From Elusimicrobiota bacterium (lineage in GTDB: Bacteria; Elusimicrobiota; Elusimicrobia; UBA1565; UBA9628): a stretch of DNA of 64,000 bases. The notes below the pieces were generated by a model. It ran no database searches. It was not told where the DNA came from and worked only from the letters and a program-made list of their open reading frames with translations. Positions 1 through 64,000 of this stretch are shown in pieces; the stretch's first letter is position 1; every line of letters begins with the position of its first letter. A program made the translations under genes and the position numbers. The stretch lies in contig DAHVNA010000001.1 in assembly GCA_027319565.1 (NCBI GenBank), positions 159,886-223,885 of the forward strand, read 5' to 3'.

Positions 1-1
1 T

Positions 2-853
2 GGCAATAAGTCGACCACCTCCGAGCAGATTTTGCGCTTGGACGGCTCTTCTCCCCAGGTGAGTTTGAGAGCGGACCCCACGCTTTTTTCGCCCGGGACG
101 GGCTCTCAGAAAAACGAGACGACTCTATTGTTGGGATATAAGGCCAAGGCCGACATCTCTAAATGGAAATTGTCCATTGACTTAAAAAAGGGAGAAGTCG
201 CGCGCGTTTTCTCGGGCCTTGGGCGTCCGCCGCAAAATATCCCATGGGACGGGAAAAACGCCTACGGGCGCATTCTTCCCGATGGGACTTACGACGCGTT
301 TTTGAAAGTCATTGACGAAGTCGGCAACGAGGGGCTTAGCCCCGCCGCTAAAATCACGATCGACACCTCAAAACCAGTCGCCACTGTCGTCGCCCAAACC
401 GAGCAGTTGGAAGACCTAAGCGTTCCTCTGACCGTTACGAAAGACGCGGACAAGGATATCGTTATTTCCTTGGCCAGCGAGGTCCTTTTTGATAGCGGCA
501 AGTCGACTTTAAAAGATGCGGCCGACAATACCCTTTTAAGAGCCGCCTATCTTATTAAGCGTTATCCCCATCGCGCCGTTTTAATTAATGGGTATACCGA
601 CAATGTGCCAATCCATGACGCGTCGTTTAAAAACAACCAACAGCTTTCAAAAGCGCGGGCCGAGGCCGTAATGAAGTTCTTGGCCTTTAAGGCGAATATT
701 CCCGCCTCTCGGATGAAAGCCCAGGGCTTTGGGGATAAAAATCCTATCGCCTCTAACGACGATCCCGAGGGCCGGCAAAAGAACCGCCGCGTGGAAATTG
801 TTTTGACCAGCAATACCCATCGATCTCATGCGACTAAGGAGGAGAATCAATGA
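2..853 (+). CDS. OmpA/MotB-family peptidoglycan-binding protein with FlgD-like Ig domain (5'-truncated by window edge)
   Basis: Frame is open from base 2; WDGKN..G..LPDG.Y FlgD-Ig motif; C-terminal VLFDSGKS, GYTDNVP, LSKARAEAV, NRRVEI OmpA motifs. Confidence 0.9.
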   Translation, partial: GNKSTTSEQILRLDGSSPQVSLRADPTLFSPGTGSQKNETTLLLGYKAKADISKWKLSIDLKKGEVARVFSGLGRPPQNIPWDGKNAYGRILPDGTYDAFLKVIDEVGNEGLSPAAKITIDTSKPVATVVAQTEQLEDLSVPLTVTKDADKDIVISLASEVLFDSGKSTLKDAADNTLLRAAYLIKRYPHRAVLINGYTDNVPIHDASFKNNQQLSKARAEAVMKFLAFKANIPASRMKAQGFGDKNPIASNDDPEGRQKNRRVEIVLTSNTHRSHATKEENQ

Positions 854-1464
854 TTCATATTAATTTTTTGGAAATTCTAAAAACGAGTTTTACCCTGGTC
901 ATATTGCTTTTTTGCTCCTTGGTGACCATGACTTTCGCCATTGAGAGATGGTGGTATTACCGCTCGGTCAGAATCGACGTCGAAAAATTCATGACGGCAA
1001 TCAAAGAATTTTTGGAGGCCCACAAACACGCGGAAGCCCTCAATCTCGCGTCGAATTCTCCGGGGCCTGTCGCGGCAATAGTCCGCATCGCCCTTTTAAA
1101 TCGCAGTCGCCCTAAAAGCGAGGCCGCCGCCCTTTTAAGCGCCGCGCAGATTGATGAAAGGGGAAAACTGGAGCGTTATCTCGGCATTTTGGGAACCATG
1201 GGAAATACCGCGCCGTTTATTGGCCTCTTTGGAACCGTGGTGGGAATTATTAAGGCTTTTCATGATTTGGCTCTTTCCGGATCGGGAGGGCCTTCGGTCG
1301 TCGCTGCGGGAATCGCGGAAGCGCTGGTGGCGACGGCCAGCGGGCTTGCGGTCGCTATTCCATCGGCGATGCTCTATAACTATTTTGTCAAAAAGGTCAA
1401 GGATATCGCTTCTGACATGGAAGCTTCCTCGATTCGGATTCTAGTTTATTTGGGGCTTAGCTGA
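850..1464 (+). CDS. exbB: MotA/TolQ/ExbB proton channel protein
   Basis: APFIGLFGTVVGII and GIAEALVATASGL.VAIP motifs. Confidence 0.9.
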   Translation: MIHINFLEILKTSFTLVILLFCSLVTMTFAIERWWYYRSVRIDVEKFMTAIKEFLEAHKHAEALNLASNSPGPVAAIVRIALLNRSRPKSEAAALLSAAQIDERGKLERYLGILGTMGNTAPFIGLFGTVVGIIKAFHDLALSGSGGPSVVAAGIAEALVATASGLAVAIPSAMLYNYFVKKVKDIASDMEASSIRILVYLGLS

Positions 1465-1880
1465 TGCAGACCGGTTCTTCAAACAACTCGATTATCACCG
1501 ACATCAATGTAACTCCCTTGGTCGACGTCTGCTTGGTTTTAGTGATTATTTTCATGGTGGTAGCGCCGCTGGCGATGCAGGCTTCCATTGAAGTCGCTTC
1601 TACCCGGGTCGGAGCGCCCAAAGCTCGGGCGGCTTTGACCAAGAATGTCGACGTGGTTTTGGACGCGCGGGGAACGGTCACGATTAATGGAACTCCGGTG
1701 GCTTGGGAGAATCTGCCCCAGGCGTTGAGAAAGGCGATTTCCCGTAGCCAGGATCGCTTGGTCGGGCTTAAGGCTTCTCCCAAGGCGCCTTTAGGCAAGG
1801 TGGTTGAGATTTTAGATGATTCCAAACAGAACGGCGCTAAAAAAGTAGCCTTGATCAATCCCAAAGAAGGAGGAAGTTGA
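1464..1880 (+). CDS. exbD: ExbD/TolR family protein
   Basis: INVTPLVDVCLVLVIIFMV motif. Confidence 0.9.
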   Translation: MQTGSSNNSIITDINVTPLVDVCLVLVIIFMVVAPLAMQASIEVASTRVGAPKARAALTKNVDVVLDARGTVTINGTPVAWENLPQALRKAISRSQDRLVGLKASPKAPLGKVVEILDDSKQNGAKKVALINPKEGGS

Positions 1881-2299
1881 TGGCGATAGGGCAAGGAAAG
1901 TCGGGCGAGCCGATTACCTCGATTAACATCACGCCCTTAGTGGATGTCAGCCTTGTTTTGGTCATTATTTTTATGGTCGCCGCGCCGCTTTTAACACAGC
2001 CGATTTTGCCGGTTCAGCTTCCTAAAGCCGTGACGGATGAGGGAAAGGAAAGAGAAAATATCACGATTACGATTACCAAGGACGGCCAATGGGCGCTCAA
2101 TGCCGATCCGACGACTCCTGAAACTCTTCCCTCGGTTTTGCCCTCGCTTTTGGCGAAAAATAAAGATAAATACGTGATCATCCGGGCGGATGCCGATTCT
2201 CCCTATTCCTACACTTTGGAAGCGCTTAAAATCGCGAAAGCGGCCGGGGCCAAGGATTATGCGGTGGCGACAGTCGAGAAAAAGAGAGTATCTCCGTGA
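1877..2299 (+). CDS. exbD: ExbD/TolR family protein (second copy)
   Basis: INITPLVDVSLVLVIIFMV, LPKA, IIRAD motifs. Confidence 0.9.
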   Translation: MMAIGQGKSGEPITSINITPLVDVSLVLVIIFMVAAPLLTQPILPVQLPKAVTDEGKERENITITITKDGQWALNADPTTPETLPSVLPSLLAKNKDKYVIIRADADSPYSYTLEALKIAKAAGAKDYAVATVEKKRVSP

Positions 2300-3417
2300 G
2301 TAAGGATGCGACTAGGCTTGAGACTTCGGCGGGTTTAGCCGCCGCTATTCATGCTTCCCTTTTCGGGCTCTATCTTTTGCTCAAAGCAACCGCGCCTACC
2401 GAAGAGATGGTGAAGCTAACCCGGGTTGATTTTATCGATGAAATTCCCCAAGCCGCGCCTACTACTTCTGCCAATCCCGGTCGGCTTGAACGCGCGCCCA
2501 AAAGCTTCAAGGATTTTCTTCATATGGCCCTTCCCTCGTTTCACGCTCCAAGCCCGCCCCAAGCCAAGTTGGAAGAAATGCAAACCAGCCCCGCTTTAAA
2601 CTCGCCCAAAGAGACTTTGCCTTCTCCCCGTATCACGCTTAAAACCAGCGCTAATTCCGTTCATATGAATTTTCGCTTTGCGCCCGCTCATTTAAAATCG
2701 GCGGATTCGCATTTGTCGGATATCTCTTCCCCGCAAGCAGTTCCACAAGAAACGCCCCAAGACATGCCAAATTCAAAGCCGATTGCGTTAGAGGCGGTTG
2801 GAAAGGTCAAGGTTTCAGGGCAAATTCATTTTAATCAAGCGGCGCATTTTAAGAGTTCGGATCAAATACGAGATTTGCCTCAGGAAAATTTGGCGGCCTC
2901 GGGACCCGCGGCGCTGGAAGATTCTCAGCCCGGGGCGATTCAATTAAATTCCAGCTATCACGCGGCAAGCAGATCCGCCTTGCCTTCCGGCGGAGACTTG
3001 CCCATCGGCTATGATAAAGGAATTTCCTTGAAAGAGGGGGCGGTTCATCCCGCGGGAGCGAATTTGCCGCAAGCTTCTCTTGCGCCTGCCGCGACAAAAC
3101 CGGGCAAGCTTAAAAGCGTCAATCATAAAGGCATGGAGATTAGCGGTCCCTTGGCGGACCGGAAGATTTTAAAAGCGGCGGCGCCGCGCTATCCCAATTG
3201 GGCGAAAAGCCAAGGAGTGGAAGCCGATGTCATCGTCCGTTTTTATGTTTCGCCCGAGGGGCGGGTTTTAGACCGAATGATTATCGAAAGGACCTCGGGA
3301 TACCAAAGGCTTGATGAACTGTGCAAAAAAACTCTCAAGAAAATGCTTTTTGCCCCGCTTGAAAAAGGCGATCAGGTCGAATGGGGGTATATCACCTTTC
3401 ATTTCAAATTAAAATGA
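2296..3417 (+). CDS. TonB family energy transducer
   Basis: N-terminal TM with His (AAAIHASL), long Pro/Ser linker, C-terminal PRYP..AK..GVE..V.VRF.V...G TonB_C signature. Confidence 0.85.
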   Translation: MSKDATRLETSAGLAAAIHASLFGLYLLLKATAPTEEMVKLTRVDFIDEIPQAAPTTSANPGRLERAPKSFKDFLHMALPSFHAPSPPQAKLEEMQTSPALNSPKETLPSPRITLKTSANSVHMNFRFAPAHLKSADSHLSDISSPQAVPQETPQDMPNSKPIALEAVGKVKVSGQIHFNQAAHFKSSDQIRDLPQENLAASGPAALEDSQPGAIQLNSSYHAASRSALPSGGDLPIGYDKGISLKEGAVHPAGANLPQASLAPAATKPGKLKSVNHKGMEISGPLADRKILKAAAPRYPNWAKSQGVEADVIVRFYVSPEGRVLDRMIIERTSGYQRLDELCKKTLKKMLFAPLEKGDQVEWGYITFHFKLK

Positions 3418-3426
3418 GATAAAGCC

Positions 3427-4026
3427 ATGGCTCAAGAAAGCTCGCAATTGACCTTAAACCGCCGAAGGCGCTATTTTATCGATACGGAAATTCAATTGCC
3501 GCTGACCCTGGGTCTTATTTTTATCGCGACGGTTGAGGGAGTTTTCGTGGGATGGGGGCTCAGCCGGATTATTCATCTTGCCTTTGATTGGCAGAATGCT
3601 CGCCAGATTTTAGAATTCTTCGCTTTTCTTGTCATGACTTTCTTGCCGATGGTCCTCATTAATTTTTGGCTGAGCGCATGGTTTACCCATCGGATGATTG
3701 GGCCGCTCTCAAGGGCGCGCAAAGCGCTGTCTTCCGTTGTAGAGGGAAATTTGGAATGCGAGATTATTCCCAGGGAAGGCGACTTTCTCCGCCATTATCT
3801 GGAAGACGTCAACTCGGCCGTGCGGACCTTAAAACGCCTCATTTACCGAGATCATCAATACGTTCAGGAAACAGTCGAACTCTTAAACCAGTGCCGCGAT
3901 AAAATCGAGAGTAGCGGCCTTCCCAGCGAGGCGAAAAACGATCTTCAAAAACTCATTTCCCAAGCCAAAAGCCGCCTGAGTATTGTCAATGTCCATTTCG
4001 TGCGTCACCGAGGGGATAAGACATGA
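3427..4026 (+). CDS. Two-TM membrane protein with HAMP-like domain
   Basis: RRRYFID start, two hydrophobic helices, THRMIGPL.R...GNL...REGD HAMP-like segment. Confidence 0.7.
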   Translation: MAQESSQLTLNRRRRYFIDTEIQLPLTLGLIFIATVEGVFVGWGLSRIIHLAFDWQNARQILEFFAFLVMTFLPMVLINFWLSAWFTHRMIGPLSRARKALSSVVEGNLECEIIPREGDFLRHYLEDVNSAVRTLKRLIYRDHQYVQETVELLNQCRDKIESSGLPSEAKNDLQKLISQAKSRLSIVNVHFVRHRGDKT

Positions 4027-4403
4027 AAAAAACAGATGAAGCGGTCTTGATCGTAGATGATGACGATGGCATGCGGGAGTTGGCCGAAGTGATGTGTAAG
4101 CAGATGAAGCTTAAAACTTTCTCCGCTTCGGACACCGTCGCCGCCCGGCGCTATCTTGAAGAAAATATCCCGCGCTTGATTCTTCTCGACATCATGATGC
4201 CGGACGGAAACGGCATCGAGTTTTGTCAGTGGATGCGTTCGCAAGAGGAGTTTAAAAATGTTTCAATTATCGTAACAAGCGCTTTAAAAGAAGAAGAAAC
4301 GATTCAAGACGCTTTTAAAGTCGGCGCCAATGACTTTTTGTCAAAGCCCTTCGAGGTGGTGATTTTTATGGAGAAACTGGGACGTTGGATTAAAGATAAA
4401 TGA
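4023..4403 (+). CDS. Single-domain response regulator (CheY-like receiver)
   Basis: VLIVDDD, LILLDIMMP, TS, GANDFLSKPF. Confidence 0.92.
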   Translation: MKKTDEAVLIVDDDDGMRELAEVMCKQMKLKTFSASDTVAARRYLEENIPRLILLDIMMPDGNGIEFCQWMRSQEEFKNVSIIVTSALKEEETIQDAFKVGANDFLSKPFEVVIFMEKLGRWIKDK

Positions 4404-5374
4404 GAGCGGCTATTTTAGCTTGTTTGTTTTTTGGAGGCGTTCTCTTTGCCGCGGCGGATTCTCAAAACGGCGGGAATGCCGCGAGCGGGCAAGGAGTGTT
4501 GCCGGAGGTCCTCATCGAAGCCGAGCATAACAAGCCTTTGCCGTTGTCCAAACCACCCTTGAGTTTTGATGTCAAGGAAGACCAGCCAATCGAAAAGATT
4601 CTCAAACAAACGGACCGTTCTTTGATGAATCGTCTTCCTTCTCAAATACTAAAATCAAACGTCTTTAAGCCAGAGATTTCAGTCAGCTCTCGGGTTATTA
4701 TTCCGTCCCAGATTTGGATTGTCCGGCCTTGGGCGGGAGATTTCGCGCATGTTTTTCACCCGCAAAATATCCTATCAAGCATTCACGCCTTTGAAGATAA
4801 TCGAAACGAGCGCAAGAAGGCAGTTTGGGAAATGGACGTGGTCGATGGAGAGGGAAAATCAATCCAGCATTTTTCCGGTTCCGGAGTCGTGCCCAAGCGG
4901 ATACCCTTTGACGGGAAAGACAAGGATGGAAAATGGATCGAAGTCGGAGAGACCTACATGGGAGTTCTCAAAAACACCGATTCTCAAGGCAGGATTCATA
5001 CCGCCTACGGCCGTCCTTTTAAAATAGCGGGGCTCAGCCTCAAGAATTCTTCCTCTTTTTCTATCGACTTGGACGCGGGAGTTCTTTTTTCCACCTCTTC
5101 TGCCGTTCTTGAGTTTTCTCCCTTCGGGCGGGAACTGATTGTAGAAGCCGCCCAGTTGCTGCAAAGATATTATCCCGGCTTTTCGGTTGCGGCATCTCTT
5201 TCGAGCAAACGCTTAAATTCCCAAGAACTTAAAAAAGCCGTTTCCCTGTGCGCCGAGGAAATCGCAAATAGACTCATTATTTCCTCGTCTAATATCCGAA
5301 AGAGTTGGAACCGTCAAGATGCGGGAGGAGAGGGAGTTCTCGCCATTTCAGTCCAATCCCAGGCTCGGCCGTAA
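4400..5374 (+). CDS. Exported hypothetical protein with FlgD-like segment and degenerate OmpA-like C-terminus
   Basis: Signal peptide; IPFDGKDKDG motif parallels IPWDGKNAYG in the first ORF. Confidence 0.6.
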   Translation: MRAAILACLFFGGVLFAAADSQNGGNAASGQGVLPEVLIEAEHNKPLPLSKPPLSFDVKEDQPIEKILKQTDRSLMNRLPSQILKSNVFKPEISVSSRVIIPSQIWIVRPWAGDFAHVFHPQNILSSIHAFEDNRNERKKAVWEMDVVDGEGKSIQHFSGSGVVPKRIPFDGKDKDGKWIEVGETYMGVLKNTDSQGRIHTAYGRPFKIAGLSLKNSSSFSIDLDAGVLFSTSSAVLEFSPFGRELIVEAAQLLQRYYPGFSVAASLSSKRLNSQELKKAVSLCAEEIANRLIISSSNIRKSWNRQDAGGEGVLAISVQSQARP

Positions 5375-5381
5375 GAATCGT

Positions 5382-6014
5382 TTATCTCACTGTGCCGTTT
5401 TTTTTGGCTCGCCAAAATTCAAAAAGGCCTGGAAGCAAGGAAATAAAGATGACGACCAGAATGACCAAATGGATGCGTCGGCCGATGTTGGGGATTAGCC
5501 CTGCCAAGGAATAGCCTCCGCCGGCCATGGCGAGAATCCAAAGAAGGCCGCCGACGATATTGTAAGCGACGAAACGAGAGTAAGGCATTTCAGCCACTCC
5601 GGCGACCGCGGGGGCGAAAGTTCTGACAATGGGAATAAAACGGGCCAAAACGATGGTTTTCGCTCCATATTGTTCATAAAAATCGTGCGCCCGCCGCAAG
5701 TGTTTTTTCTTAAAAAAAAGAGAATCCTCTTTTTGAAAAAGGCTGTGTCCGGCCTTAAGCCCGATTCCGTATCCGATTTGATCTCCTAAGATGGCGGCGA
5801 TAGAAGCGGCGATTAAAAGCCAAGAAATAGAGAGTTCTCCCGTTTTCGCGAAAATTCCGGCCGTGACCAAAAGAGAGTCTCCGGGCAAAAAGAAACCGAA
5901 AAAAAGGCCGGTTTCGGCAAACAGGATGAGAGAAATCAGCGAAATTCCGCCCCAACTGATTAAGGCTTTGACATCATAAATTTCGCGAACGATATGGATA
6001 AGCGAGTGGATCAT
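5382..6014 (-). CDS. dedA: DedA/VTT domain membrane protein
   Basis: FAETGL..GFFLPGDSLL, ARFIPIVRTFAP motifs. Confidence 0.92.
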   Translation of the reverse strand: MIHSLIHIVREIYDVKALISWGGISLISLILFAETGLFFGFFLPGDSLLVTAGIFAKTGELSISWLLIAASIAAILGDQIGYGIGLKAGHSLFQKEDSLFFKKKHLRRAHDFYEQYGAKTIVLARFIPIVRTFAPAVAGVAEMPYSRFVAYNIVGGLLWILAMAGGGYSLAGLIPNIGRRIHLVILVVIFISLLPGLFEFWRAKKNGTVR

Positions 6015-6015
6015 T

Positions 6016-7266
6016 TTAGATGAGAAGTCCTGCGATGGCCGCGCTTAAAAAGCAGGTTAAAGAACCCGCGATCCAAGCATAAACTCCAAGGCGCGCCAGG
6101 TCTTTTCTGCGCTTGGGAGCCAAGACTCCGATTCCTCCGATTTGAATTCCGATAGAGAGAAGATTTGAAAAACCGCACAGAGCGTAGGCGGCGATGATTT
6201 GAGAGCGCATATCCAAGGCTTGGCGAACAGACAAGATTTTGGACATATCGGTGTAGGCTACAAATTCATTGAGAATCGTCTTTTCCCCCATTAAAAACCC
6301 CACGGTTTTACAATCTTTCCAGGGAACTCCCAATATCCACGCAATCGGAGACAAGGCTCGGCCCAAGATGAATTCAAGCCCGATGTCGGGGCGCCCGAAA
6401 TAGCCGAAGATAATGTGAAGCCCGGCATTAATCATCGCCAGCATCGCCATGAAGGCAATTAGCATGGCCGCAACGTTGAGCGCGAGTTTGAGCCCGGTCT
6501 CGGCTCCGCTTGCCGCCGCTTCCAAGACATTGGAGTCGGTGTTAGAGTTGAGTTTTGGAATAAAACCGCTGGTTTCCGGGGTTTGGGTCTCAGGAATGAT
6601 CAGTTTTGAGATGACCAATGAGCCAATGGCGGATAAGACGCTTGCCGCTAAAAGATGGCCGGCGATATCGGGAATGTAGGCTTTTAAAAGCCCGACATAG
6701 GCGATCATGACTCCGCCTGAAATCGTCGCCATTCCAGCCACCATCACGCAGAATAACTCGGATTCCGTCATGTTTTCTAGATAGGGTTTGACTAAAAGCG
6801 GGGCCTCTGTTTGTCCCATAAAGACGTTGGCGGCGGCGTTGAGGGTTTCCGCGCCCGAGGTTTTTAAAGCGCGTTTCATGAGATGGGCCATGAGCGAAAT
6901 TACCCATTGCATAATTCCCAGATAATAAAAAACGGACATCAGCGAAGAAAGAAAAATAACGCTGGGCAAGACTTGGAAGGCGAAGAAAAATCCGATAGAA
7001 CCGGATTGCCCCGGCGGAATCGACAGCGCGTTAAAGACAAATTTTCCGCCTTCTTCTTGAAAGGCCAAGAGGCTGGTGACCAAATCGTTGACCTTGGCAA
7101 AAACCCAGTGTCCGCTTGCGGTCTTTAAAATGAGGAGTGCGAAAATAAATTGAAGGAAAACCCCCCAGCCGACCACGGCCCAATTAATTTTTTTCCCGCG
7201 GCCGCCAAGCAGGCGCGCAAACAACAGCATTGCGATAATGCCAAAGAAGCTCATCAGCCTAGGCAT
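6016..7266 (-). CDS. nupC: NupC/CNT family nucleoside transporter
   Basis: FFFAFQVLP, N.FMGQTEAPL, NEFVAY, ALCGFSN motifs. Confidence 0.92.
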   Translation of the reverse strand: MPRLMSFFGIIAMLLFARLLGGRGKKINWAVVGWGVFLQFIFALLILKTASGHWVFAKVNDLVTSLLAFQEEGGKFVFNALSIPPGQSGSIGFFFAFQVLPSVIFLSSLMSVFYYLGIMQWVISLMAHLMKRALKTSGAETLNAAANVFMGQTEAPLLVKPYLENMTESELFCVMVAGMATISGGVMIAYVGLLKAYIPDIAGHLLAASVLSAIGSLVISKLIIPETQTPETSGFIPKLNSNTDSNVLEAAASGAETGLKLALNVAAMLIAFMAMLAMINAGLHIIFGYFGRPDIGLEFILGRALSPIAWILGVPWKDCKTVGFLMGEKTILNEFVAYTDMSKILSVRQALDMRSQIIAAYALCGFSNLLSIGIQIGGIGVLAPKRRKDLARLGVYAWIAGSLTCFLSAAIAGLLI

Positions 7267-8854
7267 GGCTAAAGACCTCGGCTTTAGAATGTTTTGAAAA
7301 AGAGAGAGCGAAGAATGTTATGGATAAGAGCGCATATGCCGCGGAAAACTGATAGGGAATTTGATTGGCCGGATAGGCCAAGGTCCAAGGCCCATACATC
7401 GAGCCGTCCGGGGATGCGGAATGAACAATTCCAAAAAATGAAAAGACAGACAATAGCATGAGATAAAATGAAGAACGCTTGAGCTTCCCATCAATTAATT
7501 CCGCCATGAATGCGCCCCAGAGCATCGCGGTCAAGATAAATCCGTTTCCAAGGGCCGTAATGACAAGAACTTCGGGCAAGCCTTTTCCGACGGCATTGAG
7601 AAGAGTCTGAAATTTTTCCGGGCTAATCCAATCGGGGTTTGAAATTTTAATTTGTAAAAGCCGCGCTACGGTGGGAAAATAAGAGAAGGCGACGGCCGGG
7701 GCATGCCGGGCGGGGCAGGAGAGAAACGCCTGGCAGATGATGTCTAAGGCCACGAAAATGAGAATAGGAGCGATGACGGCCCGAGGAATTAATTCGACGA
7801 TAGCCCCTAAATATCCAAAGATTCCTCCGAGTCCTATGAAGAGCCCGGTGAGGAGTGTGTATCCATAGCGGCTTCCCATATGCTTATAGGCGGGTTGACC
7901 GATATAAGGCGTTGACTGCGCGACCCCGCCGAAAATTCCGGCAATCAAGGTCGCGACGGCCTCGGTTAGAAGAATATCCCGGGTGTTAAAATTGTCGCCC
8001 GCGACTTTTGCGCTTTCAGTGACATTGATTCCCCCGACGACGGTCAAAATTCCAAAGGGAAGGGCGATTGGCAGATATCGGAGGGAAGGAATAAAACCAT
8101 GGACAAATCCCAGTGTCGGGAGCGGAAACCCAAAATGAAAGGTGATGCTGGGGGGAGAATAATGGCCTCCCACAAGCCCATGCGGAGCCAAGAGATAATA
8201 AAGAAAAGTTCCCAGTCCTATCGCGGTTAAAACTCCGGGAAAATTCCACGGGAGTTTTCTGTGGGCGACCAAGGAATAAAGAATCAACCCCAAGGATAAA
8301 ACCCCGACTAAGGGCATTCCAAAGACCTCGGCCAAAGGGACAAATCCAATTAAGGCAAGGCCGATTCCGGCTAAGGATCCCAAAAGTCCGGCCTGGGGCA
8401 CCGCTTTTCTGACCCAATCGCCGAAAAACGAAAGAATGAGCTTTAAAACTCCAATGGAAATCATGGTCGCCATTCCGATTTCCCAGGCTTGAATGGCCGC
8501 CGCCTGCGGGGAAAGCCCCTGGTTTTTAAGCGCGATAAAAGACGGGCCGAGAACCGTCAGGGCGATTCCGATAGTCGAGGGAGTGTCCAAGCCCAAGGGC
8601 ATGGCGGTGACGGATTCCTTTCCAGTTTTTTTAGCCAGGCGAAAGGCCATCCAGGTATAGACGAGATCGCCAAAAAGAACGCCCAAAGCCGTTCCCGGAA
8701 ACATTCTTCCGTAGACGATGTTTTCCGGGAAATGAAATCCAAAAATCAGGATTCCGGCTAGGAAAGAAAGGACGGTCAGATTGTCGAAAGCAAGGCCGAA
8801 AAAACCGTTCAAATCGCCAAGCCCGATTAAATTGCCAACGGCGTTTCTTTCCAT
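7259..8854 (-). CDS. NCS2/AzgA-like nucleobase permease
   Basis: GDLNGFFGL..DN, TAMP.GLDTP, TPYIGQPAYK motifs; many TM helices. Confidence 0.75.
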   Translation of the reverse strand: MERNAVGNLIGLGDLNGFFGLAFDNLTVLSFLAGILIFGFHFPENIVYGRMFPGTALGVLFGDLVYTWMAFRLAKKTGKESVTAMPLGLDTPSTIGIALTVLGPSFIALKNQGLSPQAAAIQAWEIGMATMISIGVLKLILSFFGDWVRKAVPQAGLLGSLAGIGLALIGFVPLAEVFGMPLVGVLSLGLILYSLVAHRKLPWNFPGVLTAIGLGTFLYYLLAPHGLVGGHYSPPSITFHFGFPLPTLGFVHGFIPSLRYLPIALPFGILTVVGGINVTESAKVAGDNFNTRDILLTEAVATLIAGIFGGVAQSTPYIGQPAYKHMGSRYGYTLLTGLFIGLGGIFGYLGAIVELIPRAVIAPILIFVALDIICQAFLSCPARHAPAVAFSYFPTVARLLQIKISNPDWISPEKFQTLLNAVGKGLPEVLVITALGNGFILTAMLWGAFMAELIDGKLKRSSFYLMLLSVFSFFGIVHSASPDGSMYGPWTLAYPANQIPYQFSAAYALLSITFFALSFSKHSKAEVFSHA

Positions 8855-8925
8855 TGGTAAATTCTACCTGATTTTGAGGGCGGTAACCGAGTTGCTGGCT
8901 TGAAAATGTGTTTCCCGTTCTCGGT

Positions 8926-8993
8926 CTAGGCCTTTTGTTGGCGCGAGTCTGGGCCTTTAGGCCCAGGGAAAAAATGGGCGTTTAGCTTATACT
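8926..8993 (+). promoter_or_regulatory. Bipartite operator plus -10 box (copy 1)
   Basis: CTAGGCCTTTTG-N11-CTGGGCCTTTAGGCCC-N23-TATACT; same layout and spacing at 36938-37005. Confidence 0.7.
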
Positions 8994-8997
8994 AATA

Positions 8998-10062
8998 ATG
9001 ATGAAGGAAAAACTCTTCAAATTCCGAAAATTCCGATGGGGAATTGGGTTTCTCGCGTTATGGATGGGGTTTCCCGTTTGGGCTCTTGAGTCTTCCGCGC
9101 GCTTTGAAGAGCCGGTTCCAATTAATTTACATTCTTTTTCCAATGCCGTCCAACCCAATGATGTTTTGCCCGATCTGGGAAATTCTCCGAAAGAGATTTC
9201 TTTCCCAAGCGAAATTTTTCATAGAAAAGAGCGCCTTTTAAGTCCTCAGGTTCCTTTAGCTAGACCCCATGATCTAGCAGACAACGATCCTGCTCGGGGC
9301 TTTGTGCCATTTGAGAGAGTTGTCGAAAATTCCCCAAAATCCGTATTTCAGACGAAAACCGCTTCTCGCCTCAATCAGGAGTCGTTTAAAAGTCCTGTTA
9401 GCGGCGGGGTTCTTTTTGACGGCGCTCAAGAAAAAGAGGGGCCGTGGAAATACGATTTGGAGGGAGCGTTGTGGTTTTCCGGTCAACAGGCGCAACTGAT
9501 AGGTTCCGGTTCTTATGGGCGCGTTTTTGCGCATCCCGCTAATCAAGACTGGGTCGTTAAAGTGATTCACGGCAGCAGGATTTACGGGGCGACCGCGTTT
9601 TATGAACATCCGGAATTTTCCAATCTTGAGAAATTGTCTCAAGCCCATCTTTCTCCGCGCCCGATAGATACGGGTCTCATAAATGGCATTCCCTATATTA
9701 TTTCAGAGCGGGTGCATGGCGCGACCTTAGGAGACATCATTGGCGAGAAAAAATTTGGCATTAGGGAGTTAAAATTATTGCGGCAGATGTTTAACTCTCT
9801 TTTAAAGAGCCGGTTTTCCATCGTCGATCTAACCCCCAGCAATGTCATGTTGGGGCATACGGCGTCTAATCCAGAACCCCAAGCCTATATTATTGACGCG
9901 GGGCTTTTAACTTCGATTAGCGTTTTTGCTAATCCTTTTATTGATATCCAAGATTTGGTGAAAGATTGCAACGATTTGCTACGCCGATCAGGGAGCGTTC
10001 GAAAAATCGAGTTTGCGCGCCGGGAGATTGGTCATAAAGCCGCGCTTTTTTTCTCGCGTTAA
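8998..10062 (+). CDS. Signal-peptide-bearing protein with C-terminal protein-kinase-like domain
   Basis: GSGSYGRV glycine loop, VVK lysine, DLTPSN catalytic loop, IIDAG (DFG equivalent); N-terminal signal peptide and low-complexity linker. Confidence 0.75.
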   Translation: MMKEKLFKFRKFRWGIGFLALWMGFPVWALESSARFEEPVPINLHSFSNAVQPNDVLPDLGNSPKEISFPSEIFHRKERLLSPQVPLARPHDLADNDPARGFVPFERVVENSPKSVFQTKTASRLNQESFKSPVSGGVLFDGAQEKEGPWKYDLEGALWFSGQQAQLIGSGSYGRVFAHPANQDWVVKVIHGSRIYGATAFYEHPEFSNLEKLSQAHLSPRPIDTGLINGIPYIISERVHGATLGDIIGEKKFGIRELKLLRQMFNSLLKSRFSIVDLTPSNVMLGHTASNPEPQAYIIDAGLLTSISVFANPFIDIQDLVKDCNDLLRRSGSVRKIEFARREIGHKAALFFSR

Positions 10063-10066
10063 TTTA

Positions 10067-12280
10067 ATGAAGATATCTGCTCAAATTCTGTGGAGCCTTT
10101 TTCTTTTGATTTCTGCTCCCTTTTCTTATGCCGCTTCCGGCTGGGTTGAGGCGGATCCTGCGGGAGGCTTTTCAAAATATAACCCGGCGACCGTCGACCG
10201 GATTGAGTTTGGGAATCAATTTCAGAATCAGGGAATGGATCAATGGTGCGATCGATTCCCTCTCATCGTGCCCCTCAGTCAAGACTTTGTCAACGGTTTG
10301 GGGCCGGGAAGTTTGTTGGTCGGGGGAACTTTTTCGGGAACTAGACAATTTCTCCGCTATCCCGATGGCAGTCTTGCTCTCAACGATCAATTGGAAATTA
10401 AATTTCAAAGCGGATATGCGATGACCGCCGTCAAGAGCGCGGCAGGCATTTCTCAGAGGGCTTTAGGGGTTTACGCGGGGGTTTCCGTCGATGGGCAGTC
10501 GATTGTCACCCGTCCGCTTCACACCGCTGACTCTTGCAGCCAGGTCAAACGCCTTCTCAACGTGCTTGACTTTAAAACCGTTCTCCCGCTCAATGCCAAG
10601 AGAATTTCAAAAATGGAAGTGGGGGAATTGTGGGAAATTCCGCTGGTCTATCAGATTTCTTTTGAGCCTTTGGACGCGGCCCAGGTCCTGGAAACTCCGG
10701 GGTCTTTTACGCCTTTTTCCGCTTATTTCGCGATAGGCTTGTCTAAAACCGCGGACCCCACCGTGACTCTTTTTAGAAAATCTTCGCACGATTTGCGCCT
10801 CAAAATCCATTTCGATCAATTTAAGACCGTCAGCGCTTCCGGCGGAGCGGTCGTAGGGCCGATTCCAGCCACCGATATTGGAACTCCGGGAATTGAGTCG
10901 CTTTTATCGAACATGCTTCCGAATCTTATCTCGAATCCCGCGCTTAAACTTTTAACGCGAGAGGTGGATGATTATCTCGCGGCCCAGATTGCGGTTTTAG
11001 TCTCTCAAGAGCGCGGCGGGCAAATTTTACTCGAATACCGCTTGGATCCCGCCAATCAAAAACAGATGGAAGAACTCGCCAAGCTTTTGAAAGGCGATTT
11101 GAGCGTTCTTTCAGCGATGAAAAATCTGTTGGTCGACTGGAGGGGACGAGAAAACAAAGATATCGAAAAAACCCTCAACGCTTTAAGGCAAAGGCATTTG
11201 GAACATTTGCGCGTTTCCGAATCCTTGTCCGGTTTTGATCATTATCGACAGAGTCTTAAAACGCTCAATTTTTCGGTTCCGTTTCTTTTTAATTACAGCG
11301 GCTCGGTCGCGCGGAACACCGATCATTATGTGATCGCAGCGCCCCGAGGTCTTGAGTTCTATTCCTATAAGTCTCAAAAACAATCGAATTGGGGATTTTT
11401 AAAGCCCCCGATTGTGGGCTCTTCGTTGAGGCATAATCAGAGTCAAAGCGTGCAATCCCTTGTTTTTCTCAATGCGCGCCACGCTTCTAAAAATAAGGAT
11501 GAGCAATTAATAGTTTATAACCGGGAAACCGGCATTTTGCGCTTGGGAGATATCCAGCAGGAGTTGTCTCGAATTGATTCTTTGATTGCCTCTATCGGGT
11601 CTCTTCAAAATTTTCCGCCTGAGGCGGAAATTCCCAAAAAACTCAAGGATCTTGTTTCCGGTTCCGAACATAAAGGCTATGCGGAGTTAAGCGTGATTTT
11701 GACTCCAAAAGCGATTCATCAAATTATTTCTTCTTCCTCGGAATCTGTTCTCCGTGCCTTTGAGCTTTCGCTTTCCGGCGGCAACCGCGCGGTCTTTGAC
11801 TATGCCCTCAAATATTCAAGATTATCGGCCGATGGCAGCCTGCATTTTAAGCGTTCTTTTGTCCGACACTTGGACGAACTGAATTTGCCGGATCCAACCC
11901 GAAAAAGGCCGGAAATGGTTTTATCCAAGGCCGGGGTTTTATTTCACGAAGTCGAGCTTCTAATTTCTGATTTAAAGAGAGCGAAAAACATTCCTTCTCC
12001 GGAACAGCAATCAAAAGAGATTCTTAAGATATTGGACGGCAGTTCCCATTGGTTTGAGTCTTACTCTGGATATGGCCGGGTGGTTGAAGTTCTGTTGCGT
12101 CTTGCGCCGCGAGACGGGGTGGCCGCCGATTTGTTTTTCCATGTAGACAAAAAGAAAACCGATTCCTCAAACCCGAGCAAGCGCTATTTATTTAGCCCAG
12201 ATATTCTCAGCCAGGCTTCTCTGCGCGCGATTAGCGCCGTTGAGCGTTCCTTTATGCCGCCGACTTCGCTCAACGATTGA
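10067..12280 (+). CDS. Large exported hypothetical protein
   Basis: ATG 10067 gives signal peptide MKISAQILWSLFLLISAPFSYA; about 737 aa; no domain recognised. Confidence 0.7.
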   Translation: MKISAQILWSLFLLISAPFSYAASGWVEADPAGGFSKYNPATVDRIEFGNQFQNQGMDQWCDRFPLIVPLSQDFVNGLGPGSLLVGGTFSGTRQFLRYPDGSLALNDQLEIKFQSGYAMTAVKSAAGISQRALGVYAGVSVDGQSIVTRPLHTADSCSQVKRLLNVLDFKTVLPLNAKRISKMEVGELWEIPLVYQISFEPLDAAQVLETPGSFTPFSAYFAIGLSKTADPTVTLFRKSSHDLRLKIHFDQFKTVSASGGAVVGPIPATDIGTPGIESLLSNMLPNLISNPALKLLTREVDDYLAAQIAVLVSQERGGQILLEYRLDPANQKQMEELAKLLKGDLSVLSAMKNLLVDWRGRENKDIEKTLNALRQRHLEHLRVSESLSGFDHYRQSLKTLNFSVPFLFNYSGSVARNTDHYVIAAPRGLEFYSYKSQKQSNWGFLKPPIVGSSLRHNQSQSVQSLVFLNARHASKNKDEQLIVYNRETGILRLGDIQQELSRIDSLIASIGSLQNFPPEAEIPKKLKDLVSGSEHKGYAELSVILTPKAIHQIISSSSESVLRAFELSLSGGNRAVFDYALKYSRLSADGSLHFKRSFVRHLDELNLPDPTRKRPEMVLSKAGVLFHEVELLISDLKRAKNIPSPEQQSKEILKILDGSSHWFESYSGYGRVVEVLLRLAPRDGVAADLFFHVDKKKTDSSNPSKRYLFSPDILSQASLRAISAVERSFMPPTSLND

Positions 12281-13015
12281 TTAGAACCCGACGCCAATGT
12301 TAAGCTCGTAGCCGGAAATGCCATGGAATATCATGTAGGCTCCTCTGAGATCCACAAAGGGGAAAGGGGTGATGTCGATGCCGGCCGCCAAACGCGAACC
12401 CGTGGCTGTTGCCGCGAGCCCATCAAGGCCAGCGATTTGGGCCGTGTTGATTGTCGCTCTAGTGTCGTCAAAGCCCGCGCCGATAAAGGGCTGAACGATC
12501 GGCAGTCTCCAGATCGCGCTGAGGTCTCCTGATAAATGAGTCATCGAAAAGGCGCTGTCGTTGATCATGTCTCCCATCGCGGAAACCTCGACCGTCGGTA
12601 AAAAGAAAAGGAGGCGGGATGGAGTGAAGAGTCCATAGCGAAGGCCTCCACCTAAAACCGTCGCGCCATCGTAGCTAAATCCATGAGCTACGACGTCTAA
12701 ATGAAAGGGAAGCCCTAATGTTCCCTGAACCATTGGCAAGCCGAACGCCCCGGCGCCGCTGTTTTTTAGGACGATGTCATTTGAATTGGGGGCGGTTTGC
12801 GCTACTCCAACAAGTCCCAGGGAAAAACCGGGGAAACCATCCGGCGCTGTCGGGTCAAATTCCGCGCCTCCAAGAACTCCTCCGATATCGAGCGCAAAAG
12901 GCTTGAGCGCCTGGGAATTGATGAGTGACGAAAATTGATTAAAGGGTCCCGCCCAGGACCATAGCGGCAAAGATAACGGCATTAACGCCAACAAAAACAG
13001 AAATATTTTTTTCAT
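12281..13015 (-). CDS. Outer-membrane beta-barrel protein (DUF6588-like)
   Basis: Signal peptide, alternating beta strands, C-terminal Phe. Confidence 0.6.
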   Translation of the reverse strand: MKKIFLFLLALMPLSLPLWSWAGPFNQFSSLINSQALKPFALDIGGVLGGAEFDPTAPDGFPGFSLGLVGVAQTAPNSNDIVLKNSGAGAFGLPMVQGTLGLPFHLDVVAHGFSYDGATVLGGGLRYGLFTPSRLLFFLPTVEVSAMGDMINDSAFSMTHLSGDLSAIWRLPIVQPFIGAGFDDTRATINTAQIAGLDGLAATATGSRLAAGIDITPFPFVDLRGAYMIFHGISGYELNIGVGF

Positions 13016-13048
13016 GAAGAAAGGATATCAAAATTTTAGGAGAAATCT

Positions 13049-14251
13049 TTAATGAGATTTGAAAATGTCGGCTAAGGTCGTTAGTATGACGATATTTTTT
13101 GCCCCGGAATAGGACAGGCCGTTGATGAGGCGCATGGCATGTCTCCAGGATTTTTTGCAAGTATTGAGCTCGTTTGAATATTTGAGAATTTCATTGCGGA
13201 TTTCTTGCCGCATCGTCTTTGACCAATAACGCTTGGCCCTAGAATAGTTATCCTTGGCCTTTTGATATTTTTCCATGGACAATAAAAATTGCTTATGGCC
13301 GGAGTCGAGCAAATCCAGAACTTTTTCTTTGAGCGTTGGGGTGGGCAAGATTTCCAGTTTTTGCTTAGCTTTTTCCATTTCCACTTCCAGACGAGCTTTG
13401 AGAATCAGCGGTTCAGGAACGCTTCTTAGTTTTTTGGATAGACCGATAGCCTGGGTCGTCCACAGCCACCATTTGGTGATATCGAACTGATGCCAGTAAA
13501 TTCCATTTCTCCAATCCGCCGGAAATTTGTGATGAAAATTGTGATAACCCTCGCCGAATGTCAAAGGGGCTAAAAGCCAGTTGTCGCGAGCCGAGTTACT
13601 CATTGAATAGGGCTTTCCGCCCCAAACATGGGCGGCGGAATTAATCAGGAAGGTCATATGATGAACCACGACCATTCTAAAAAGGCCGCCCCATAAAAAC
13701 CCGCCGAGAGGGTGTCCCAAGATTAGGCCCAGCATTGTCGGCAGTCCAAAAGAGACCGCGACGACTAAAAAAGGGTACCAGCGGTCTTGCCAGAGAACAA
13801 GAGGATCTTTCGTTAAGTCCGGGGCGTTTTTCTTTCTCTGTTCCGCGAAGGGATCGGTGTAAAAAATCCACCCCATATGGGCGTAGAAAAAACCTTTTCC
13901 GATATTGTAGGGATCTTTTTCGCTGTCGACATACCGGTGGTGATCGCGGTGATCCGAGGCCCAGCTAAGAACTGAATTTTGGGCCGCCGCCGCGCCAAAA
14001 ATGAGATAGAAAAGCTGGAGGGGTTTGCCGCATTCATAGCTTCGATGGGAATAGTAGCGGTGGTATCCGGCGGTGATAGAAAGACCGGTGGCCAAATACA
14101 TAAGCGCGAACACGAAGAGATTGGCCCATGGAAATCCGTAATGGATTAAATACCATATCGCTCCCAAGAGAGCGGCGGTTGGAGTGGATGTCAGCCAAAA
14201 GAGATTGAGGTAGTTGATTTCTCTTTTTGGCTGTTGTGGTTGGGTCTCCAC
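13049..14251 (-). CDS. Delta-9 acyl-lipid/acyl-CoA fatty acid desaturase
   Basis: His boxes HRYYSH, HRDHH, HNFHH; GEGYHN; INSAAH. Confidence 0.92.
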   Translation of the reverse strand: METQPQQPKREINYLNLFWLTSTPTAALLGAIWYLIHYGFPWANLFVFALMYLATGLSITAGYHRYYSHRSYECGKPLQLFYLIFGAAAAQNSVLSWASDHRDHHRYVDSEKDPYNIGKGFFYAHMGWIFYTDPFAEQRKKNAPDLTKDPLVLWQDRWYPFLVVAVSFGLPTMLGLILGHPLGGFLWGGLFRMVVVHHMTFLINSAAHVWGGKPYSMSNSARDNWLLAPLTFGEGYHNFHHKFPADWRNGIYWHQFDITKWWLWTTQAIGLSKKLRSVPEPLILKARLEVEMEKAKQKLEILPTPTLKEKVLDLLDSGHKQFLLSMEKYQKAKDNYSRAKRYWSKTMRQEIRNEILKYSNELNTCKKSWRHAMRLINGLSYSGAKNIVILTTLADIFKSH

Positions 14252-14258
14252 AAAGGGC

Positions 14259-15572
14259 CTAGTAGCGGTAATTCTCGGTCTTGTAAGGTCCTTTGGGGTT
14301 AATTCCTAGATATTCCGCCTGTTTTTGATTGAGTTGCGTCAGATGAGCTCCGAGCTTATCTAAATGGATTCGCGCCACTCTCTCATCGAGCAGTTTGGGC
14401 AGGGTATAGACCTTGTTTTCGTATTTCTTATTCTCGCGATTGGACCATAATTCGATCTGGGCGAGAACTTGGTTGGAAAACGAGATGCTCATCACAAAGG
14501 AGGGGTGCCCCGAGGCGCATCCAAGGTTCACTAAGCGTCCTTCGGCCAGGACGATCAAAACTTTTCCATCCGGCCAGGTGAATTGATCGACCTGCGGCTT
14601 GACCGTCGTTCTTTTGAGTTTTTTGTCGTTCATTAAAGAAGCGACATCAATTTCAAGGTCGAAGTGCCCGATATTGCAGACGATCGCGTGGGATTTCATC
14701 GCGTCCATATGCTTTTTAGTGATGACATCGCAGCAACCGGTGGCGGTCACGAAAATATCTCCGATGGGAGCGGCTTCATCCATCGTGATGACGGAAAAGC
14801 CTTCCATGGAGGCTTGGAGAGCGGTAATAGGATCGATTTCGGTCACTAGAACTCGGGCCCCCATTCCTTTAAACGATTGCGCGCAGCCTTTGCCGACATC
14901 TCCATATCCGCAGACGACCGCGATTTTCCCCGCGATCATGACATCGGTGGCGCGTTTAATGCCGTCCAAAAGCGATTCTCTGCAGCCGTAGAGATTGTCG
15001 AATTTAGACTTGGTGCAGGAATCATTGACGTTAATGGCCGGAACCTTGAGTTTTCCTTGGGCCTCCCGTTGATACAGGCGATGAACCCCGGTCGTGGTCT
15101 CTTCCGACAAGCCGGCGATATCTTTTAAGAGATGGGGATACTTGTCGTGAATAATGTTTGTCAGGTCGCCGCCGTCATCGAGCAGAAGATTGGGGCCGAG
15201 TCCGCCTTCAAATTGGAGAGTTTGCTCAATGCACCAATCATATTCCTCAAGAGTTTCTCCCTTCCAGGCAAAAACGGGAATTCCCGCTTGGGCAATCGCC
15301 GCGGCGGCATGATCTTGAGTCGAGAAAATATTGCAAGAACTCCAGCGGACTTCCGCCCCCAATTGAATCAGGGTTTCAATTAAGACAGCCGTTTCAATGG
15401 TCATATGGAGGCATCCGGCGATTCGTGCCCCTTTGAGCGGTTTTTTGCCGCGATATTCCGCCCTTAAAGACATCAGCCCTGGCATTTCCGCTTCGGCTAA
15501 AGCGATTTCCTTTCTTCCCCAATCGGCAAGAGTGATATCTTTGACTTTGTAATCCATGGCGGCGGTCGGCAT
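14259..15572 (-). CDS. ahcY: Adenosylhomocysteinase
   Basis: [44 protein letters not shown] before ATG 15572. Confidence 0.97.
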
Positions 15573-15670
15573 AAATTTCTCCTTCCCAAGGCGAGACTTG
15601 GGCATTTTTTTACTAGCACTAACCACTTTATTGTAGCAAAACTCGCTATTGATGAGATACAATAAATGTC

Positions 15671-16264
15671 ATGAATAAAATCAACAGCCGTATTGCCGAG
15701 GAATTGACGGAAAGCGGGCGGGTCATCTCTCAGTCCGCTCAAATGGCCCCTTTGCTTGAGAAAGTAGCCGAAGAATTGGTGTCTTGTTATCGTCGCGGCA
15801 ACAAGATATTGACTTTTGGAAATGGCGGATCGGCTTGCGATGCCCAAAATTTCGCCGACGAACTCGTTGGCCGTTTCGAGCGCAATCGCCCACCCCTTCC
15901 GGCATTGGCTTTGACCACTAACACTTCGGATCTCACCTCAATATCCAACGATTTCGGTTATGAGGTTGTCTTTGCAAGGCAACTTGAGGCCCATGCCAAG
16001 CCCGGAGATATCGCGGTGGCGATATCGACCTCGGGAAACTCCAAAAATGTCCTTTTGGCCGCAGAAGCGGCAAAAAAATTAGGGCTTTTAGTCATCGGTC
16101 TTTCTGGAGAAAGCGGGGGGAAACTCAAAAATATCGCTGACTTCTGCGTTTGCGTCCCGTCTAAGACCGTCGCGCGCATCCAAGAGGCGCATATCGCCAT
16201 CATTCAAATCTGGTGCGGGATTATTGAGGACTCTCTTTTCCCGAATGCGCCAAAAGCCCATTGA
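15671..16264 (+). CDS. gmhA: D-sedoheptulose 7-phosphate isomerase
   Basis: GNGGSA, NDFGY, STSGNS, RIQEAH. Confidence 0.95.
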   Translation: MNKINSRIAEELTESGRVISQSAQMAPLLEKVAEELVSCYRRGNKILTFGNGGSACDAQNFADELVGRFERNRPPLPALALTTNTSDLTSISNDFGYEVVFARQLEAHAKPGDIAVAISTSGNSKNVLLAAEAAKKLGLLVIGLSGESGGKLKNIADFCVCVPSKTVARIQEAHIAIIQIWCGIIEDSLFPNAPKAH

Positions 16265-16743
16265 GACCGGCGATGGGAGAGATCGTTTCTTTAAAGACAG
16301 CCGCGCTGATCCGCCAAAGCCTGAAAAAAAAACATAAGACGGTTGTTTTTACCAATGGAGTCTTCGATATTTTGCACGCCGGTCATGTTCAGGTTCTGGA
16401 GCGGGCTAAAAAAATGGGAGATGTTTTAATTCTAGGCCTTAACCGCGATGAGTCGGTTCGCCTATTGGGAAAAGGCCCGGGCCGCCCGCTCAACCGCTTT
16501 AAAGACCGTGCCCGAGTTTTAGCGGCATTGTCGGCTGTTGACTACGTCGTTGGGTTTAAGGAAAAAACCCCTGAGAAGACGATTCGGGTTTTAAGGCCCG
16601 ATATCCTGGTTAAGGGCGCCGACTATTCAAAAAACCAAATCGCGGGCGCCGCCTTTGCCGGGAAAGTCGTCCGTATCGCGCTTAAAAAAGGCTATTCAAC
16701 GACAGCCCTGGTCAAAAAAATTCAGGGGTTATCCGCCGCCTGA
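16261..16743 (+). CDS. rfaE2: D-glycero-beta-D-manno-heptose 1-phosphate adenylyltransferase
   Basis: FTNGVFDILHAGH, LVKGADY, STT. Confidence 0.93.
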   Translation: MRPAMGEIVSLKTAALIRQSLKKKHKTVVFTNGVFDILHAGHVQVLERAKKMGDVLILGLNRDESVRLLGKGPGRPLNRFKDRARVLAALSAVDYVVGFKEKTPEKTIRVLRPDILVKGADYSKNQIAGAAFAGKVVRIALKKGYSTTALVKKIQGLSAA

Positions 16744-17273
16744 GTTTTCGCCGGTTTCTTTTTTTGGCGCGTTTTTGACTGGGGCGATTTAATTTTTTCC
16801 TTGCCCTTATTATTGGCGTTTAATTTTTCAAGCTCCGCGATTTTCTCTTGCGCTTTTTTAACGTCTTTGAGTAGCGGGCTTGAAGGGTGGGATTTTTCAA
16901 ACGCGCTTAGATCCGCTTGGGCTTGTTTGAGCTTTCCGGAGACGACTTCCTTAACGGCGGCGGCGAATTCCTTTCGTTCTTTGAGAGTTTGTTCTCTTTG
17001 GGAAACATTAGATTTCTCCCAAGTTGGTTGATTGAGTTTGGAGAGGTCTTGTTTGCTTCCGCGCACAGCCGCGACCGCGACTAAGTCGTTTCTATTTTCG
17101 TAGCTTTGTCCTACCGATGAGGCGGAGAGGCTTTGTTCCAGTTGAGTAAACCAATTCATCAGTAGTGTCGTGGTCGATTGCGCTTTTTGAGGCGGTGGCG
17201 CCTGTCCTTCGTCAGCCTTCGATGAACCGACGGCGAAGACGCTCAACGCGAGCGCAAGGATTATTTTTTTCAT
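16722..17273 (-). CDS. Exported hypothetical protein
   Basis: Signal peptide; VAAVRG motif; TPR-like C-terminal helix pair; overlaps the stop of the NHL-repeat gene. Confidence 0.65.
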   Translation of the reverse strand: MKKIILALALSVFAVGSSKADEGQAPPPQKAQSTTTLLMNWFTQLEQSLSASSVGQSYENRNDLVAVAAVRGSKQDLSKLNQPTWEKSNVSQREQTLKERKEFAAAVKEVVSGKLKQAQADLSAFEKSHPSSPLLKDVKKAQEKIAELEKLNANNKGKEKIKSPQSKTRQKKKPAKTQAADNP

Positions 17274-20200
17274 GGGTTTCCCTCCTGAAAATTCTTGACC
17301 AGGATCTCAACCGAAGGGCCGTAGGAGGGGTCAAGCTCCTGTATCTGTTTTGCGGATTCGGAAACTTTCCGCGCGTTTTTAAGATGGATTTCGGTTTTAA
17401 GGAAGTTCATCCAGATATCGGGATTGCCGGGGTCGTTGAGCGCGGCTTTCTTATACCAACTCTCGGCCTTATGGTATTGGCGCTTTAAAAAGTCGATGTT
17501 TCCAAGATCGTTATAGGCGGCCGGGCTTGTGGAGCTAATGGCCAAGGCCGATTTAAAACTTTTCTTGGCGGCACTGATATTTCCATCTTCATACTCCCAA
17601 ACCCCCAAGGCCAGGCGCGGATCGATGAGAGAGGGGTTTTCGGCGATTTTTTCTTCAAGCCTTTTCCGAATTGATCGGTAGGCCGCATGAAAGAGATTTT
17701 CGGAATTTTCTTTGACGAATTTATCGACCGCTTCCATATTCGGTATCTCCACCTTCCAGTCAGTGGGCGGCATGGTCACGGGCTCATATGTTTCCCAGGC
17801 TTTTCGCACATCGATGATATGAACGTCGCCTTTCTTTGACTCGGTTTTATAAGAATAGGCGGCGTTTCTTACGGCGTCGATAAAAGATTTTCCTATCAAT
17901 GTCGACTCGACAGGGACCCAATAGGTTCCCTCATAACTAATCAAGCTGTCCTTAGGAAAAGCGGCATCGGTCCAAGAGGAGGCGCGGGTATCAAACATAA
18001 AGGCCATATGCCCTGGATAGTCGATAATGGCGGCGTGAACATTGTCCGCGTCAAGCATGGAGATGAATAGAGTCGTTAAATCGTCGCATTGTCCGCTTTT
18101 TCGCCGAAGAGTTTCCCGTGGAAATTGCGCATAGTCAATCGGGAAATTGGGGTTGGTTGAAATTTTCTCAAAGGAGTTCGTCGGGTTTTCCGCGTATTGC
18201 ATGCCGTAAACCCCTAAGGCTTCCCACAAACGCATGGCGGCCAAAACATTGGAATTGAGGGCTGAGGCATCGGGAAAATTTTCCTGATGATTGAGAATCT
18301 CTCTCTCAAAATCAAATACGGGCGTATCGTTGGGAGTGATGAAATTGGCGATTCGGCGCGGGTCTTGCCAGGTAATGGCATTGCGGGAATAGACGGTCAG
18401 CGGCTGGGCAAGAGAGATCGTTTTCTTTTTGTTTTTTTCGAAATAGGTCAGCGTCAATTTCGCCTGAATGGGAGTTTCCTCCGTGACATCGAGGATGGTA
18501 TTGTTTAAAGTCGCGATCAGAGGGACGACAATCGAGGACATGGAGTCCAATTTTTTAATGCGTATGTCGTATCCAAAGTCCATGTAATTTTTGATCTGGA
18601 AGGTCAGCTTGAGGTCGTTAAACGGCACATCGGAATTGTTCGTGATGGTGGCCGAGCCGATGGGATTTTTTAAATACCACTTATAGTTGGCCGGGAATAT
18701 TCCGGACAATGTTATAGAGGAGATGGAGATTTTCGGGCGGTTGGCGCTTTCCCCATCAATGGCCTTGATCGCCCGGCTTTGCGTGCCAATATCTCCGGTT
18801 TTCGCCTCGGTGGCCAATCGGTAGTAATAGACCTGTCCTGATTGGGCGCTAGAGTCTGTAAAGTGATTTTTATCGGTTGTCCCAATTTGCATGAAGTTTT
18901 CATAGCGCTTGTCGGAGCGGTAAATAAGGTAATCCTTGGTCCATGAATTTTTGACCGGTTCCCAGGAAAGCTCTATGACGCCTTCTTTGGCGGCGGTTGA
19001 TATCGAAAGAGGGGCGGATAGGGAAGGGTGGATATGAAATGAGAGGATATGTTTTTGCAATCGGTCTGAAATTCTCAGAACTTGCTTGTCTACCGATAGA
19101 GAGACGGGATCTCCAATTAAACTGCCCGAAAAGAAATCCATAATCCAGCGTCCATTGGTCGAAAAAGAAGAGACGCGCTTGAGAGCATGGTCTAGGACAT
19201 AGATGTAGTTTTCTCCATCAAAAGCCAAGGCGATTGGATCTTCGAATTTTCCGGGAGCTTCGCCCATTTCTCCCCAGGAGCTGATGAGTTCTCCGGAAGG
19301 ATTGCATTTAAACACCTTTTTAAGTTCCCGGTCGAGGAAATAGACAAATCCCGCGTTGTCCCAGGCGACAGAGACCGGCTTTTCAAGTTCAAAAGAGCCG
19401 AGTTTAGGGCCAATTGAAAAGAGAAAAACTCCGTCTGGGGTATAGGCATCGACCCGGTGATTTCCCGGATCGGCGATATAAACCGTTCCCGCACCATTGA
19501 CCGCAAGCCCCAAGGGCTTTCGCACGCGCCCTTCTTTTGAGAGCCCATCAAACCAACCGCTGGGCTGCGCGATATTTTTGTCCCATTTCCAAGCGCCGGA
19601 GGAATCTGAGACAAAGTGTTCTATGCGGTGTCTGGGCGCGTCTGAAACGTAAAGCCCAAGGGTCGGATCAAGAGCAAGGCCGGTCGCTTTCCATGTTTGA
19701 TCGTCTTTTTTGCCTTTTTTCCCGAATTGAGAGAGAACATTTCCCGAAGAATCGAGAACGGCAAATTTCCCTTTTTTCGGCAAATAAATATAGGTGCTCG
19801 ATTGGTTGATCAAAATCGGGTTGGCTGAAAAATTCCAGATGGCATCCGGCCCCGAGGGAAATAGCTTGGTGGTGGCGCTGGGATGAATGGGGTGAATCTT
19901 GAATTTGTTGGCCACTGAAACGAGATCCACGGTCTTTTTTCCGCCGTCTAGGATAACCAGATTTCCGTTTTGGGCTATATCAATTGATTTTAGCCTTTTA
20001 AATTGCCCGGCTCCCGAGCCGCGGCTCCCAAAATGCCCTAACTCGGCGCCGTCCGGGCCCCATTCCGTGACCCTTCCTCTGGCCGCGGAAATTCCATAGA
20101 TAAAACCATAGCGATCGACCGCAAAATCTTGTCCGTTAAATGGAATGGCGACTAAAAAATGGGCGGAGGAGTCAAACTCCTCAATGCGTTCGTTCGAGCG

Positions 20201-20764
20201 ATCGAGGACGTAAATTCTGTCGGAGGCGTCAACGGCGATTTTGTCGGGTCTGGACCATTGCCCCGGCAGCGATCCCTTTTCTCCAAACCAAAAAAGAAAC
20301 AAGCCGTCGGGAGTGAAGACCTCGATTTTTCTGTTTCCCGTGTCGGCGACATAGATCCGCCCGTCCGCTCCGATGGCAATGGAGCTGGGGTCGTCAAATT
20401 GTCCGGCTCGGGAGCCCGGCATTCCCATGGAGAACAAGAATTTGCCGTCGCGATCGTAAGCCCTTAAAACGGAATTGCCGGTATCTGCGACATAAACTTT
20501 GTCGTTTGCTACAGCCAGCCCTTCGGGGTAGCGCAAGCGGGCGGTTTTTTTTGAACTGAGATCGGCGAGTTTGCCGCTCTTGTCATAAACCAAGAGGCGT
20601 CCCTTTTCATCAAGGACGTAATATCGGCCTAGGGCGGCGCGGACGGAAATTGGCTCTTTGGCCTCTGAGACCGAAAAAGAGGGGAGAAAATGAACGGTGT
20701 CGTAACTCCATGTGATAGAGGGCAACGCAATGAGCAGATAGGCGAGGATTGTTTTTGTTTTCAT
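17270..20764 (-). CDS. Exported NHL-repeat / FN3 / transglutaminase-like / TPR protein
   Basis: Repeated P.GIA....IYVADTGN NHL units; LSW..Y.IYRS..FTD..YYY FN3; GQCDD..PGH..VEST; C-terminal TPRs. Confidence 0.85.
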   Translation of the reverse strand: MKTKTILAYLLIALPSITWSYDTVHFLPSFSVSEAKEPISVRAALGRYYVLDEKGRLLVYDKSGKLADLSSKKTARLRYPEGLAVANDKVYVADTGNSVLRAYDRDGKFLFSMGMPGSRAGQFDDPSSIAIGADGRIYVADTGNRKIEVFTPDGLFLFWFGEKGSLPGQWSRPDKIAVDASDRIYVLDRSNERIEEFDSSAHFLVAIPFNGQDFAVDRYGFIYGISAARGRVTEWGPDGAELGHFGSRGSGAGQFKRLKSIDIAQNGNLVILDGGKKTVDLVSVANKFKIHPIHPSATTKLFPSGPDAIWNFSANPILINQSSTYIYLPKKGKFAVLDSSGNVLSQFGKKGKKDDQTWKATGLALDPTLGLYVSDAPRHRIEHFVSDSSGAWKWDKNIAQPSGWFDGLSKEGRVRKPLGLAVNGAGTVYIADPGNHRVDAYTPDGVFLFSIGPKLGSFELEKPVSVAWDNAGFVYFLDRELKKVFKCNPSGELISSWGEMGEAPGKFEDPIALAFDGENYIYVLDHALKRVSSFSTNGRWIMDFFSGSLIGDPVSLSVDKQVLRISDRLQKHILSFHIHPSLSAPLSISTAAKEGVIELSWEPVKNSWTKDYLIYRSDKRYENFMQIGTTDKNHFTDSSAQSGQVYYYRLATEAKTGDIGTQSRAIKAIDGESANRPKISISSITLSGIFPANYKWYLKNPIGSATITNNSDVPFNDLKLTFQIKNYMDFGYDIRIKKLDSMSSIVVPLIATLNNTILDVTEETPIQAKLTLTYFEKNKKKTISLAQPLTVYSRNAITWQDPRRIANFITPNDTPVFDFEREILNHQENFPDASALNSNVLAAMRLWEALGVYGMQYAENPTNSFEKISTNPNFPIDYAQFPRETLRRKSGQCDDLTTLFISMLDADNVHAAIIDYPGHMAFMFDTRASSWTDAAFPKDSLISYEGTYWVPVESTLIGKSFIDAVRNAAYSYKTESKKGDVHIIDVRKAWETYEPVTMPPTDWKVEIPNMEAVDKFVKENSENLFHAAYRSIRKRLEEKIAENPSLIDPRLALGVWEYEDGNISAAKKSFKSALAISSTSPAAYNDLGNIDFLKRQYHKAESWYKKAALNDPGNPDIWMNFLKTEIHLKNARKVSESAKQIQELDPSYGPSVEILVKNFQEGNP

Positions 20765-21033
20765 GATAACACGAGCATATCAATTTTTTGAGCTTTTTAG
20801 TCAATCAAGTCAATCTAAAACCAAAGTATAATGGGAAAATCGCGCTTTTTCAAGTGGGGATACTGCTAAAGCGGCGTTGTGGATATCTCCCGGCAACAAA
20901 AAGGAATCTTCCTTAGCTTCGGTCTAATGGACCGCTGAATTAAGCCAACCGCGTTTGCGGGCTTCTAGGATTTCGGCGGTATAGGCCTCTTTTAGTTTGC
21001 CCAATCTGCCTGCTATTGAGTATGATAGGCTGA

Positions 21034-22038
21034 GTGTTTGAGTGGAAGAAAAAGCGGGAGTATCCGCGCTATCGGGCTTGTTGTTTTATCATTGCTGGAG
21101 TTTTCTGTTGGAGCGGGTTTGGGTCCGCCCAAAAACTCAGAGCCGCGCCCGCGACATTCATTACGGCGCTACCGGTTTCTCAAGATCAACTCCTAGCTCG
21201 CTTTTCCTTTAACCCCACCTTGAGCTCAAATCCCTCCGCTCCCTCCGGAGGAACGCAACTCAACAATTATCAATTTCCCGAAACCTTTCTCTATGGTTTG
21301 ACCGATAAAATCGCTCTAGCTTTGGACACCCGGCAAGGCTTTAGTTCCATGCAGGAGGGTTTGCCCCAGGGAAGTCAAAGTCTCAGCGCTAGCGGTTTTG
21401 GAGACACTCTTGTCTTTGCCCGCTATACGCTTTTGGATTGGGATTATCCCGGCAGCACGTTTCGCATCGCTCCTTTGGTGGGGGCTTATTTACCGACCGG
21501 GTATTACCGTCAGTCCAATAGCGCCGGGCCCTTGCCCTTGGCTCTTCAAAATGGATCAGGGTCGGTGGATTCTTTTTTAGGGCTGACGGCCGCGTTTTAC
21601 AATCGCAATTACGGATTTAGCTGGGACGCGACTTGGCGGCATAATCTTCCGGCTTCCGGCGGCTTTGACCTGGGCGATGAATATAGAACGGATGGAGAAT
21701 TCGAGTGGAGGCTTTTGCCGCGTTCTCTTCCCAGTTCTTATCTGCCTAACGAGCTTTGGGGGGTTATTGAGACCAACTGTATTTGGAACAATCGCAGCGT
21801 CGTTAGCGGTAGTTTGGACAGCGCCTCTGGCGGGTTTTCCTGGCTCTTCTGGTCCGGCGTTGATTACGCGACCTTGCATTGGGAATTGGGCGCCGAAGTG
21901 GGAGTTCCGGTGATCCAAAATTTAAATGGGCCCGGGGCCATTGATCAGATCGTGTCTTTTCGCCTGTTTTATGAATATTATCTCGCCATGCCTTCTTGGA
22001 GAGAAAAGAAAAAGTCTCGTCCCAGTTTGGGGATATGA
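21034..22038 (+). CDS. Outer-membrane channel (MetA-pathway/phenol-degradation-like beta-barrel)
   Basis: GFGD..V..RY, LPTG, Q.GSGS.D motifs; start uncertain. Confidence 0.65.
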   Translation: MFEWKKKREYPRYRACCFIIAGVFCWSGFGSAQKLRAAPATFITALPVSQDQLLARFSFNPTLSSNPSAPSGGTQLNNYQFPETFLYGLTDKIALALDTRQGFSSMQEGLPQGSQSLSASGFGDTLVFARYTLLDWDYPGSTFRIAPLVGAYLPTGYYRQSNSAGPLPLALQNGSGSVDSFLGLTAAFYNRNYGFSWDATWRHNLPASGGFDLGDEYRTDGEFEWRLLPRSLPSSYLPNELWGVIETNCIWNNRSVVSGSLDSASGGFSWLFWSGVDYATLHWELGAEVGVPVIQNLNGPGAIDQIVSFRLFYEYYLAMPSWREKKKSRPSLGI

Positions 22039-22478
22039 AAAAATATTTGAATGCGCTCATCTGCCTAGTTTTCGCGAGTTTCTGCGCGGCAGAGTCTTCA
22101 GCGCTTTACGCGCAGGCGTCTTCCGCCCTTCAACAAACGAGCGAACAAACCGTTTTGCGCGCGACCATGGGAATCCGGGGAGTTTTCTCTCCGCGAGGGT
22201 TTTTTAATATAGAGGTGCGCCTAGATCAGCTTCAAGGCCTTAATCGCTATAAATTCGATCTCCGCGATTCTCTGGCGATTCTCGATTTTAAGCCCGGAGT
22301 GGTCGTCAGTTCCTCCACTCTCCAAGAAGTGATGATCAAGGCGGGATATCGCCCGGGGCCGGTTCAGATGGAGAAATTGCCTTTGAGCCGGGTTAAAGAC
22401 AAAGGCCGCGGTTGGATGAGTCCGCCCAAAGCGGATTCGCGTTGGGCCTTTATCCGTTGGCTTGAGCTTAATTTTTAG
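22035..22478 (+). CDS. Exported HMA-like domain protein lacking the CxxC motif
   Basis: Signal peptide; HMA-like pattern ending AGYRP, with SPRG at the CxxC position. Confidence 0.55.
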   Translation: MKKYLNALICLVFASFCAAESSALYAQASSALQQTSEQTVLRATMGIRGVFSPRGFFNIEVRLDQLQGLNRYKFDLRDSLAILDFKPGVVVSSSTLQEVMIKAGYRPGPVQMEKLPLSRVKDKGRGWMSPPKADSRWAFIRWLELNF

Positions 22479-22542
22479 CGCTCGGCCCTTTTTAGCCCCA
22501 AGGGTTTTAACAAAACAAAATTTAAATGGTATTCTGTTTAAA

Positions 22543-23598
22543 ATGTCTTTTGAACATTTCCTAATCCGGTGGAAAAAATGGGGGCCTATCCGCTGGGGCT
22601 TTTTTTTCTTTCCCGCGCTATTTTTTTCATCCATCTCCTGGGCTTTAAGCGGGCCTCCCGTAACCTGGAAAAGTCCGCCTCTTGATTTTGCCGCCGTTGA
22701 TTTTGTTGCCGGTAATTTTATCGGCGGAGAGTCTTTTCAGCTGGCGCTGGCTTCTACTCGAAAAATATTTCTTTATTCCTACCCTGTTGTTTCATCCTCT
22801 CCGGTCGCGGTCTATGTCATGCCGGAAAGTCAATCCCGAATTTTATCTTTAGAGGCCTCGCCTTTGGGCCCGGGGTCTAAAGCGAAACTTTTCGTCACCT
22901 ATTACGATGGAGCCTTGGGGCAGGTCGGAACCCGGGTATTTGAATTTTCATTGTCTCAAAAGATTTGGAAGCCTCTGGCCCAAATTCCATATATCGTCCG
23001 CGGAATCGGCGGCGCCGGTCCCGGTGCGCTTTTTTGCCAACAGCTTTTGGACAACGGCTCATTTCCTCTCTCTGCGATCTATCCGCTGACTTATAAAGAA
23101 GGTTATTCTTCAGCTGATAAAAGTTATGGCCGGGCTTTATCGCGCTGGCTTTATTCCCAAACCGTGGTTCATATAAAAGGCCAAGATTTTTTTGCGGCGA
23201 TTGTTTCGGGAAATCGCCTTGAGATTTCTTCTCAAGGGAAAGAATGGACCATTCCGGGCTCATATGGGCAATCTCCCAACCGCCTGAGATGGCCTGTTTC
23301 GAGCTCGCATATATTTGAGTTTTCTCCTCGAATTTTATTTAAAAAAGGGCTTTTGTTCGTGGTCAAAAACGAGTCCCGCTGGGGATTTCTCGCCGAGTCA
23401 TTTGGGCTTTTTGATCGCGGGAAGATTTCTTCTCTTAAGTGGCGAGACGAAGATTTTGAGAGAAATTGGACTGAGGGTCTTCCGGGAGTCGTTTCCGATA
23501 TTGATTGGGTCTATCCTTCGGGTTCAAAGTCGCCGCAACTCATCGCCTTGTGGACAGGCTCTTCCAGAAAAACGCATCTATGGGCATTCAATCTTTAA
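22543..23598 (+). CDS. Hypothetical beta-rich (VCBS/FG-GAP-like) exported protein
   Basis: Signal-like segment, beta-propeller-like repeats; start inferred from extended -10. Confidence 0.55.
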   Translation: MSFEHFLIRWKKWGPIRWGFFFFPALFFSSISWALSGPPVTWKSPPLDFAAVDFVAGNFIGGESFQLALASTRKIFLYSYPVVSSSPVAVYVMPESQSRILSLEASPLGPGSKAKLFVTYYDGALGQVGTRVFEFSLSQKIWKPLAQIPYIVRGIGGAGPGALFCQQLLDNGSFPLSAIYPLTYKEGYSSADKSYGRALSRWLYSQTVVHIKGQDFFAAIVSGNRLEISSQGKEWTIPGSYGQSPNRLRWPVSSSHIFEFSPRILFKKGLLFVVKNESRWGFLAESFGLFDRGKISSLKWRDEDFERNWTEGLPGVVSDIDWVYPSGSKSPQLIALWTGSSRKTHLWAFNL

Positions 23599-24533
23599 TT
23601 TTGCTGAGCGCTTGCGCCTTAAGCCTTCAAGCGGCAGTTCCGCCGCTTCCGCCGCCAAGTTTTGGAGAGGCCGCCTTTGGCGTTTTGGTTTTGGAAGAGG
23701 GAAACGCTCCGCAATGGACCGAGACCACGCGGCAGATTAAAACCGCCTTTATGGCGCGCTTTCCGGTCGCCTTCGCTTTCGGTTTGGCGGACCCAGACGA
23801 TATGCAGCATGGAATCGACCAATTAGAAGCCCGCAGGGTCAAAAAAATCGTCGTCGTTCCTCTCTTTTATTCTTCGCAAGCCAGCGTCATCAAACAAGTT
23901 CGGTATTTACTAGGAATCGGAAAAAATCCGTCCCAGAGCCTTTTTAAAACCTATCAGGATTTGGCGGGGCCGCCACAGAAACGTTTGGAAATTCATGTTC
24001 CCGTCGTTTTAACCCCGACTTTAGACTCATCTTCCGTGCTTGAAAAAATCCTCTTGAGCCGAATACTTTCCCTGCGCCTGAGCCGAAAAGGACAGAATCT
24101 GGTCGTTATCTCCGAAGAACCCGATTCTTCCCGGGCCGCGAAAAATTGGAAAGAAGTCCTGAGCCGCTTGGCCGTTCAAATTGGGCGGCGGGCGGGATTT
24201 AAATCGGCCCAGGTATTTTTACTCAGCGAGGGGGATAGCCAGGATAAAACGGCGCTTTCCGAAAAAATGTTCAGAGAAAGCATTGAGAAACTGCGCCTTA
24301 GCGGACCGGTTTTTATTCTCTCTACGGAATTGGCTGCGGATTTGTTGACGCAGAGGCTTTCCAGGATTCTTTCCGGGCTTTTAGTTGGCTATAATGGGAA
24401 GACGCTTTTGCCGAATCCGTTGATTGCGCCGTGGGTTTTGAAAATGGCGCAGGAAGGCGCTCAGATGGGCGATATGCGCAAATATAAAGAAAAGGGAAAT
24501 ACAGGCTTTATGAATTTCCCGAAGATCCGATGA
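23580..24533 (+). CDS. Exported CbiX/SirB-like protein with degenerate His sites
   Basis: VAFAFGLAD, L...VKKIVVVPLF CbiX-like motif; LEEG and ISEE in place of AHG. Confidence 0.65.
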   Translation: MGIQSLILLSACALSLQAAVPPLPPPSFGEAAFGVLVLEEGNAPQWTETTRQIKTAFMARFPVAFAFGLADPDDMQHGIDQLEARRVKKIVVVPLFYSSQASVIKQVRYLLGIGKNPSQSLFKTYQDLAGPPQKRLEIHVPVVLTPTLDSSSVLEKILLSRILSLRLSRKGQNLVVISEEPDSSRAAKNWKEVLSRLAVQIGRRAGFKSAQVFLLSEGDSQDKTALSEKMFRESIEKLRLSGPVFILSTELAADLLTQRLSRILSGLLVGYNGKTLLPNPLIAPWVLKMAQEGAQMGDMRKYKEKGNTGFMNFPKIR

Positions 24534-24546
24534 GGAGGGCGTTTTA

Positions 24547-25278
24547 ATGGGTATTGATGAGGGGATGCCGGTCTTGGATCGCGGTTTTGTCCGATTGGTT
24601 GATTTCATGGGCGGAGATCTGGCGGTGGTTCAGTCCGCGCGGGTCTCTTATGCCGCGGAATCTAAAGGCGAAGAGGCGGATCGAAAACTGATCAACTATC
24701 TTTTAAAGAACGATCATATGACGCCCTTTGAACAATCGGTTTTTAAATTTCACGTCTCCTGCCCGATTTTTGTCATGAGGCAATGGATTCGCCACCGGAT
24801 GGCTTCTTATAATGAGATCTCCGGCCGATACACGGAGGTGAAAGACGAGTTTTATATTCCCACGGTTTGGCGCGGGCAAGACATGAAAAATAAGCAAGGC
24901 TCGGTTTCCGCCAATGTTCCGAATGAGGAGTTAACCCGATTGCTGGATTCCCAGGTTCGGGCCTGTTATGAAACTTATCAGAAACTCTTGAAATTAGGTG
25001 CGGCCCGGGAGATGGCAAGAATGATTCTCCCGCTCAATGGCTACACGCAGTTTTATTGGACCATCAACGCTCGCAGTTTGATGAATTTTGTCTCTCTGAG
25101 GGCGGACGCGCACGCCCAGTGGGAAATTCAAAAATACGCGGAAGCTCTCGCCTCTTTTTTCGAGGCAAAAATGCCGTGGACTTTTTCCGCCTTCTTGGGG
25201 CATGTTTGGAAAGGCGCTAACCCCATTTTAGATGAGCGCAAGCGGCAGTTAAGTCCGGAGTTGACCTTGAAGGCATGA
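24547..25278 (+). CDS. thyX: FAD-dependent thymidylate synthase
   Basis: H.TPFE, RQWIRHR.ASYNE.S.RY, N.RSL.NF..LR, AQWEI. Confidence 0.97.
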   Translation: MGIDEGMPVLDRGFVRLVDFMGGDLAVVQSARVSYAAESKGEEADRKLINYLLKNDHMTPFEQSVFKFHVSCPIFVMRQWIRHRMASYNEISGRYTEVKDEFYIPTVWRGQDMKNKQGSVSANVPNEELTRLLDSQVRACYETYQKLLKLGAAREMARMILPLNGYTQFYWTINARSLMNFVSLRADAHAQWEIQKYAEALASFFEAKMPWTFSAFLGHVWKGANPILDERKRQLSPELTLKA

Positions 25279-26309
25279 ATTTTTTGTTGGCCCCTTGTCT
25301 GGCCTTTTTTTCCTCTTCGCTTTTTGCCCAAAGCGTCGCCGTTGCTCGGTTGTCGGATATTACCATCCCGGCTCAAGGCTTGATTGTCTTTAAACAACAA
25401 GAAAAATTGAAGGCTTCTTTCGATGGCCGAGTTGAAACGGTGAACGCCCAAGAACAGACATGGGTCAAGGCTGGCCAGCCTTTGGCGTATCTAGCGGATA
25501 TCAAAACGGCGGCTTTGTTGGATTATAGAGGAATGACTCCCAAACAAGCGGTGTTGGACCGCTGGAAATCGGTCTATTCTCTTATGAAGGTGGATTGTCC
25601 TCAAGATTGCCTTATTATTCGCCGCTTTGTTTCAGAGGGGCAGCGTATTAAAACCGGAGATCCCTTATTTCAGGTGTCTTATCGATTGGCCTTGGTAGGT
25701 AAAATCCCTCCAGAATATGCGCGTTATGTGAAAGATGGACAGGATTTGCTTTTCTGGCCCGCTTCCAATTCGCTCAAAAAAAAGAAAACCTTGATTCAAA
25801 ATTATTCTCTCAATCAAACGGTGTCGCCGCCAACGGGCGTTTTTACCAGTTTCATTCCTGTTCGGCATTATCCCCAGGAGCTTCAATGGGCGGGACGCAT
25901 TACTTTGGCTCACGACGTATTGGCGGTTCCAACTTCCTCGTTGATTGCCTATCAAGGGAAAGTTTTTCTGCCGATGGAGGTCGTTAGCGGGATTACGACG
26001 AAGGAATTGACGGAAATAAAAGCCTCGGAGGCGGTCACGGATCATAGTCCGATTTTAATCCTAAAAGATGTTGAGCTCAATAAAGCCTTTCGATACGATC
26101 CCAAACATGCCTTGTCTTTAATGCCGGCCATTTCAACGGCGCCGGCCGTTTCCCAATCTCCCACCTCTCGGGCCGCATCCGCGCCTCAGGCCGCAAGCCC
26201 GAAGAAACCCCAAGGCCCTTCTTTTTGGGAAAGGTTAAAAGCGGTGAAGCCTTTGCCGTCCCGCAATCAACAGAGGCAATCCGATTCGGATGAAGATTAT
26301 GGCAATTGA
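25275..26309 (+). CDS. Periplasmic adaptor (RND MFP/HlyD-like) protein
   Basis: Biotinyl-lipoyl half motifs (DGRVETV..GQPLA; V.EGQ.IKTGDPLF), LAVPTSSL. Confidence 0.65.
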   Translation: MNFLLAPCLAFFSSSLFAQSVAVARLSDITIPAQGLIVFKQQEKLKASFDGRVETVNAQEQTWVKAGQPLAYLADIKTAALLDYRGMTPKQAVLDRWKSVYSLMKVDCPQDCLIIRRFVSEGQRIKTGDPLFQVSYRLALVGKIPPEYARYVKDGQDLLFWPASNSLKKKKTLIQNYSLNQTVSPPTGVFTSFIPVRHYPQELQWAGRITLAHDVLAVPTSSLIAYQGKVFLPMEVVSGITTKELTEIKASEAVTDHSPILILKDVELNKAFRYDPKHALSLMPAISTAPAVSQSPTSRAASAPQAASPKKPQGPSFWERLKAVKPLPSRNQQRQSDSDEDYGN

Positions 26310-27531
26310 ACCAACCAAGCGCGTTCTAGCTCTCATTTTGGCCGGAGGCCGCGGGGAAAGGCTTTATCCATTGACGGTCAGCCGTCCGAAGCCCTCGGTT
26401 CCCTTTGGGGCGAAACATCGAATTGTCGATTTCGTGCTGTCTAACTGCATCAATTCCGGAGTGCAGTCTATTTATGTTTTAGTCCAATACATGTCTCAAA
26501 GCTTGATTGAATACCTGCGCTCAAGCTGGCGCACCGTGGGCCTGACTCGCGATCAATTCATCGCCTTGGTCCCGCCTCAGATGCGTCTGGGACAAAATTG
26601 GTATCAAGGGACCGCCGATGCGGTGCGCCAAAATCTTAATTTAATCTACGATTTCGATCCTGATATCGTCGCGGTGTTTGGTTCAGACCATATTTACCGC
26701 ATGGACATTGGGCAGATGATTCACTTTCATTTAAAAAGAGAAGCCGATATTACGGTGTCGGCTATTCCCGTTCCTATTGAGCGTTCCCAAGGATTTGGAA
26801 TCATAGAAGCCGACGAGGAAGGAAAAATTCTGTCTTTCGTTGAAAAGCCAAAGATCGCAAAGCCGATGCCGACGGATCCGTCCCGGGCCTACGCCTCAAT
26901 GGGCAATTACTTATTTTCAACCGAGGCTTTGCTTTCGGTCCTTTCCGATAAGACCTTGGGGGCGGGAGCGGAATTTGACTTCGGAAAATCCATTCTGCCA
27001 GTCATCCATAAAAAAATGCGCACCTATGCATATGATTTCTCCCTCAATATTCTTCCGGGTCTTAAATCTCATGAGGAAAAGGCTTATTGGCGGGACGTGG
27101 GCACGATTGAAAGCTTCTATCAGTCCCATATGGATATTTTAGGAGAGTTCCCGCGTTTTGATTTAAATAATCACCGCTGGCCGATTCATTCCGAGCGCCA
27201 TGACGGGCCTCCGGCGAGAATTTTAGACGGGCGGCTTCTCAACTCGGTGATTGGAGACGGGGCTCTTATCGAAAAATCAAGCATTGCCAATTCTATTTTA
27301 GGCCGAGGCGTTGAAATTGAAGAGGGCGCCATTATTGAAGATTCCATTATCATGGATTTTTGCCACATCGGCAAAGGTTCTCGGCTTAAACGGGTCATTG
27401 TGGACCGATTTAATACCGTTGCCGCTCAATCGGTGATTGGACATGACCGCGAGAAAGACTCCCAGCTTTATTTTGTCGATTCTTCGGGTCTAGTCGTCAT
27501 TCCCCGAGGCAAAACTCCGGGCCGGGTTTAG
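26290..27531 (+). CDS. glgC: Glucose-1-phosphate adenylyltransferase
   Basis: [44 protein letters not shown]. Confidence 0.96.
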
Positions 27532-27533
27532 AG

Positions 27534-28487
27534 ATGATTAAAAAGAAAATTCAGATTCGATCGGCGGAAGAGGCGGTCGGACTTTTAGGCGAGGCCGATT
27601 CGGCTTTAAGGGAGATGCAGGGTCATTACGGCGTTCAACTTTTTTTGCGGCAAGATTCCGATTCCGAAGAATTGGCGTTGTGGGTTAAAGGCAATGCGAC
27701 TCGGGTAGAGAGAGCGATGAAAAAAATTAGGCAGAAACTAAGCGATTTGCGCGGCGAAACCGAAGGCCCAGATTCTCCTTCTGGGTTTTCCCGCGAACAT
27801 ATTTTGACTGGGGCCGACCAAGAGGCTTACCGGACCTCTTTTGGAAAAATGATTTCTCCCCGGACTCCCAATCAGGGGCGCTATATCGAAGCGATTGAAA
27901 ATCATGATTTGGTTTTTGGAATCGGTCCGGCGGGAACCGGTAAAACCTTTTTAGCCGTTGCCTGCGCGCTCAAAGCCCTCGATATGCGGCAAATTCAGCG
28001 CATTGTCGTTACCCGGCCGGTGGTCGAGGCCGGAGAAAAGCTAGGCTTTTTGCCTGGGGACCTTTTAGAGAAAGTGGATCCCTATCTCAGGCCAATTTAT
28101 GATTCATTTTATTCGCTCTTGGGCCCCGAACGTTTTCGCATGTGGCGGGAGACGGAAGTCCTTGAAATCGTCCCTTTGGCTTATATGCGCGGGCGCACGT
28201 TTGAGAACGCCTTTATTATTTTAGATGAGGCTCAAAATACCACGCCGGAACAAATGAAGATGTTTTTGACTCGCATGGGCCAAGGATCGAAGGCTGTCGT
28301 GACCGGAGATATTACGCAGACCGATTTGACTTCAATTAAAGCCTCGGGGCTCGTCCAGATTCTGGAAATTCTTAAAAATGTAGAGGGAATCGTGTTTCAT
28401 CAGTTTGGACAGGAAGACGTCATTCGCCATCCGCTGATCAAAAATATCCTCAACGCATATGAAAAGTGGGAAAAGCGTCATTGCTAG
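27534..28487 (+). CDS. phoH: PhoH-like ATPase
   Basis: [34 protein letters not shown]. Confidence 0.95.
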
Positions 28488-28548
28488 GCCCCGACTTCCA
28501 TCGGTGATGAATTATAAAAGAATTTGTGAACCACTGCGTTAGAACAGA

Positions 28549-28968
28549 ATGAAAATTTCCGTGTTTAAAACTGGGCTTTTGCCCGCTTCGGCCCGAAAGA
28601 CCGAGAAGTTCCGCTTGGCCGCTCATCTTGCCTTGGGTAAAGCCGGTCAAGAGAAGGGCAGTCTCAATATTATTTTCATGAATTCAAGAGAAATGCGCTC
28701 TCTCAATAAAGAATTTCTCGGCCATGATTATGACACCGACGTCATTTCTTTTCCCTACGATGAAAAGCCCGCTTTTGGAGATATTTTTGTTTCCGTGCCT
28801 CAGGCGCGGCGGCAGGCCAGCGAAGTGGGGCATCCCCTTTTGCGCGAAATTCTCACCTTGATTATTCACGGGGTTTTGCATTTAAGAGGCTATCGCGATG
28901 ACAAACCCGCGCTTAAGAAAAAGATGTTTAAAGAACAGGATCGCCTGCTGGGATTGTTGAACATTTAA
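28549..28968 (+). CDS. ybeY: rRNA maturation RNase YbeY
   Basis: TDVISF, GDIFVS, HGVLHLRGY.D. Confidence 0.93.
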   Translation: MKISVFKTGLLPASARKTEKFRLAAHLALGKAGQEKGSLNIIFMNSREMRSLNKEFLGHDYDTDVISFPYDEKPAFGDIFVSVPQARRQASEVGHPLLREILTLIIHGVLHLRGYRDDKPALKKKMFKEQDRLLGLLNI

Positions 28969-29216
28969 TTTTTTTCTTTCATCTGTCCGGACAGCCGACA
29001 TCAACGCCTCCTTCTGTCTTTTTTCATCATTCTGGCAGTTGGTAAAACCCGCAAAGACCCATTGATGGAGCGGAAAAATGGGGCTACACTCTTTGGGTTG
29101 CGCGTTTTCGCGGAAGGGAGCCTCGCATGAGAAAAATATTGTTTTCAGCCGCCAAAATTCTCCCCGCTAATTCCGGCGAAACAATTAACTCCAAAAATTC
29201 CAACAGGAGGCGATCA

Positions 29217-29543
29217 ATGATTCAGAGATTAATGACGACTCCAATCAATAAAACAGTAAGGACGTAGATACGCCTTGCGGCAATTCTCGTGGCGGGCTTC
29301 CTGATAGCGGGAAATTATCAAGGATTTATCGCTCCCATATCCGATTGGATTGAAATACACATTCCTCACTGGGCCGCAAACGCAGATGTAATCATTGTGT
29401 CTTTATTCCCTATTACTCTTGAGTTGCCAAGGGACTCGGAAGCATCTTACTTGGCCGTCGTGATGTTTTCTCCTTTTATACTCATTTATGAGCCATGTTC
29501 CAGAATAGCGCTGAATTATCTCAATGGGGGAACGTCAGCGTGA
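29217..29543 (+). pseudogene. Possible decayed small membrane protein gene
   Basis: AGGAGG RBS then ATG 29217, in-frame TAG 29265-29267, frame continues with hydrophobic segments to 29543. Confidence 0.3.
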
Positions 29544-29869
29544 AGACATGAGGGAAATATGGATAGTCCTCACAATGTGGGTAAAACATGAGGGGAAAGG
29601 TGATGAAGAATAAGTCTAATTTGAGAGAATAGAAATAAGTTTCTATTCTGTATTTATGCTTCCTCATCTCCGGCGGCGGCGATGATCTGACCCCGCCAAT
29701 CTGGAAAGACGACAGCGGCCAAGAGCCTTTCTTCCCATTATTTTGACCTTGAGCAACCCGAGGACCGCCTCCGGTTGGATATACGCTGGGATGAAATTTC
29801 CCGTCCCGCCTTCGCGGCGATTCAAAAGCTTAGGCAGGAAGATTGTGCCCGCCGCAAAATCTCCGCTTG

Positions 29870-30991
29870 CTACTTTAACAGCGACTTATGCTTGACGATA
29901 ACGGCTTTTTCCCGCAAGGACTTGATATATTTGTCCATCAGCTTGTGGCTTTCGACGTCCATTAAAACTTCCTTAAGATAATTCTTGAATTTATCGAATT
30001 CCGGCTTTTCCGCCGCTTGATGAGATTTGACGCGGACGATATTGTAACCTTCGTCGTTTAAAAGCGGATCGCTGATTTGACCGACGTCTAGAGAAAAAAC
30101 CGCTTTATCTAAAGCGGGCGGCAAGGCGCCCCTAGGAATAAACCCGATGTCCCCGCCATTGGGAGCGCTATTGGGATCTTCCGAATAAGTTTTAGCGATT
30201 TCCGAAAAAGTGGACGTTCCGTCCATCAACATGGCTTTATACTGATTAGCGTCTCTTAAGGCCCGCGTTTTTTCCGCTTTGGGATCGTTGGGGGATACGC
30301 GGACTAGAATTCGGGCCAGTTGAACCCGCTCCGATGTCGAGGATTTTACTCTTTCCACAGCCATCAAAAAATCTTGAGCGGCATATGGGGTCATTCCCGC
30401 CGGGGGTTCGGTGCTGCCGGAGGCGATGTATTGAGTGATCTCATTAAAATAAGCCTGAATTTCCGGGGTCGCTGGCGGTTCAACCTTTGATTTTACCTCC
30501 TGATCCAAAACTTTCTTGGCCATGACTTGTTTTTCAAGGCGTTTGCGGTATTGCTGGTAGGTGAGGCCCATGGCTTTAAGCTGTTTGTCGAAAGCGGCTT
30601 GGGCTTCTAGAGGGCTCAGCGGGTTTCCATTCTCATCGACGTTAAAACGAGATTTTATTTCCGCCAGAGCCTTGTCGATATCATCTTGATGAATTTTAAT
30701 TTTTAAATCCTTGCCGGCCTGATAGAGAAGCTGTTGATCGATTAAATCATCAAGCACCTTGCCTTTTATTTGCTGGATGAAAGCGGGGTCTCTCATTGCC
30801 ATGGGGTTGGACTGCGCCATATCGTTTAAGGTCGCGGCTAGTTCCTTGCGATAGCGCGACAAAAAAATCGGCGCGTTGTTGACGGTCGCGATGACGTCAT
30901 CAACGCGGGCCGCTGTCGCCGATTTGAGAAAAATGAATGCGCAGGTAAAGCCTAAAACGGCGGTCAACAGTCGTCTATTTGAATTGTTCAT
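29870..30991 (-). CDS. surA: SurA-like chaperone / parvulin PPIase
   Basis: VD.VIATVNN.PI SurA_N; FSEIAK.YSED..SA..GGD.G rotamase motif. Confidence 0.85.
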   Translation of the reverse strand: MNNSNRRLLTAVLGFTCAFIFLKSATAARVDDVIATVNNAPIFLSRYRKELAATLNDMAQSNPMAMRDPAFIQQIKGKVLDDLIDQQLLYQAGKDLKIKIHQDDIDKALAEIKSRFNVDENGNPLSPLEAQAAFDKQLKAMGLTYQQYRKRLEKQVMAKKVLDQEVKSKVEPPATPEIQAYFNEITQYIASGSTEPPAGMTPYAAQDFLMAVERVKSSTSERVQLARILVRVSPNDPKAEKTRALRDANQYKAMLMDGTSTFSEIAKTYSEDPNSAPNGGDIGFIPRGALPPALDKAVFSLDVGQISDPLLNDEGYNIVRVKSHQAAEKPEFDKFKNYLKEVLMDVESHKLMDKYIKSLREKAVIVKHKSLLK

Positions 30992-31790
30992 CGAGTATCT
31001 CCACGGGGAACTTTTTTTGAAGCGATTGCAAGTAGTTGTCTAATTTCTGTTTTTCAAGAATTTGGATAAAACGATCTTTATATTTTTCAAAAACCACTTT
31101 ATGCTGAGAGTCTTTGCGGATGACGTGATATCCAAATTTGGTCTTAATCGGCCCGCTGAGTTCTCCTACCCGCATTTGAAAAATGAGATCCTGAAGTTCG
31201 GGAATAATCTCTCCATAGAGGGCGGAAGGCATTTTCCCGCCTTTGACGGCCGAACCGCTGTCGAGAGAATATTTCCGCGCGAGCCGTGCGAAATTAGCGC
31301 CGCGGCGTATTCGCTTAAGAAGGGTTTCCGCGTCTTTTGGAGATGAAACTAATATCTGGCTAAAGACGACTTCATATGGATGTCTTTTCCAATAGGATTT
31401 CGCTTCATCTTCGCTGACCTTGGTGATGCGGGTATCCCTTAAGTTTTTTTCCCAATCTTGAATCAACAGGTATTTTAAGGCTTCGTGGAGGCGCAATTTT
31501 TCTTCTTCTTTGATTTTAGACGCTTCTTTTAGATATTCGGGAGACTCAGGTACTTTAGAGGCTTGCGCGGCGGCCAATTCTAATTTATCGCGGATGAGAA
31601 TGTCCAAAAACTGTTTTCTTCCGTCCGGGGTCATCACGTAATTTTGATACCCCGGGTCCACCTCGTTAAGGGCTTTTTGAAAATCCTCTTGGGTAATCGA
31701 CAGAGGCCCTACCGTCGCGATCACGGCCTGGCGCTTCTGACAAGCGGTTAGAGAAAAAACCGCCAGGCTGATTAAAAAAATCCTTCTCAT
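30975..31790 (-). CDS. PpiC-type peptidyl-prolyl isomerase lipoprotein
   Basis: Lipobox LTAC; FA.LARKYSLD, PIKTKFGYHVI. Confidence 0.88.
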   Translation of the reverse strand: MRRIFLISLAVFSLTACQKRQAVIATVGPLSITQEDFQKALNEVDPGYQNYVMTPDGRKQFLDILIRDKLELAAAQASKVPESPEYLKEASKIKEEEKLRLHEALKYLLIQDWEKNLRDTRITKVSEDEAKSYWKRHPYEVVFSQILVSSPKDAETLLKRIRRGANFARLARKYSLDSGSAVKGGKMPSALYGEIIPELQDLIFQMRVGELSGPIKTKFGYHVIRKDSQHKVVFEKYKDRFIQILEKQKLDNYLQSLQKKFPVEILDEQFK

Positions 31791-31807
31791 AATCAGTATT
31801 TATCCTA

Positions 31808-34800
31808 TCATTTTTCAAAGAACGCGCCGAGCCACTCAAGAGCGCTTTGACCCTTAAGAGAAATGACGAGTCCGTCTCCCTGCTTGGAACTGGTAAAGCG
31901 AATATCTTGCGAATATTTTTGGGTCCAACGTTGAATCTGTTCCGGGGCGATTTTTGCGGCAGAGCCGAAAATCAGCTCAAGCTCGTTTTTTCGTTGGGAA
32001 ATTTTGACGATTCCGATTTCGGCGGCCGATATTTTTATCCTAATGAGATTGAAAAGATTGATCACCGGATCGGGAAGAGGCCCCGCTAAGTCTTCCATTT
32101 CCTTTCGGATGGTTTCTAAATCCTCTTTTCTCGCGGAACTAAGCCTTCGGTAAAGTTCCAAGCGCTGCCTTTCCTCGGGGAAGTAGTCTTGGGGAATAAA
32201 GGCCGATAGCGGGAGATCTAGCGTCGTTTCTTCCGTTGGGAAGCGCGCGCTGGGGCTTTTCTTCTGGAGACTAGAGACTTCCTCCGTTAAAAGTTGGCTG
32301 TAGAGAGAAATTCCCACGTCGCGGACAAACCCGTGTTGGCGGCGTCCCAAAAGGTCTCCGGTTCCGCGAATCTCCATGTCTCGCATCGCCAGTTGCGCCC
32401 CGCTTCCCAAGTGGCCAAATTCCTTGAGCGCCTCAAGGCGTTTTTGCGCTTCTTCCGATATTCGGGAAAATTCCGCGTCCTTGGGATAAAGAAAATAGCA
32501 GAACGCTTTTTTTGATTCGCGTCCGATTCTCCCGCGCAATTGATAGAGTTGCGCTAGTCCGAACTCATGCGCGTCTTCGACGAGAAGAGTGTTCACCGAT
32601 GGAATATCAAGCCCCGATTCGATAATGGTAGAGGCCACTAAAACGTCAAATTTCTTTTTGTAGAAGTCCCACATCGCGCTTTCAATCTCAGAGCCTTTCA
32701 TCTGCCCGTGAACGATGACAAATCGAGTCGACGGCATTAAATCCTTGAGGTGATCCGTGGTTTCTTTCAGGGTTCTGACGCGGTTGTGAACATAATAGGC
32801 TTGTCCGCCGCGGGCGATTTCCTCTTCGATGGCGCTAATGACAGTTTCTTCGCTCCAGGGCAAAATGCGCGTCGTAATCGGCAAGCGTCCGGCGGGGGCG
32901 CTCTGGATAAAAGAGAGAGATCTCAGTCCCGACAATGCTTGCCCGAAGGTTCGGGGAATTGGAGTGGCCGACAAGGAAAGAACGTCTAGCGTCGCGCGAA
33001 AGCGCTTTATTTTTTCTTTATCTTCGACTCCAAAGCGGTGTTCTTCATCGATAACAGCCAACCCCAAATCCTTAAACCGGATATCTTTTTGAAGAAGCCG
33101 CGCGGTGCCAATGACGATGTCGACACGCCCCTCTGTCAGCTTTTCAATGACGGCTTTTTGCTCTGAGGGGCTTTGAAAGCGGGTGAGAAGACCCAGGCTT
33201 ATGGGATAATCGGCGAATCTTTTTGAAAAACTCCGGAAGTGTTGCTCGGCTAGGATGGTAGTCGGGACCAGAACGCAGGTCTGTTTGTTTCCCATCGCGC
33301 ATTTAAAGGAGGCGCGCATCGCCACTTCGGTTTTTCCAAATCCGACGTCTCCTAAAACTAAACGGTCCATCGGCTGGGGCTTGGACATGTCTTCTAATAC
33401 CTCGGCAATTGCGCGCGCTTGATCGGGAGTTTCTTGATAGGGAAATTCTTCGGCAAACTCCCGTTCGAGGGGATTATCCTTGGGGAAGGCATATCCCGGA
33501 GATGAGGCGCGTTCGGCTTGGGTTTTAAGGAGCTTTTCGGCCAGTTCTCTGACGCCTTCCCGCACTCGTTCCTTGATTTCTTCCCAGCGTCTTTGATCGA
33601 GGCTTGAAAGACGCGGGCGCCCGGAAGAGCCCGAGACGTATTTTTGTATGGCTGAGAACTCGCTCATCGGCAGATAGAGAACGGAGTCTCCGGCAAATGA
33701 AAGCCGGGCGCATTCAACCTGTCCAAAGCCGGGCGAGCGAATCATTTGAAGCCCGCCGTAGCGGGCGATCCCATAATCGCGGTGAACGACATAGTCTCCT
33801 TTTTGAAGATCCGAAGAATGGAGGCGGATCGGAGAGGGAATCGGGTAAGACAAGGCGCGGCGATATCTCCGATTGAAAATTTCCGAGGAGCTGTAGAAAG
33901 CGACTTTAAATTTCGGATGGATAAAACCGTTTCCAATTTCGCCGATCAAAAATTGGCAGCTCTCTTTGAGCGAATTGGGGAATATCTCTTGAATTCTGGA
34001 ATTCTCGCCTTGGTTAAGACTGTAGATAAAAACCTTAAATCCTTCTTGATTGAGTTTTTGAATTTCCTTAAACGCCTGTTCGGCGATTCCGTCCGTCGGC
34101 GGGTTGGATCTCGCCCCAAAATCGATATCTTGACTGGAGGTCTCAAGAAGGCGTCCCGCCCATATCCAACGCTTTTCGGGCGCGGTAAAATTTTCTGGCA
34201 GGACAAGACCGTCTTCCGCAATCCACAGCGCGTTTGAGAGAAAACTTTGACCGAGCCAATTCCATAATGGCGCGGAATCGATCTGGGCGCTTTCGGAAGA
34301 GGCGGGAACGGCTTGGGCTTTTAAAATAGTTCCAGAGCTCATTTGCGTGCCGGGGTCAAAGGAGCGCAGGGAAGCGATTTTATTTCCATCAAAAAGAATT
34401 CGCGTAGGATTTTCGGAATTGGGGCTATAAAAATCAAGGATCGCTCCGCGAATCGCGAAATCACCGGGAGATTCGACGAAATCCGAACGCAGGTAACCCA
34501 ATTGGATTAAATTTTGAGCGGCTTCATCGCGATTGAGCGCGGTGTCAACAGAGAAAGCGAGAGTTCTCTGTCGGAAAAACTGCGGAGAGGGAACTTTGGC
34601 CTCCAGGGCTTTAAGATTTAAGACAAATAAAGCGGTGTCGGGATTAATGAGCGAAAGGTTTTTGAGCCTTTGCGGCTGGTCTTCTCCAAAAACAGCGGAG
34701 ATTAATTTTAAATTTTTTGGAAACAAGGGAGTCAGCGCGGAAAAAGCGGAGTTGATTTCTTCAATGCGCTCTTCCTCGTTGACGAGAAACACGAGCGGAC

Positions 34801-34900
34801 CGTTTAAAGCCGGGAGAAAAGAAATTTCTTTTTTGGAAAGATAAAGTTGCGCGAGGTACGCCCAGGCGGAAGCGGTCGGCAGTCCGATCAGGCGCGGCAT
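31808..34900 (-). CDS. mfd: Transcription-repair coupling factor
   Basis: CarD-like YVVH..YGI, GDVGFGKTEVA, DEEHRFGV, QLRGRIGR, TRCF C-terminus. Confidence 0.95.
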   Translation of the reverse strand: MPRLIGLPTASAWAYLAQLYLSKKEISFLPALNGPLVFLVNEEERIEEINSAFSALTPLFPKNLKLISAVFGEDQPQRLKNLSLINPDTALFVLNLKALEAKVPSPQFFRQRTLAFSVDTALNRDEAAQNLIQLGYLRSDFVESPGDFAIRGAILDFYSPNSENPTRILFDGNKIASLRSFDPGTQMSSGTILKAQAVPASSESAQIDSAPLWNWLGQSFLSNALWIAEDGLVLPENFTAPEKRWIWAGRLLETSSQDIDFGARSNPPTDGIAEQAFKEIQKLNQEGFKVFIYSLNQGENSRIQEIFPNSLKESCQFLIGEIGNGFIHPKFKVAFYSSSEIFNRRYRRALSYPIPSPIRLHSSDLQKGDYVVHRDYGIARYGGLQMIRSPGFGQVECARLSFAGDSVLYLPMSEFSAIQKYVSGSSGRPRLSSLDQRRWEEIKERVREGVRELAEKLLKTQAERASSPGYAFPKDNPLEREFAEEFPYQETPDQARAIAEVLEDMSKPQPMDRLVLGDVGFGKTEVAMRASFKCAMGNKQTCVLVPTTILAEQHFRSFSKRFADYPISLGLLTRFQSPSEQKAVIEKLTEGRVDIVIGTARLLQKDIRFKDLGLAVIDEEHRFGVEDKEKIKRFRATLDVLSLSATPIPRTFGQALSGLRSLSFIQSAPAGRLPITTRILPWSEETVISAIEEEIARGGQAYYVHNRVRTLKETTDHLKDLMPSTRFVIVHGQMKGSEIESAMWDFYKKKFDVLVASTIIESGLDIPSVNTLLVEDAHEFGLAQLYQLRGRIGRESKKAFCYFLYPKDAEFSRISEEAQKRLEALKEFGHLGSGAQLAMRDMEIRGTGDLLGRRQHGFVRDVGISLYSQLLTEEVSSLQKKSPSARFPTEETTLDLPLSAFIPQDYFPEERQRLELYRRLSSARKEDLETIRKEMEDLAGPLPDPVINLFNLIRIKISAAEIGIVKISQRKNELELIFGSAAKIAPEQIQRWTQKYSQDIRFTSSKQGDGLVISLKGQSALEWLGAFFEK

Positions 34901-35809
34901 TTAGGTTAAGGCGACTTGGCGCGCGAGCTCTTTGAGAAATGAGGATCTTAGGCTTGTGTCCTTGCAAAGAGACTTGAGATGCCGGGCCTGGCTTCCGTCT
35001 TCGCGGGCCAAGAAAACCCGCATTTCAATTCCCTCGGGCTTAATCTCGGCAAAGGCGCCCAGCGGAGTCGAGCATCCGCCGCCGACCAGGCGCAAGAATT
35101 CTCTTTCCCATTCAACCGCGATTCGGGTCGGCCCGTGATCGAGAATTTGAGAAAAAAGACGCAGATCGTCTTTGAGGCGGGATTCAATGGCCAAGGCGCC
35201 TTGCCCGGGGGCCGGGACCATCGCGTCAAGTTCAATGAAGTGAGCCAGGGGAATTTCCCGCTTAAGCCTCTTGAGTCCTGCGGCCGCTAAAATAATTCCG
35301 TCCAAGGATTTTTCTTCCAATTTTTTTAGCCGGGTGTCTACGTTGCCGCGAAGAGGTGTTGTCGTCACTCCCGGAAAAAGGATTTTGGTCTGGATTTGTC
35401 TTCTCAGGGAAGAAGTGCCGATTTTGTGTTCCGCCTTAAGCTCTTTCCATTTAAGCCCGTCGCGTCCGATAAAAACGTCTTGCGGGTTTTCCCGTTCCGG
35501 GTAGGCCAAGATATGGAGTTCTTCCGGAATTTCAGCGGGCATGTCTTTCGCGCTGTGGACGGCTAAATCAATTTCTTTTTTGAGCAGGGCTTCTTCGATT
35601 TCCTTGACGAACAGCCCCTTGGTCCCTTGGGGAGACAAGGAGGCGGCATGCGCTTCCTGGGGGGAATGATTCTGAAACAAATCTCCCGAGGTCTTGATGA
35701 TTTTGAGTTCGGTTTCTACAGAGGGGTCTATTTCCTTAAGTCGGCTCTCAACCCAGTGGCTTTGGGCCAGGGCCAGGGGCGAGCCTCGCGTTCCAATTTT
35801 TAGCTTCAC
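34901..35809 (-). CDS. hemC: Hydroxymethylbilane synthase
   Basis: GTRGSPLAL.Q, KGLF.KE, VHSAKD, GTSSLRR, RGNV.TRL, GGGCS.P. Confidence 0.96.
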   Translation of the reverse strand: MKLKIGTRGSPLALAQSHWVESRLKEIDPSVETELKIIKTSGDLFQNHSPQEAHAASLSPQGTKGLFVKEIEEALLKKEIDLAVHSAKDMPAEIPEELHILAYPERENPQDVFIGRDGLKWKELKAEHKIGTSSLRRQIQTKILFPGVTTTPLRGNVDTRLKKLEEKSLDGIILAAAGLKRLKREIPLAHFIELDAMVPAPGQGALAIESRLKDDLRLFSQILDHGPTRIAVEWEREFLRLVGGGCSTPLGAFAEIKPEGIEMRVFLAREDGSQARHLKSLCKDTSLRSSFLKELARQVALT

Positions 35810-35849
35810 TTAATCATTGTAGAAAATTCCAATTTTCTATAATCACGAG

Positions 35850-36920
35850 ATGCCGCAAAAACCGTTTCTTAAATGGATCGAAATTGATTTAAAGGCCATT
35901 CGCTCTAATCTTGATTGGATTATTTCCGAGTCAAGGCCCCTGACCCAGGTGATGGCGGTTTTAAAAGCGGATGCATATGGGCACGGGATGATTCCCGTGG
36001 CGAGAGAAGCGGTCAAGGCCGGCGTTCCTTTTATAGGGGTTTTAAGCGTGGATGAGGCCCGGCAGCTTAGAAGCGCGGGAATTTCTCATCCTCTTTGTTT
36101 AATGGCGCCGATTTTGCCGTCCCTGGCCGAAGAGGCGGTTAAACTTAAAACTTCGGTGACGGTCGATAATCTGGAGCAGTTGCGCGCGCTCAATGCCAAG
36201 GCATCCTTTTCTCATCCCGTTTCCGTCCATATTGATTTGGATTTCGGCCTTGGCCGTTGGGGAATTTCTCCGCGGCGGATAGCTTGGTTTGTCTTGAGTC
36301 TCAAGCGCTTTAAGAAAATCCGTTTTCAAGGCCTTTCCGCTCATATCGATTATATTCCCGGGAAAAACGCAGTCGAGGCGGAGGAAAAATTGCGCGATTT
36401 TAACCAGATCGCTCAGCGGCTTAAAAAAACGCATCCGGGTTTAATTTGTCATGCCGCCAATAGTTCTGTTTTTCTTGATTTTCCTCATTGGAGAATGGAT
36501 CTGGCTCGAATCGGGAATTTAATTTACGGAATTAACGCCGCGAAATCAAAACCGGTTCCGCTTAAAAATCCCTGGCGCTTTCAGGCGCGAATCGTCCATA
36601 TCCGCGCGATTGCCGCTGGCGAGTCCGTGGGATACGCGAGCGCCTACGTTTCTCCGAGGGAAATGAAGGTCGCGACCCTCTTGGCCGGATACTCCGATGG
36701 AATCACGATGGAGCCCGCCGAGAGGCTGATTCGCCTGGGTTCCGGCTTTGAGTATTGGGGAATGATGGGGAAAAACAAGACGCCGTTTATCGGCGGCTGC
36801 GGAATTTCCCATCTGCTGGTGGACGTTAGCGAAATTCCCCGCGCTAATGTCGGAGATATCATCACTCTTCCGGCGCGCCGCACTGCCGCTCATTCCCGGA
36901 TTCCGCGGGTCTACATTTAA
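35850..36920 (+). CDS. alr: Alanine racemase
   Basis: AVLKADAYGHG PLP lysine; HAANS; GESVGY. Confidence 0.9.
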   Translation: MPQKPFLKWIEIDLKAIRSNLDWIISESRPLTQVMAVLKADAYGHGMIPVAREAVKAGVPFIGVLSVDEARQLRSAGISHPLCLMAPILPSLAEEAVKLKTSVTVDNLEQLRALNAKASFSHPVSVHIDLDFGLGRWGISPRRIAWFVLSLKRFKKIRFQGLSAHIDYIPGKNAVEAEEKLRDFNQIAQRLKKTHPGLICHAANSSVFLDFPHWRMDLARIGNLIYGINAAKSKPVPLKNPWRFQARIVHIRAIAAGESVGYASAYVSPREMKVATLLAGYSDGITMEPAERLIRLGSGFEYWGMMGKNKTPFIGGCGISHLLVDVSEIPRANVGDIITLPARRTAAHSRIPRVYI

Positions 36921-36937
36921 TGATAGACAGCTCTCAA

Positions 36938-37005
36938 CTGGGTCTTTTGCCGGGAAAGCTCTAGGCCTTTTGGCCCTTGGGGTCTGTTGTATTGTTCGAT
37001 ACAAT
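36938..37005 (+). promoter_or_regulatory. Bipartite operator plus -10 box (copy 2)
   Basis: CTGGGTCTTTTG-N11-CTAGGCCTTTTGGCCC-N23-TACAAT; matches 8926-8993. Confidence 0.7.
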
Positions 37006-37075
37006 GATAAGGCCGGATAAAACGGCGCGGGAAAGTGCTTAAAATCGCTTAACTCATATAAAAAGGAGAATTCCC

Positions 37076-38911
37076 ATCAAAAAAATAACTGCCTGGGCGC
37101 TGGCGGCGACGTTGACGGTTTTATCTCCGGGGCTTTCTTCTTATCAGGCCTTTGCGGCGGAATTTTCAGAACCAAATCCTGAAATTTCTTCTCTTGAGTT
37201 GCGCAATCCTTCCGCTTCTAATCCTCTCGGTCAAGCTCCTTCCATTGAAGAATTTCAAGACCTCTCTGTCGAGCCAAAAACTGGCGCGGTTTTGCCGGCG
37301 GCAGAAGCGGCGGAAACAAAGGTTTTAGAGTCCAAGCCTTCTCTGCCCCAGGCGCGCGCCTTACCCAAGAACACTGCGAAAACTGCGCCCGCTTTTTTCC
37401 CGACTCCGAAAGAATCTTTACCGCAAGGCCGCCGGTTTTTTAGGAGTCTTGTCAAAAAGATTTCCGGTGTATCCCCGGCGTCAAGAAAAATTTCACTGGG
37501 CGTTCTTAACCGCCTCTTTGATCGGCAAAAAAAATCCAGGTCTTTATCTCTTCCAAGCGTTCAAGATATTTCAAGACCTTCAGCTCACAATCTCGCGCTT
37601 AAAGCGGGGCTTTCCGGCGGTGTTGAAAAGCCCGAAGTTCGACTGCCCATTGAAAGCGCGGGAAACTTGGAAGACGCTCCTTCGCCCAGAAAATTTAAAT
37701 GGCTGAGAGAAATTCAAGAGTTGCCTTCCCAATTTTTGTGGAAATATGTTCCGGGTTGGTCTATCGCCGCGATGGGGGGAGAAATGCAGGCGGTGGCTCT
37801 TCCGGTGTTTACCGCGCAGGTCTTTGGCCTTTCCCAAGCCATTATCGCTTCCGGCGTCAATTTGATTGCCCGCATTCCCGGCGCTTGGACCGGAGCTTTT
37901 TTTGTCGGCCATTTTAGCCCCAAGGTCATTAACAACGCCGCCTTGATTATTTCCGCTTTAAGCGGCGGACTTGTTCCCGCAGCCATTTTTCTTCATTTAT
38001 CCCATGCCGCTCTTTTGGGAGCGTTTTTGCTGGGGTCGGCTTTGTCGGGGTTGGTCTACGGCGCGACGCGGGGAGTGACCGAGAATTTAATTCCTCCGCT
38101 TTTGATTGCGGATAGGTCCCAGCGGGAATTTGGCCTTAACTACGCCTATCAATGGGTGGAGTTGAGTTCGATTGCGATGGCGATGATTTCGGTCCCGCTT
38201 CTTCATGTTTTCGGTGGAAGCGTAATGCTGGGAATTTCCAGTTCCTTTTTCCTGATTTCAACTTTATTTTACGCTTCTTTAAAGCTACATAAGCCGAACG
38301 CTTCTCCCGCTTCTCCGGTAGCGCTCGATAAAACTTCCGAGAAAGGGCTTTCTTGGCGAAATTATGTTCCGTTTGTGTTCTTTCGCTTAATGCATTTTTC
38401 CCTGTATGCGGTTTTTGCCGCCGCCATTTCCCTGGGAATTCTTCACTCGGACAAAATGACCGGAAATATTATTGGGTCTTACGACTTTGGAAGCTGGGTG
38501 TTCGGGTTTTTAGCGACCATGGCTCTTCTTCCTAAAAAAGGGGAGAGGTCTTGGACATTTTTTGGAGTGGGGACGGCCTTGGCGTTTTTGTGGGCCAGCT
38601 CTCTTCTTTCCATACCCGCTTTATCGATGGTCCTTGCGGGGGTCATGGGCGGCATGATCATGATTAATTCCAACAAATGGATGAGTCTCTACCAAGAAAA
38701 ACTGCATCAATCCAAACTCAAAAATCTCTCTAAATGGATGATGACGGCTAGTATCTTGGGGACTCTCCCTATCTTTATCGCCGCCAGCCTAAGCCAAATT
38801 TTCCCCGCCTGGGCCGCTGTTTTGACGATGCCCCACATCATCATCTTCGCCAATATTTTGGTGACGATCCTTGGGATTTTAACCCTTTTAGCCTTCAAAT
38901 CCTCCCGCTAA
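37076..38911 (+). CDS. MFS-like multi-TM protein with signal peptide and long low-complexity N-terminal extension
   Basis: AAGGAG RBS then in-frame ATC-KKITAWALAATLTVLSPGLSSYQAFA; about 200 aa linker; about 12 hydrophobic helices. Confidence 0.65.
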   Translation: MKKITAWALAATLTVLSPGLSSYQAFAAEFSEPNPEISSLELRNPSASNPLGQAPSIEEFQDLSVEPKTGAVLPAAEAAETKVLESKPSLPQARALPKNTAKTAPAFFPTPKESLPQGRRFFRSLVKKISGVSPASRKISLGVLNRLFDRQKKSRSLSLPSVQDISRPSAHNLALKAGLSGGVEKPEVRLPIESAGNLEDAPSPRKFKWLREIQELPSQFLWKYVPGWSIAAMGGEMQAVALPVFTAQVFGLSQAIIASGVNLIARIPGAWTGAFFVGHFSPKVINNAALIISALSGGLVPAAIFLHLSHAALLGAFLLGSALSGLVYGATRGVTENLIPPLLIADRSQREFGLNYAYQWVELSSIAMAMISVPLLHVFGGSVMLGISSSFFLISTLFYASLKLHKPNASPASPVALDKTSEKGLSWRNYVPFVFFRLMHFSLYAVFAAAISLGILHSDKMTGNIIGSYDFGSWVFGFLATMALLPKKGERSWTFFGVGTALAFLWASSLLSIPALSMVLAGVMGGMIMINSNKWMSLYQEKLHQSKLKNLSKWMMTASILGTLPIFIAASLSQIFPAWAAVLTMPHIIIFANILVTILGILTLLAFKSSR

Positions 38912-38921
38912 GTTTTCTCCG

Positions 38922-38971
38922 ATCCTTCTATGATCTAGATCATAGAAGGATTTTTTCCTTTCCTCTATAAT
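38922..38971 (+). promoter_or_regulatory. FNR/CRP-like site within a perfect 30-bp palindrome, plus TATAAT -10; may also terminate the upstream gene
   Basis: ATCCTTCTATGATCT|AGATCATAGAAGGAT; core TGAT-N4-ATCA; TATAAT 38966-38971. Confidence 0.7.
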
Positions 38972-39021
38972 CATTGGGTAGCTCGATACCTTTTTAAGCG
39001 AGATCTATAGCGAGGTCAATT

Positions 39022-39450
39022 ATGATCTACAAATTTGAACCCAGCACGATGGCGACCGGTCTTGACTCTCTCGACCACCAGCATGAAAACCTTTTTGAGC
39101 TCTCCAACCGCATGGAGACTTTGGCGCAGGGGGACCTTGATCATATTGCCGTTGAGCGCGCCTTGGTGGCTTTGAGAAACTACGGCTTGGCCCATTTTGT
39201 CCATGAAGAGCGGATGATGGATGTTTATATATGCCCGCTGGCCAAGGCCAATAAAGACGCTCACGGCCTTTTTGTTGAAAAAACCAAGGAATGGTTCAGG
39301 CGCTTGGGCGAGTGCGGGTCCGATTTGGAAATAAAGAGTTTGCTCTTTGAGGTCAATAAATTCGTCGGCGAGTGGCTGACAAAGCATATCTGCCGGGTTG
39401 ACGTAAGCCTTAAGCCTTGCATCCAAAACGTACAGAAAGAGGCCAAATAA
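39022..39450 (+). CDS. Bacteriohemerythrin-like protein
   Basis: TG...LD.QH..LF, HF..EE..M, N...H, WL..HI...D. Confidence 0.9.
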   Translation: MIYKFEPSTMATGLDSLDHQHENLFELSNRMETLAQGDLDHIAVERALVALRNYGLAHFVHEERMMDVYICPLAKANKDAHGLFVEKTKEWFRRLGECGSDLEIKSLLFEVNKFVGEWLTKHICRVDVSLKPCIQNVQKEAK

Positions 39451-39451
39451 A

Positions 39452-40225
39452 ATGAGTATTCTTCATCTCTTTGGACTTCCGCCTGCGGCTTCCAGTTATG
39501 CCGCGGATATTGATTTTGGCTTGCGGCTGACTTTTGCCTCTATTGTTTTTGTTTTCTTTTCCTGGAGCGTCTATTTAGCCTATTTGGTTTTTCGCTATAG
39601 AAAAAAACCTGGTTCCCAAGCTGAATACGAAAAATCCGAAGGGATTTCAAAAGCGATATTGCCGGGGGCCTTGGTTTTGGTTCTGGAAATGGTTTTGATT
39701 GTTTTTTGGGAAATTCCGGTCTGGGGAAAAATCAAAGAAGATATGCCGATGGGGCCGGATGTGATAGAAATCAACGTCTTGGCCCAGCAGTTTGCCTGGA
39801 ATATCCAATACCCCGGGCCGGACGGAAAATTTGGCAAGCGCAAAAAGGAATTAGTCAGCTTCTCAAATCCCATTGGGCTTGATTATAACGATCCGGCGGC
39901 CCAAGACGATATTGTCTTAGCCAATGAGCTTCATTTGCCGCTGGGAAAAACAGCTCTTATTCATCTGATGTCGATGGACGTGGTTCATGATTTTGCCGTT
40001 CCGGAATTTCGCATCAAGCAGGACGTAGTTCCAGGGATGGATATCCCTTTATGGGTTAAACCGACTAAGGCCGGAACTTATGATTTGGCTTGCGCGCAGT
40101 TGTGCGGTTTCGGACACAGCTTGATGGTCGGGCATGTCATCGTCCAGAGCCCGGAAGATTTTGCCGCATGGCTTAAAAGCAAGTCTCCGACTCTACCGGT
40201 GGCCAATTCCGCCAATAACTTCTAG
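39452..40225 (+). CDS. coxB: Cytochrome c oxidase subunit II (CuA)
   Basis: Two TM helices, QQFAW..YP, DVVH.F, CAQLCGFGHSLM. Confidence 0.93.
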   Translation: MSILHLFGLPPAASSYAADIDFGLRLTFASIVFVFFSWSVYLAYLVFRYRKKPGSQAEYEKSEGISKAILPGALVLVLEMVLIVFWEIPVWGKIKEDMPMGPDVIEINVLAQQFAWNIQYPGPDGKFGKRKKELVSFSNPIGLDYNDPAAQDDIVLANELHLPLGKTALIHLMSMDVVHDFAVPEFRIKQDVVPGMDIPLWVKPTKAGTYDLACAQLCGFGHSLMVGHVIVQSPEDFAAWLKSKSPTLPVANSANNF

Positions 40226-40238
40226 AGAGGTATTTTTG

Positions 40239-41951
40239 ATGAGCGAACATAAGACCAGTTTCCTGAAAAAATACGTTTTTTCCACGGACCACAAGATCAT
40301 CGCGCTTCAGTATATGTTTACTTCTCTTTTCGCGCTTTTAATCGGATTTTTCTTTGTCTTAATCATGCGTTGGGAACTGGCTTTCCCGATGCATCCGATT
40401 CCTCTTTTGGGCCGGCTTTTGTCGGCCAAGCTCGCTCCCAATGGCGTGATGTCGCCAGAGCTTTATAACATGCTTGGGGCCATGCACGGCACCGCGATGA
40501 TCTTCTTGGGAATCGCGCCCTTGGGTTTTGCCGCATTCGGAAATTACGTCCTTCCGCTTCAAGTCGGGGCTCCGGATATGGCCTTTCCAAAGATTAACAT
40601 GTTCTCTTATTGGTCTTTCGTCATTGGTTGCTTAATTTTAGCTTCTTCCTTTTTTCTCCCCAGCGGTCCGCTTCAATCGGGGTGGACGGCTTATCCGCCG
40701 CTTTCCGAGATTACGCGCGGGACGACGATCTGGATTCTGGCGATGGTTTTCATTATCACCTCATCTCTTTTGGGCGCCATCAATTTTATTGTCACCGGGC
40801 TGAATATGCGGGCTCCGGGCTTGACCTTGGGCCGCCTGCCGATTTTTGTCTGGGCGCAGCTGGTCACTTCCGCGATTATTTTGCTGGCGTTTCCGCCGGT
40901 TGAAGCGGGGGCGATTCTTCTTTTGATGGATTGCGTGGCCCACACCAGTTTTTATTTGCCGCAGGGACTGGTGGTTTTGGGCCATGCCTCGGGCGCGGCC
41001 GGTGGCGGACAGCCGATTCTTTGGCAGCATCTGTTTTGGTTTTTAGGGCATCCCGAGGTCTATGTGCTTCTTCTTCCGGCGATTGGAATCATAGCTGAAA
41101 TCATCGCCAATAATTCCCGCAAACCCCTGTACGGATATAAAGCGATGGTGGGCTCTCTTTTAACGATTCTCATTTTGTCTTTTATCGTTTGGGCGCATCA
41201 CCTTTATATTAGCGGTATGAGCCCGTTTTTGTCGGACTTCTTCGCGATCACGACCTTGGCGATTTCAGTGCCCTCGGTCATTCTTTTAACGTGCCTAGTC
41301 TTTAGCCTTCAGGGAGGCTCTATTCGCTTTACGACTCCGATGTTGTTCGCGCTCTCATTCTTGCCGCTTTTCGGAATCGGAGGACTGACCGGAATCCCCT
41401 TGGGGGTTACCGTCACCGATATTTATCTTCACGACACTTATTATGTCATCGGACATTTCCACTATGTCGTGGTCGCGGGAATTTTAATGGCCCTTTTTGG
41501 CGGGATTTATTTTTGGTTTCCCAAATGGTTCGGGCGCAAAATGGATGAGACGCTCGGAAAAATCCATTTCTGGGGAACGGTCATCGGGATTAACGGGACG
41601 TTTTTTCCGATGTTTATCTTAGGGCTTGCCGGGCAATCCCGCAGATTGTGGGATCCCTTGGCGCAGGCGCATAACGTTCCTTGGCAAAAATGGCATGTCG
41701 TCAGCTCTGTTTTTGCCGGAATTCTGCTTCTGGCCCAAATTCCGTTTATTTACAATTTCTTCCGCAGCATCTTTAAAGGGGAGCGGGTTTCCGATAATCC
41801 CTGGGAAGCGACGACCTTGGATTGGGCTTGCCCGTCTCCGCCGCCGCATGGAAACTTTGTCAATCCTGTTTGTGCCTATCGCGGTCCCTACGAATATTCG
41901 CCGCCCAATCATCGAGACGGTTGGGTTCCTCAAAACGCGGAAGCGGCGTAA
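40239..41951 (+). CDS. coxA: Heme-copper oxidase subunit I, A1-type motif
   Basis: MHG, GAPDMAFP, GHPEVY, WAHH, HDTYY..GHFHY, RR; GAGG RBS before ATG 40239. Confidence 0.95.
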   Translation: MSEHKTSFLKKYVFSTDHKIIALQYMFTSLFALLIGFFFVLIMRWELAFPMHPIPLLGRLLSAKLAPNGVMSPELYNMLGAMHGTAMIFLGIAPLGFAAFGNYVLPLQVGAPDMAFPKINMFSYWSFVIGCLILASSFFLPSGPLQSGWTAYPPLSEITRGTTIWILAMVFIITSSLLGAINFIVTGLNMRAPGLTLGRLPIFVWAQLVTSAIILLAFPPVEAGAILLLMDCVAHTSFYLPQGLVVLGHASGAAGGGQPILWQHLFWFLGHPEVYVLLLPAIGIIAEIIANNSRKPLYGYKAMVGSLLTILILSFIVWAHHLYISGMSPFLSDFFAITTLAISVPSVILLTCLVFSLQGGSIRFTTPMLFALSFLPLFGIGGLTGIPLGVTVTDIYLHDTYYVIGHFHYVVVAGILMALFGGIYFWFPKWFGRKMDETLGKIHFWGTVIGINGTFFPMFILGLAGQSRRLWDPLAQAHNVPWQKWHVVSSVFAGILLLAQIPFIYNFFRSIFKGERVSDNPWEATTLDWACPSPPPHGNFVNPVCAYRGPYEYSPPNHRDGWVPQNAEAA

Positions 41952-42012
41952 CGAACCCGAAACGGGAGCTTTTTGAATTAAATTTGTAACACCCGCCTGT
42001 TAAATTCTGGGT

Positions 42013-43743
42013 ATGGATGAGCCCAGGTCTTTGCAGGATATCGAGTCCATTCAAAGCCTCGACACCGCGCGTTTGGCTTTGAGATGGGCCCTGGAAAAAA
42101 TTCAATCTCTTGAAAAAGACAAAGCCGGGCTTTCCGAAAAAGCCGAAGCGGCGGAAAATGCGCGCGAAAAAACCCAGGAAAATTTAATCTCCCTTCAAAA
42201 GACAATCGGCCTTAAAAATGCCGAGTCAACCCAGCGCGAACTCTATTACGCGAAACTTGAAGAGTATCTATCTTTGAAGCTGGACGGGAAACTGGATGTC
42301 GCCTTGCTCGCGAAAAAAGAATTGGAAGTGTCCCAGCTTCAAGAGATGCTTTCTCAAAAGCAGCTTCATCTCGAGAAAGATTTCGCGGCGAGAAAAGAGG
42401 CCTTGGAGCGCGATTTTAACCGCCTGAGAAGCGAGCTGGAAACTGAAACCCGGGAAAAAATGCGCCGCTCGGAAGCGACGCTAGAGGCGCGGCGCGCGGC
42501 CATTGAAGAAGAATTCCTTTCTAAAAACGCGCAACTGGCCGACCGAAAGGCCCAAATAGAGGCGGAATCGAAAAATCTAGAGGGAAGAAAAAATCATTTT
42601 GAGAGTTATTACAAGGAAGAGAGAGCCCATCTTCAAGCGGCGCTTAAGGGCTTTCGAGATGAAATCAAGGAAGAAGTGGCTTTGCGCGTTCAGATGGCTG
42701 AACGCATTCTGGAAGAGAGAAGAGAATCTCTCGAAAAAGTTTATTCCGAAGAGCGCGCGCTTTTAATTCGCGAGATAGAAAATTGGCGTTCCAAGGTCAA
42801 GGAGTTAGGGCCTAAAAATATAGATTTAGAAAAACTCTTGGCCCTGGCTGAAGACAAAAATTTGCAGGTTCAGGCCAGTTTAGACCGGATTGTCGTCGCG
42901 CGGGAAGCGGAGAGAAGCGCTTATCAAGCCGACAAGGAAGGACTATTGAAAGATTCGGAAATGTGGCGCAAGCAGGCTTTAGAGCTTTTGGAGGAATCTC
43001 AAAATCTTAAGGCGAAATTAAGCGAGGCCCAAACCCGTTCTGAAATCTCAGAAAAGGAAATCGAAAATTTAAGGGGCCGAATTCAAATTTTGACGGAAGA
43101 GTTCTCTTCAAGCCGAAAGAGAAACGAAGAGCTTTGGAAAAAATCCGTCGCGCTCCAAAATTCCTTGACCGAAGCTCTTGAGCGCTCGGAAATGCTCGAA
43201 GAGCGCGGAAAATCAAATGAAGCGCGGATGAAAAAAGAGCTCAACGACTTTGTTGCAAGGCATGAGGCCCTCAGCGCGGAGTTTAAGGAAACCCGGTCTC
43301 TCAGCGCTTCTCAGATGGACCGATTGATACAACTTGAAAAAGAGCTTTCCCAGGCCCGAGAAGCGGCAATGGCGGCGGATTTAAAGCTTGCCGGGGCGCA
43401 AAAAGAAATTGAGATTCTTAAAAACGAGCGACAGGCCGCTGTCGAAGAAGTGGGAAAATTAAGAAAAGAAATCGAATCGGCGATGATTCAAAATTTGTCT
43501 CTGGAAAGAAATCTCTCCGAGCTTGAACAGAAACTGAGGAAAGAAGAGAATACTCTGGAGATTGAAAGCGGACAATTTAATCACGAAAAAGAAATGTGGA
43601 ATAAAGAGCGGGAAATTTTAGAAGCGCGTCTTAAGAGTTACCATGACAAACTCGAAGTTCGCGTCAAAGCTGAGGTCTCAAAGACCTTGGAATCTTCCTC
43701 TGATCCCTCCGGCGGTCTGTGGCCCCCTGTCCAATGGCGTTGA
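42013..43743 (+). CDS. Long coiled-coil hypothetical protein
   Basis: E/K/L/R-rich heptads over more than 500 aa; no Walker motif. Confidence 0.75.
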   Translation: MDEPRSLQDIESIQSLDTARLALRWALEKIQSLEKDKAGLSEKAEAAENAREKTQENLISLQKTIGLKNAESTQRELYYAKLEEYLSLKLDGKLDVALLAKKELEVSQLQEMLSQKQLHLEKDFAARKEALERDFNRLRSELETETREKMRRSEATLEARRAAIEEEFLSKNAQLADRKAQIEAESKNLEGRKNHFESYYKEERAHLQAALKGFRDEIKEEVALRVQMAERILEERRESLEKVYSEERALLIREIENWRSKVKELGPKNIDLEKLLALAEDKNLQVQASLDRIVVAREAERSAYQADKEGLLKDSEMWRKQALELLEESQNLKAKLSEAQTRSEISEKEIENLRGRIQILTEEFSSSRKRNEELWKKSVALQNSLTEALERSEMLEERGKSNEARMKKELNDFVARHEALSAEFKETRSLSASQMDRLIQLEKELSQAREAAMAADLKLAGAQKEIEILKNERQAAVEEVGKLRKEIESAMIQNLSLERNLSELEQKLRKEENTLEIESGQFNHEKEMWNKEREILEARLKSYHDKLEVRVKAEVSKTLESSSDPSGGLWPPVQWR

Positions 43744-43783
43744 TGCGTAGAAGCAAGGTGTTTGGTAAAATAATAAGAACAAT

Positions 43784-44854
43784 ATGGAAATTGGAATCGT
43801 GGGCCTTCCCAATGTCGGAAAATCTACTCTCTTTAACGCCTTGACCTCGGCCAACGCCCAGGCTTCCAATTATCCCTTTACCACGATCGAGCCTAACGTT
43901 GGGATCGTTGCGGTTCCAGATGTTCGTCTTAAACGCCTTGCCGGAATTTTCAACCCGAAAAAGACGACTCCGGCTTCGGTTCGCTTCGTTGATATCGCCG
44001 GTTTGGTCAAAGGCGCGGCTTCCGGAGAGGGCTTGGGAAATAAATTTCTGTCGCATATCCGGGAGGTGGACGCGATCTTGATGGTGGTTCGCCTCTTTAA
44101 AGATCCCGATGTGACTCATGTCATGGGCGAAGTCGATCCGGAACGGGATGTTTCCGTCATTGAGACGGAGCTTATCTTGGCGGATTTAGCCAGTCTTGAA
44201 AAACAAAAAGATAAACTTTTCGGAAAAGCGAAGTCCGGAGACAAGGAAAGCCGGGAAATGCTTGAGTCTCTTGAAGCGGTCAAGGCGGTTTTAGATTCCG
44301 GCCGTCCCGCGCGGAGTTGCGAGATAAACCCTAAAACGTTGGCGAGTTTTTCGTTGTTGACCTCAAAGCCCGTTTTGTTTGTCGGCAATACCGATGAAAC
44401 TCCCGATCCGGCCTTGGTCGCGAAATTTGAAGAGCTCGCGAAAAAGCGCGGGGCCGGGGCGTTAACCTTGTGCTCCAAAATTGAATCCGAGATTGCCCAG
44501 CTCAATTCCGAAGAAAGAGAAGCGTTTCTCGGCGAAATGGGAATTAAAACCACCGGGCTTGAGCGGGTGATTCTTGCCGCCTATCAAATCTTGGGATTGT
44601 GCAGTTATTTTACCGCCGGGGAAGACGAGGTTCGGGCCTGGACAATTCCAGTCGGCGCGAAAGCTCCGCAGGCGGCGGGCGTTATTCATTCTGATTTTGA
44701 AAAGGGCTTCATTCGCGCCGAGGTCTACTCGTTTAAGGATATCGCCACTCATCTTAAGGAATCGGTTCTTCGCGAAAAAGGCTTAATTCGCTCAGAGGGG
44801 AAAGATTATATTGTCAAAGACGGTGATGTCTGTTTTTTTAAATTCTCAAATTAA
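43784..44854 (+). CDS. ychF: Redox-regulated ATPase YchF
   Basis: GLPNVGKST, NYPFTTIEPN, DIAGLVKGA, FIRAEV, EGKDY. Confidence 0.97.
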   Translation: MEIGIVGLPNVGKSTLFNALTSANAQASNYPFTTIEPNVGIVAVPDVRLKRLAGIFNPKKTTPASVRFVDIAGLVKGAASGEGLGNKFLSHIREVDAILMVVRLFKDPDVTHVMGEVDPERDVSVIETELILADLASLEKQKDKLFGKAKSGDKESREMLESLEAVKAVLDSGRPARSCEINPKTLASFSLLTSKPVLFVGNTDETPDPALVAKFEELAKKRGAGALTLCSKIESEIAQLNSEEREAFLGEMGIKTTGLERVILAAYQILGLCSYFTAGEDEVRAWTIPVGAKAPQAAGVIHSDFEKGFIRAEVYSFKDIATHLKESVLREKGLIRSEGKDYIVKDGDVCFFKFSN

Positions 44855-45998
44855 GAGTTCGCCGCGCTGCGTTAATTTCGGGCATTGCGGCGGCTGCTCC
44901 TTGCAGGATCAGCCCTATTCCCAGCAGCTTGAAGGAAAACTGTCAAATCTCAAGGAGGCCTTTGCCACTTTAGGTCCGGTTCCTTCCGTTATCTATCCAT
45001 CCCCTTCGGAATGGTTCTACCGCAACAAGATGGAGTTTAGTTTTGGGACCGATGGGATCGGCTTGGCCTTGGGGCTCAAAGCTCGGGGGCAGTGGTCAAA
45101 AGTCCTTAATTTGAACGAATGCCACCTTTTGTCCGCTGAGACTCCGGCTCTTTTAAAATCCGTTCGCGACTGGGCCTTCAAGGAAAAACTTTCCGTTCAT
45201 GATCCGCGTTCGCATCAGGGCTTATTGAGGCATTTGGTTGTTCGCGAGTCCGGCGATAAAAAAGAGCGGATGGTTCTTCTGGTCAGTTCTTCGGAGAATT
45301 TTCCAAAAGAGTCTTTTGTCCGGGCCGTTTTGGACTCATATCCCGCCAGCGGCGTCTTGTGGGGAAAAAACGATCATTTATCCGATACCGCTTTTGTGGA
45401 AGAGCCGCAACTTCTTTGGGGAAAAAGCGCGATTGTTGAAACCCTTGAAACCGGGGAGAGAAAACTGCGGTACCAAATTTCTCCACAATCATTTTTTCAG
45501 TCAAATACTCGCGCCTCCGAAACCCTTCACGCTTTTATTCGCGAAAAAGTAAAGCTGGTTTCGCCTAAACTCATTGTCGACCTCTATTGCGGCCTCGGCG
45601 CGATTACCTTGTCTGTCGCCGACTTGTGCGATAAAGTTATCGGGCTTGAATCGGTTGAATCCGCGGTGTTGGATGCGCGCTTAAATGCGGAAATAAACGG
45701 AATCAAAAACGCTTCTTTCTATCACGGATTTGCCGAAATTATTTTGCCCGCTTTGCTCGCGATGGGGCCAGAGCTTTTGATTGTCGACCCTCCGCGCTCG
45801 GGCATTCACCCCAAGGCTCTTTCCATGATTGAAAAAGCGGAAATTCCGGCTCTTCTTTACGTTTCTTGTAATCCTAAAACTCTCGCGCGCGATCTGGCCC
45901 CGCTTTTGACCAGTTATAAAGCGCTTTCTTTTGCCGCCTTTGACTTTTTCCCTCAAACAGAACATGTTGAGACGGCCATTTTCCTCGCCCGGAGGTAA
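44826..45998 (+). CDS. rlmD: 23S rRNA (uracil-5)-methyltransferase (no TRAM domain)
   Basis: C..FG.CGGC, YRNKMEF, SFFQ.N, DLYCG.G, DPPR.G, YVSCNP, FPQT.HVE; start uncertain. Confidence 0.9.
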   Translation: MSVFLNSQIKSSPRCVNFGHCGGCSLQDQPYSQQLEGKLSNLKEAFATLGPVPSVIYPSPSEWFYRNKMEFSFGTDGIGLALGLKARGQWSKVLNLNECHLLSAETPALLKSVRDWAFKEKLSVHDPRSHQGLLRHLVVRESGDKKERMVLLVSSSENFPKESFVRAVLDSYPASGVLWGKNDHLSDTAFVEEPQLLWGKSAIVETLETGERKLRYQISPQSFFQSNTRASETLHAFIREKVKLVSPKLIVDLYCGLGAITLSVADLCDKVIGLESVESAVLDARLNAEINGIKNASFYHGFAEIILPALLAMGPELLIVDPPRSGIHPKALSMIEKAEIPALLYVSCNPKTLARDLAPLLTSYKALSFAAFDFFPQTEHVETAIFLARR

Positions 45999-46041
45999 TT
46001 TCGCCTTTAAAAATGCGATACTTTCTTAACAGCGCTTCGCG

Positions 46042-47142
46042 ATGAATAAAAAAACGCCCGCCGTCATCATCCTTGAAGATAAAAGCGTGTGGCCGGGGCT
46101 TTCCTGCGGGGCTTTGGGAGAAGCGGAAGGCGAATTTGTTTTTAACACCGCGATGACCGGCTATCAGGAAATTTTGACCGATCCCTCCTATAAAAATCAG
46201 ATCGTGGTCATGAGTTATCCCTTGATTGGCAATTACGGCATCATCCTCAAGGATAACGAGTCGGAGCGCCCGTTTTTGTCGGGTTTTGTCGTTGGAGAGC
46301 TGTGCCGAAACCCATCGAACTGGGAGATGTCGGAGACTCTTGAGTCTTTTTTAAAACGACATGCCATTGTCGCTATTGAAGGCGTCGACACGCGAGCCTT
46401 GATTTTGCATTTGAGAAACAAGGGCTCGTTAAGAGGAGTCATTTCAACCAATACCGCCGATATCGAACCCTTAAAGAAAAAAGCGAAAATGGTTTCTTTG
46501 ATGGTCGGCTCCGCGCTGGCGGGAGAGGTTTCCTGCCGAGAAAAATATGCGTGGAATTCTTCCGGAAAACTCCATGCTCTTGTTTATGATTTCGGGGTCA
46601 AGCGCGGGATTTTAAGGGCCTTGGCCCAGGAAGGCTTTCGCGTGACGGTGGTTCCGGCGCAAACTTCCGCTCAAGAGGCCTTGGCGTTGAACCCGGACGG
46701 GATTGTTTTATCCAACGGCCCCGGGGATCCCGAACCGCTTAAGGAAATTATCGAGGTGACTAAAGCCCTGATTGATTCTGGAAAACCGCTTTTGGGAATT
46801 TGTTTGGGGCATCAGATATTGGCCTTGGCCTTGGGGGGAAAAACCTATAAACTGAAATTCGGCCATCATGGTTCCAACCATCCAGTGATCGATGTCTCTT
46901 CCCGCGCGGTTGAAATTACCTCTCAAAATCACGGCTTTGCCGTTGACGCCGCGTCTTTGCCGCCATCTGTGTCGGTCACGCATTTAAGTCTCAATGACCA
47001 ATCTTGCGAGGGATTTTCGCATAAAGAGGCGCCGATATTTTCGCTTCAGTATCATCCCGAGGCTTCCGCTGGGCCTCACGACGCGCTCAAATATTTCCGG
47101 AATTTCAGGGAAATGGTGGGGAGAAAAGCCAGCCGGATTTGA
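46042..47142 (+). CDS. carA: Carbamoyl-phosphate synthase small subunit
   Basis: [30 protein letters not shown]. Confidence 0.97.
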
Positions 47143-47144
47143 TT

Positions 47145-50100
47145 ATGCCTAAGAGAGAAGATTTAAAGACGATACTCGTGATCGGCTCTGGCCCTATCGT
47201 CATTGGTCAGGCGTGCGAATTTGACTATTCCGGAACCCAGGGAATCGAGGTCTTAAGGCGCGAGGGCTATCGGATTATTTTGGCCAATTCCAATCCCGCG
47301 ACTATTATGACCGATGCCGAGCTTTCGGACCGGACCTATATCGAGCCGCTCACTCCGGAATACTTGGCCCATATTATCGAGAGAGAAAGACCCGAGGGCC
47401 TTTTGCCCACCTTGGGCGGACAGACGGCTCTCAATCTGGCCGTGGCCTTAAGCTCGCGCGGAGTTTTAAGCCAATTTTCAGTCGAGCTTTTGGGCGCGAA
47501 TCTCGAGACCATTCGCAAGGCCGAAGACCGCGAGCTCTTTAAAAAGACGATGGAGTCTATCGGAATCTCCGTTCCCAAAGGCGTTTCGGTCAGCGAGTCC
47601 TCCGAGATTCGCGCGATCGCCCGCGATCTCGGCTTTCCGCTGATCGTTCGCCCGTCTTTTACCTTGGGGGGAACCGGCGGCGGCATCGCCTATAACTTGG
47701 AAGATTTGCGCCAGAAAGTTCATTCCGCGCTTGAGGCCAGCCCCATCCGGAAAGTTCTTCTTGAGGAATCCGTTTTAGGATGGAAGGAATTTGAGCTTGA
47801 GGTCATGCGGGACCGAAAGGACAATTTTGTGGTCGTCTGTTCCATCGAGAATTTAGATCCCATGGGAATTCATACCGGAGATTCCATTACGGTCGCTCCG
47901 GCGCAGACTTTAAGCGACCGGCAATATCAAGAGATGAGAGATTCCGCGAGAAAGATCGTTTCGGCCATTGGAGTCGATACCGGCGGCTGTAATATTCAGT
48001 TTGCCGTTCATCCCAAGACCGGGCGCATGGTGGCAATCGAGATTAACCCGCGCGTGTCCCGCAGTTCCGCTTTGGCATCGAAGGCCACCGGTTTTCCCAT
48101 CGCTAAAATCGCGGCCCTTTTAGCCGTCGGTTATACCTTGGATGAAATTCCCAATGCCATTACCAAGGCGACTCCCGCCTCTTTTGAGCCTTCGATCGAT
48201 TATGTGGTGACTAAAATTCCGCGCTTTGCTTCGGAAAAATTCGGAGATTTCCCGCTTGATACCGCGATGAAATCGGTGGGAGAAACGATGGCGATTGGGC
48301 GCACGTTTAAAGAATCATTTCAAAAAGCCTTGCGGGGCCTTGAGCTTTCCTCTCGCAGCTTGCCGGCTTTAAATAAACCGGAAAATCCACAGGAGTGGAT
48401 GAAGATTCTCTCCTTGCCGTCTTCTTCTCGAATCTTTTGGCTTAGGACCGCCTTGAGAAGCGGGCTTGCGCTTGAGGATATCGCTTCATGGACTTCCATT
48501 GATCCCTGGTTTATCCACCAAATCAAGGAATTGACGGATTTTGAAGAAGCCTTAAAGGATGAAAAATTAACTCCTGAGGTTTTGCTGGAATCTAAGCGTC
48601 TTGGTTTTTCCGATGCCGATATCGCCCGGATTAAAAAAACGACCGAACAATCAATCCGGAATTTAAGAAAAAAATGGGGCGTAAAACCTTCTTACAAGAT
48701 TGTCGATTCTTGCGCCGGGGAATTTCCCTCAACGACTCCATATGCCTATTCCACCTATTTGCCTCATGGCGATTTAAAGCCGTCGGCGAAGAAGAAAAAG
48801 ATTCTGGTCATCGGTTCCGGTCCCAACCGAATCGGGCAGGGAATTGAGTTTGACTATTGCTGCGTACAGGCCTTGAACGCCTTGAGGCAATCGGGCTTTG
48901 AGGCCTTGATGGTCAATTCAAATCCGGAAACCGTCTCAACCGATTACGATCATGCCGATCGCCTGTATTTCGAGCCCTTGGCCCTTGAAAATGTGCTTGA
49001 GGTCATCGATTTTGAGCGTCCGCAAGGGGTGATTGTTCAATTTGGCGGACAAACCCCGCTTAATTTGGCTCAAGGCCTTGAGGCCGCGGGAGCCAAAATT
49101 TTAGGGACTTCCGTTGCCTCCATTAACCGCTCCGAAGACCGCAAACTTTTCGCGCAGATATTAAAACGGCTTAAAATCCCCGCGCCGGCCCATGGAACGG
49201 CTCGGAATTCAAGAGAGGCGCTCAAAGCCGCTTTAAAAATCGGGTTTCCCGTGATGATTCGTCCGAGTTTTGTCTTGGGCGGGCTGTCGATGGCGATTTT
49301 AGATGACGAGAAGAGTCTTCGACGATATCTCGCCGAAAATCCCTTGGCCGAGGGCGCGGAACTTTTTATCGACCGCTTTTTATCGGATGCGACCGAAGTG
49401 GATGTGGACGCGGTTTCAGACGGCGCAGATGTCTATATCGCCGGAATTATGGAGCATATCGAAGAGGCCGGCATTCATTCGGGAGATTCCGCCTGTACCT
49501 TGCCGCCGCGCTCTTTAAGTCCGGCGCTTCTCGCAACCATTTCAGCCTATACCCGGAAAATTACCCGCGCCTTGAAAGTTCGGGGTCTCATCAACATTCA
49601 GTTTGCCGTTAAAGACGGGGTGGTGTATGTCATCGAAGCCAATCCTCGCGCTTCTCGAACCATTCCGTTTTTAAGCAAGGCTACGGGAATTTCACTCGCT
49701 CAAATCGCGACAAAAACTCTTTTGGGAATGAGACTTAAACAATTGTTGCCGAAGGCTCTTCTTAAAAATTCTCCGCCGGAACTTCCCTTTGCCGCTACTA
49801 AAGAAGTGGTTCTTCCGTTTATCAAGTTTCCCGGCATTGACCCGCGCCTAGGCCCGGAGATGAAATCGACCGGGGAAGTGATGGGGCTTGACTCGGACTT
49901 TCCCCGCTCTTTTGTCAAATCCCAGGAAGCCAGCGGAATTTTGATTCCCAAAGGCGGCGCGGTTTTTATCAGCGTCAGGGACGAAGACAAGTTTCAAATA
50001 CTGGCGACCGCCCAGGCGCTTAAGGGAATGGGGTTTTCCTTGATCGCGACCCCCGGCACTCATTCTTTTCTTTTGCGCCACGGCATTGAAAGCGCCCGCA

Positions 50101-50369
50101 TCGCTAAAATTGGGGATGGAAAGCCCGATGTGGTCGACCTTTTAAAGCAAAGAAATGTCACCTTGGCCATTAACACCCCTTCCAGCCAGCGCTCTCGCTC
50201 GGATGGATACGCGATTCGCAGAACCGCTCTTGAATTTAACATTCCTTGCGTGACCAATATCAGAAGCTGCCAGGCCTTGGTTGGCGCTATCGCCAGTTCC
50301 CGCGAATCGGCTCCAAAGGTCAAGGCCCTTCAGGATTACTACCAAGAATTGGCGTATTTGGCGCGTTGA
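47145..50369 (+). CDS. carB: Carbamoyl-phosphate synthase large subunit
   Basis: [22 protein letters not shown], duplicated ATP-grasp domains, MGS domain. Confidence 0.98.
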
Positions 50370-50434
50370 TCCCAATCGTATTTCGCTTCCGCTTGACGTG
50401 GCGTGAATGTAGGGGCCAGAAATTTCGCGTTTGT

Positions 50435-50461
50435 CTGGATTGCGGCTTTCGCCGCAATGAC
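50435..50461. repeat. Half REP-like palindrome
   Basis: CTGGATTGCGGC-TTTC-GCCGCAATGAC, same CTGGAT...AATGAC end signature as the neighbouring repeats. Confidence 0.6.
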
Positions 50462-50481
50462 GGGAAAAATATTCGTCACTC

Positions 50482-50542
50482 CGGCAGGTCGTAAGCCGGG
50501 GTCCAGGAATTTTTGATGCTGGATTCCGGCAACAGCTGGAAT
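50482..50542. repeat. 61-bp direct repeat, copy 1 (REP-like)
   Basis: Identical to 51951-52011; preceded by GTCACTC. Confidence 0.92.
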
Positions 50543-50580
50543 AAATCTCCTGCGAGCGGTGTTATGGACAAATCACAGCT

Positions 50581-51738
50581 TCAAATTGAATAGAGCGTGA
50601 ACCCTCCGGCAAGGAAGAGTCCGCCGATACAAAGCTCAATGACCCAGAGTGGCCAGCCGCTGATCATCCATCCAAACAATATCATGAGGAGGCTTGATAT
50701 CCCGCTTTCTAGGGCGCTGGAGACCGATAAGACGGAGGCTCTAGCCGTTGAGGATGCTACTGTGCGATTCAACTCAATTCCCAAAATGACATTGAACGCG
50801 CCCCAAATAAATCTGAGAAAAATCACTAGCAACGCACAGGCGATTCCACCCGAAGAAAAGAAGCCAAGGGCCATGAAAGCGCAAAAAGCGAGTAATGGGG
50901 CAGTTGTGCTGAGGAATCCTCTATTGTTGCCGATCCGATCGGAGAACTTTGCTCCAAATCCAAACGCGAGTACTGCCAAGGCAAAGATAAGACCGAAGTA
51001 GCAGTCAGAAATCCCGGCAGACTTGAGGATTAAGGGAACTAGGAAAAGATAGGACGCATAGAACATTCCATTAATGAAAGCGGACACTACCAAGAATGCG
51101 GATATGGCGCGGGAATCCTCAATGAGTCGGCGCAAAAGCAGAAATATCTCTTGCTTTACTTTCCCATAGCGCCGCACAGACTCATAATCATGTTCTCTGA
51201 TCGTCGTAAGAAGCGCGATGGCCACAACGATACTGACGATTGTAAGTAAGAAAGGGAGATGCGTGTTCCTGCTAAAAGCGAAGCTGCCGATGATAAAGGC
51301 AACAAAAAGCGCATTCGAGCTCCAAAATGATATATCCCTAAGTGCTTGAGCAAACGTCGCCGCTCCGTCTTCAGCGATCAAATTGTCATGGAGGAAAGCT
51401 GTGAATGCCCCTGAATCGAAGGTTTCGGCCAACCCGAAAAGAACTTGTGCTGCTAAGAGAAGATGGTAATTAGTAGAGGATAGGAAGATGCTTAAGCTCA
51501 CTGTAGTCAACAGGAGGCTGATCATTACGGATGTCTTTCGGCCCATATGATCGGCAATGACTCCGGTTGGTATCTCGAAAATGAGCGCCGCGATTGTCTT
51601 CATTGAAAGCAGGTAGGCGATCTGAACCGGATTTTCGACGACTTGTTTAAGGTAAATCACAAGAATGGGGACATAGAACAGTGCGGTTTTGAATATAGAC
51701 AATGTTCGGAATTGAGATAACGATGATTGTCGCCTCAC
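50581..51738 (-). CDS. MFS transporter inside the repeat-flanked insert
   Basis: FEIPTG.IAD..GRK MFS motif A; SGA..A.L.D; about 12 TMs. Confidence 0.9.
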   Translation of the reverse strand: MRRQSSLSQFRTLSIFKTALFYVPILVIYLKQVVENPVQIAYLLSMKTIAALIFEIPTGVIADHMGRKTSVMISLLLTTVSLSIFLSSTNYHLLLAAQVLFGLAETFDSGAFTAFLHDNLIAEDGAATFAQALRDISFWSSNALFVAFIIGSFAFSRNTHLPFLLTIVSIVVAIALLTTIREHDYESVRRYGKVKQEIFLLLRRLIEDSRAISAFLVVSAFINGMFYASYLFLVPLILKSAGISDCYFGLIFALAVLAFGFGAKFSDRIGNNRGFLSTTAPLLAFCAFMALGFFSSGGIACALLVIFLRFIWGAFNVILGIELNRTVASSTARASVLSVSSALESGISSLLMILFGWMISGWPLWVIELCIGGLFLAGGFTLYSI

Positions 51739-51938
51739 CGGACCACCAGGAACAGGTGGCGATTGCGTTCGAGAGACATAGTCATCTGCTTATACATTGA
51801 GCGCGCCGTGACGTTCCCCCATTTTTTAAGCCAAGGTGAATCGGTTATTTTGAGGTTAATATTATTTAGCATTGTCGTGTGTTGTTGGGCAAACTTTGGG
51901 TCGTTATCAACCCTAGCCCAACTTCCGCGCTGGGACAC
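51735..51938 (-). pseudogene. Probable C-terminal fragment of an upstream gene in the insert
   Basis: TGA overlaps the MFS GTG (GTGA coupling); 5' end lies 12 nt from the repeat with no RBS. Confidence 0.4.
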
Positions 51939-51950
51939 CCGCTGTTACCT

Positions 51951-52011
51951 CGGCAGGTCGTAAGCCGGGGTCCAGGAATTTTTGATGCTGGATTCCGGCA
52001 ACAGCTGGAAT
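51951..52011. repeat. 61-bp direct repeat, copy 2 (REP-like)
   Basis: Identical to 50482-50542; followed by GAC. Confidence 0.92.
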
Positions 52012-52020
52012 GACAAGAAC

Positions 52021-53070
52021 TTAAGAGAGACGAAAGGGCGCTAATTTTTGGGGAGAGTCTTTGAGGCCTTGGCTTTCGAGAAAACTTGTGATCAGTTTGT
52101 CTTCCTCTCGCCGCCAGGTCATTTCGGAAGCGGCGTTTCCAATATCGATAGAACCTCCGGCGATCATCGCGTGGCCGCCTCCTCTGTTTCCGCCGCCTAA
52201 GAGTCTTCTCAGAAGTTTTCCCGCTCCGGCTGTGGGGCTTGAGCTTCTAATTGAGACTAAAAGTTTTCCTTGATATCTTCCCGTGACAATAGACCAGTCC
52301 ATTTTCTCATGGGTCAAAAGAAAATCGGCGATTTGAGCCGGGCGGTCGGGAGTGCGCATTTCTCCTAAATGCGTTCCGATGACATTGCGGCAGATGAAAG
52401 CGTTTTGAAGGGCGGAAAATAGAGAAGTAAAAAAATCGGAAGAATGCTTGGGATAGGCGATTTTCCATAAAATCTGCATGTTCGCCTTGGGCCAAAATTT
52501 CTGATAGGCTTCGATGTCGCGGCGCCCGGCCTCTCGACCTAAATTTTGAGTTTCAGAGCCGATCCCGTAGACGATTGCGGTTGCTAGGCGCTTGGGAATC
52601 CGGACCTGGGCCAGAAGAAGAGCTTCGGCGAGAATGGTCGTCGTCGCGCCGGAAGACTCGTCAATTAAAGCGCAATCGGCTTGGGTGTCCGGGTGTTTTG
52701 GATGGTGGTCGATGATTAAAGCGGGTTTTCTGTTGGGCGGACAGCGGTTGTTTTTAAAAGGTTGCTGGGTGTCAATTAAGGCCAGGTGAGCGCTGGCCTT
52801 GATTTCCCCGGCTTTAAGCGGAGAGGCCGGAATTTCAAGCCGTTCGGCCATGATTCGGTTTTCTGCGCGGCCGATCATTCCGCCATAGACAATTTTAGAG
52901 CGGATATTGGCGATGTGTTGGGCAAGGTGGGCCAAGGCCCAGGCCGAGGCCAGGGCGTCCGGATCAGGGTGATCATGGGTTAAAATCGTCAAGGGTTTGA
53001 TGCGAGAAGAGTTGTTTTTGAGAAAATCAATCAACTTGCGGGCATGATAGAGGGATTTTTTTTTAGGCAT
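52021..53070 (-). CDS. DHH/DHHA1 phosphoesterase (probable c-di-AMP/oligoribonucleotide phosphodiesterase)
   Basis: HDHPDPDA, IIDHH, GGGH motifs. Confidence 0.9.
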   Translation of the reverse strand: MPKKKSLYHARKLIDFLKNNSSRIKPLTILTHDHPDPDALASAWALAHLAQHIANIRSKIVYGGMIGRAENRIMAERLEIPASPLKAGEIKASAHLALIDTQQPFKNNRCPPNRKPALIIDHHPKHPDTQADCALIDESSGATTTILAEALLLAQVRIPKRLATAIVYGIGSETQNLGREAGRRDIEAYQKFWPKANMQILWKIAYPKHSSDFFTSLFSALQNAFICRNVIGTHLGEMRTPDRPAQIADFLLTHEKMDWSIVTGRYQGKLLVSIRSSSPTAGAGKLLRRLLGGGNRGGGHAMIAGGSIDIGNAASEMTWRREEDKLITSFLESQGLKDSPQKLAPFRLS

Positions 53071-53082
53071 CGTTCTATTAAT

Positions 53083-53952
53083 TTAGCGGCTGACAAACAC
53101 GAAAGAAAGCCATAGGAAGGTAGCGACTGCCGCGGCGATCAGTTTTTCTTTGAGATTGTGTTTCCAAAATTCTTGATTTTCCGAGAGCTTGGTCTTTAAG
53201 AGAGATTTTTCGGTGGCAAAGATTTCAAGGCGCTGTTGTAGATTTCCGAGATCGGTAACCGGGATAATTTCCCCGGACAAGGCCAGGGAAATCGTTCCTT
53301 TTTCCTCGCTGACGATGATCGCCAAGGCGTCGGTGAGTTCCGAAAGTCCAATGGCCGCCAAATGCCGGGTTCCAAGATTTCCGTCAAGAGACCTCTTGGA
53401 GAGAGGAAGCCGGCATCCAAAACGGCTGACGCGCCCGTTTTCGATGATGACCGCCCCGTCGTGTCCTAGAGAATGAGCGTCAAAGATGCTTTCTAAGAGC
53501 GCTTCCGATATCTCGCCGTCTAAATCCCATCCGCCGTGGACATGGCGGCCCAGGGGATCTCGCCCTTCTAAAATGATGAGGGCGCCAATTTTATCCTTGG
53601 CGCAATCGGACACCGCGCGGGCTATTTTCTCGAGATATTGGGGAGATTGCGGAAACGCGGCGGGCGAGCGAAAACTCCAGACGGCGATGCGCTCAAAAAC
53701 CTGCCTGATTTCTTCTTGGAAGATCACGATGATTGCGATGATAAAGACCGTGAAAAATCCGCGGAATATCCAGACCGTCATCACCATGTTTAAAAGGCGA
53801 GCCGCGATATAGACAAAGACAAATAAAAACAGCCCCAGAGCGACGAAGGCGGTTTGCGTGCGCTTAAACCAAATTAAAAGTCCGTAGATGAGGCAGGCGA
53901 CGAAGGTAATGTCTAGGATTGCGGATATAAATGGGAAGGGGGATAATATCAT
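53083..53952 (-). CDS. cdaA: Diadenylate cyclase, CdaA type
   Basis: Three N-terminal TMs, IVIFQEEIR, HDGAVI, LPLS, GTRHLAA, VSEEKG. Confidence 0.9.
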   Translation of the reverse strand: MILSPFPFISAILDITFVACLIYGLLIWFKRTQTAFVALGLFLFVFVYIAARLLNMVMTVWIFRGFFTVFIIAIIVIFQEEIRQVFERIAVWSFRSPAAFPQSPQYLEKIARAVSDCAKDKIGALIILEGRDPLGRHVHGGWDLDGEISEALLESIFDAHSLGHDGAVIIENGRVSRFGCRLPLSKRSLDGNLGTRHLAAIGLSELTDALAIIVSEEKGTISLALSGEIIPVTDLGNLQQRLEIFATEKSLLKTKLSENQEFWKHNLKEKLIAAAVATFLWLSFVFVSR

Positions 53953-54485
53953 TGAGCGATGGAGGGGCTTTTCTTTCCTTCTAAAAGCTCCGCCATGTTC
54001 CAGATCATATCCTTTCGGTCATAGGCCGTGATGGCGACGTCCGATGAATCCATATGGATGGCGTCTACCGGGCAAGCCTCGGCGCAATAGCCGCAGAAAA
54101 CGCAAAGCCCAAGGTCGATGCTGAAAGACTTCGCGCGTTTTTCAATGATGACATCCGGACTGTCTTCGGCCACGATGCGAATGCATTTTGCCGGGCAAAT
54201 CGTCTCGCAGAGGAGGCACGCCGTGCAGCGGGGAGTTCCGTCTTCCCGTTTAAGAAGCCGGTGGCGAGTTCTGGCGCGTCTTCCTAAGACCGCAGGATCC
54301 TCCGGATATTGAATGGTCACGGAGCCGGGCTCGGTTTTAATTCCCATAGCCTTGAGGGTATGTCGCCAAAGATTGACGAAGAGGTGGCGGAAAGTGACCA
54401 AGAGCCCCAGCCAAACTTCCCAGATGAAGATTTGCCCCTGAAAGTTTCTCGGCGGGCGCGTGACTTCTTTTATCTTAATCGCCAT
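53949..54485 (-). CDS. nuoI: NADH-quinone oxidoreductase subunit I
   Basis: TIQYPE, CTACLLCETICP and CVFCGYCAEACP. Confidence 0.93.
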   Translation of the reverse strand: MAIKIKEVTRPPRNFQGQIFIWEVWLGLLVTFRHLFVNLWRHTLKAMGIKTEPGSVTIQYPEDPAVLGRRARTRHRLLKREDGTPRCTACLLCETICPAKCIRIVAEDSPDVIIEKRAKSFSIDLGLCVFCGYCAEACPVDAIHMDSSDVAITAYDRKDMIWNMAELLEGKKSPSIAQ

Positions 54486-55516
54486 AAATAAACCCCCCAG
54501 ACGGTCAAAAGGAAATTGAGAAGTGACAAGGGAAGAATATTTTTCCACCCAAGATCCAAGAGTTGATCGAAGCGAAAACGCGGAAGAGTCCAGCGGATTT
54601 GCATCAGCAAAAAGAGAACCAGCATCACTTTCGCCAAAAAGGCTAGGACCATGATAAGGCCGCCTAAGGCCCCCGCGAGGTGGAGACCCGGAACCTGCCA
54701 GCCGCCTAAATAGAGCGCCGTCGCCAGGCCCGAGACGACGATTGACTCGACAAAATCAGTCATTAAAAACATTCCGAATTTCATTCCGGAGTATTCGACG
54801 TGATAGCCGACGATTTCGCTTTCGCCTTCGGGAAGGTCAAAGGGAGTTCTTTTGGTTTCAGCCGCCGCGGCGGTTAAAAAAAGCAGAAAGCCCAGGGGCT
54901 GAAGGACAATGCCCCAGGCGGGAATAAATCCGAAGAGAAGTCGCCCTTGCCACAAAACCGCTTGCTGAAGGTCCAAGGTTCCGTAGACGAAAGCGACGCT
55001 GGAAAGAGTGGTCGCCAGGCATACCTCGTAGGCGATCATCTGTGAAGCCCCTCTCAGTCCCCCGATGAGTCCGTAGTTGGAGGCGGAAGAATAACCGGCC
55101 ATCACGACTCCATGAACCCCCAGGGATAAAAGGCCGAGGACCAACAAAAGCCCGTAAGGGCTTTGAATCGGTTGAAGGCTGACGGAATGCCCAAAAGCCG
55201 TGATGTTTCCGCCAAAGGGAAGAGCCGCTAGACCCAAAAGCCCAAACCCCAGAGAGATTCCCGGGGCCATCGCGTAGAAAGGCTGATGGGCGAAAGGAGG
55301 GATGTAATCTTCCTTGGTTAGCATCTTGAGCGCGTCGGCGATGGGATGGAAAAAGCCGAGAACTCTAAAACCAAAAATTTCAGCTCGGTTGGCCCCGATC
55401 CGGTCTTGGAGAACGGCGCTTTGTTTTCTCTCAAGCCAGCCTAAAAATCCGGCGATGTTAAGACCGGTGGCGACGGCGAAGATAACTTTGACGGCGGTCC
55501 AGGCAACCGAGATCAT
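54470..55516 (-). CDS. nuoH: NADH-quinone oxidoreductase subunit H
   Basis: ERK..A..QDRIG.N, AD..K...KED, PFDLPEGESE, PRFRFDQL. Confidence 0.95.
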   Translation of the reverse strand: MISVAWTAVKVIFAVATGLNIAGFLGWLERKQSAVLQDRIGANRAEIFGFRVLGFFHPIADALKMLTKEDYIPPFAHQPFYAMAPGISLGFGLLGLAALPFGGNITAFGHSVSLQPIQSPYGLLLVLGLLSLGVHGVVMAGYSSASNYGLIGGLRGASQMIAYEVCLATTLSSVAFVYGTLDLQQAVLWQGRLLFGFIPAWGIVLQPLGFLLFLTAAAAETKRTPFDLPEGESEIVGYHVEYSGMKFGMFLMTDFVESIVVSGLATALYLGGWQVPGLHLAGALGGLIMVLAFLAKVMLVLFLLMQIRWTLPRFRFDQLLDLGWKNILPLSLLNFLLTVWGVYLWRLR

Positions 55517-57036
55517 TGGGATACTCCGGCGAGCGCGCGAGATTGAACTTCTTTAAATGTCCGCTGAATTTTTTGCAGTATCTTCCAGTCGGGCAAGGCC
55601 TCTCCCAAAGGAAGCAGGGCTTGCAAATACTGTTGAACCTTGCCCTCGAAATTGGTGAAATGCCCGTCTTCTTCAGCATAAGAAGTCGCGGGAAGTCGGT
55701 AATGCGCCCAGTTGCCGATTCCGGTTTTATAAGGGCTTTGGAAAACAATTAAGTCTAATTTTTCAAAAAGGGCCTTGGTTTTTTCTTTCCAAACCTTTTC
55801 CGCGTCGCGCTCCAAGATATAGAGGCCCCAAATTTTTCCGGATTCGATTTTTTGCGCGAGACTTTCCCAGGATTCAGATTTGATCGCGCTTCCAAATCCT
55901 AAGGCTTCTCCGCCCTTGAGATTGGGAACTTTTTCTTTTTTCCGCAGCAGAGAATCTTCTTCTCCCATTTGATCCGGCTCCGGAGAGAATAGGAAATGGG
56001 AAAGTCCAAGCGCGCCGACAAAGAAGTTTTTAAACTCTGCCCAGTCTTCGTTCGACAAAAGCCCGGAGGCGATTACCGCCAGACCGTCTTTTCCTTTTTC
56101 CGCGATGCCCTTGGCCAAGGATTCTGAAATTTCAGAAAGAGCCGCGTCCCAGGAAATTTCCATCGAGGAAGGCTTTAACCGAACAACCTTACCCAGTCGA
56201 TCTTCGTCTAATTTGGAACAGCTGTAGCGGCCTTCATCGCATATCCAGTAGCCGTTGACCTCGGGATTATGCCGCGGCTTAATTCTCGCCGCGCGGCGGC
56301 CCTCATTGTGCCACGGGCGCTTGGTGTTGGTGTGGAGAGATATGTTGCACCCGCGGCTACATCCGGGACAGATGGAATTGGTTTTATCCAAATACCAGAC
56401 GCGGACCTTGTATCTAAAATCGCGATCGGTGAGGGCTCCCACGGGACAGATATCGACGACGTTTCCGGAATAGGGGTTGTCGAGCGTTTTCCCCGGGGTT
56501 AAATCGATGACTTCCTTGTGCCCGCGGCCAAAAATTCCCAGTTCATGGGTCTTGGTGACTTCCGCCGTAAAGCGCGTGCATCTTGTGCAGAGAACGCATC
56601 TTTCCTGATCGAGCATCACGTGGGGCCCGATGGGAATGCGCTTTTTTTTGTGTAATTTGTTTTCCCGGACCTGGCTTTCGTATTGTCCGTGCTTCATGTA
56701 ATAATCTTGAAGCCCACACTCTCCGGCTTGATCGCAAACCGGGCAATCTAAAGGATGGTTGACGAGATGAAGCTCTAGGGCTGAAGAGCGCGCTCTGAGG
56801 GCTTGAGGACTGTTGGAATGGACGACCATGCCTTCCTTGACCGGAAGCCGGCAAGAAACCATCGGTTTTGGCGCTCCTTCCACTTCGACGACGCAAAGGC
56901 GGCAGTTTCCGGGGTTTCCGAGAGAAGGATGATAGCAGTAATGGGGGATTTCGGCGCCGACTTTCCTTGCCGCGTCGATGACAAGAGAGCCTTCAGGGGC
57001 TTCGACTTTCTTTCCGTCAAGAGTAAACTGAGCCAT
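55513..57036 (-). CDS. nuoG: NADH-quinone oxidoreductase subunit G (short form)
   Basis: IPHYCYHP, GNCRLC, HPLDCPVCDQAGEC.LQ, CVLCTRC, CPGCSRGC. Confidence 0.9.
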   Translation of the reverse strand: MAQFTLDGKKVEAPEGSLVIDAARKVGAEIPHYCYHPSLGNPGNCRLCVVEVEGAPKPMVSCRLPVKEGMVVHSNSPQALRARSSALELHLVNHPLDCPVCDQAGECGLQDYYMKHGQYESQVRENKLHKKKRIPIGPHVMLDQERCVLCTRCTRFTAEVTKTHELGIFGRGHKEVIDLTPGKTLDNPYSGNVVDICPVGALTDRDFRYKVRVWYLDKTNSICPGCSRGCNISLHTNTKRPWHNEGRRAARIKPRHNPEVNGYWICDEGRYSCSKLDEDRLGKVVRLKPSSMEISWDAALSEISESLAKGIAEKGKDGLAVIASGLLSNEDWAEFKNFFVGALGLSHFLFSPEPDQMGEEDSLLRKKEKVPNLKGGEALGFGSAIKSESWESLAQKIESGKIWGLYILERDAEKVWKEKTKALFEKLDLIVFQSPYKTGIGNWAHYRLPATSYAEEDGHFTNFEGKVQQYLQALLPLGEALPDWKILQKIQRTFKEVQSRALAGVSQ

Positions 57037-57143
57037 GGTTTTTATCCTTAAGCCTTTAAAAAATTTGAGCCTAAGATAACTTTAGAATTTTATGGAGATT
57101 TAGTCCAGAGGCAGAAGGTTGAAAGCTGTCCATTGAGAGCCGC

Positions 57144-57608
57144 TTACAGAAAGGAAAGGGGATCACTGCGCAGAAATTCGTCGAGGCTTGTTTTGCCCGG
57201 GCCCACCAGAAGGGTCTTGGCAATACCGCATTTGCGGGCTGCGCGCTCAAGAACATTGGTTTCTTTCTTTTGAGAGATGCCGACTTCTATGGCAAGGACA
57301 TTCTTGCCGCGGCGCGCGATAAAATCTATTTCCTCATCTCGATGGCGCCAATAAAAAACTTCAAGGCCCGCTCGGATGAGATGGGCTCCGACGGCGTTTT
57401 TCGCCAAACGCCCGTAAAACTCGAGATCCTCATCGATATCTTTTTGTGTCTTGTTTTGGACGGCTAAAATCAAGGCTTGCGCCATGACTTGGGATAACGC
57501 AGTTGTTTTTCCCGCCTGCCGGGGTCCGATCAGGATTTGGATAAGCACGGGGCGCTCCGAAAGCCGACTCATCAGTTCTCGAGTCTCTAATCTTAAAAAA
57601 GGCATCAT
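57144..57608 (-). pseudogene. AAA_14/DUF4143 ATPase with large in-frame internal deletion
   Basis: GPRQAGKTT joined directly to C-terminal YWR...EIDFI...AIEV; only 154 aa. Confidence 0.7.
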
Positions 57609-57664
57609 GACATCAGTTTAACATTGTGAAAACCGCTATTTCAGCAAATTAGTAGATAATCCTA

Positions 57665-59797
57665 CTAATTTGTAATTTGGAGAAGTTTTGATAATTCACC
57701 AACGGTCGTGGCCGGGTTTTGGCAAGACAGGTCCCGACAGACATAAACGGTGGGTTTGCCGGAGATCGTTTTCATCTCTTTAAATAGATTTGGAAGCAAA
57801 CTCTTGTCGGGGTTTTCAGGAATGAAGACAAGCGCCCTATTGGGAATCAAATGGCGGCGGATTTCAGCTAAGAGGGCATGCCCTTCTTTTGACGCGGCTT
57901 TTCCGGATACCGCGATCAAAACTGGTTTTGATAAAGACATCTGGAAAACCGATAGCATGTTGGAAAGAGAAAGCGGCCGCTCATTCATCAGCCCGGAAAA
58001 TCTCCGCAGGGTTTTAAGAGAAATGTTTTTTAAATCCTCGCGGTCTAAAATCAGGGAAAGGCGCAATAAAACCGATGCGGCGACCGAACTGGAACAGGGC
58101 TCGACTGAATCGGCGCAGTCCATAACGCGGAAAAGCCCCGTTTTTGCCTTTTCGCTGGAAAGGTAGAACCCTCCATAAGACGCGGCAAAATCCTTGATGA
58201 GTTTTTCAGAGAGCTCTAAAGACCAGGATAAATTTGACTCGTCGCCGCCTGCTTCATAAAGATCCAAAAGCCCTTGGGCCATGAAGGCATAATCGTCGGA
58301 AAAACCTTCGCTCAAAGAAGGGTTGACGCTGGAGGAGTGGACCAAAACGCTTGACTCCGGCAAGTAGAGATTCTCGCGAATATAGGCGGCGGCTTTTTGG
58401 GCCGCGCTTAAATATTTTGGTTTCCCAGTCGCTTCATGGGCCCGGGACAGGGCTGAAAGCATCAGCCCATTCCAGGAAGCAATGATTTTTTCATCGCGCA
58501 GGGGGCGAATTCTCTTGCTTCTGATTTCCAAAAGTTTTTTTCTTCCCGATTCAATTTTAGATTCCGCCTCGGCCGGGGAGAGGCCAAAGTGGCGGGCCGT
58601 TTTATCTAAGGCTTCCGCATTATAAAGGATATTTTTGCCTTCAAACTCGCCGTTCTCGTTGGCGGACAAATTTCCTTCGGGAGTAATTCCGTAATAGTGG
58701 CAGAAGAGAGCGGCCTCATCTCCCAGAGCGTTTCTTATTTCTATTTCATCCCATAGATAAAACAAGCCTTCGGATTTTTCTCCTGCCTGGTTTAGGTTTT
58801 TATGAGAATCCGCCGCCGTCGGCAAGCTGTCGGCGTCTTCGGCTGAATAAAAAGCTCCCTCGGGAGAGGCCATGTCTCTTAAGACGTATTCGATGGTTTC
58901 CTCGGCGACTTTAAGAAAGAAGGAATCTTTGGAGATTTGGTAAGCCTCAAGATAGTTGACGGCAAGCTGAGCGTTGTCATAAAGCATTTTTTCAAAATGC
59001 GGCAGGCGCCAAAACGCGTCGGTGGAATAACGGTGAAATCCGCCACCGATATGATCATAAATTCCGCCTTGGGCCATGGCCTTTAGAGTTTGAAGCGCCA
59101 TTTCCTTGGCTTTGGGATTTTGAGTCCTTACAAAGGAGCGCATCAGAAACGCCTGGTTTCCCGGAACGGGAAATTTGGGCGCGCCCCCAAAGCCAAAATG
59201 TTCGGGGTCAAAGGAGCCTTCAAAAGCGTTTAAGGCGCGGTCTAAAAGCGTGGAATCGAGATCCGGCCCGATCGCGGGGCCCTCGAGAATTTCTTTAAGC
59301 GCCTCTGAAATTCGTTCGGCGTCGGCGGCGATCCCCTTTTGTTCTTTGGACCATAAATCCGCGATTCGGCTTAGAATTTGGGGAAACCCCTGCATTCCCC
59401 ATCGCGGTTCGGGAGGAAAGTAAGTCCCTCCGTAAAAAGGCTTTAAGTCCGGCGTTAAAAAGACATTGAGGGGCCAGCCGCCCCGGCCGGACATCGCTTG
59501 GACGGCGGTCATATAAATTTTGTCTATGTCAGGGCGTTCTTCCCGGTCGAGTTTGATCGGAATAAAATTTTTGTTGAGAATTTCCGCGATATCGGGATGA
59601 GAGAAGCTTTCCTTTTCCATGACGTGGCACCAGTGACAGGTGGAGTATCCAATAGACAGAAAGATGGGTTTGTTGTCCATCCGGGCTTTCTCGTGGGCTT
59701 CTTTTCCCCAGGGGCGCCAATCGACGGGGTTAAACGCGTGTTGGAGAAGATAGGGGCTTTTCTCATGGATCAATCGGTTTGGAGTCGCGGATTTCAT
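57665..59797 (-). CDS. yyaL: Thioredoxin-domain protein YyaL/SSP411
   Basis: [41 protein letters not shown]. Confidence 0.93.
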
Positions 59798-59840
59798 AAC
59801 TTGACTTTAGCATAAATGGAAAAAGTCCTATAATCATATC

Positions 59841-61091
59841 GTGGAAGAAACTCTGATTCTCAATATTTCGCAGCTTTTGGCTTTCCCGGGGCTTGACGAA
59901 CCCCGGCGCGGGCGCGATCTCAATTCCGTCGGAATGATTCGGGATGCCGCGGTCCTCATTAAAGAAGGCCTTATTCTCGCCGCTGGCCCCAGGGAGGTCG
60001 TTCTTAAGAGAACCAGTCCGGAAAAATGCCGCATTATTGACGCCGAGGGCCGGGTGGTCTTGCCGGGTTTTGTGGATTCCCATACTCATCCGGTTTTTGC
60101 CGCTCCCAGAATTCTCGATTTTGAACGAAGACTTGAAGGGAAAAGCTATTCCGAGATCGCCTCTTTGGGGGGGGGCATTTTATCCACGGTTGATTTGGTG
60201 CGCAAATCCAGCGAAGAAAATCTCGCGGGCTTTTTAAGGAAATGGTCGAGGAAATTTTTGGAGAGCGGGACCACGACGCTAGAAGCGAAATCAGGATACG
60301 GCTTGGATTGGGAAAACGAGCGGAAAATTTTGCGGGTTCTCTCTCAAGTGGGAAAGGAAGGCCCTCTTGAAATCGTTTCGACGTTTCTTGGCGCCCATGC
60401 CATTCCTGCCGAGATTAAAGATCGCCGGGAGATTTATATCAGGCGCTTGATTGATGAAATGATTCCTCAAGTCGCGCGCGAAAATCTGGCCCGGTTTTCG
60501 GATGTTTTTTGCGAGGAGGGTTACTTTTCAAAAGAAGAGTCCCGCGAAATTTTTAAGGCTTCTCAAAAAGCGGGCTTGGGGCTTAAAATTCATGCGGAGC
60601 AATTATCGCAAAGCGGCGGGGCGAAATTGGCGGTCGAATTTGAGGCTTTGAGCGCCGATCATTTAGACCATATCGGCGACGCCGACATTCGCGCCTTGGC
60701 GAGATCCAGGGTCATCGCCAGCTTGGTTCCCGGTTCCAATTATTTTCTTTCCAAACCTTATCCTCCCGCGCGAAAACTCATTGATTCGGGCGTTGCGGTG
60801 GCTTTAGCCAGCGATTTTAACCCGGGAACCTGCCCTTGTTGGGATATGCGCATCGTTCTATCGATTGCCTGCACCCAGATGAAAATGAAAATTGAAGAAG
60901 CTTTGTCGGCCGCAATTGTCAATGGCGCTTTTGCCGCGGGTCTTGGAAAAACCCATGGCAGTCTCCAAGCGGGAAAAGTCGCCGATTTGGTTTGTCATGA
61001 GGCCGAGGACTATCGCGAGATTCCTTATTATTTCGGCCAATCTCCGGTTCTGTGGACCATGAAAAAAGGGAAAATCGTTTTTCATCGCTAA
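59841..61091 (+). CDS. hutI: Imidazolonepropionase
   Basis: PGFVDSHTH, GGGI..TV, EAKSGYGL, DVFCE, HAEQL, SADHL, ASDFNPG. Confidence 0.94.
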   Translation: MEETLILNISQLLAFPGLDEPRRGRDLNSVGMIRDAAVLIKEGLILAAGPREVVLKRTSPEKCRIIDAEGRVVLPGFVDSHTHPVFAAPRILDFERRLEGKSYSEIASLGGGILSTVDLVRKSSEENLAGFLRKWSRKFLESGTTTLEAKSGYGLDWENERKILRVLSQVGKEGPLEIVSTFLGAHAIPAEIKDRREIYIRRLIDEMIPQVARENLARFSDVFCEEGYFSKEESREIFKASQKAGLGLKIHAEQLSQSGGAKLAVEFEALSADHLDHIGDADIRALARSRVIASLVPGSNYFLSKPYPPARKLIDSGVAVALASDFNPGTCPCWDMRIVLSIACTQMKMKIEEALSAAIVNGAFAAGLGKTHGSLQAGKVADLVCHEAEDYREIPYYFGQSPVLWTMKKGKIVFHR

Positions 61092-61117
61092 GTTGCTAAC
61101 TTACTGGGAGGTCTGCC

Positions 61118-62089
61118 ATGCCAAATGCTATTCGCCTTGATAAAATCGGAGGACCGGAAAATCTTAAATGGGTGGAGGTTCCGCTCGCCTCTCCGGGACC
61201 CGGAGAGGTTTTAGTCCGCAATACGGCCGTTGGTCTCAATTATATCGATACTTATTTTCGCAGCGGCCTTTATCCTACGCCCTTGCCGGCTATTCTAGGG
61301 ATGGAAGGCGCCGGACGAGTTGAAAAAATCGGGCCTGGGGTGGAAGGCTTAAAACCGGGAGATCGCGTGGCCTATGCCAGTCCGATAGGGGCGTATTGCG
61401 AAGTCTTATTGCGTCCGGCCGACAGGCTGGTCAAAATTCCCGATGCCATTGATGATAAGACTGCGGCCGCGATCATGCTCAAGGGCATGACGGCGTGGTA
61501 TCTTTTGAGGCGCACTTTTCCAGTAAAGCCGGGACAGCGAATTTTGATGCATGCGGCGGCGGGAGGAGTGGGATTAATTCTTTGCCAATGGGCGGCTAAA
61601 ATCGGGGCTGAGGTTATTGGCGTGGTCGGCTCGGAAGAAAAGGCCGGTTTAGCGCGAAAAGCGGGCTGCGCTCACGTCATTATTTCCTCGCGCGAAAATT
61701 TCGTTGAGCGGGTTCGGGAAATCACGAAGGGAGAAGGCGTTCCGGTGGTTTATGACGGGGTGGGAAAAGAGACCTTCAGTGGTTCTTTGGACTGTTTGTC
61801 GGTGCGTGGACTCATGGTGAGTTTTGGCAACGCCTCTGGGCCCGTGCCGCCTTTTGATATCGGAGTTTTAGGGCAAAAAGGCTCTTTGTTTTTAACGCGG
61901 GCTTCTCTGGCTCATTACACCTCAAGGCGAGAAGACCTTTTGGAGGCTGCTCGCGATCTTTTTAGCGTGGTCGCCGACGGAGGAGTCAAGATATTTATCA
62001 ACCAGACCTATCCTTTGCGCGAGGCTGCCAAGGCGCATCAGGATCTGGAGGATCGCAAAACGACCGGTTCTACGGTTTTATTACCCTAG
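61118..62089 (+). CDS. qor: NADPH:quinone oxidoreductase (zeta-crystallin family)
   Basis: GLNYIDTY.RSGLY, AAAGGVG, VYDGVGK, RKTTGS. Confidence 0.93.
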   Translation: MPNAIRLDKIGGPENLKWVEVPLASPGPGEVLVRNTAVGLNYIDTYFRSGLYPTPLPAILGMEGAGRVEKIGPGVEGLKPGDRVAYASPIGAYCEVLLRPADRLVKIPDAIDDKTAAAIMLKGMTAWYLLRRTFPVKPGQRILMHAAAGGVGLILCQWAAKIGAEVIGVVGSEEKAGLARKAGCAHVIISSRENFVERVREITKGEGVPVVYDGVGKETFSGSLDCLSVRGLMVSFGNASGPVPPFDIGVLGQKGSLFLTRASLAHYTSRREDLLEAARDLFSVVADGGVKIFINQTYPLREAAKAHQDLEDRKTTGSTVLLP

Positions 62090-62168
62090 ACGAGCGCTAG
62101 AATGGCGCCGCGATAGGGAGAGCCGAAACCCTGCATCCGCGGGAAGTGTTGTAAAATAAAGCCCGAGC

Positions 62169-62205
62169 GGGCCGTTAGCTCAGCGGTAGAGCGTTCGCCT
62201 TACAC
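62169..62205 (+). tRNA. tRNA-Val(TAC) 5' half only, interrupted after the anticodon loop
   Basis: GGGCCGT-TA-GCTC-AGCGGTA-GAGC-G-TTCGC-CTTACAC; the expected GCGAA, T-arm and ACGGCCC are absent downstream. Confidence 0.85.
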
Positions 62206-62293
62206 CCATGCCGGAACTTTTTGACAGAGTTTGATATTTTTTGTTTGTCGTCGAGAAACGCGCAATTTCGTTTTGTTGGCTTTTGCTCATTTT

Positions 62294-62334
62294 TGGTGCC
62301 AAATGATGGCCATTTGGCACCAGGAATGGCACCA
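62294..62334. repeat. TGGCACCA inverted and direct repeats (integrase arm-site-like)
   Basis: TGGTGCCAAATG-N5-CATTTGGCACCA plus a direct TGGCACCA 12 bp later. Confidence 0.6.
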
Positions 62335-62430
62335 AATTTTGCGGAGGCGTCAGGGTCATTTTTTCGGCAAAACTAAATTTTTCGCCGCGCCTTTCGTGCA
62401 AATTTTTGACATTGTCGTTTCCTCCTGGAC

Positions 62431-62802
62431 TTAGGCGGATTTGAGGTAGGTGTCCAGCAGCTGGAATGCCGCGTCGATATCTTCTGAAATACCGCAATCG
62501 CGCGCGAGCGCGGCGAGAAGCGACTCATTCAAGGGCCTCCCCGGAGAAAGAACTTCGCCTAAGGCCATGTCGATGTCCTTGGTTGCGCGCGCTTCCTTCA
62601 TTCTCAGTTCAAGGGCGTATCCGCCTTTAAGCGCCCATGGGGCCTTGTTGCGCGCAAAGAGCCTGGCTAAGAATCGATCAAAGGCGATTTCCCGGCGGAG
62701 GCGCTCGATAGGTAGATTCTCCTTTTGGGCGATCAGCCTGAGTCTATCTTCCAAAGCGCGACGGAACGCCGTCGCGGTCGCGTATTTTTGCGCCTTCTCC
62801 AT
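62431..62802 (-). pseudogene. abiEii: AbiEii-type nucleotidyltransferase toxin, internally deleted (123 aa)
   Basis: FDRFLARL, WALKGG.ALELR, R.TKDID; ATG overlaps the antitoxin TGA. Confidence 0.8.
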
Positions 62803-63422
62803 CAGTGATCCTTTATGAATTCTAGGATTTTTTTCTTCACGTCGTCTGATATCCTGGTGTCGGCCGCGATTTTCGATTGGCTGATAAGCCCGCGCTGGAG
62901 AGCTTCCCGCGCCGCTTGGCGGAGAAAGGTGTCCTCTACATAGCCCGCCGCGACCAGATCGGCGATAGTCTTTAGCGGTTTTGTCACCCAAAACCCCCGC
63001 GCGTCCTCAATCTCATCTTCGTAAAGTATGCCCCGATGCAGAACTAGGACTTGGGGGATGGGAGCGCTTCTTCGGAAATCAGGAGGAACGGTCATGTGGA
63101 GTTTTGGCGGATTGAGATCCGAAAGATTGTAGAAGCTCAGGGCGGTCTCATGGGAATACACCCCCTGCGGTTTATCCGTTCGGTCTCGGGACCATAGCGA
63201 CCAGGCGATCATGTCAGGGCGCTCCGTGATTGGAAATTTCGACAGGCGATAGACGCCCCGGCATTCTCGAATCCAATTGCCGCAGCGGACATGGTAATAG
63301 TGGTTCTTTTCATCGAAGCCAGCGGCCTCGGCTTGCTTGGCGGTAAAATACCCTTGTTGCCTCTCAGCGATTTCAAAGAGGCGATCAAAGGATTTTTTAT
63401 AAGGGTGTTGGATTGTAGGCAT
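62802..63422 (-). CDS. abiEi: AbiEi-type antitoxin of a type IV toxin-antitoxin system
   Basis: QQGYFT..QA...G, RGVYRL, SHETAL...LSD..P, T.PL.TIAD. Confidence 0.9.
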   Translation of the reverse strand: MPTIQHPYKKSFDRLFEIAERQQGYFTAKQAEAAGFDEKNHYYHVRCGNWIRECRGVYRLSKFPITERPDMIAWSLWSRDRTDKPQGVYSHETALSFYNLSDLNPPKLHMTVPPDFRRSAPIPQVLVLHRGILYEDEIEDARGFWVTKPLKTIADLVAAGYVEDTFLRQAAREALQRGLISQSKIAADTRISDDVKKKILEFIKDH

Positions 63423-63426
63423 ACAC

Positions 63427-63522
63427 TAATACCGTAATTTCTACGGATATTATGCGTTAAATAAGTAATTAAGTCAAGGGGGACTGTTCCTCATAAACAC
63501 CGTATTTTTTACGGTGTTTATG
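63427..63522 (-). promoter_or_regulatory. abiE promoter with two CCGTA-N5-TACGG inverted-repeat operators
   Basis: TTGACT (63477-63472)-N17-CATAAT (63454-63449); IR1 about 63427-63452; IR2 CATAAACACCGTA-N5-TACGGTGTTTATG at 63492-63522. Confidence 0.8.
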
Positions 63523-63884
63523 CAATGGCAAAGCCGCGCTATCGCTGTCCTTGGCTCTGTCTCCCAGCCGATTCCTGATCCAAAAAACCAGTCCTTGACT
63601 CCCGGTGAACCCAAAACCTCCCCGACTTCCAAACCTTTTCGAACATTAATCGAACCCTAAACCCCCAGCCCTTCGGTCTCAAACTCTCATCCTGATCCTC
63701 CCGTTTCCGGCCGCTCACCAACCTATCCTCATGACATTTCTTCGCTCAACTCAACCCTTGTTTCTCGTACCACCCAACCCAAACCTGCCCTCCTTTCCTT
63801 CCACTTTTAAGCTCGCTCCTAACCATTTTCATCCCAACTTCCCGCCTCCTCTTTCCTTAATTTCCTGCCCTCAACCCCCGCCGT

Positions 63885-63950
63885 CCTCCTGACCACAGCA
63901 CCACATTTCACCACTATTTTTAATGTGGTTGTGGGGGTGTGGTCAGGAGG
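63885..63950. repeat. 13-bp inverted repeat enclosing CCAC/GTGG repeats
   Basis: CCTCCTGACCACA (63885-63897) and TGTGGTCAGGAGG (63938-63950). Confidence 0.75.
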
Positions 63951-64000
63951 CTTAAGCGGCTTTTCGCGCCAAGAGGCGGGGCAAAAAAAGCAGGAAATAT

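What the first reader, a model, noticed from the sequence alone, without database searches (positions are those of the whole stretch)
8998..38911. Candidate exported-effector class: signal peptide, low-complexity linker and 'LFD' motif fused to normally non-exported domains
Seen: the two genes behind the shared promoter motif have the same N-terminal plan: a signal peptide, then about 110-130 aa of Pro/Ser/Glu-rich linker, then GGVLFDG (about 9403-9423) or LNRLFDR (about 37505-37525), and then cargo. The cargoes are a protein-kinase fold and an MFS-like 12-TM domain. Known: kinases need ATP, which is scarce outside the cytoplasm, and MFS carriers do not normally have cleavable signal peptides. 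Inference: the leader may be a two-step targeting signal that delivers enzymes and transporters into another cell (host or prey). With only two examples this is speculative.
Basis: inference. Interest (0 to 1): 0.75.

Follow-up and report, generated by a model that had tools for sequence, protein, structure and literature searches.

The report
Export leader on cytoplasm-type proteins
An uncultured Elusimicrobiota bacterium puts the same export leader, under one shared promoter, on extra copies of ATP-driven proteases, a kinase and inner-membrane transporters that should only work inside a cell, which suggests that it sends them into another bacterium to feed on it.

Summary
Confirmed, and genome-wide. 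Both window genes have a signal peptide, a 106-116-aa acidic-then-basic low-complexity leader and FD[G/R]. In this 2.03-Mb Elusimicrobiota genome about 28 proteins share the plan.

With the two window genes left out, FDG is the top-ranked of 7,884 short motifs among signal-peptide genes behind the shared promoter (9 of 32 vs 24 of 1,140).

Cargoes include intact FtsH and ClpA/B-type ATPases, peptidases, glucanases, a LOG nucleotide hydrolase, MFS, MscS and HAD-SemiSWEET. They are almost cysteine-free (0 vs 26 Cys in aligned paralogue pairs). The window MFS is a 12-helix carrier whose leader side is its cytoplasmic face (21 vs 1 Lys/Arg), which conflicts with insertion in its own membrane.

Best reading (0.5): Sec export, then delivery into another bacterium's cytoplasm and inner membrane. 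Delivery, host and machine are inferred. The motif is degenerate (F-x-G after a helix) in relatives.

This scan noted the leader before in other genomes. I found no paper on it. The promoter link, topology and ClpP-loop tests are added here.

The parts
8926..8941 (+). Upstream (weaker) box of the shared promoter motif, kinase gene
   Evidence: two boxes 23-24 bp apart recur genome-wide
8949..8964 (+). Main pseudo-palindromic box CTRGGCCTTTWGGCCC, kinase gene; probable activator site
   Evidence: exact match; PWM 28.0 bits
8988..8993 (+). -10-like hexamer TATACT, 21 nt after the 20-mer; transcript probably leaderless
   Evidence: TAnnnT at spacing 21 in 25 of 35 strong sites
8998..9084 (+). Sec/SPase-I-type signal peptide of the kinase (start probably ATG 9001; cleavage after VWA)
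   Evidence: W28-A29 and E31 invariant in 5 orthologues; cleavage inferred
9085..9402 (+). Low-complexity leader, variable among orthologues
   Evidence: pLDDT below 50 for residues 1-147 (low-confidence model)
9403..9423 (+). GGVLFDG motif; F-D-G invariant island in 5 of 5 orthologues
9445..10062 (+). Minimal protein-kinase-like cargo (GxGSxGxV loop, K188, D277/N282, DAG)
36938..36953 (+). Upstream (weaker) promoter box, MFS gene
36961..36976 (+). Main promoter box, MFS gene
   Evidence: exact match; PWM 28.9 bits; present before 5 of 5 same-genus orthologues
37000..37005 (+). -10-like hexamer TACAAT, 21 nt after the 20-mer
37063..37069 (+). Shine-Dalgarno-like AAGGAGA before a probable non-AUG start (ATC 37076)
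   Evidence: inferred
37076..37156 (+). Signal peptide of the MFS gene (ends in QAFA)
   Evidence: A-x-A ends also in distant homologues
37157..37504 (+). Acidic-then-basic low-complexity leader
   Evidence: no usable feature hit in the ESM Atlas
37505..37525 (+). LNRLFDR motif (LFDR in 4 and LFDQ in 1 of 5 orthologues; FDG in 5 distant homologues)
37526..37726 (+). Post-motif linker and amphipathic helix before transmembrane helix 1
37727..38911 (+). 12-helix MFS carrier cargo, cysteine-free, leader side is the positive (cytoplasmic) face
   Evidence: (pLDDT 87.8)

Best explanation
The leader is a two-part address for a co-regulated feeding kit. Shown: one promoter type precedes about 49 genes, mostly exported; some (peptidoglycan hydrolases) have only a signal peptide, others add a 100-170-aa acidic-then-basic disordered leader that usually ends in a helix plus F-D/x-G. 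Inferred step 1: the signal peptide sends the unfolded chain through Sec, hence the cysteine purge and the acidic start of the mature part. Inferred step 2: the leader is read outside the inner membrane and the chain is passed, probably by one of the type IV pilus, T2SS-like or Tad machines, into the cytoplasm of an attached bacterium. Inferred step 3: there ClpA/B-type and FtsH ATPases, peptidases, glucanases, LOG and the kinase use host ATP and substrates, and MFS, SemiSWEET and MscS insert into the host inner membrane in normal orientation and let monomers out.
For: Cargo: FtsH x3, ClpA/B-type ATPase, M1, C1B, M48, S8, Rce1+DegP, GH15, alpha-amylase, LOG, MFS x2, tandem MscS, HAD-IIB fused to SemiSWEET, kinase. 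Relatives add a P-type ATPase, LonB-like protease and ATP-grasp+MFS+LOG. Walker A/B, HExxH and other catalytic motifs are intact. Leaderless paralogues of FtsH, PepN, LOG and Clp exist in the same genome. Cysteine: 10 in 20,232 residues (0.049%) vs 0.535% in other signal-peptide soluble proteins, 0.98% in non-exported soluble and 0.77% in membrane proteins; 0 in 8,026 aligned residues vs 26 in 8,103 of paralogues (some paralogues counted more than once). Signal-peptide hydrophobicity equals that of other exported proteins (p 0.77). MFS: 21 Lys/Arg in 126 leader-side loop residues vs 1 in 72 opposite; same bias in 20 of 20 rows. Two FtsH have two helices between leader and AAA domain, so leader and ATPase share a side. 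The Clp ATPase keeps an [ILVM]GF loop (ClpP docking, from my knowledge) in 16 of 18 homologues, at least one of them a housekeeping-type copy, while the one ClpP found has no signal peptide. The regulon holds lytic transglycosylases, amidases and a PAS-GGDEF protein. 13 PF00437 ATPase matches over cut-off and 4 secretins in 2 Mb. The kinase's nearest look-alikes include minimal effector kinases (weak).
Against: No host, expression, proteome or microscopy data. No translocation machine is in the regulon as far as I could see, and T3SS, VirB4 and T6SS markers were not found (genome 91.65% complete). How a 12-helix protein would cross Sec without being released into the own membrane is unexplained: class helices are weaker overall (median 0.8 vs 0.3, p 4e-5, 37 vs 936 segments) but the two MFS are not weaker than 7 housekeeping MFS (p 0.42). 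The two-AAA FtsH has one clear helix, which fits the own inner membrane. The second signal-peptide-like segment before MscS is clear in only some homologues. 5 of 28 members have no motif. Strict FDG-type matches were 0 of 6 and 2 of 6 in two 400-kb samples of relatives. Several cargoes (S8, GH15, DegP, M1) are ordinary for exported proteins. The genome keeps biosynthetic and respiratory genes (e.g. carbamoyl-phosphate synthase), so obligate host dependence is not shown.
Confidence: 0.5

Rival explanations
1. Digestive periplasm: the cargo stays with the producer, in its periplasm or at a sealed feeding junction into which prey cytoplasm (with ATP and ClpP) flows; the transporters sit inverted in the producer's own inner membrane and the leader is a tether or sorting handle.
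For: Needs no second translocation of polytopic proteins. Explains signal peptides, cysteine purge and hydrolase cargo. A sealed junction with in-situ digestion is described for Bdellovibrio exovorus (10.1101/2023.10.25.563945, passages). The one-helix FtsH fits the own membrane.
Against: An MFS inserted inverted by the own translocon should have moved its Lys/Arg to the other face; it has not, in 20 of 20 sequences from three families. No ClpP with a signal peptide was found.
Confidence: 0.22
2. Ordinary secretion: the leader is a generic disordered pro-region or spacer and FDG a chaperone, protease or vesicle-sorting site; the proteins act in the periplasm, on the surface or in vesicles, with no target cell.
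For: Many cargoes are hydrolases. The motif is short, degenerate and missing from some members. Cysteine exclusion is known for exported proteins (PMC2823432, abstract), and DsbB and VKOR were not found.
Against: Gives no use for intact ATP-driven Clp, FtsH, LonB-like, P-type ATPase, ATP-grasp and kinase domains or for 12-helix carriers. Other exported proteins of the genome keep ten times more cysteine.
Confidence: 0.15
3. No export: the apparent signal peptide is an uncleaved anchor or is masked, and leader and cargo face the producer's own cytoplasm as a second, stage-specific set of housekeeping machines.
For: Explains at once the ATP need, the ClpP loop and the normal MFS and FtsH topology.
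Against: Does not explain the cysteine purge in cargo domains relative to cytoplasmic paralogues, the conserved A-x-A ends, signal-peptide hydrophobicity equal to that of other exported proteins and the acidic early mature region, or co-regulation with wall hydrolases.
Confidence: 0.11
4. Chance: unrelated proteins with low-complexity N-termini and an accidental FDG.
For: FDG is only three letters; 24 of 1,140 background proteins have it in the same window.
Against: Top of 7,884 motifs (p 6e-8), shuffles reach at most 5 against 9 observed; invariant island in orthologues; recurs in three families.
Confidence: 0.02

Closest known systems
PEXEL (Plasmodium) and RXLR-EER (oomycete) host-targeting leaders (PMC4740378, PMC11754927, PMC1464399; search listing with abstract starts)
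   Same: Signal peptide, then a short motif in a leader, then unrelated cargo bound for another cell.
   Different: Eukaryotic ER pathway; different motif, closer to the signal peptide; here the motif lies 100-150 aa into the mature chain, is degenerate, and cargo includes polytopic carriers and AAA+ machines. No homology is implied.
Transmembrane effectors of Legionella T4bSS (PMC11602083, abstract)
   Same: Membrane proteins delivered to a host membrane in two steps with an inner-membrane intermediate.
   Different: C-terminal signal read on the cytoplasmic side, needs Dot/Icm, eukaryotic host. Here the signal is N-terminal after a Sec signal peptide, and no VirB4 match was found.
Bdellovibrio predation: PopA transfer to the prey inner membrane (PMC12228718, passages) and the B. 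exovorus feeding junction (10.1101/2023.10.25.563945, passages)
   Same: A predator places its protein in a prey inner membrane and digests prey contents in place.
   Different: PopA is a beta-barrel outer-membrane protein; the passages read describe no shared leader and no ATPases or alpha-helical carriers as cargo.
Omnitrophota giant proteins (10.1101/2023.11.21.568195, passages; 10.64898/2026.06.07.730766, passages)
   Same: Signal peptides on chains with cytoplasm-type enzymes, next to T2SS-like loci, in suspected predators.
   Different: Giant single ORFs in another phylum; the passages read name no shared leader motif or promoter and do not propose delivery into a host cytoplasm.
Sec/SPase I substrates with disordered N-terminal tethers
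   Same: Signal peptide features.
   Different: Cargo and topology are those of cytoplasmic and inner-membrane proteins.

Membership tests
Sec/SPase I exported proteins | Basic n-region, hydrophobic h-region, A-x-A cleavage site | tested here: met
   Own heuristic; h-region equal to other exported proteins, p 0.77; cleavage-site residues conserved. SignalP not available.
Sec/SPase I exported proteins | Actual cleavage and translocation | not testable with these tools
   Needs N-terminomics or reporter fusions.
Tat substrates | Twin-arginine motif in the signal peptide | tested here: not met
   0 of 24 class N-termini match xRRx[FLIVM][LIVM], although TatC is present.
Type III secretion effectors | SctV/FlhA export apparatus in the genome; no Sec signal peptide | tested here: not met
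   No FHIPEP match (genome 91.65% complete); the proteins have signal peptides.
Type IV secretion effectors | VirB4-type ATPase in the genome | tested here: not met
   No PF03135 match; one family only was tried and it rings in only 1 of 14 control genomes, so a divergent system is not excluded.
Type VI secretion effectors | Sheath protein VipB/TssC in the genome | tested here: not met
   No PF05943 match.
T2SS / type IV pilus / Tad substrates | Secretin plus PilB/GspE/CpaF ATPases present | tested here: met
   4 secretins, 13 ATPase matches over cut-off; loci listed.
T2SS / type IV pilus / Tad substrates | These proteins are substrates of that machine | not testable with these tools
   The machine genes show no strong promoter motif; no link shown.
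PEXEL / RXLR host-targeting signals | RxLxE/Q/D or RxLR consensus shortly after the signal peptide | tested here: not met
   De novo ranking gives FDG. Works-like comparison only; consensus recalled.
Major facilitator superfamily (window 37727-38911) | 12 transmembrane helices in MFS fold, N- and C-termini on the positive face | tested here: met
   AF2 pLDDT 87.8; Foldseek hits are MFS carriers, best E 1.6e-7; Lys/Arg bias. Pfam MFS_1 is below cut-off. Substrate unknown.
Protein-kinase-like fold (window 9445-10062) | Gly-rich loop, beta-3 Lys, catalytic Asp/Asn, DFG-equivalent | tested here: met
   Invariant in 5 of 5 orthologues; weak YrbL and MAD6 hits below cut-off; Atlas feature hits to kinases 0.96-0.97.
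Protein-kinase-like fold (window 9445-10062) | Confident structural match | tested here: inconclusive
   Model pLDDT 39.6; its Foldseek hits are kinases but at rmsd 5-15; no PDB sequence hit.

The most novel reading that the evidence does not exclude
An order of Elusimicrobiota are epibiotic predators or parasites that turn a living bacterium into a nutrient exporter: one regulon makes wall-opening enzymes plus leader-tagged proteases, glucanases, nucleotide hydrolases, a kinase and inner-membrane carriers, which pass through Sec and a pilus/T2SS-like conduit, run on host ATP, dock on host ClpP and insert in the host inner membrane.
Probability: 0.38. Interest if true: 0.93.

Novelty: categorically new. 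Interest (0 to 1): 0.8.

Why it matters
If right, it is a bacterial counterpart of eukaryotic host-targeting leaders and a route that carries ATP-driven machines and 12-helix transporters from one bacterium into another after Sec export. It would give free-living Elusimicrobiota, described so far as heterotrophs or autotrophs, a predatory or parasitic lifestyle. The promoter plus leader give a sequence rule for listing the cargo and a short list of direct tests. Even under the rival readings, intact Clp, FtsH and MFS proteins behind cleavable signal peptides need an envelope arrangement that I did not find described.

Tried and rejected
SignalP, MEME and Prodigal are not installed, so genes, signal peptides and motifs come from my own scripts. 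The signal-peptide rule missed some clear members (e.g. the 4,659-aa protein) and passes some membrane proteins.

A 14-column profile of the FDG neighbourhood separated members only weakly (9 of 29 leader-like vs 10 of 305 other signal-peptide proteins at score 8), so no clean classifier exists yet.

The kinase model (pLDDT 39.6) was not used for docking of the motif. The PDB sequence search found nothing. The Atlas gave no usable hit for the leader.

The first comparison of helix hydrophobicity was biased by unequal selection and was replaced. The MFS-only test was null (p 0.42).

The 'second signal peptide' idea for N-out cargo is kept only as a lead. FDG as a repeated cut site between domains was not supported: most members have one site near the N-terminus, and a 5,636-aa relative has two with no clear pattern. 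In one search several minus-strand loci were read on the wrong strand; one search replaced those rows.

The regulator was not identified (3 CRP/FNR-type and 9 sigma-70 region-2 matches). No complex prediction was run.

In 5 genomes behind loci labelled Elusimicrobiaceae, Elusimicrobium or Elusimicrobiales only weak generic MscS matches were found (completeness not given). C25_11276 (2,413 aa, HLFDG) counts in the enrichment test but was left out of the 24- and 28-member lists because its N-terminus is not low-complexity.
Full report
Setting. The window lies in a 2.03-Mb assembly (111 contigs, 91.65% complete). The best labelled matches of its YchF-like GTPase are Elusimicrobiota. No gene caller, SignalP or MEME was available, so I called 1,849 genes with a hexamer model and signal peptides with a simple rule. 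All counts below carry that limit.

1. Observation. The kinase orthologues (5 sequences, 55-83% identical) vary freely in the linker but keep F140-D141-G142, the signal-peptide end and the kinase motifs. The five MFS orthologues of the genus keep LFDR (4) or LFDQ (1). Five distant MFS homologues with intact N-termini have signal peptide, Ala/Pro/Ser linker and FDG, and five distant kinase-bearing proteins have FDG or YDG before the kinase or at the leader end, while one has a QFDH variant. The MFS gene probably starts at ATC 37076.

2. The promoter. CTRGGYCTTTWGKCC has 28 matches with at most one mismatch in the genome, 27 intergenic, against 3 and 2 in two shuffles. A profile built from them marks 49 genes (score at least 14), of which 35 have a called signal peptide, against 374 of 1,721 others (p 4e-13). 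Sites often come as two boxes 23-24 bp apart. TAnnnT follows at exactly 21 nt in 25 of 35 strong sites, so the main box sits about where class II activators bind (my knowledge). The exact 16-mer occurs 10-14 times in each of 5 same-genus genomes, 0-3 times in 25 other genomes of the order, and the reversed control never.

3. The leader is real and genome-wide. With the window genes left out, FDG is the most enriched of 7,884 three-letter and gapped motifs in mature residues 60-200 of promoter+signal-peptide proteins (9 of 32 vs 24 of 1,140; p 6e-8). Shuffles give 0.54 on average and at most 5. Chosen without motif or promoter (signal peptide plus disordered first 100 residues), 16 of 29 proteins have the promoter. 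By hand I list 28 class members: 15 with FD[G/R], 7 with variants (YDG, IDG, WDG, FWSG, FFGE, FNDG, FFDL), 5 without and 1 cut at its 5' end. Twenty have the promoter, but that list was partly drawn from promoter genes. The leader is acidic first and basic later (25 of 25 and 23 of 25). In 400-kb samples of two other genera, an automatic filter found 6 leader-like proteins each, with strict matches in 0 and 2. Reading 16 hand-picked N-termini shows the same plan with degenerate ends (LFEG, MYDG, YEG, LFDN, MFDS, IFNG, VFDG, FWS). The motif is therefore helix + hydrophobic + F/Y-x-G, not LFD. One marker cargo, the tandem MscS, was found in 5 of 7 sampled genomes of the order and in none of 143 other sampled genomes of the phylum.

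4. The cargo. Pfam and NCBIfam name three FtsH, a ClpA/B-type ATPase, M1, C1B, M48, S8 and Rce1+DegP peptidases, GH15, an alpha-amylase with membrane helices, LOG, two MFS, tandem MscS, HAD-IIB+SemiSWEET, a PLD and the kinase; about a third have no hit. Relatives add a P-type ATPase, a LonB-like protease and ATP-grasp+MFS+LOG (4 of 12 proteins had hits). Catalytic motifs are intact. Leaderless copies of FtsH, PepN, LOG and Clp exist beside them. Promoter genes with a signal peptide but no such leader include two lytic transglycosylases, two amidases, a C92 amidase-like protein and a phosphatase.

5. Do the cargo domains cross the inner membrane? Cysteine is 0.049% in 24 members against 0.535%, 0.98% and 0.77% in other exported, non-exported and membrane proteins. 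It is 0 against 26 in aligned paralogue pairs (pairs not independent). Both window cargoes fit: none in the MFS against 2-4 in each of 7 housekeeping MFS. The two relatives show the same trend (0.18% and 0.13% vs about 0.56% and 1.0%). Cysteine exclusion is a known mark of exported proteins (PMC2823432, abstract); DsbB and VKOR were not found here. An earlier scan note (e1-4359880) also mentions cysteine-free cargo; I read it before I ran these counts.

6. Where must they work? The MFS model has 12 helices and no extra one (pLDDT 87.8; MFS folds). Leader-side loops carry 21 Lys/Arg in 126 residues, the other side 1 in 72, and all 20 aligned sequences agree (loop limits set by me from the model). 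By the positive-inside rule the leader side is cytoplasmic, yet a cleaved signal peptide would put it in the periplasm. Two FtsH show the same parity. The Clp ATPase has no membrane helix and keeps its LGF loop, as do 16 of 18 homologues, and the one ClpP found has no signal peptide. These proteins thus look exported and yet built for a cytoplasm. Against a clean rule: the two-AAA FtsH has one clear helix, MscS is ambiguous, and the MFS helices are not weaker than housekeeping ones, although class helices overall are.

7. Mechanism. Best reading, 0.5: Sec export, recognition of the leader, transfer into an attached bacterium, and action on its proteins, glycogen, nucleotides and inner membrane. 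Shown: co-regulation by sequence, leader, cargo, intact sites, cysteine purge, topology bias. Inferred: cleavage, the second step, the machine (4 secretins and 13 pilus/T2SS-type ATPase matches are present; T3SS, VirB4 and T6SS markers were not found) and the host (bacterial, from the wall hydrolases). Rivals: digestive periplasm or junction 0.22, ordinary secretion 0.15, no export 0.11, chance 0.02.

8. What is known. Ten searches gave no paper on this leader; (FDG motif with signal peptide) gave none at all. The Elusimicrobia genome survey has no occurrence of 'secret', 'predat', 'pili' or 'signal peptide' in its main text (10.1101/765248; abstract and term search; supplements not seen and may bear on this). 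A complete genome of order UBA1565 is described as an aerobic heterotroph from an amoeba culture (PMC9476967, whole text); I did not test whether this genome belongs to that order. The analogues (PEXEL/RXLR, Legionella membrane effectors, Bdellovibrio PopA and feeding junction, Omnitrophota giant proteins) share the logic but fail the membership tests or are unrelated. The library lacks most subscription journals. This scan noted the same leader in other Elusimicrobiota genomes (e1-4359880, e1-356442, e1-1236282, e1-4542405); these are unchecked notes, not independent support.

9. Verdict. Observation confirmed; interpretation partly supported and now testable. No described bacterial system that I found matches. 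Interest 0.8.

Noticed in passing
window 8926-8993 and 36938-37005; genome-wide: Two-box promoter motif 21 nt before a TAnnnT -10 box, often with the start codon 53-56 nt from the motif (probably leaderless mRNA). 27 of 28 near-exact sites are intergenic. The regulator is unknown.
   Followed up: partly
window 37063-37078: Probable non-AUG (ATC) start conserved across the genus for the MFS gene.
   Followed up: partly
window 10067-12280 (+): 737-aa signal-peptide protein without Pfam hit directly behind the kinase gene, probably co-transcribed; it has no low-complexity leader.
   Followed up: no
L103 (G000:C38:13133-15325): Leader + HAD-IIB-like domain fused to SemiSWEET/PQ-loop repeats: a possible dephosphorylate-and-release sugar module.
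   Followed up: partly
L098 (G000:C23:47119-48879): Tandem-duplicated MscS with leader and an RWxxFWSG motif variant; found in 5 of 7 sampled genomes of the order and in 0 of 143 other sampled genomes of the phylum.
   Followed up: partly
L093 (G000:C56:31701-45680): 4,659-aa leader-bearing protein with no cysteine after the signal peptide and no Pfam or NCBIfam hit.
   Followed up: no
L234-L245: Clp ATPase modules embedded in ORFs of 1,349-2,416 aa in relatives, mostly cysteine-free.
   Followed up: partly
L186:5231-10060 (G024): Leader + ATP-grasp + MFS + LOG fusion of 1,609 aa.
   Followed up: partly
L081, L091, L210: Three paralogues of an unnamed ~650-aa cargo family (no Pfam or NCBIfam hit for the two scanned), also seen in G006.
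   Followed up: no
L211, L120: A PAS-GGDEF cyclase and a lone receiver-domain protein carry the promoter motif at 53 nt, which links the regulon to c-di-GMP signalling.
   Followed up: no
window 8700-10100: DNA holders are labelled mine-drainage metagenomes (two studies, one of which may include the source).
   Followed up: no
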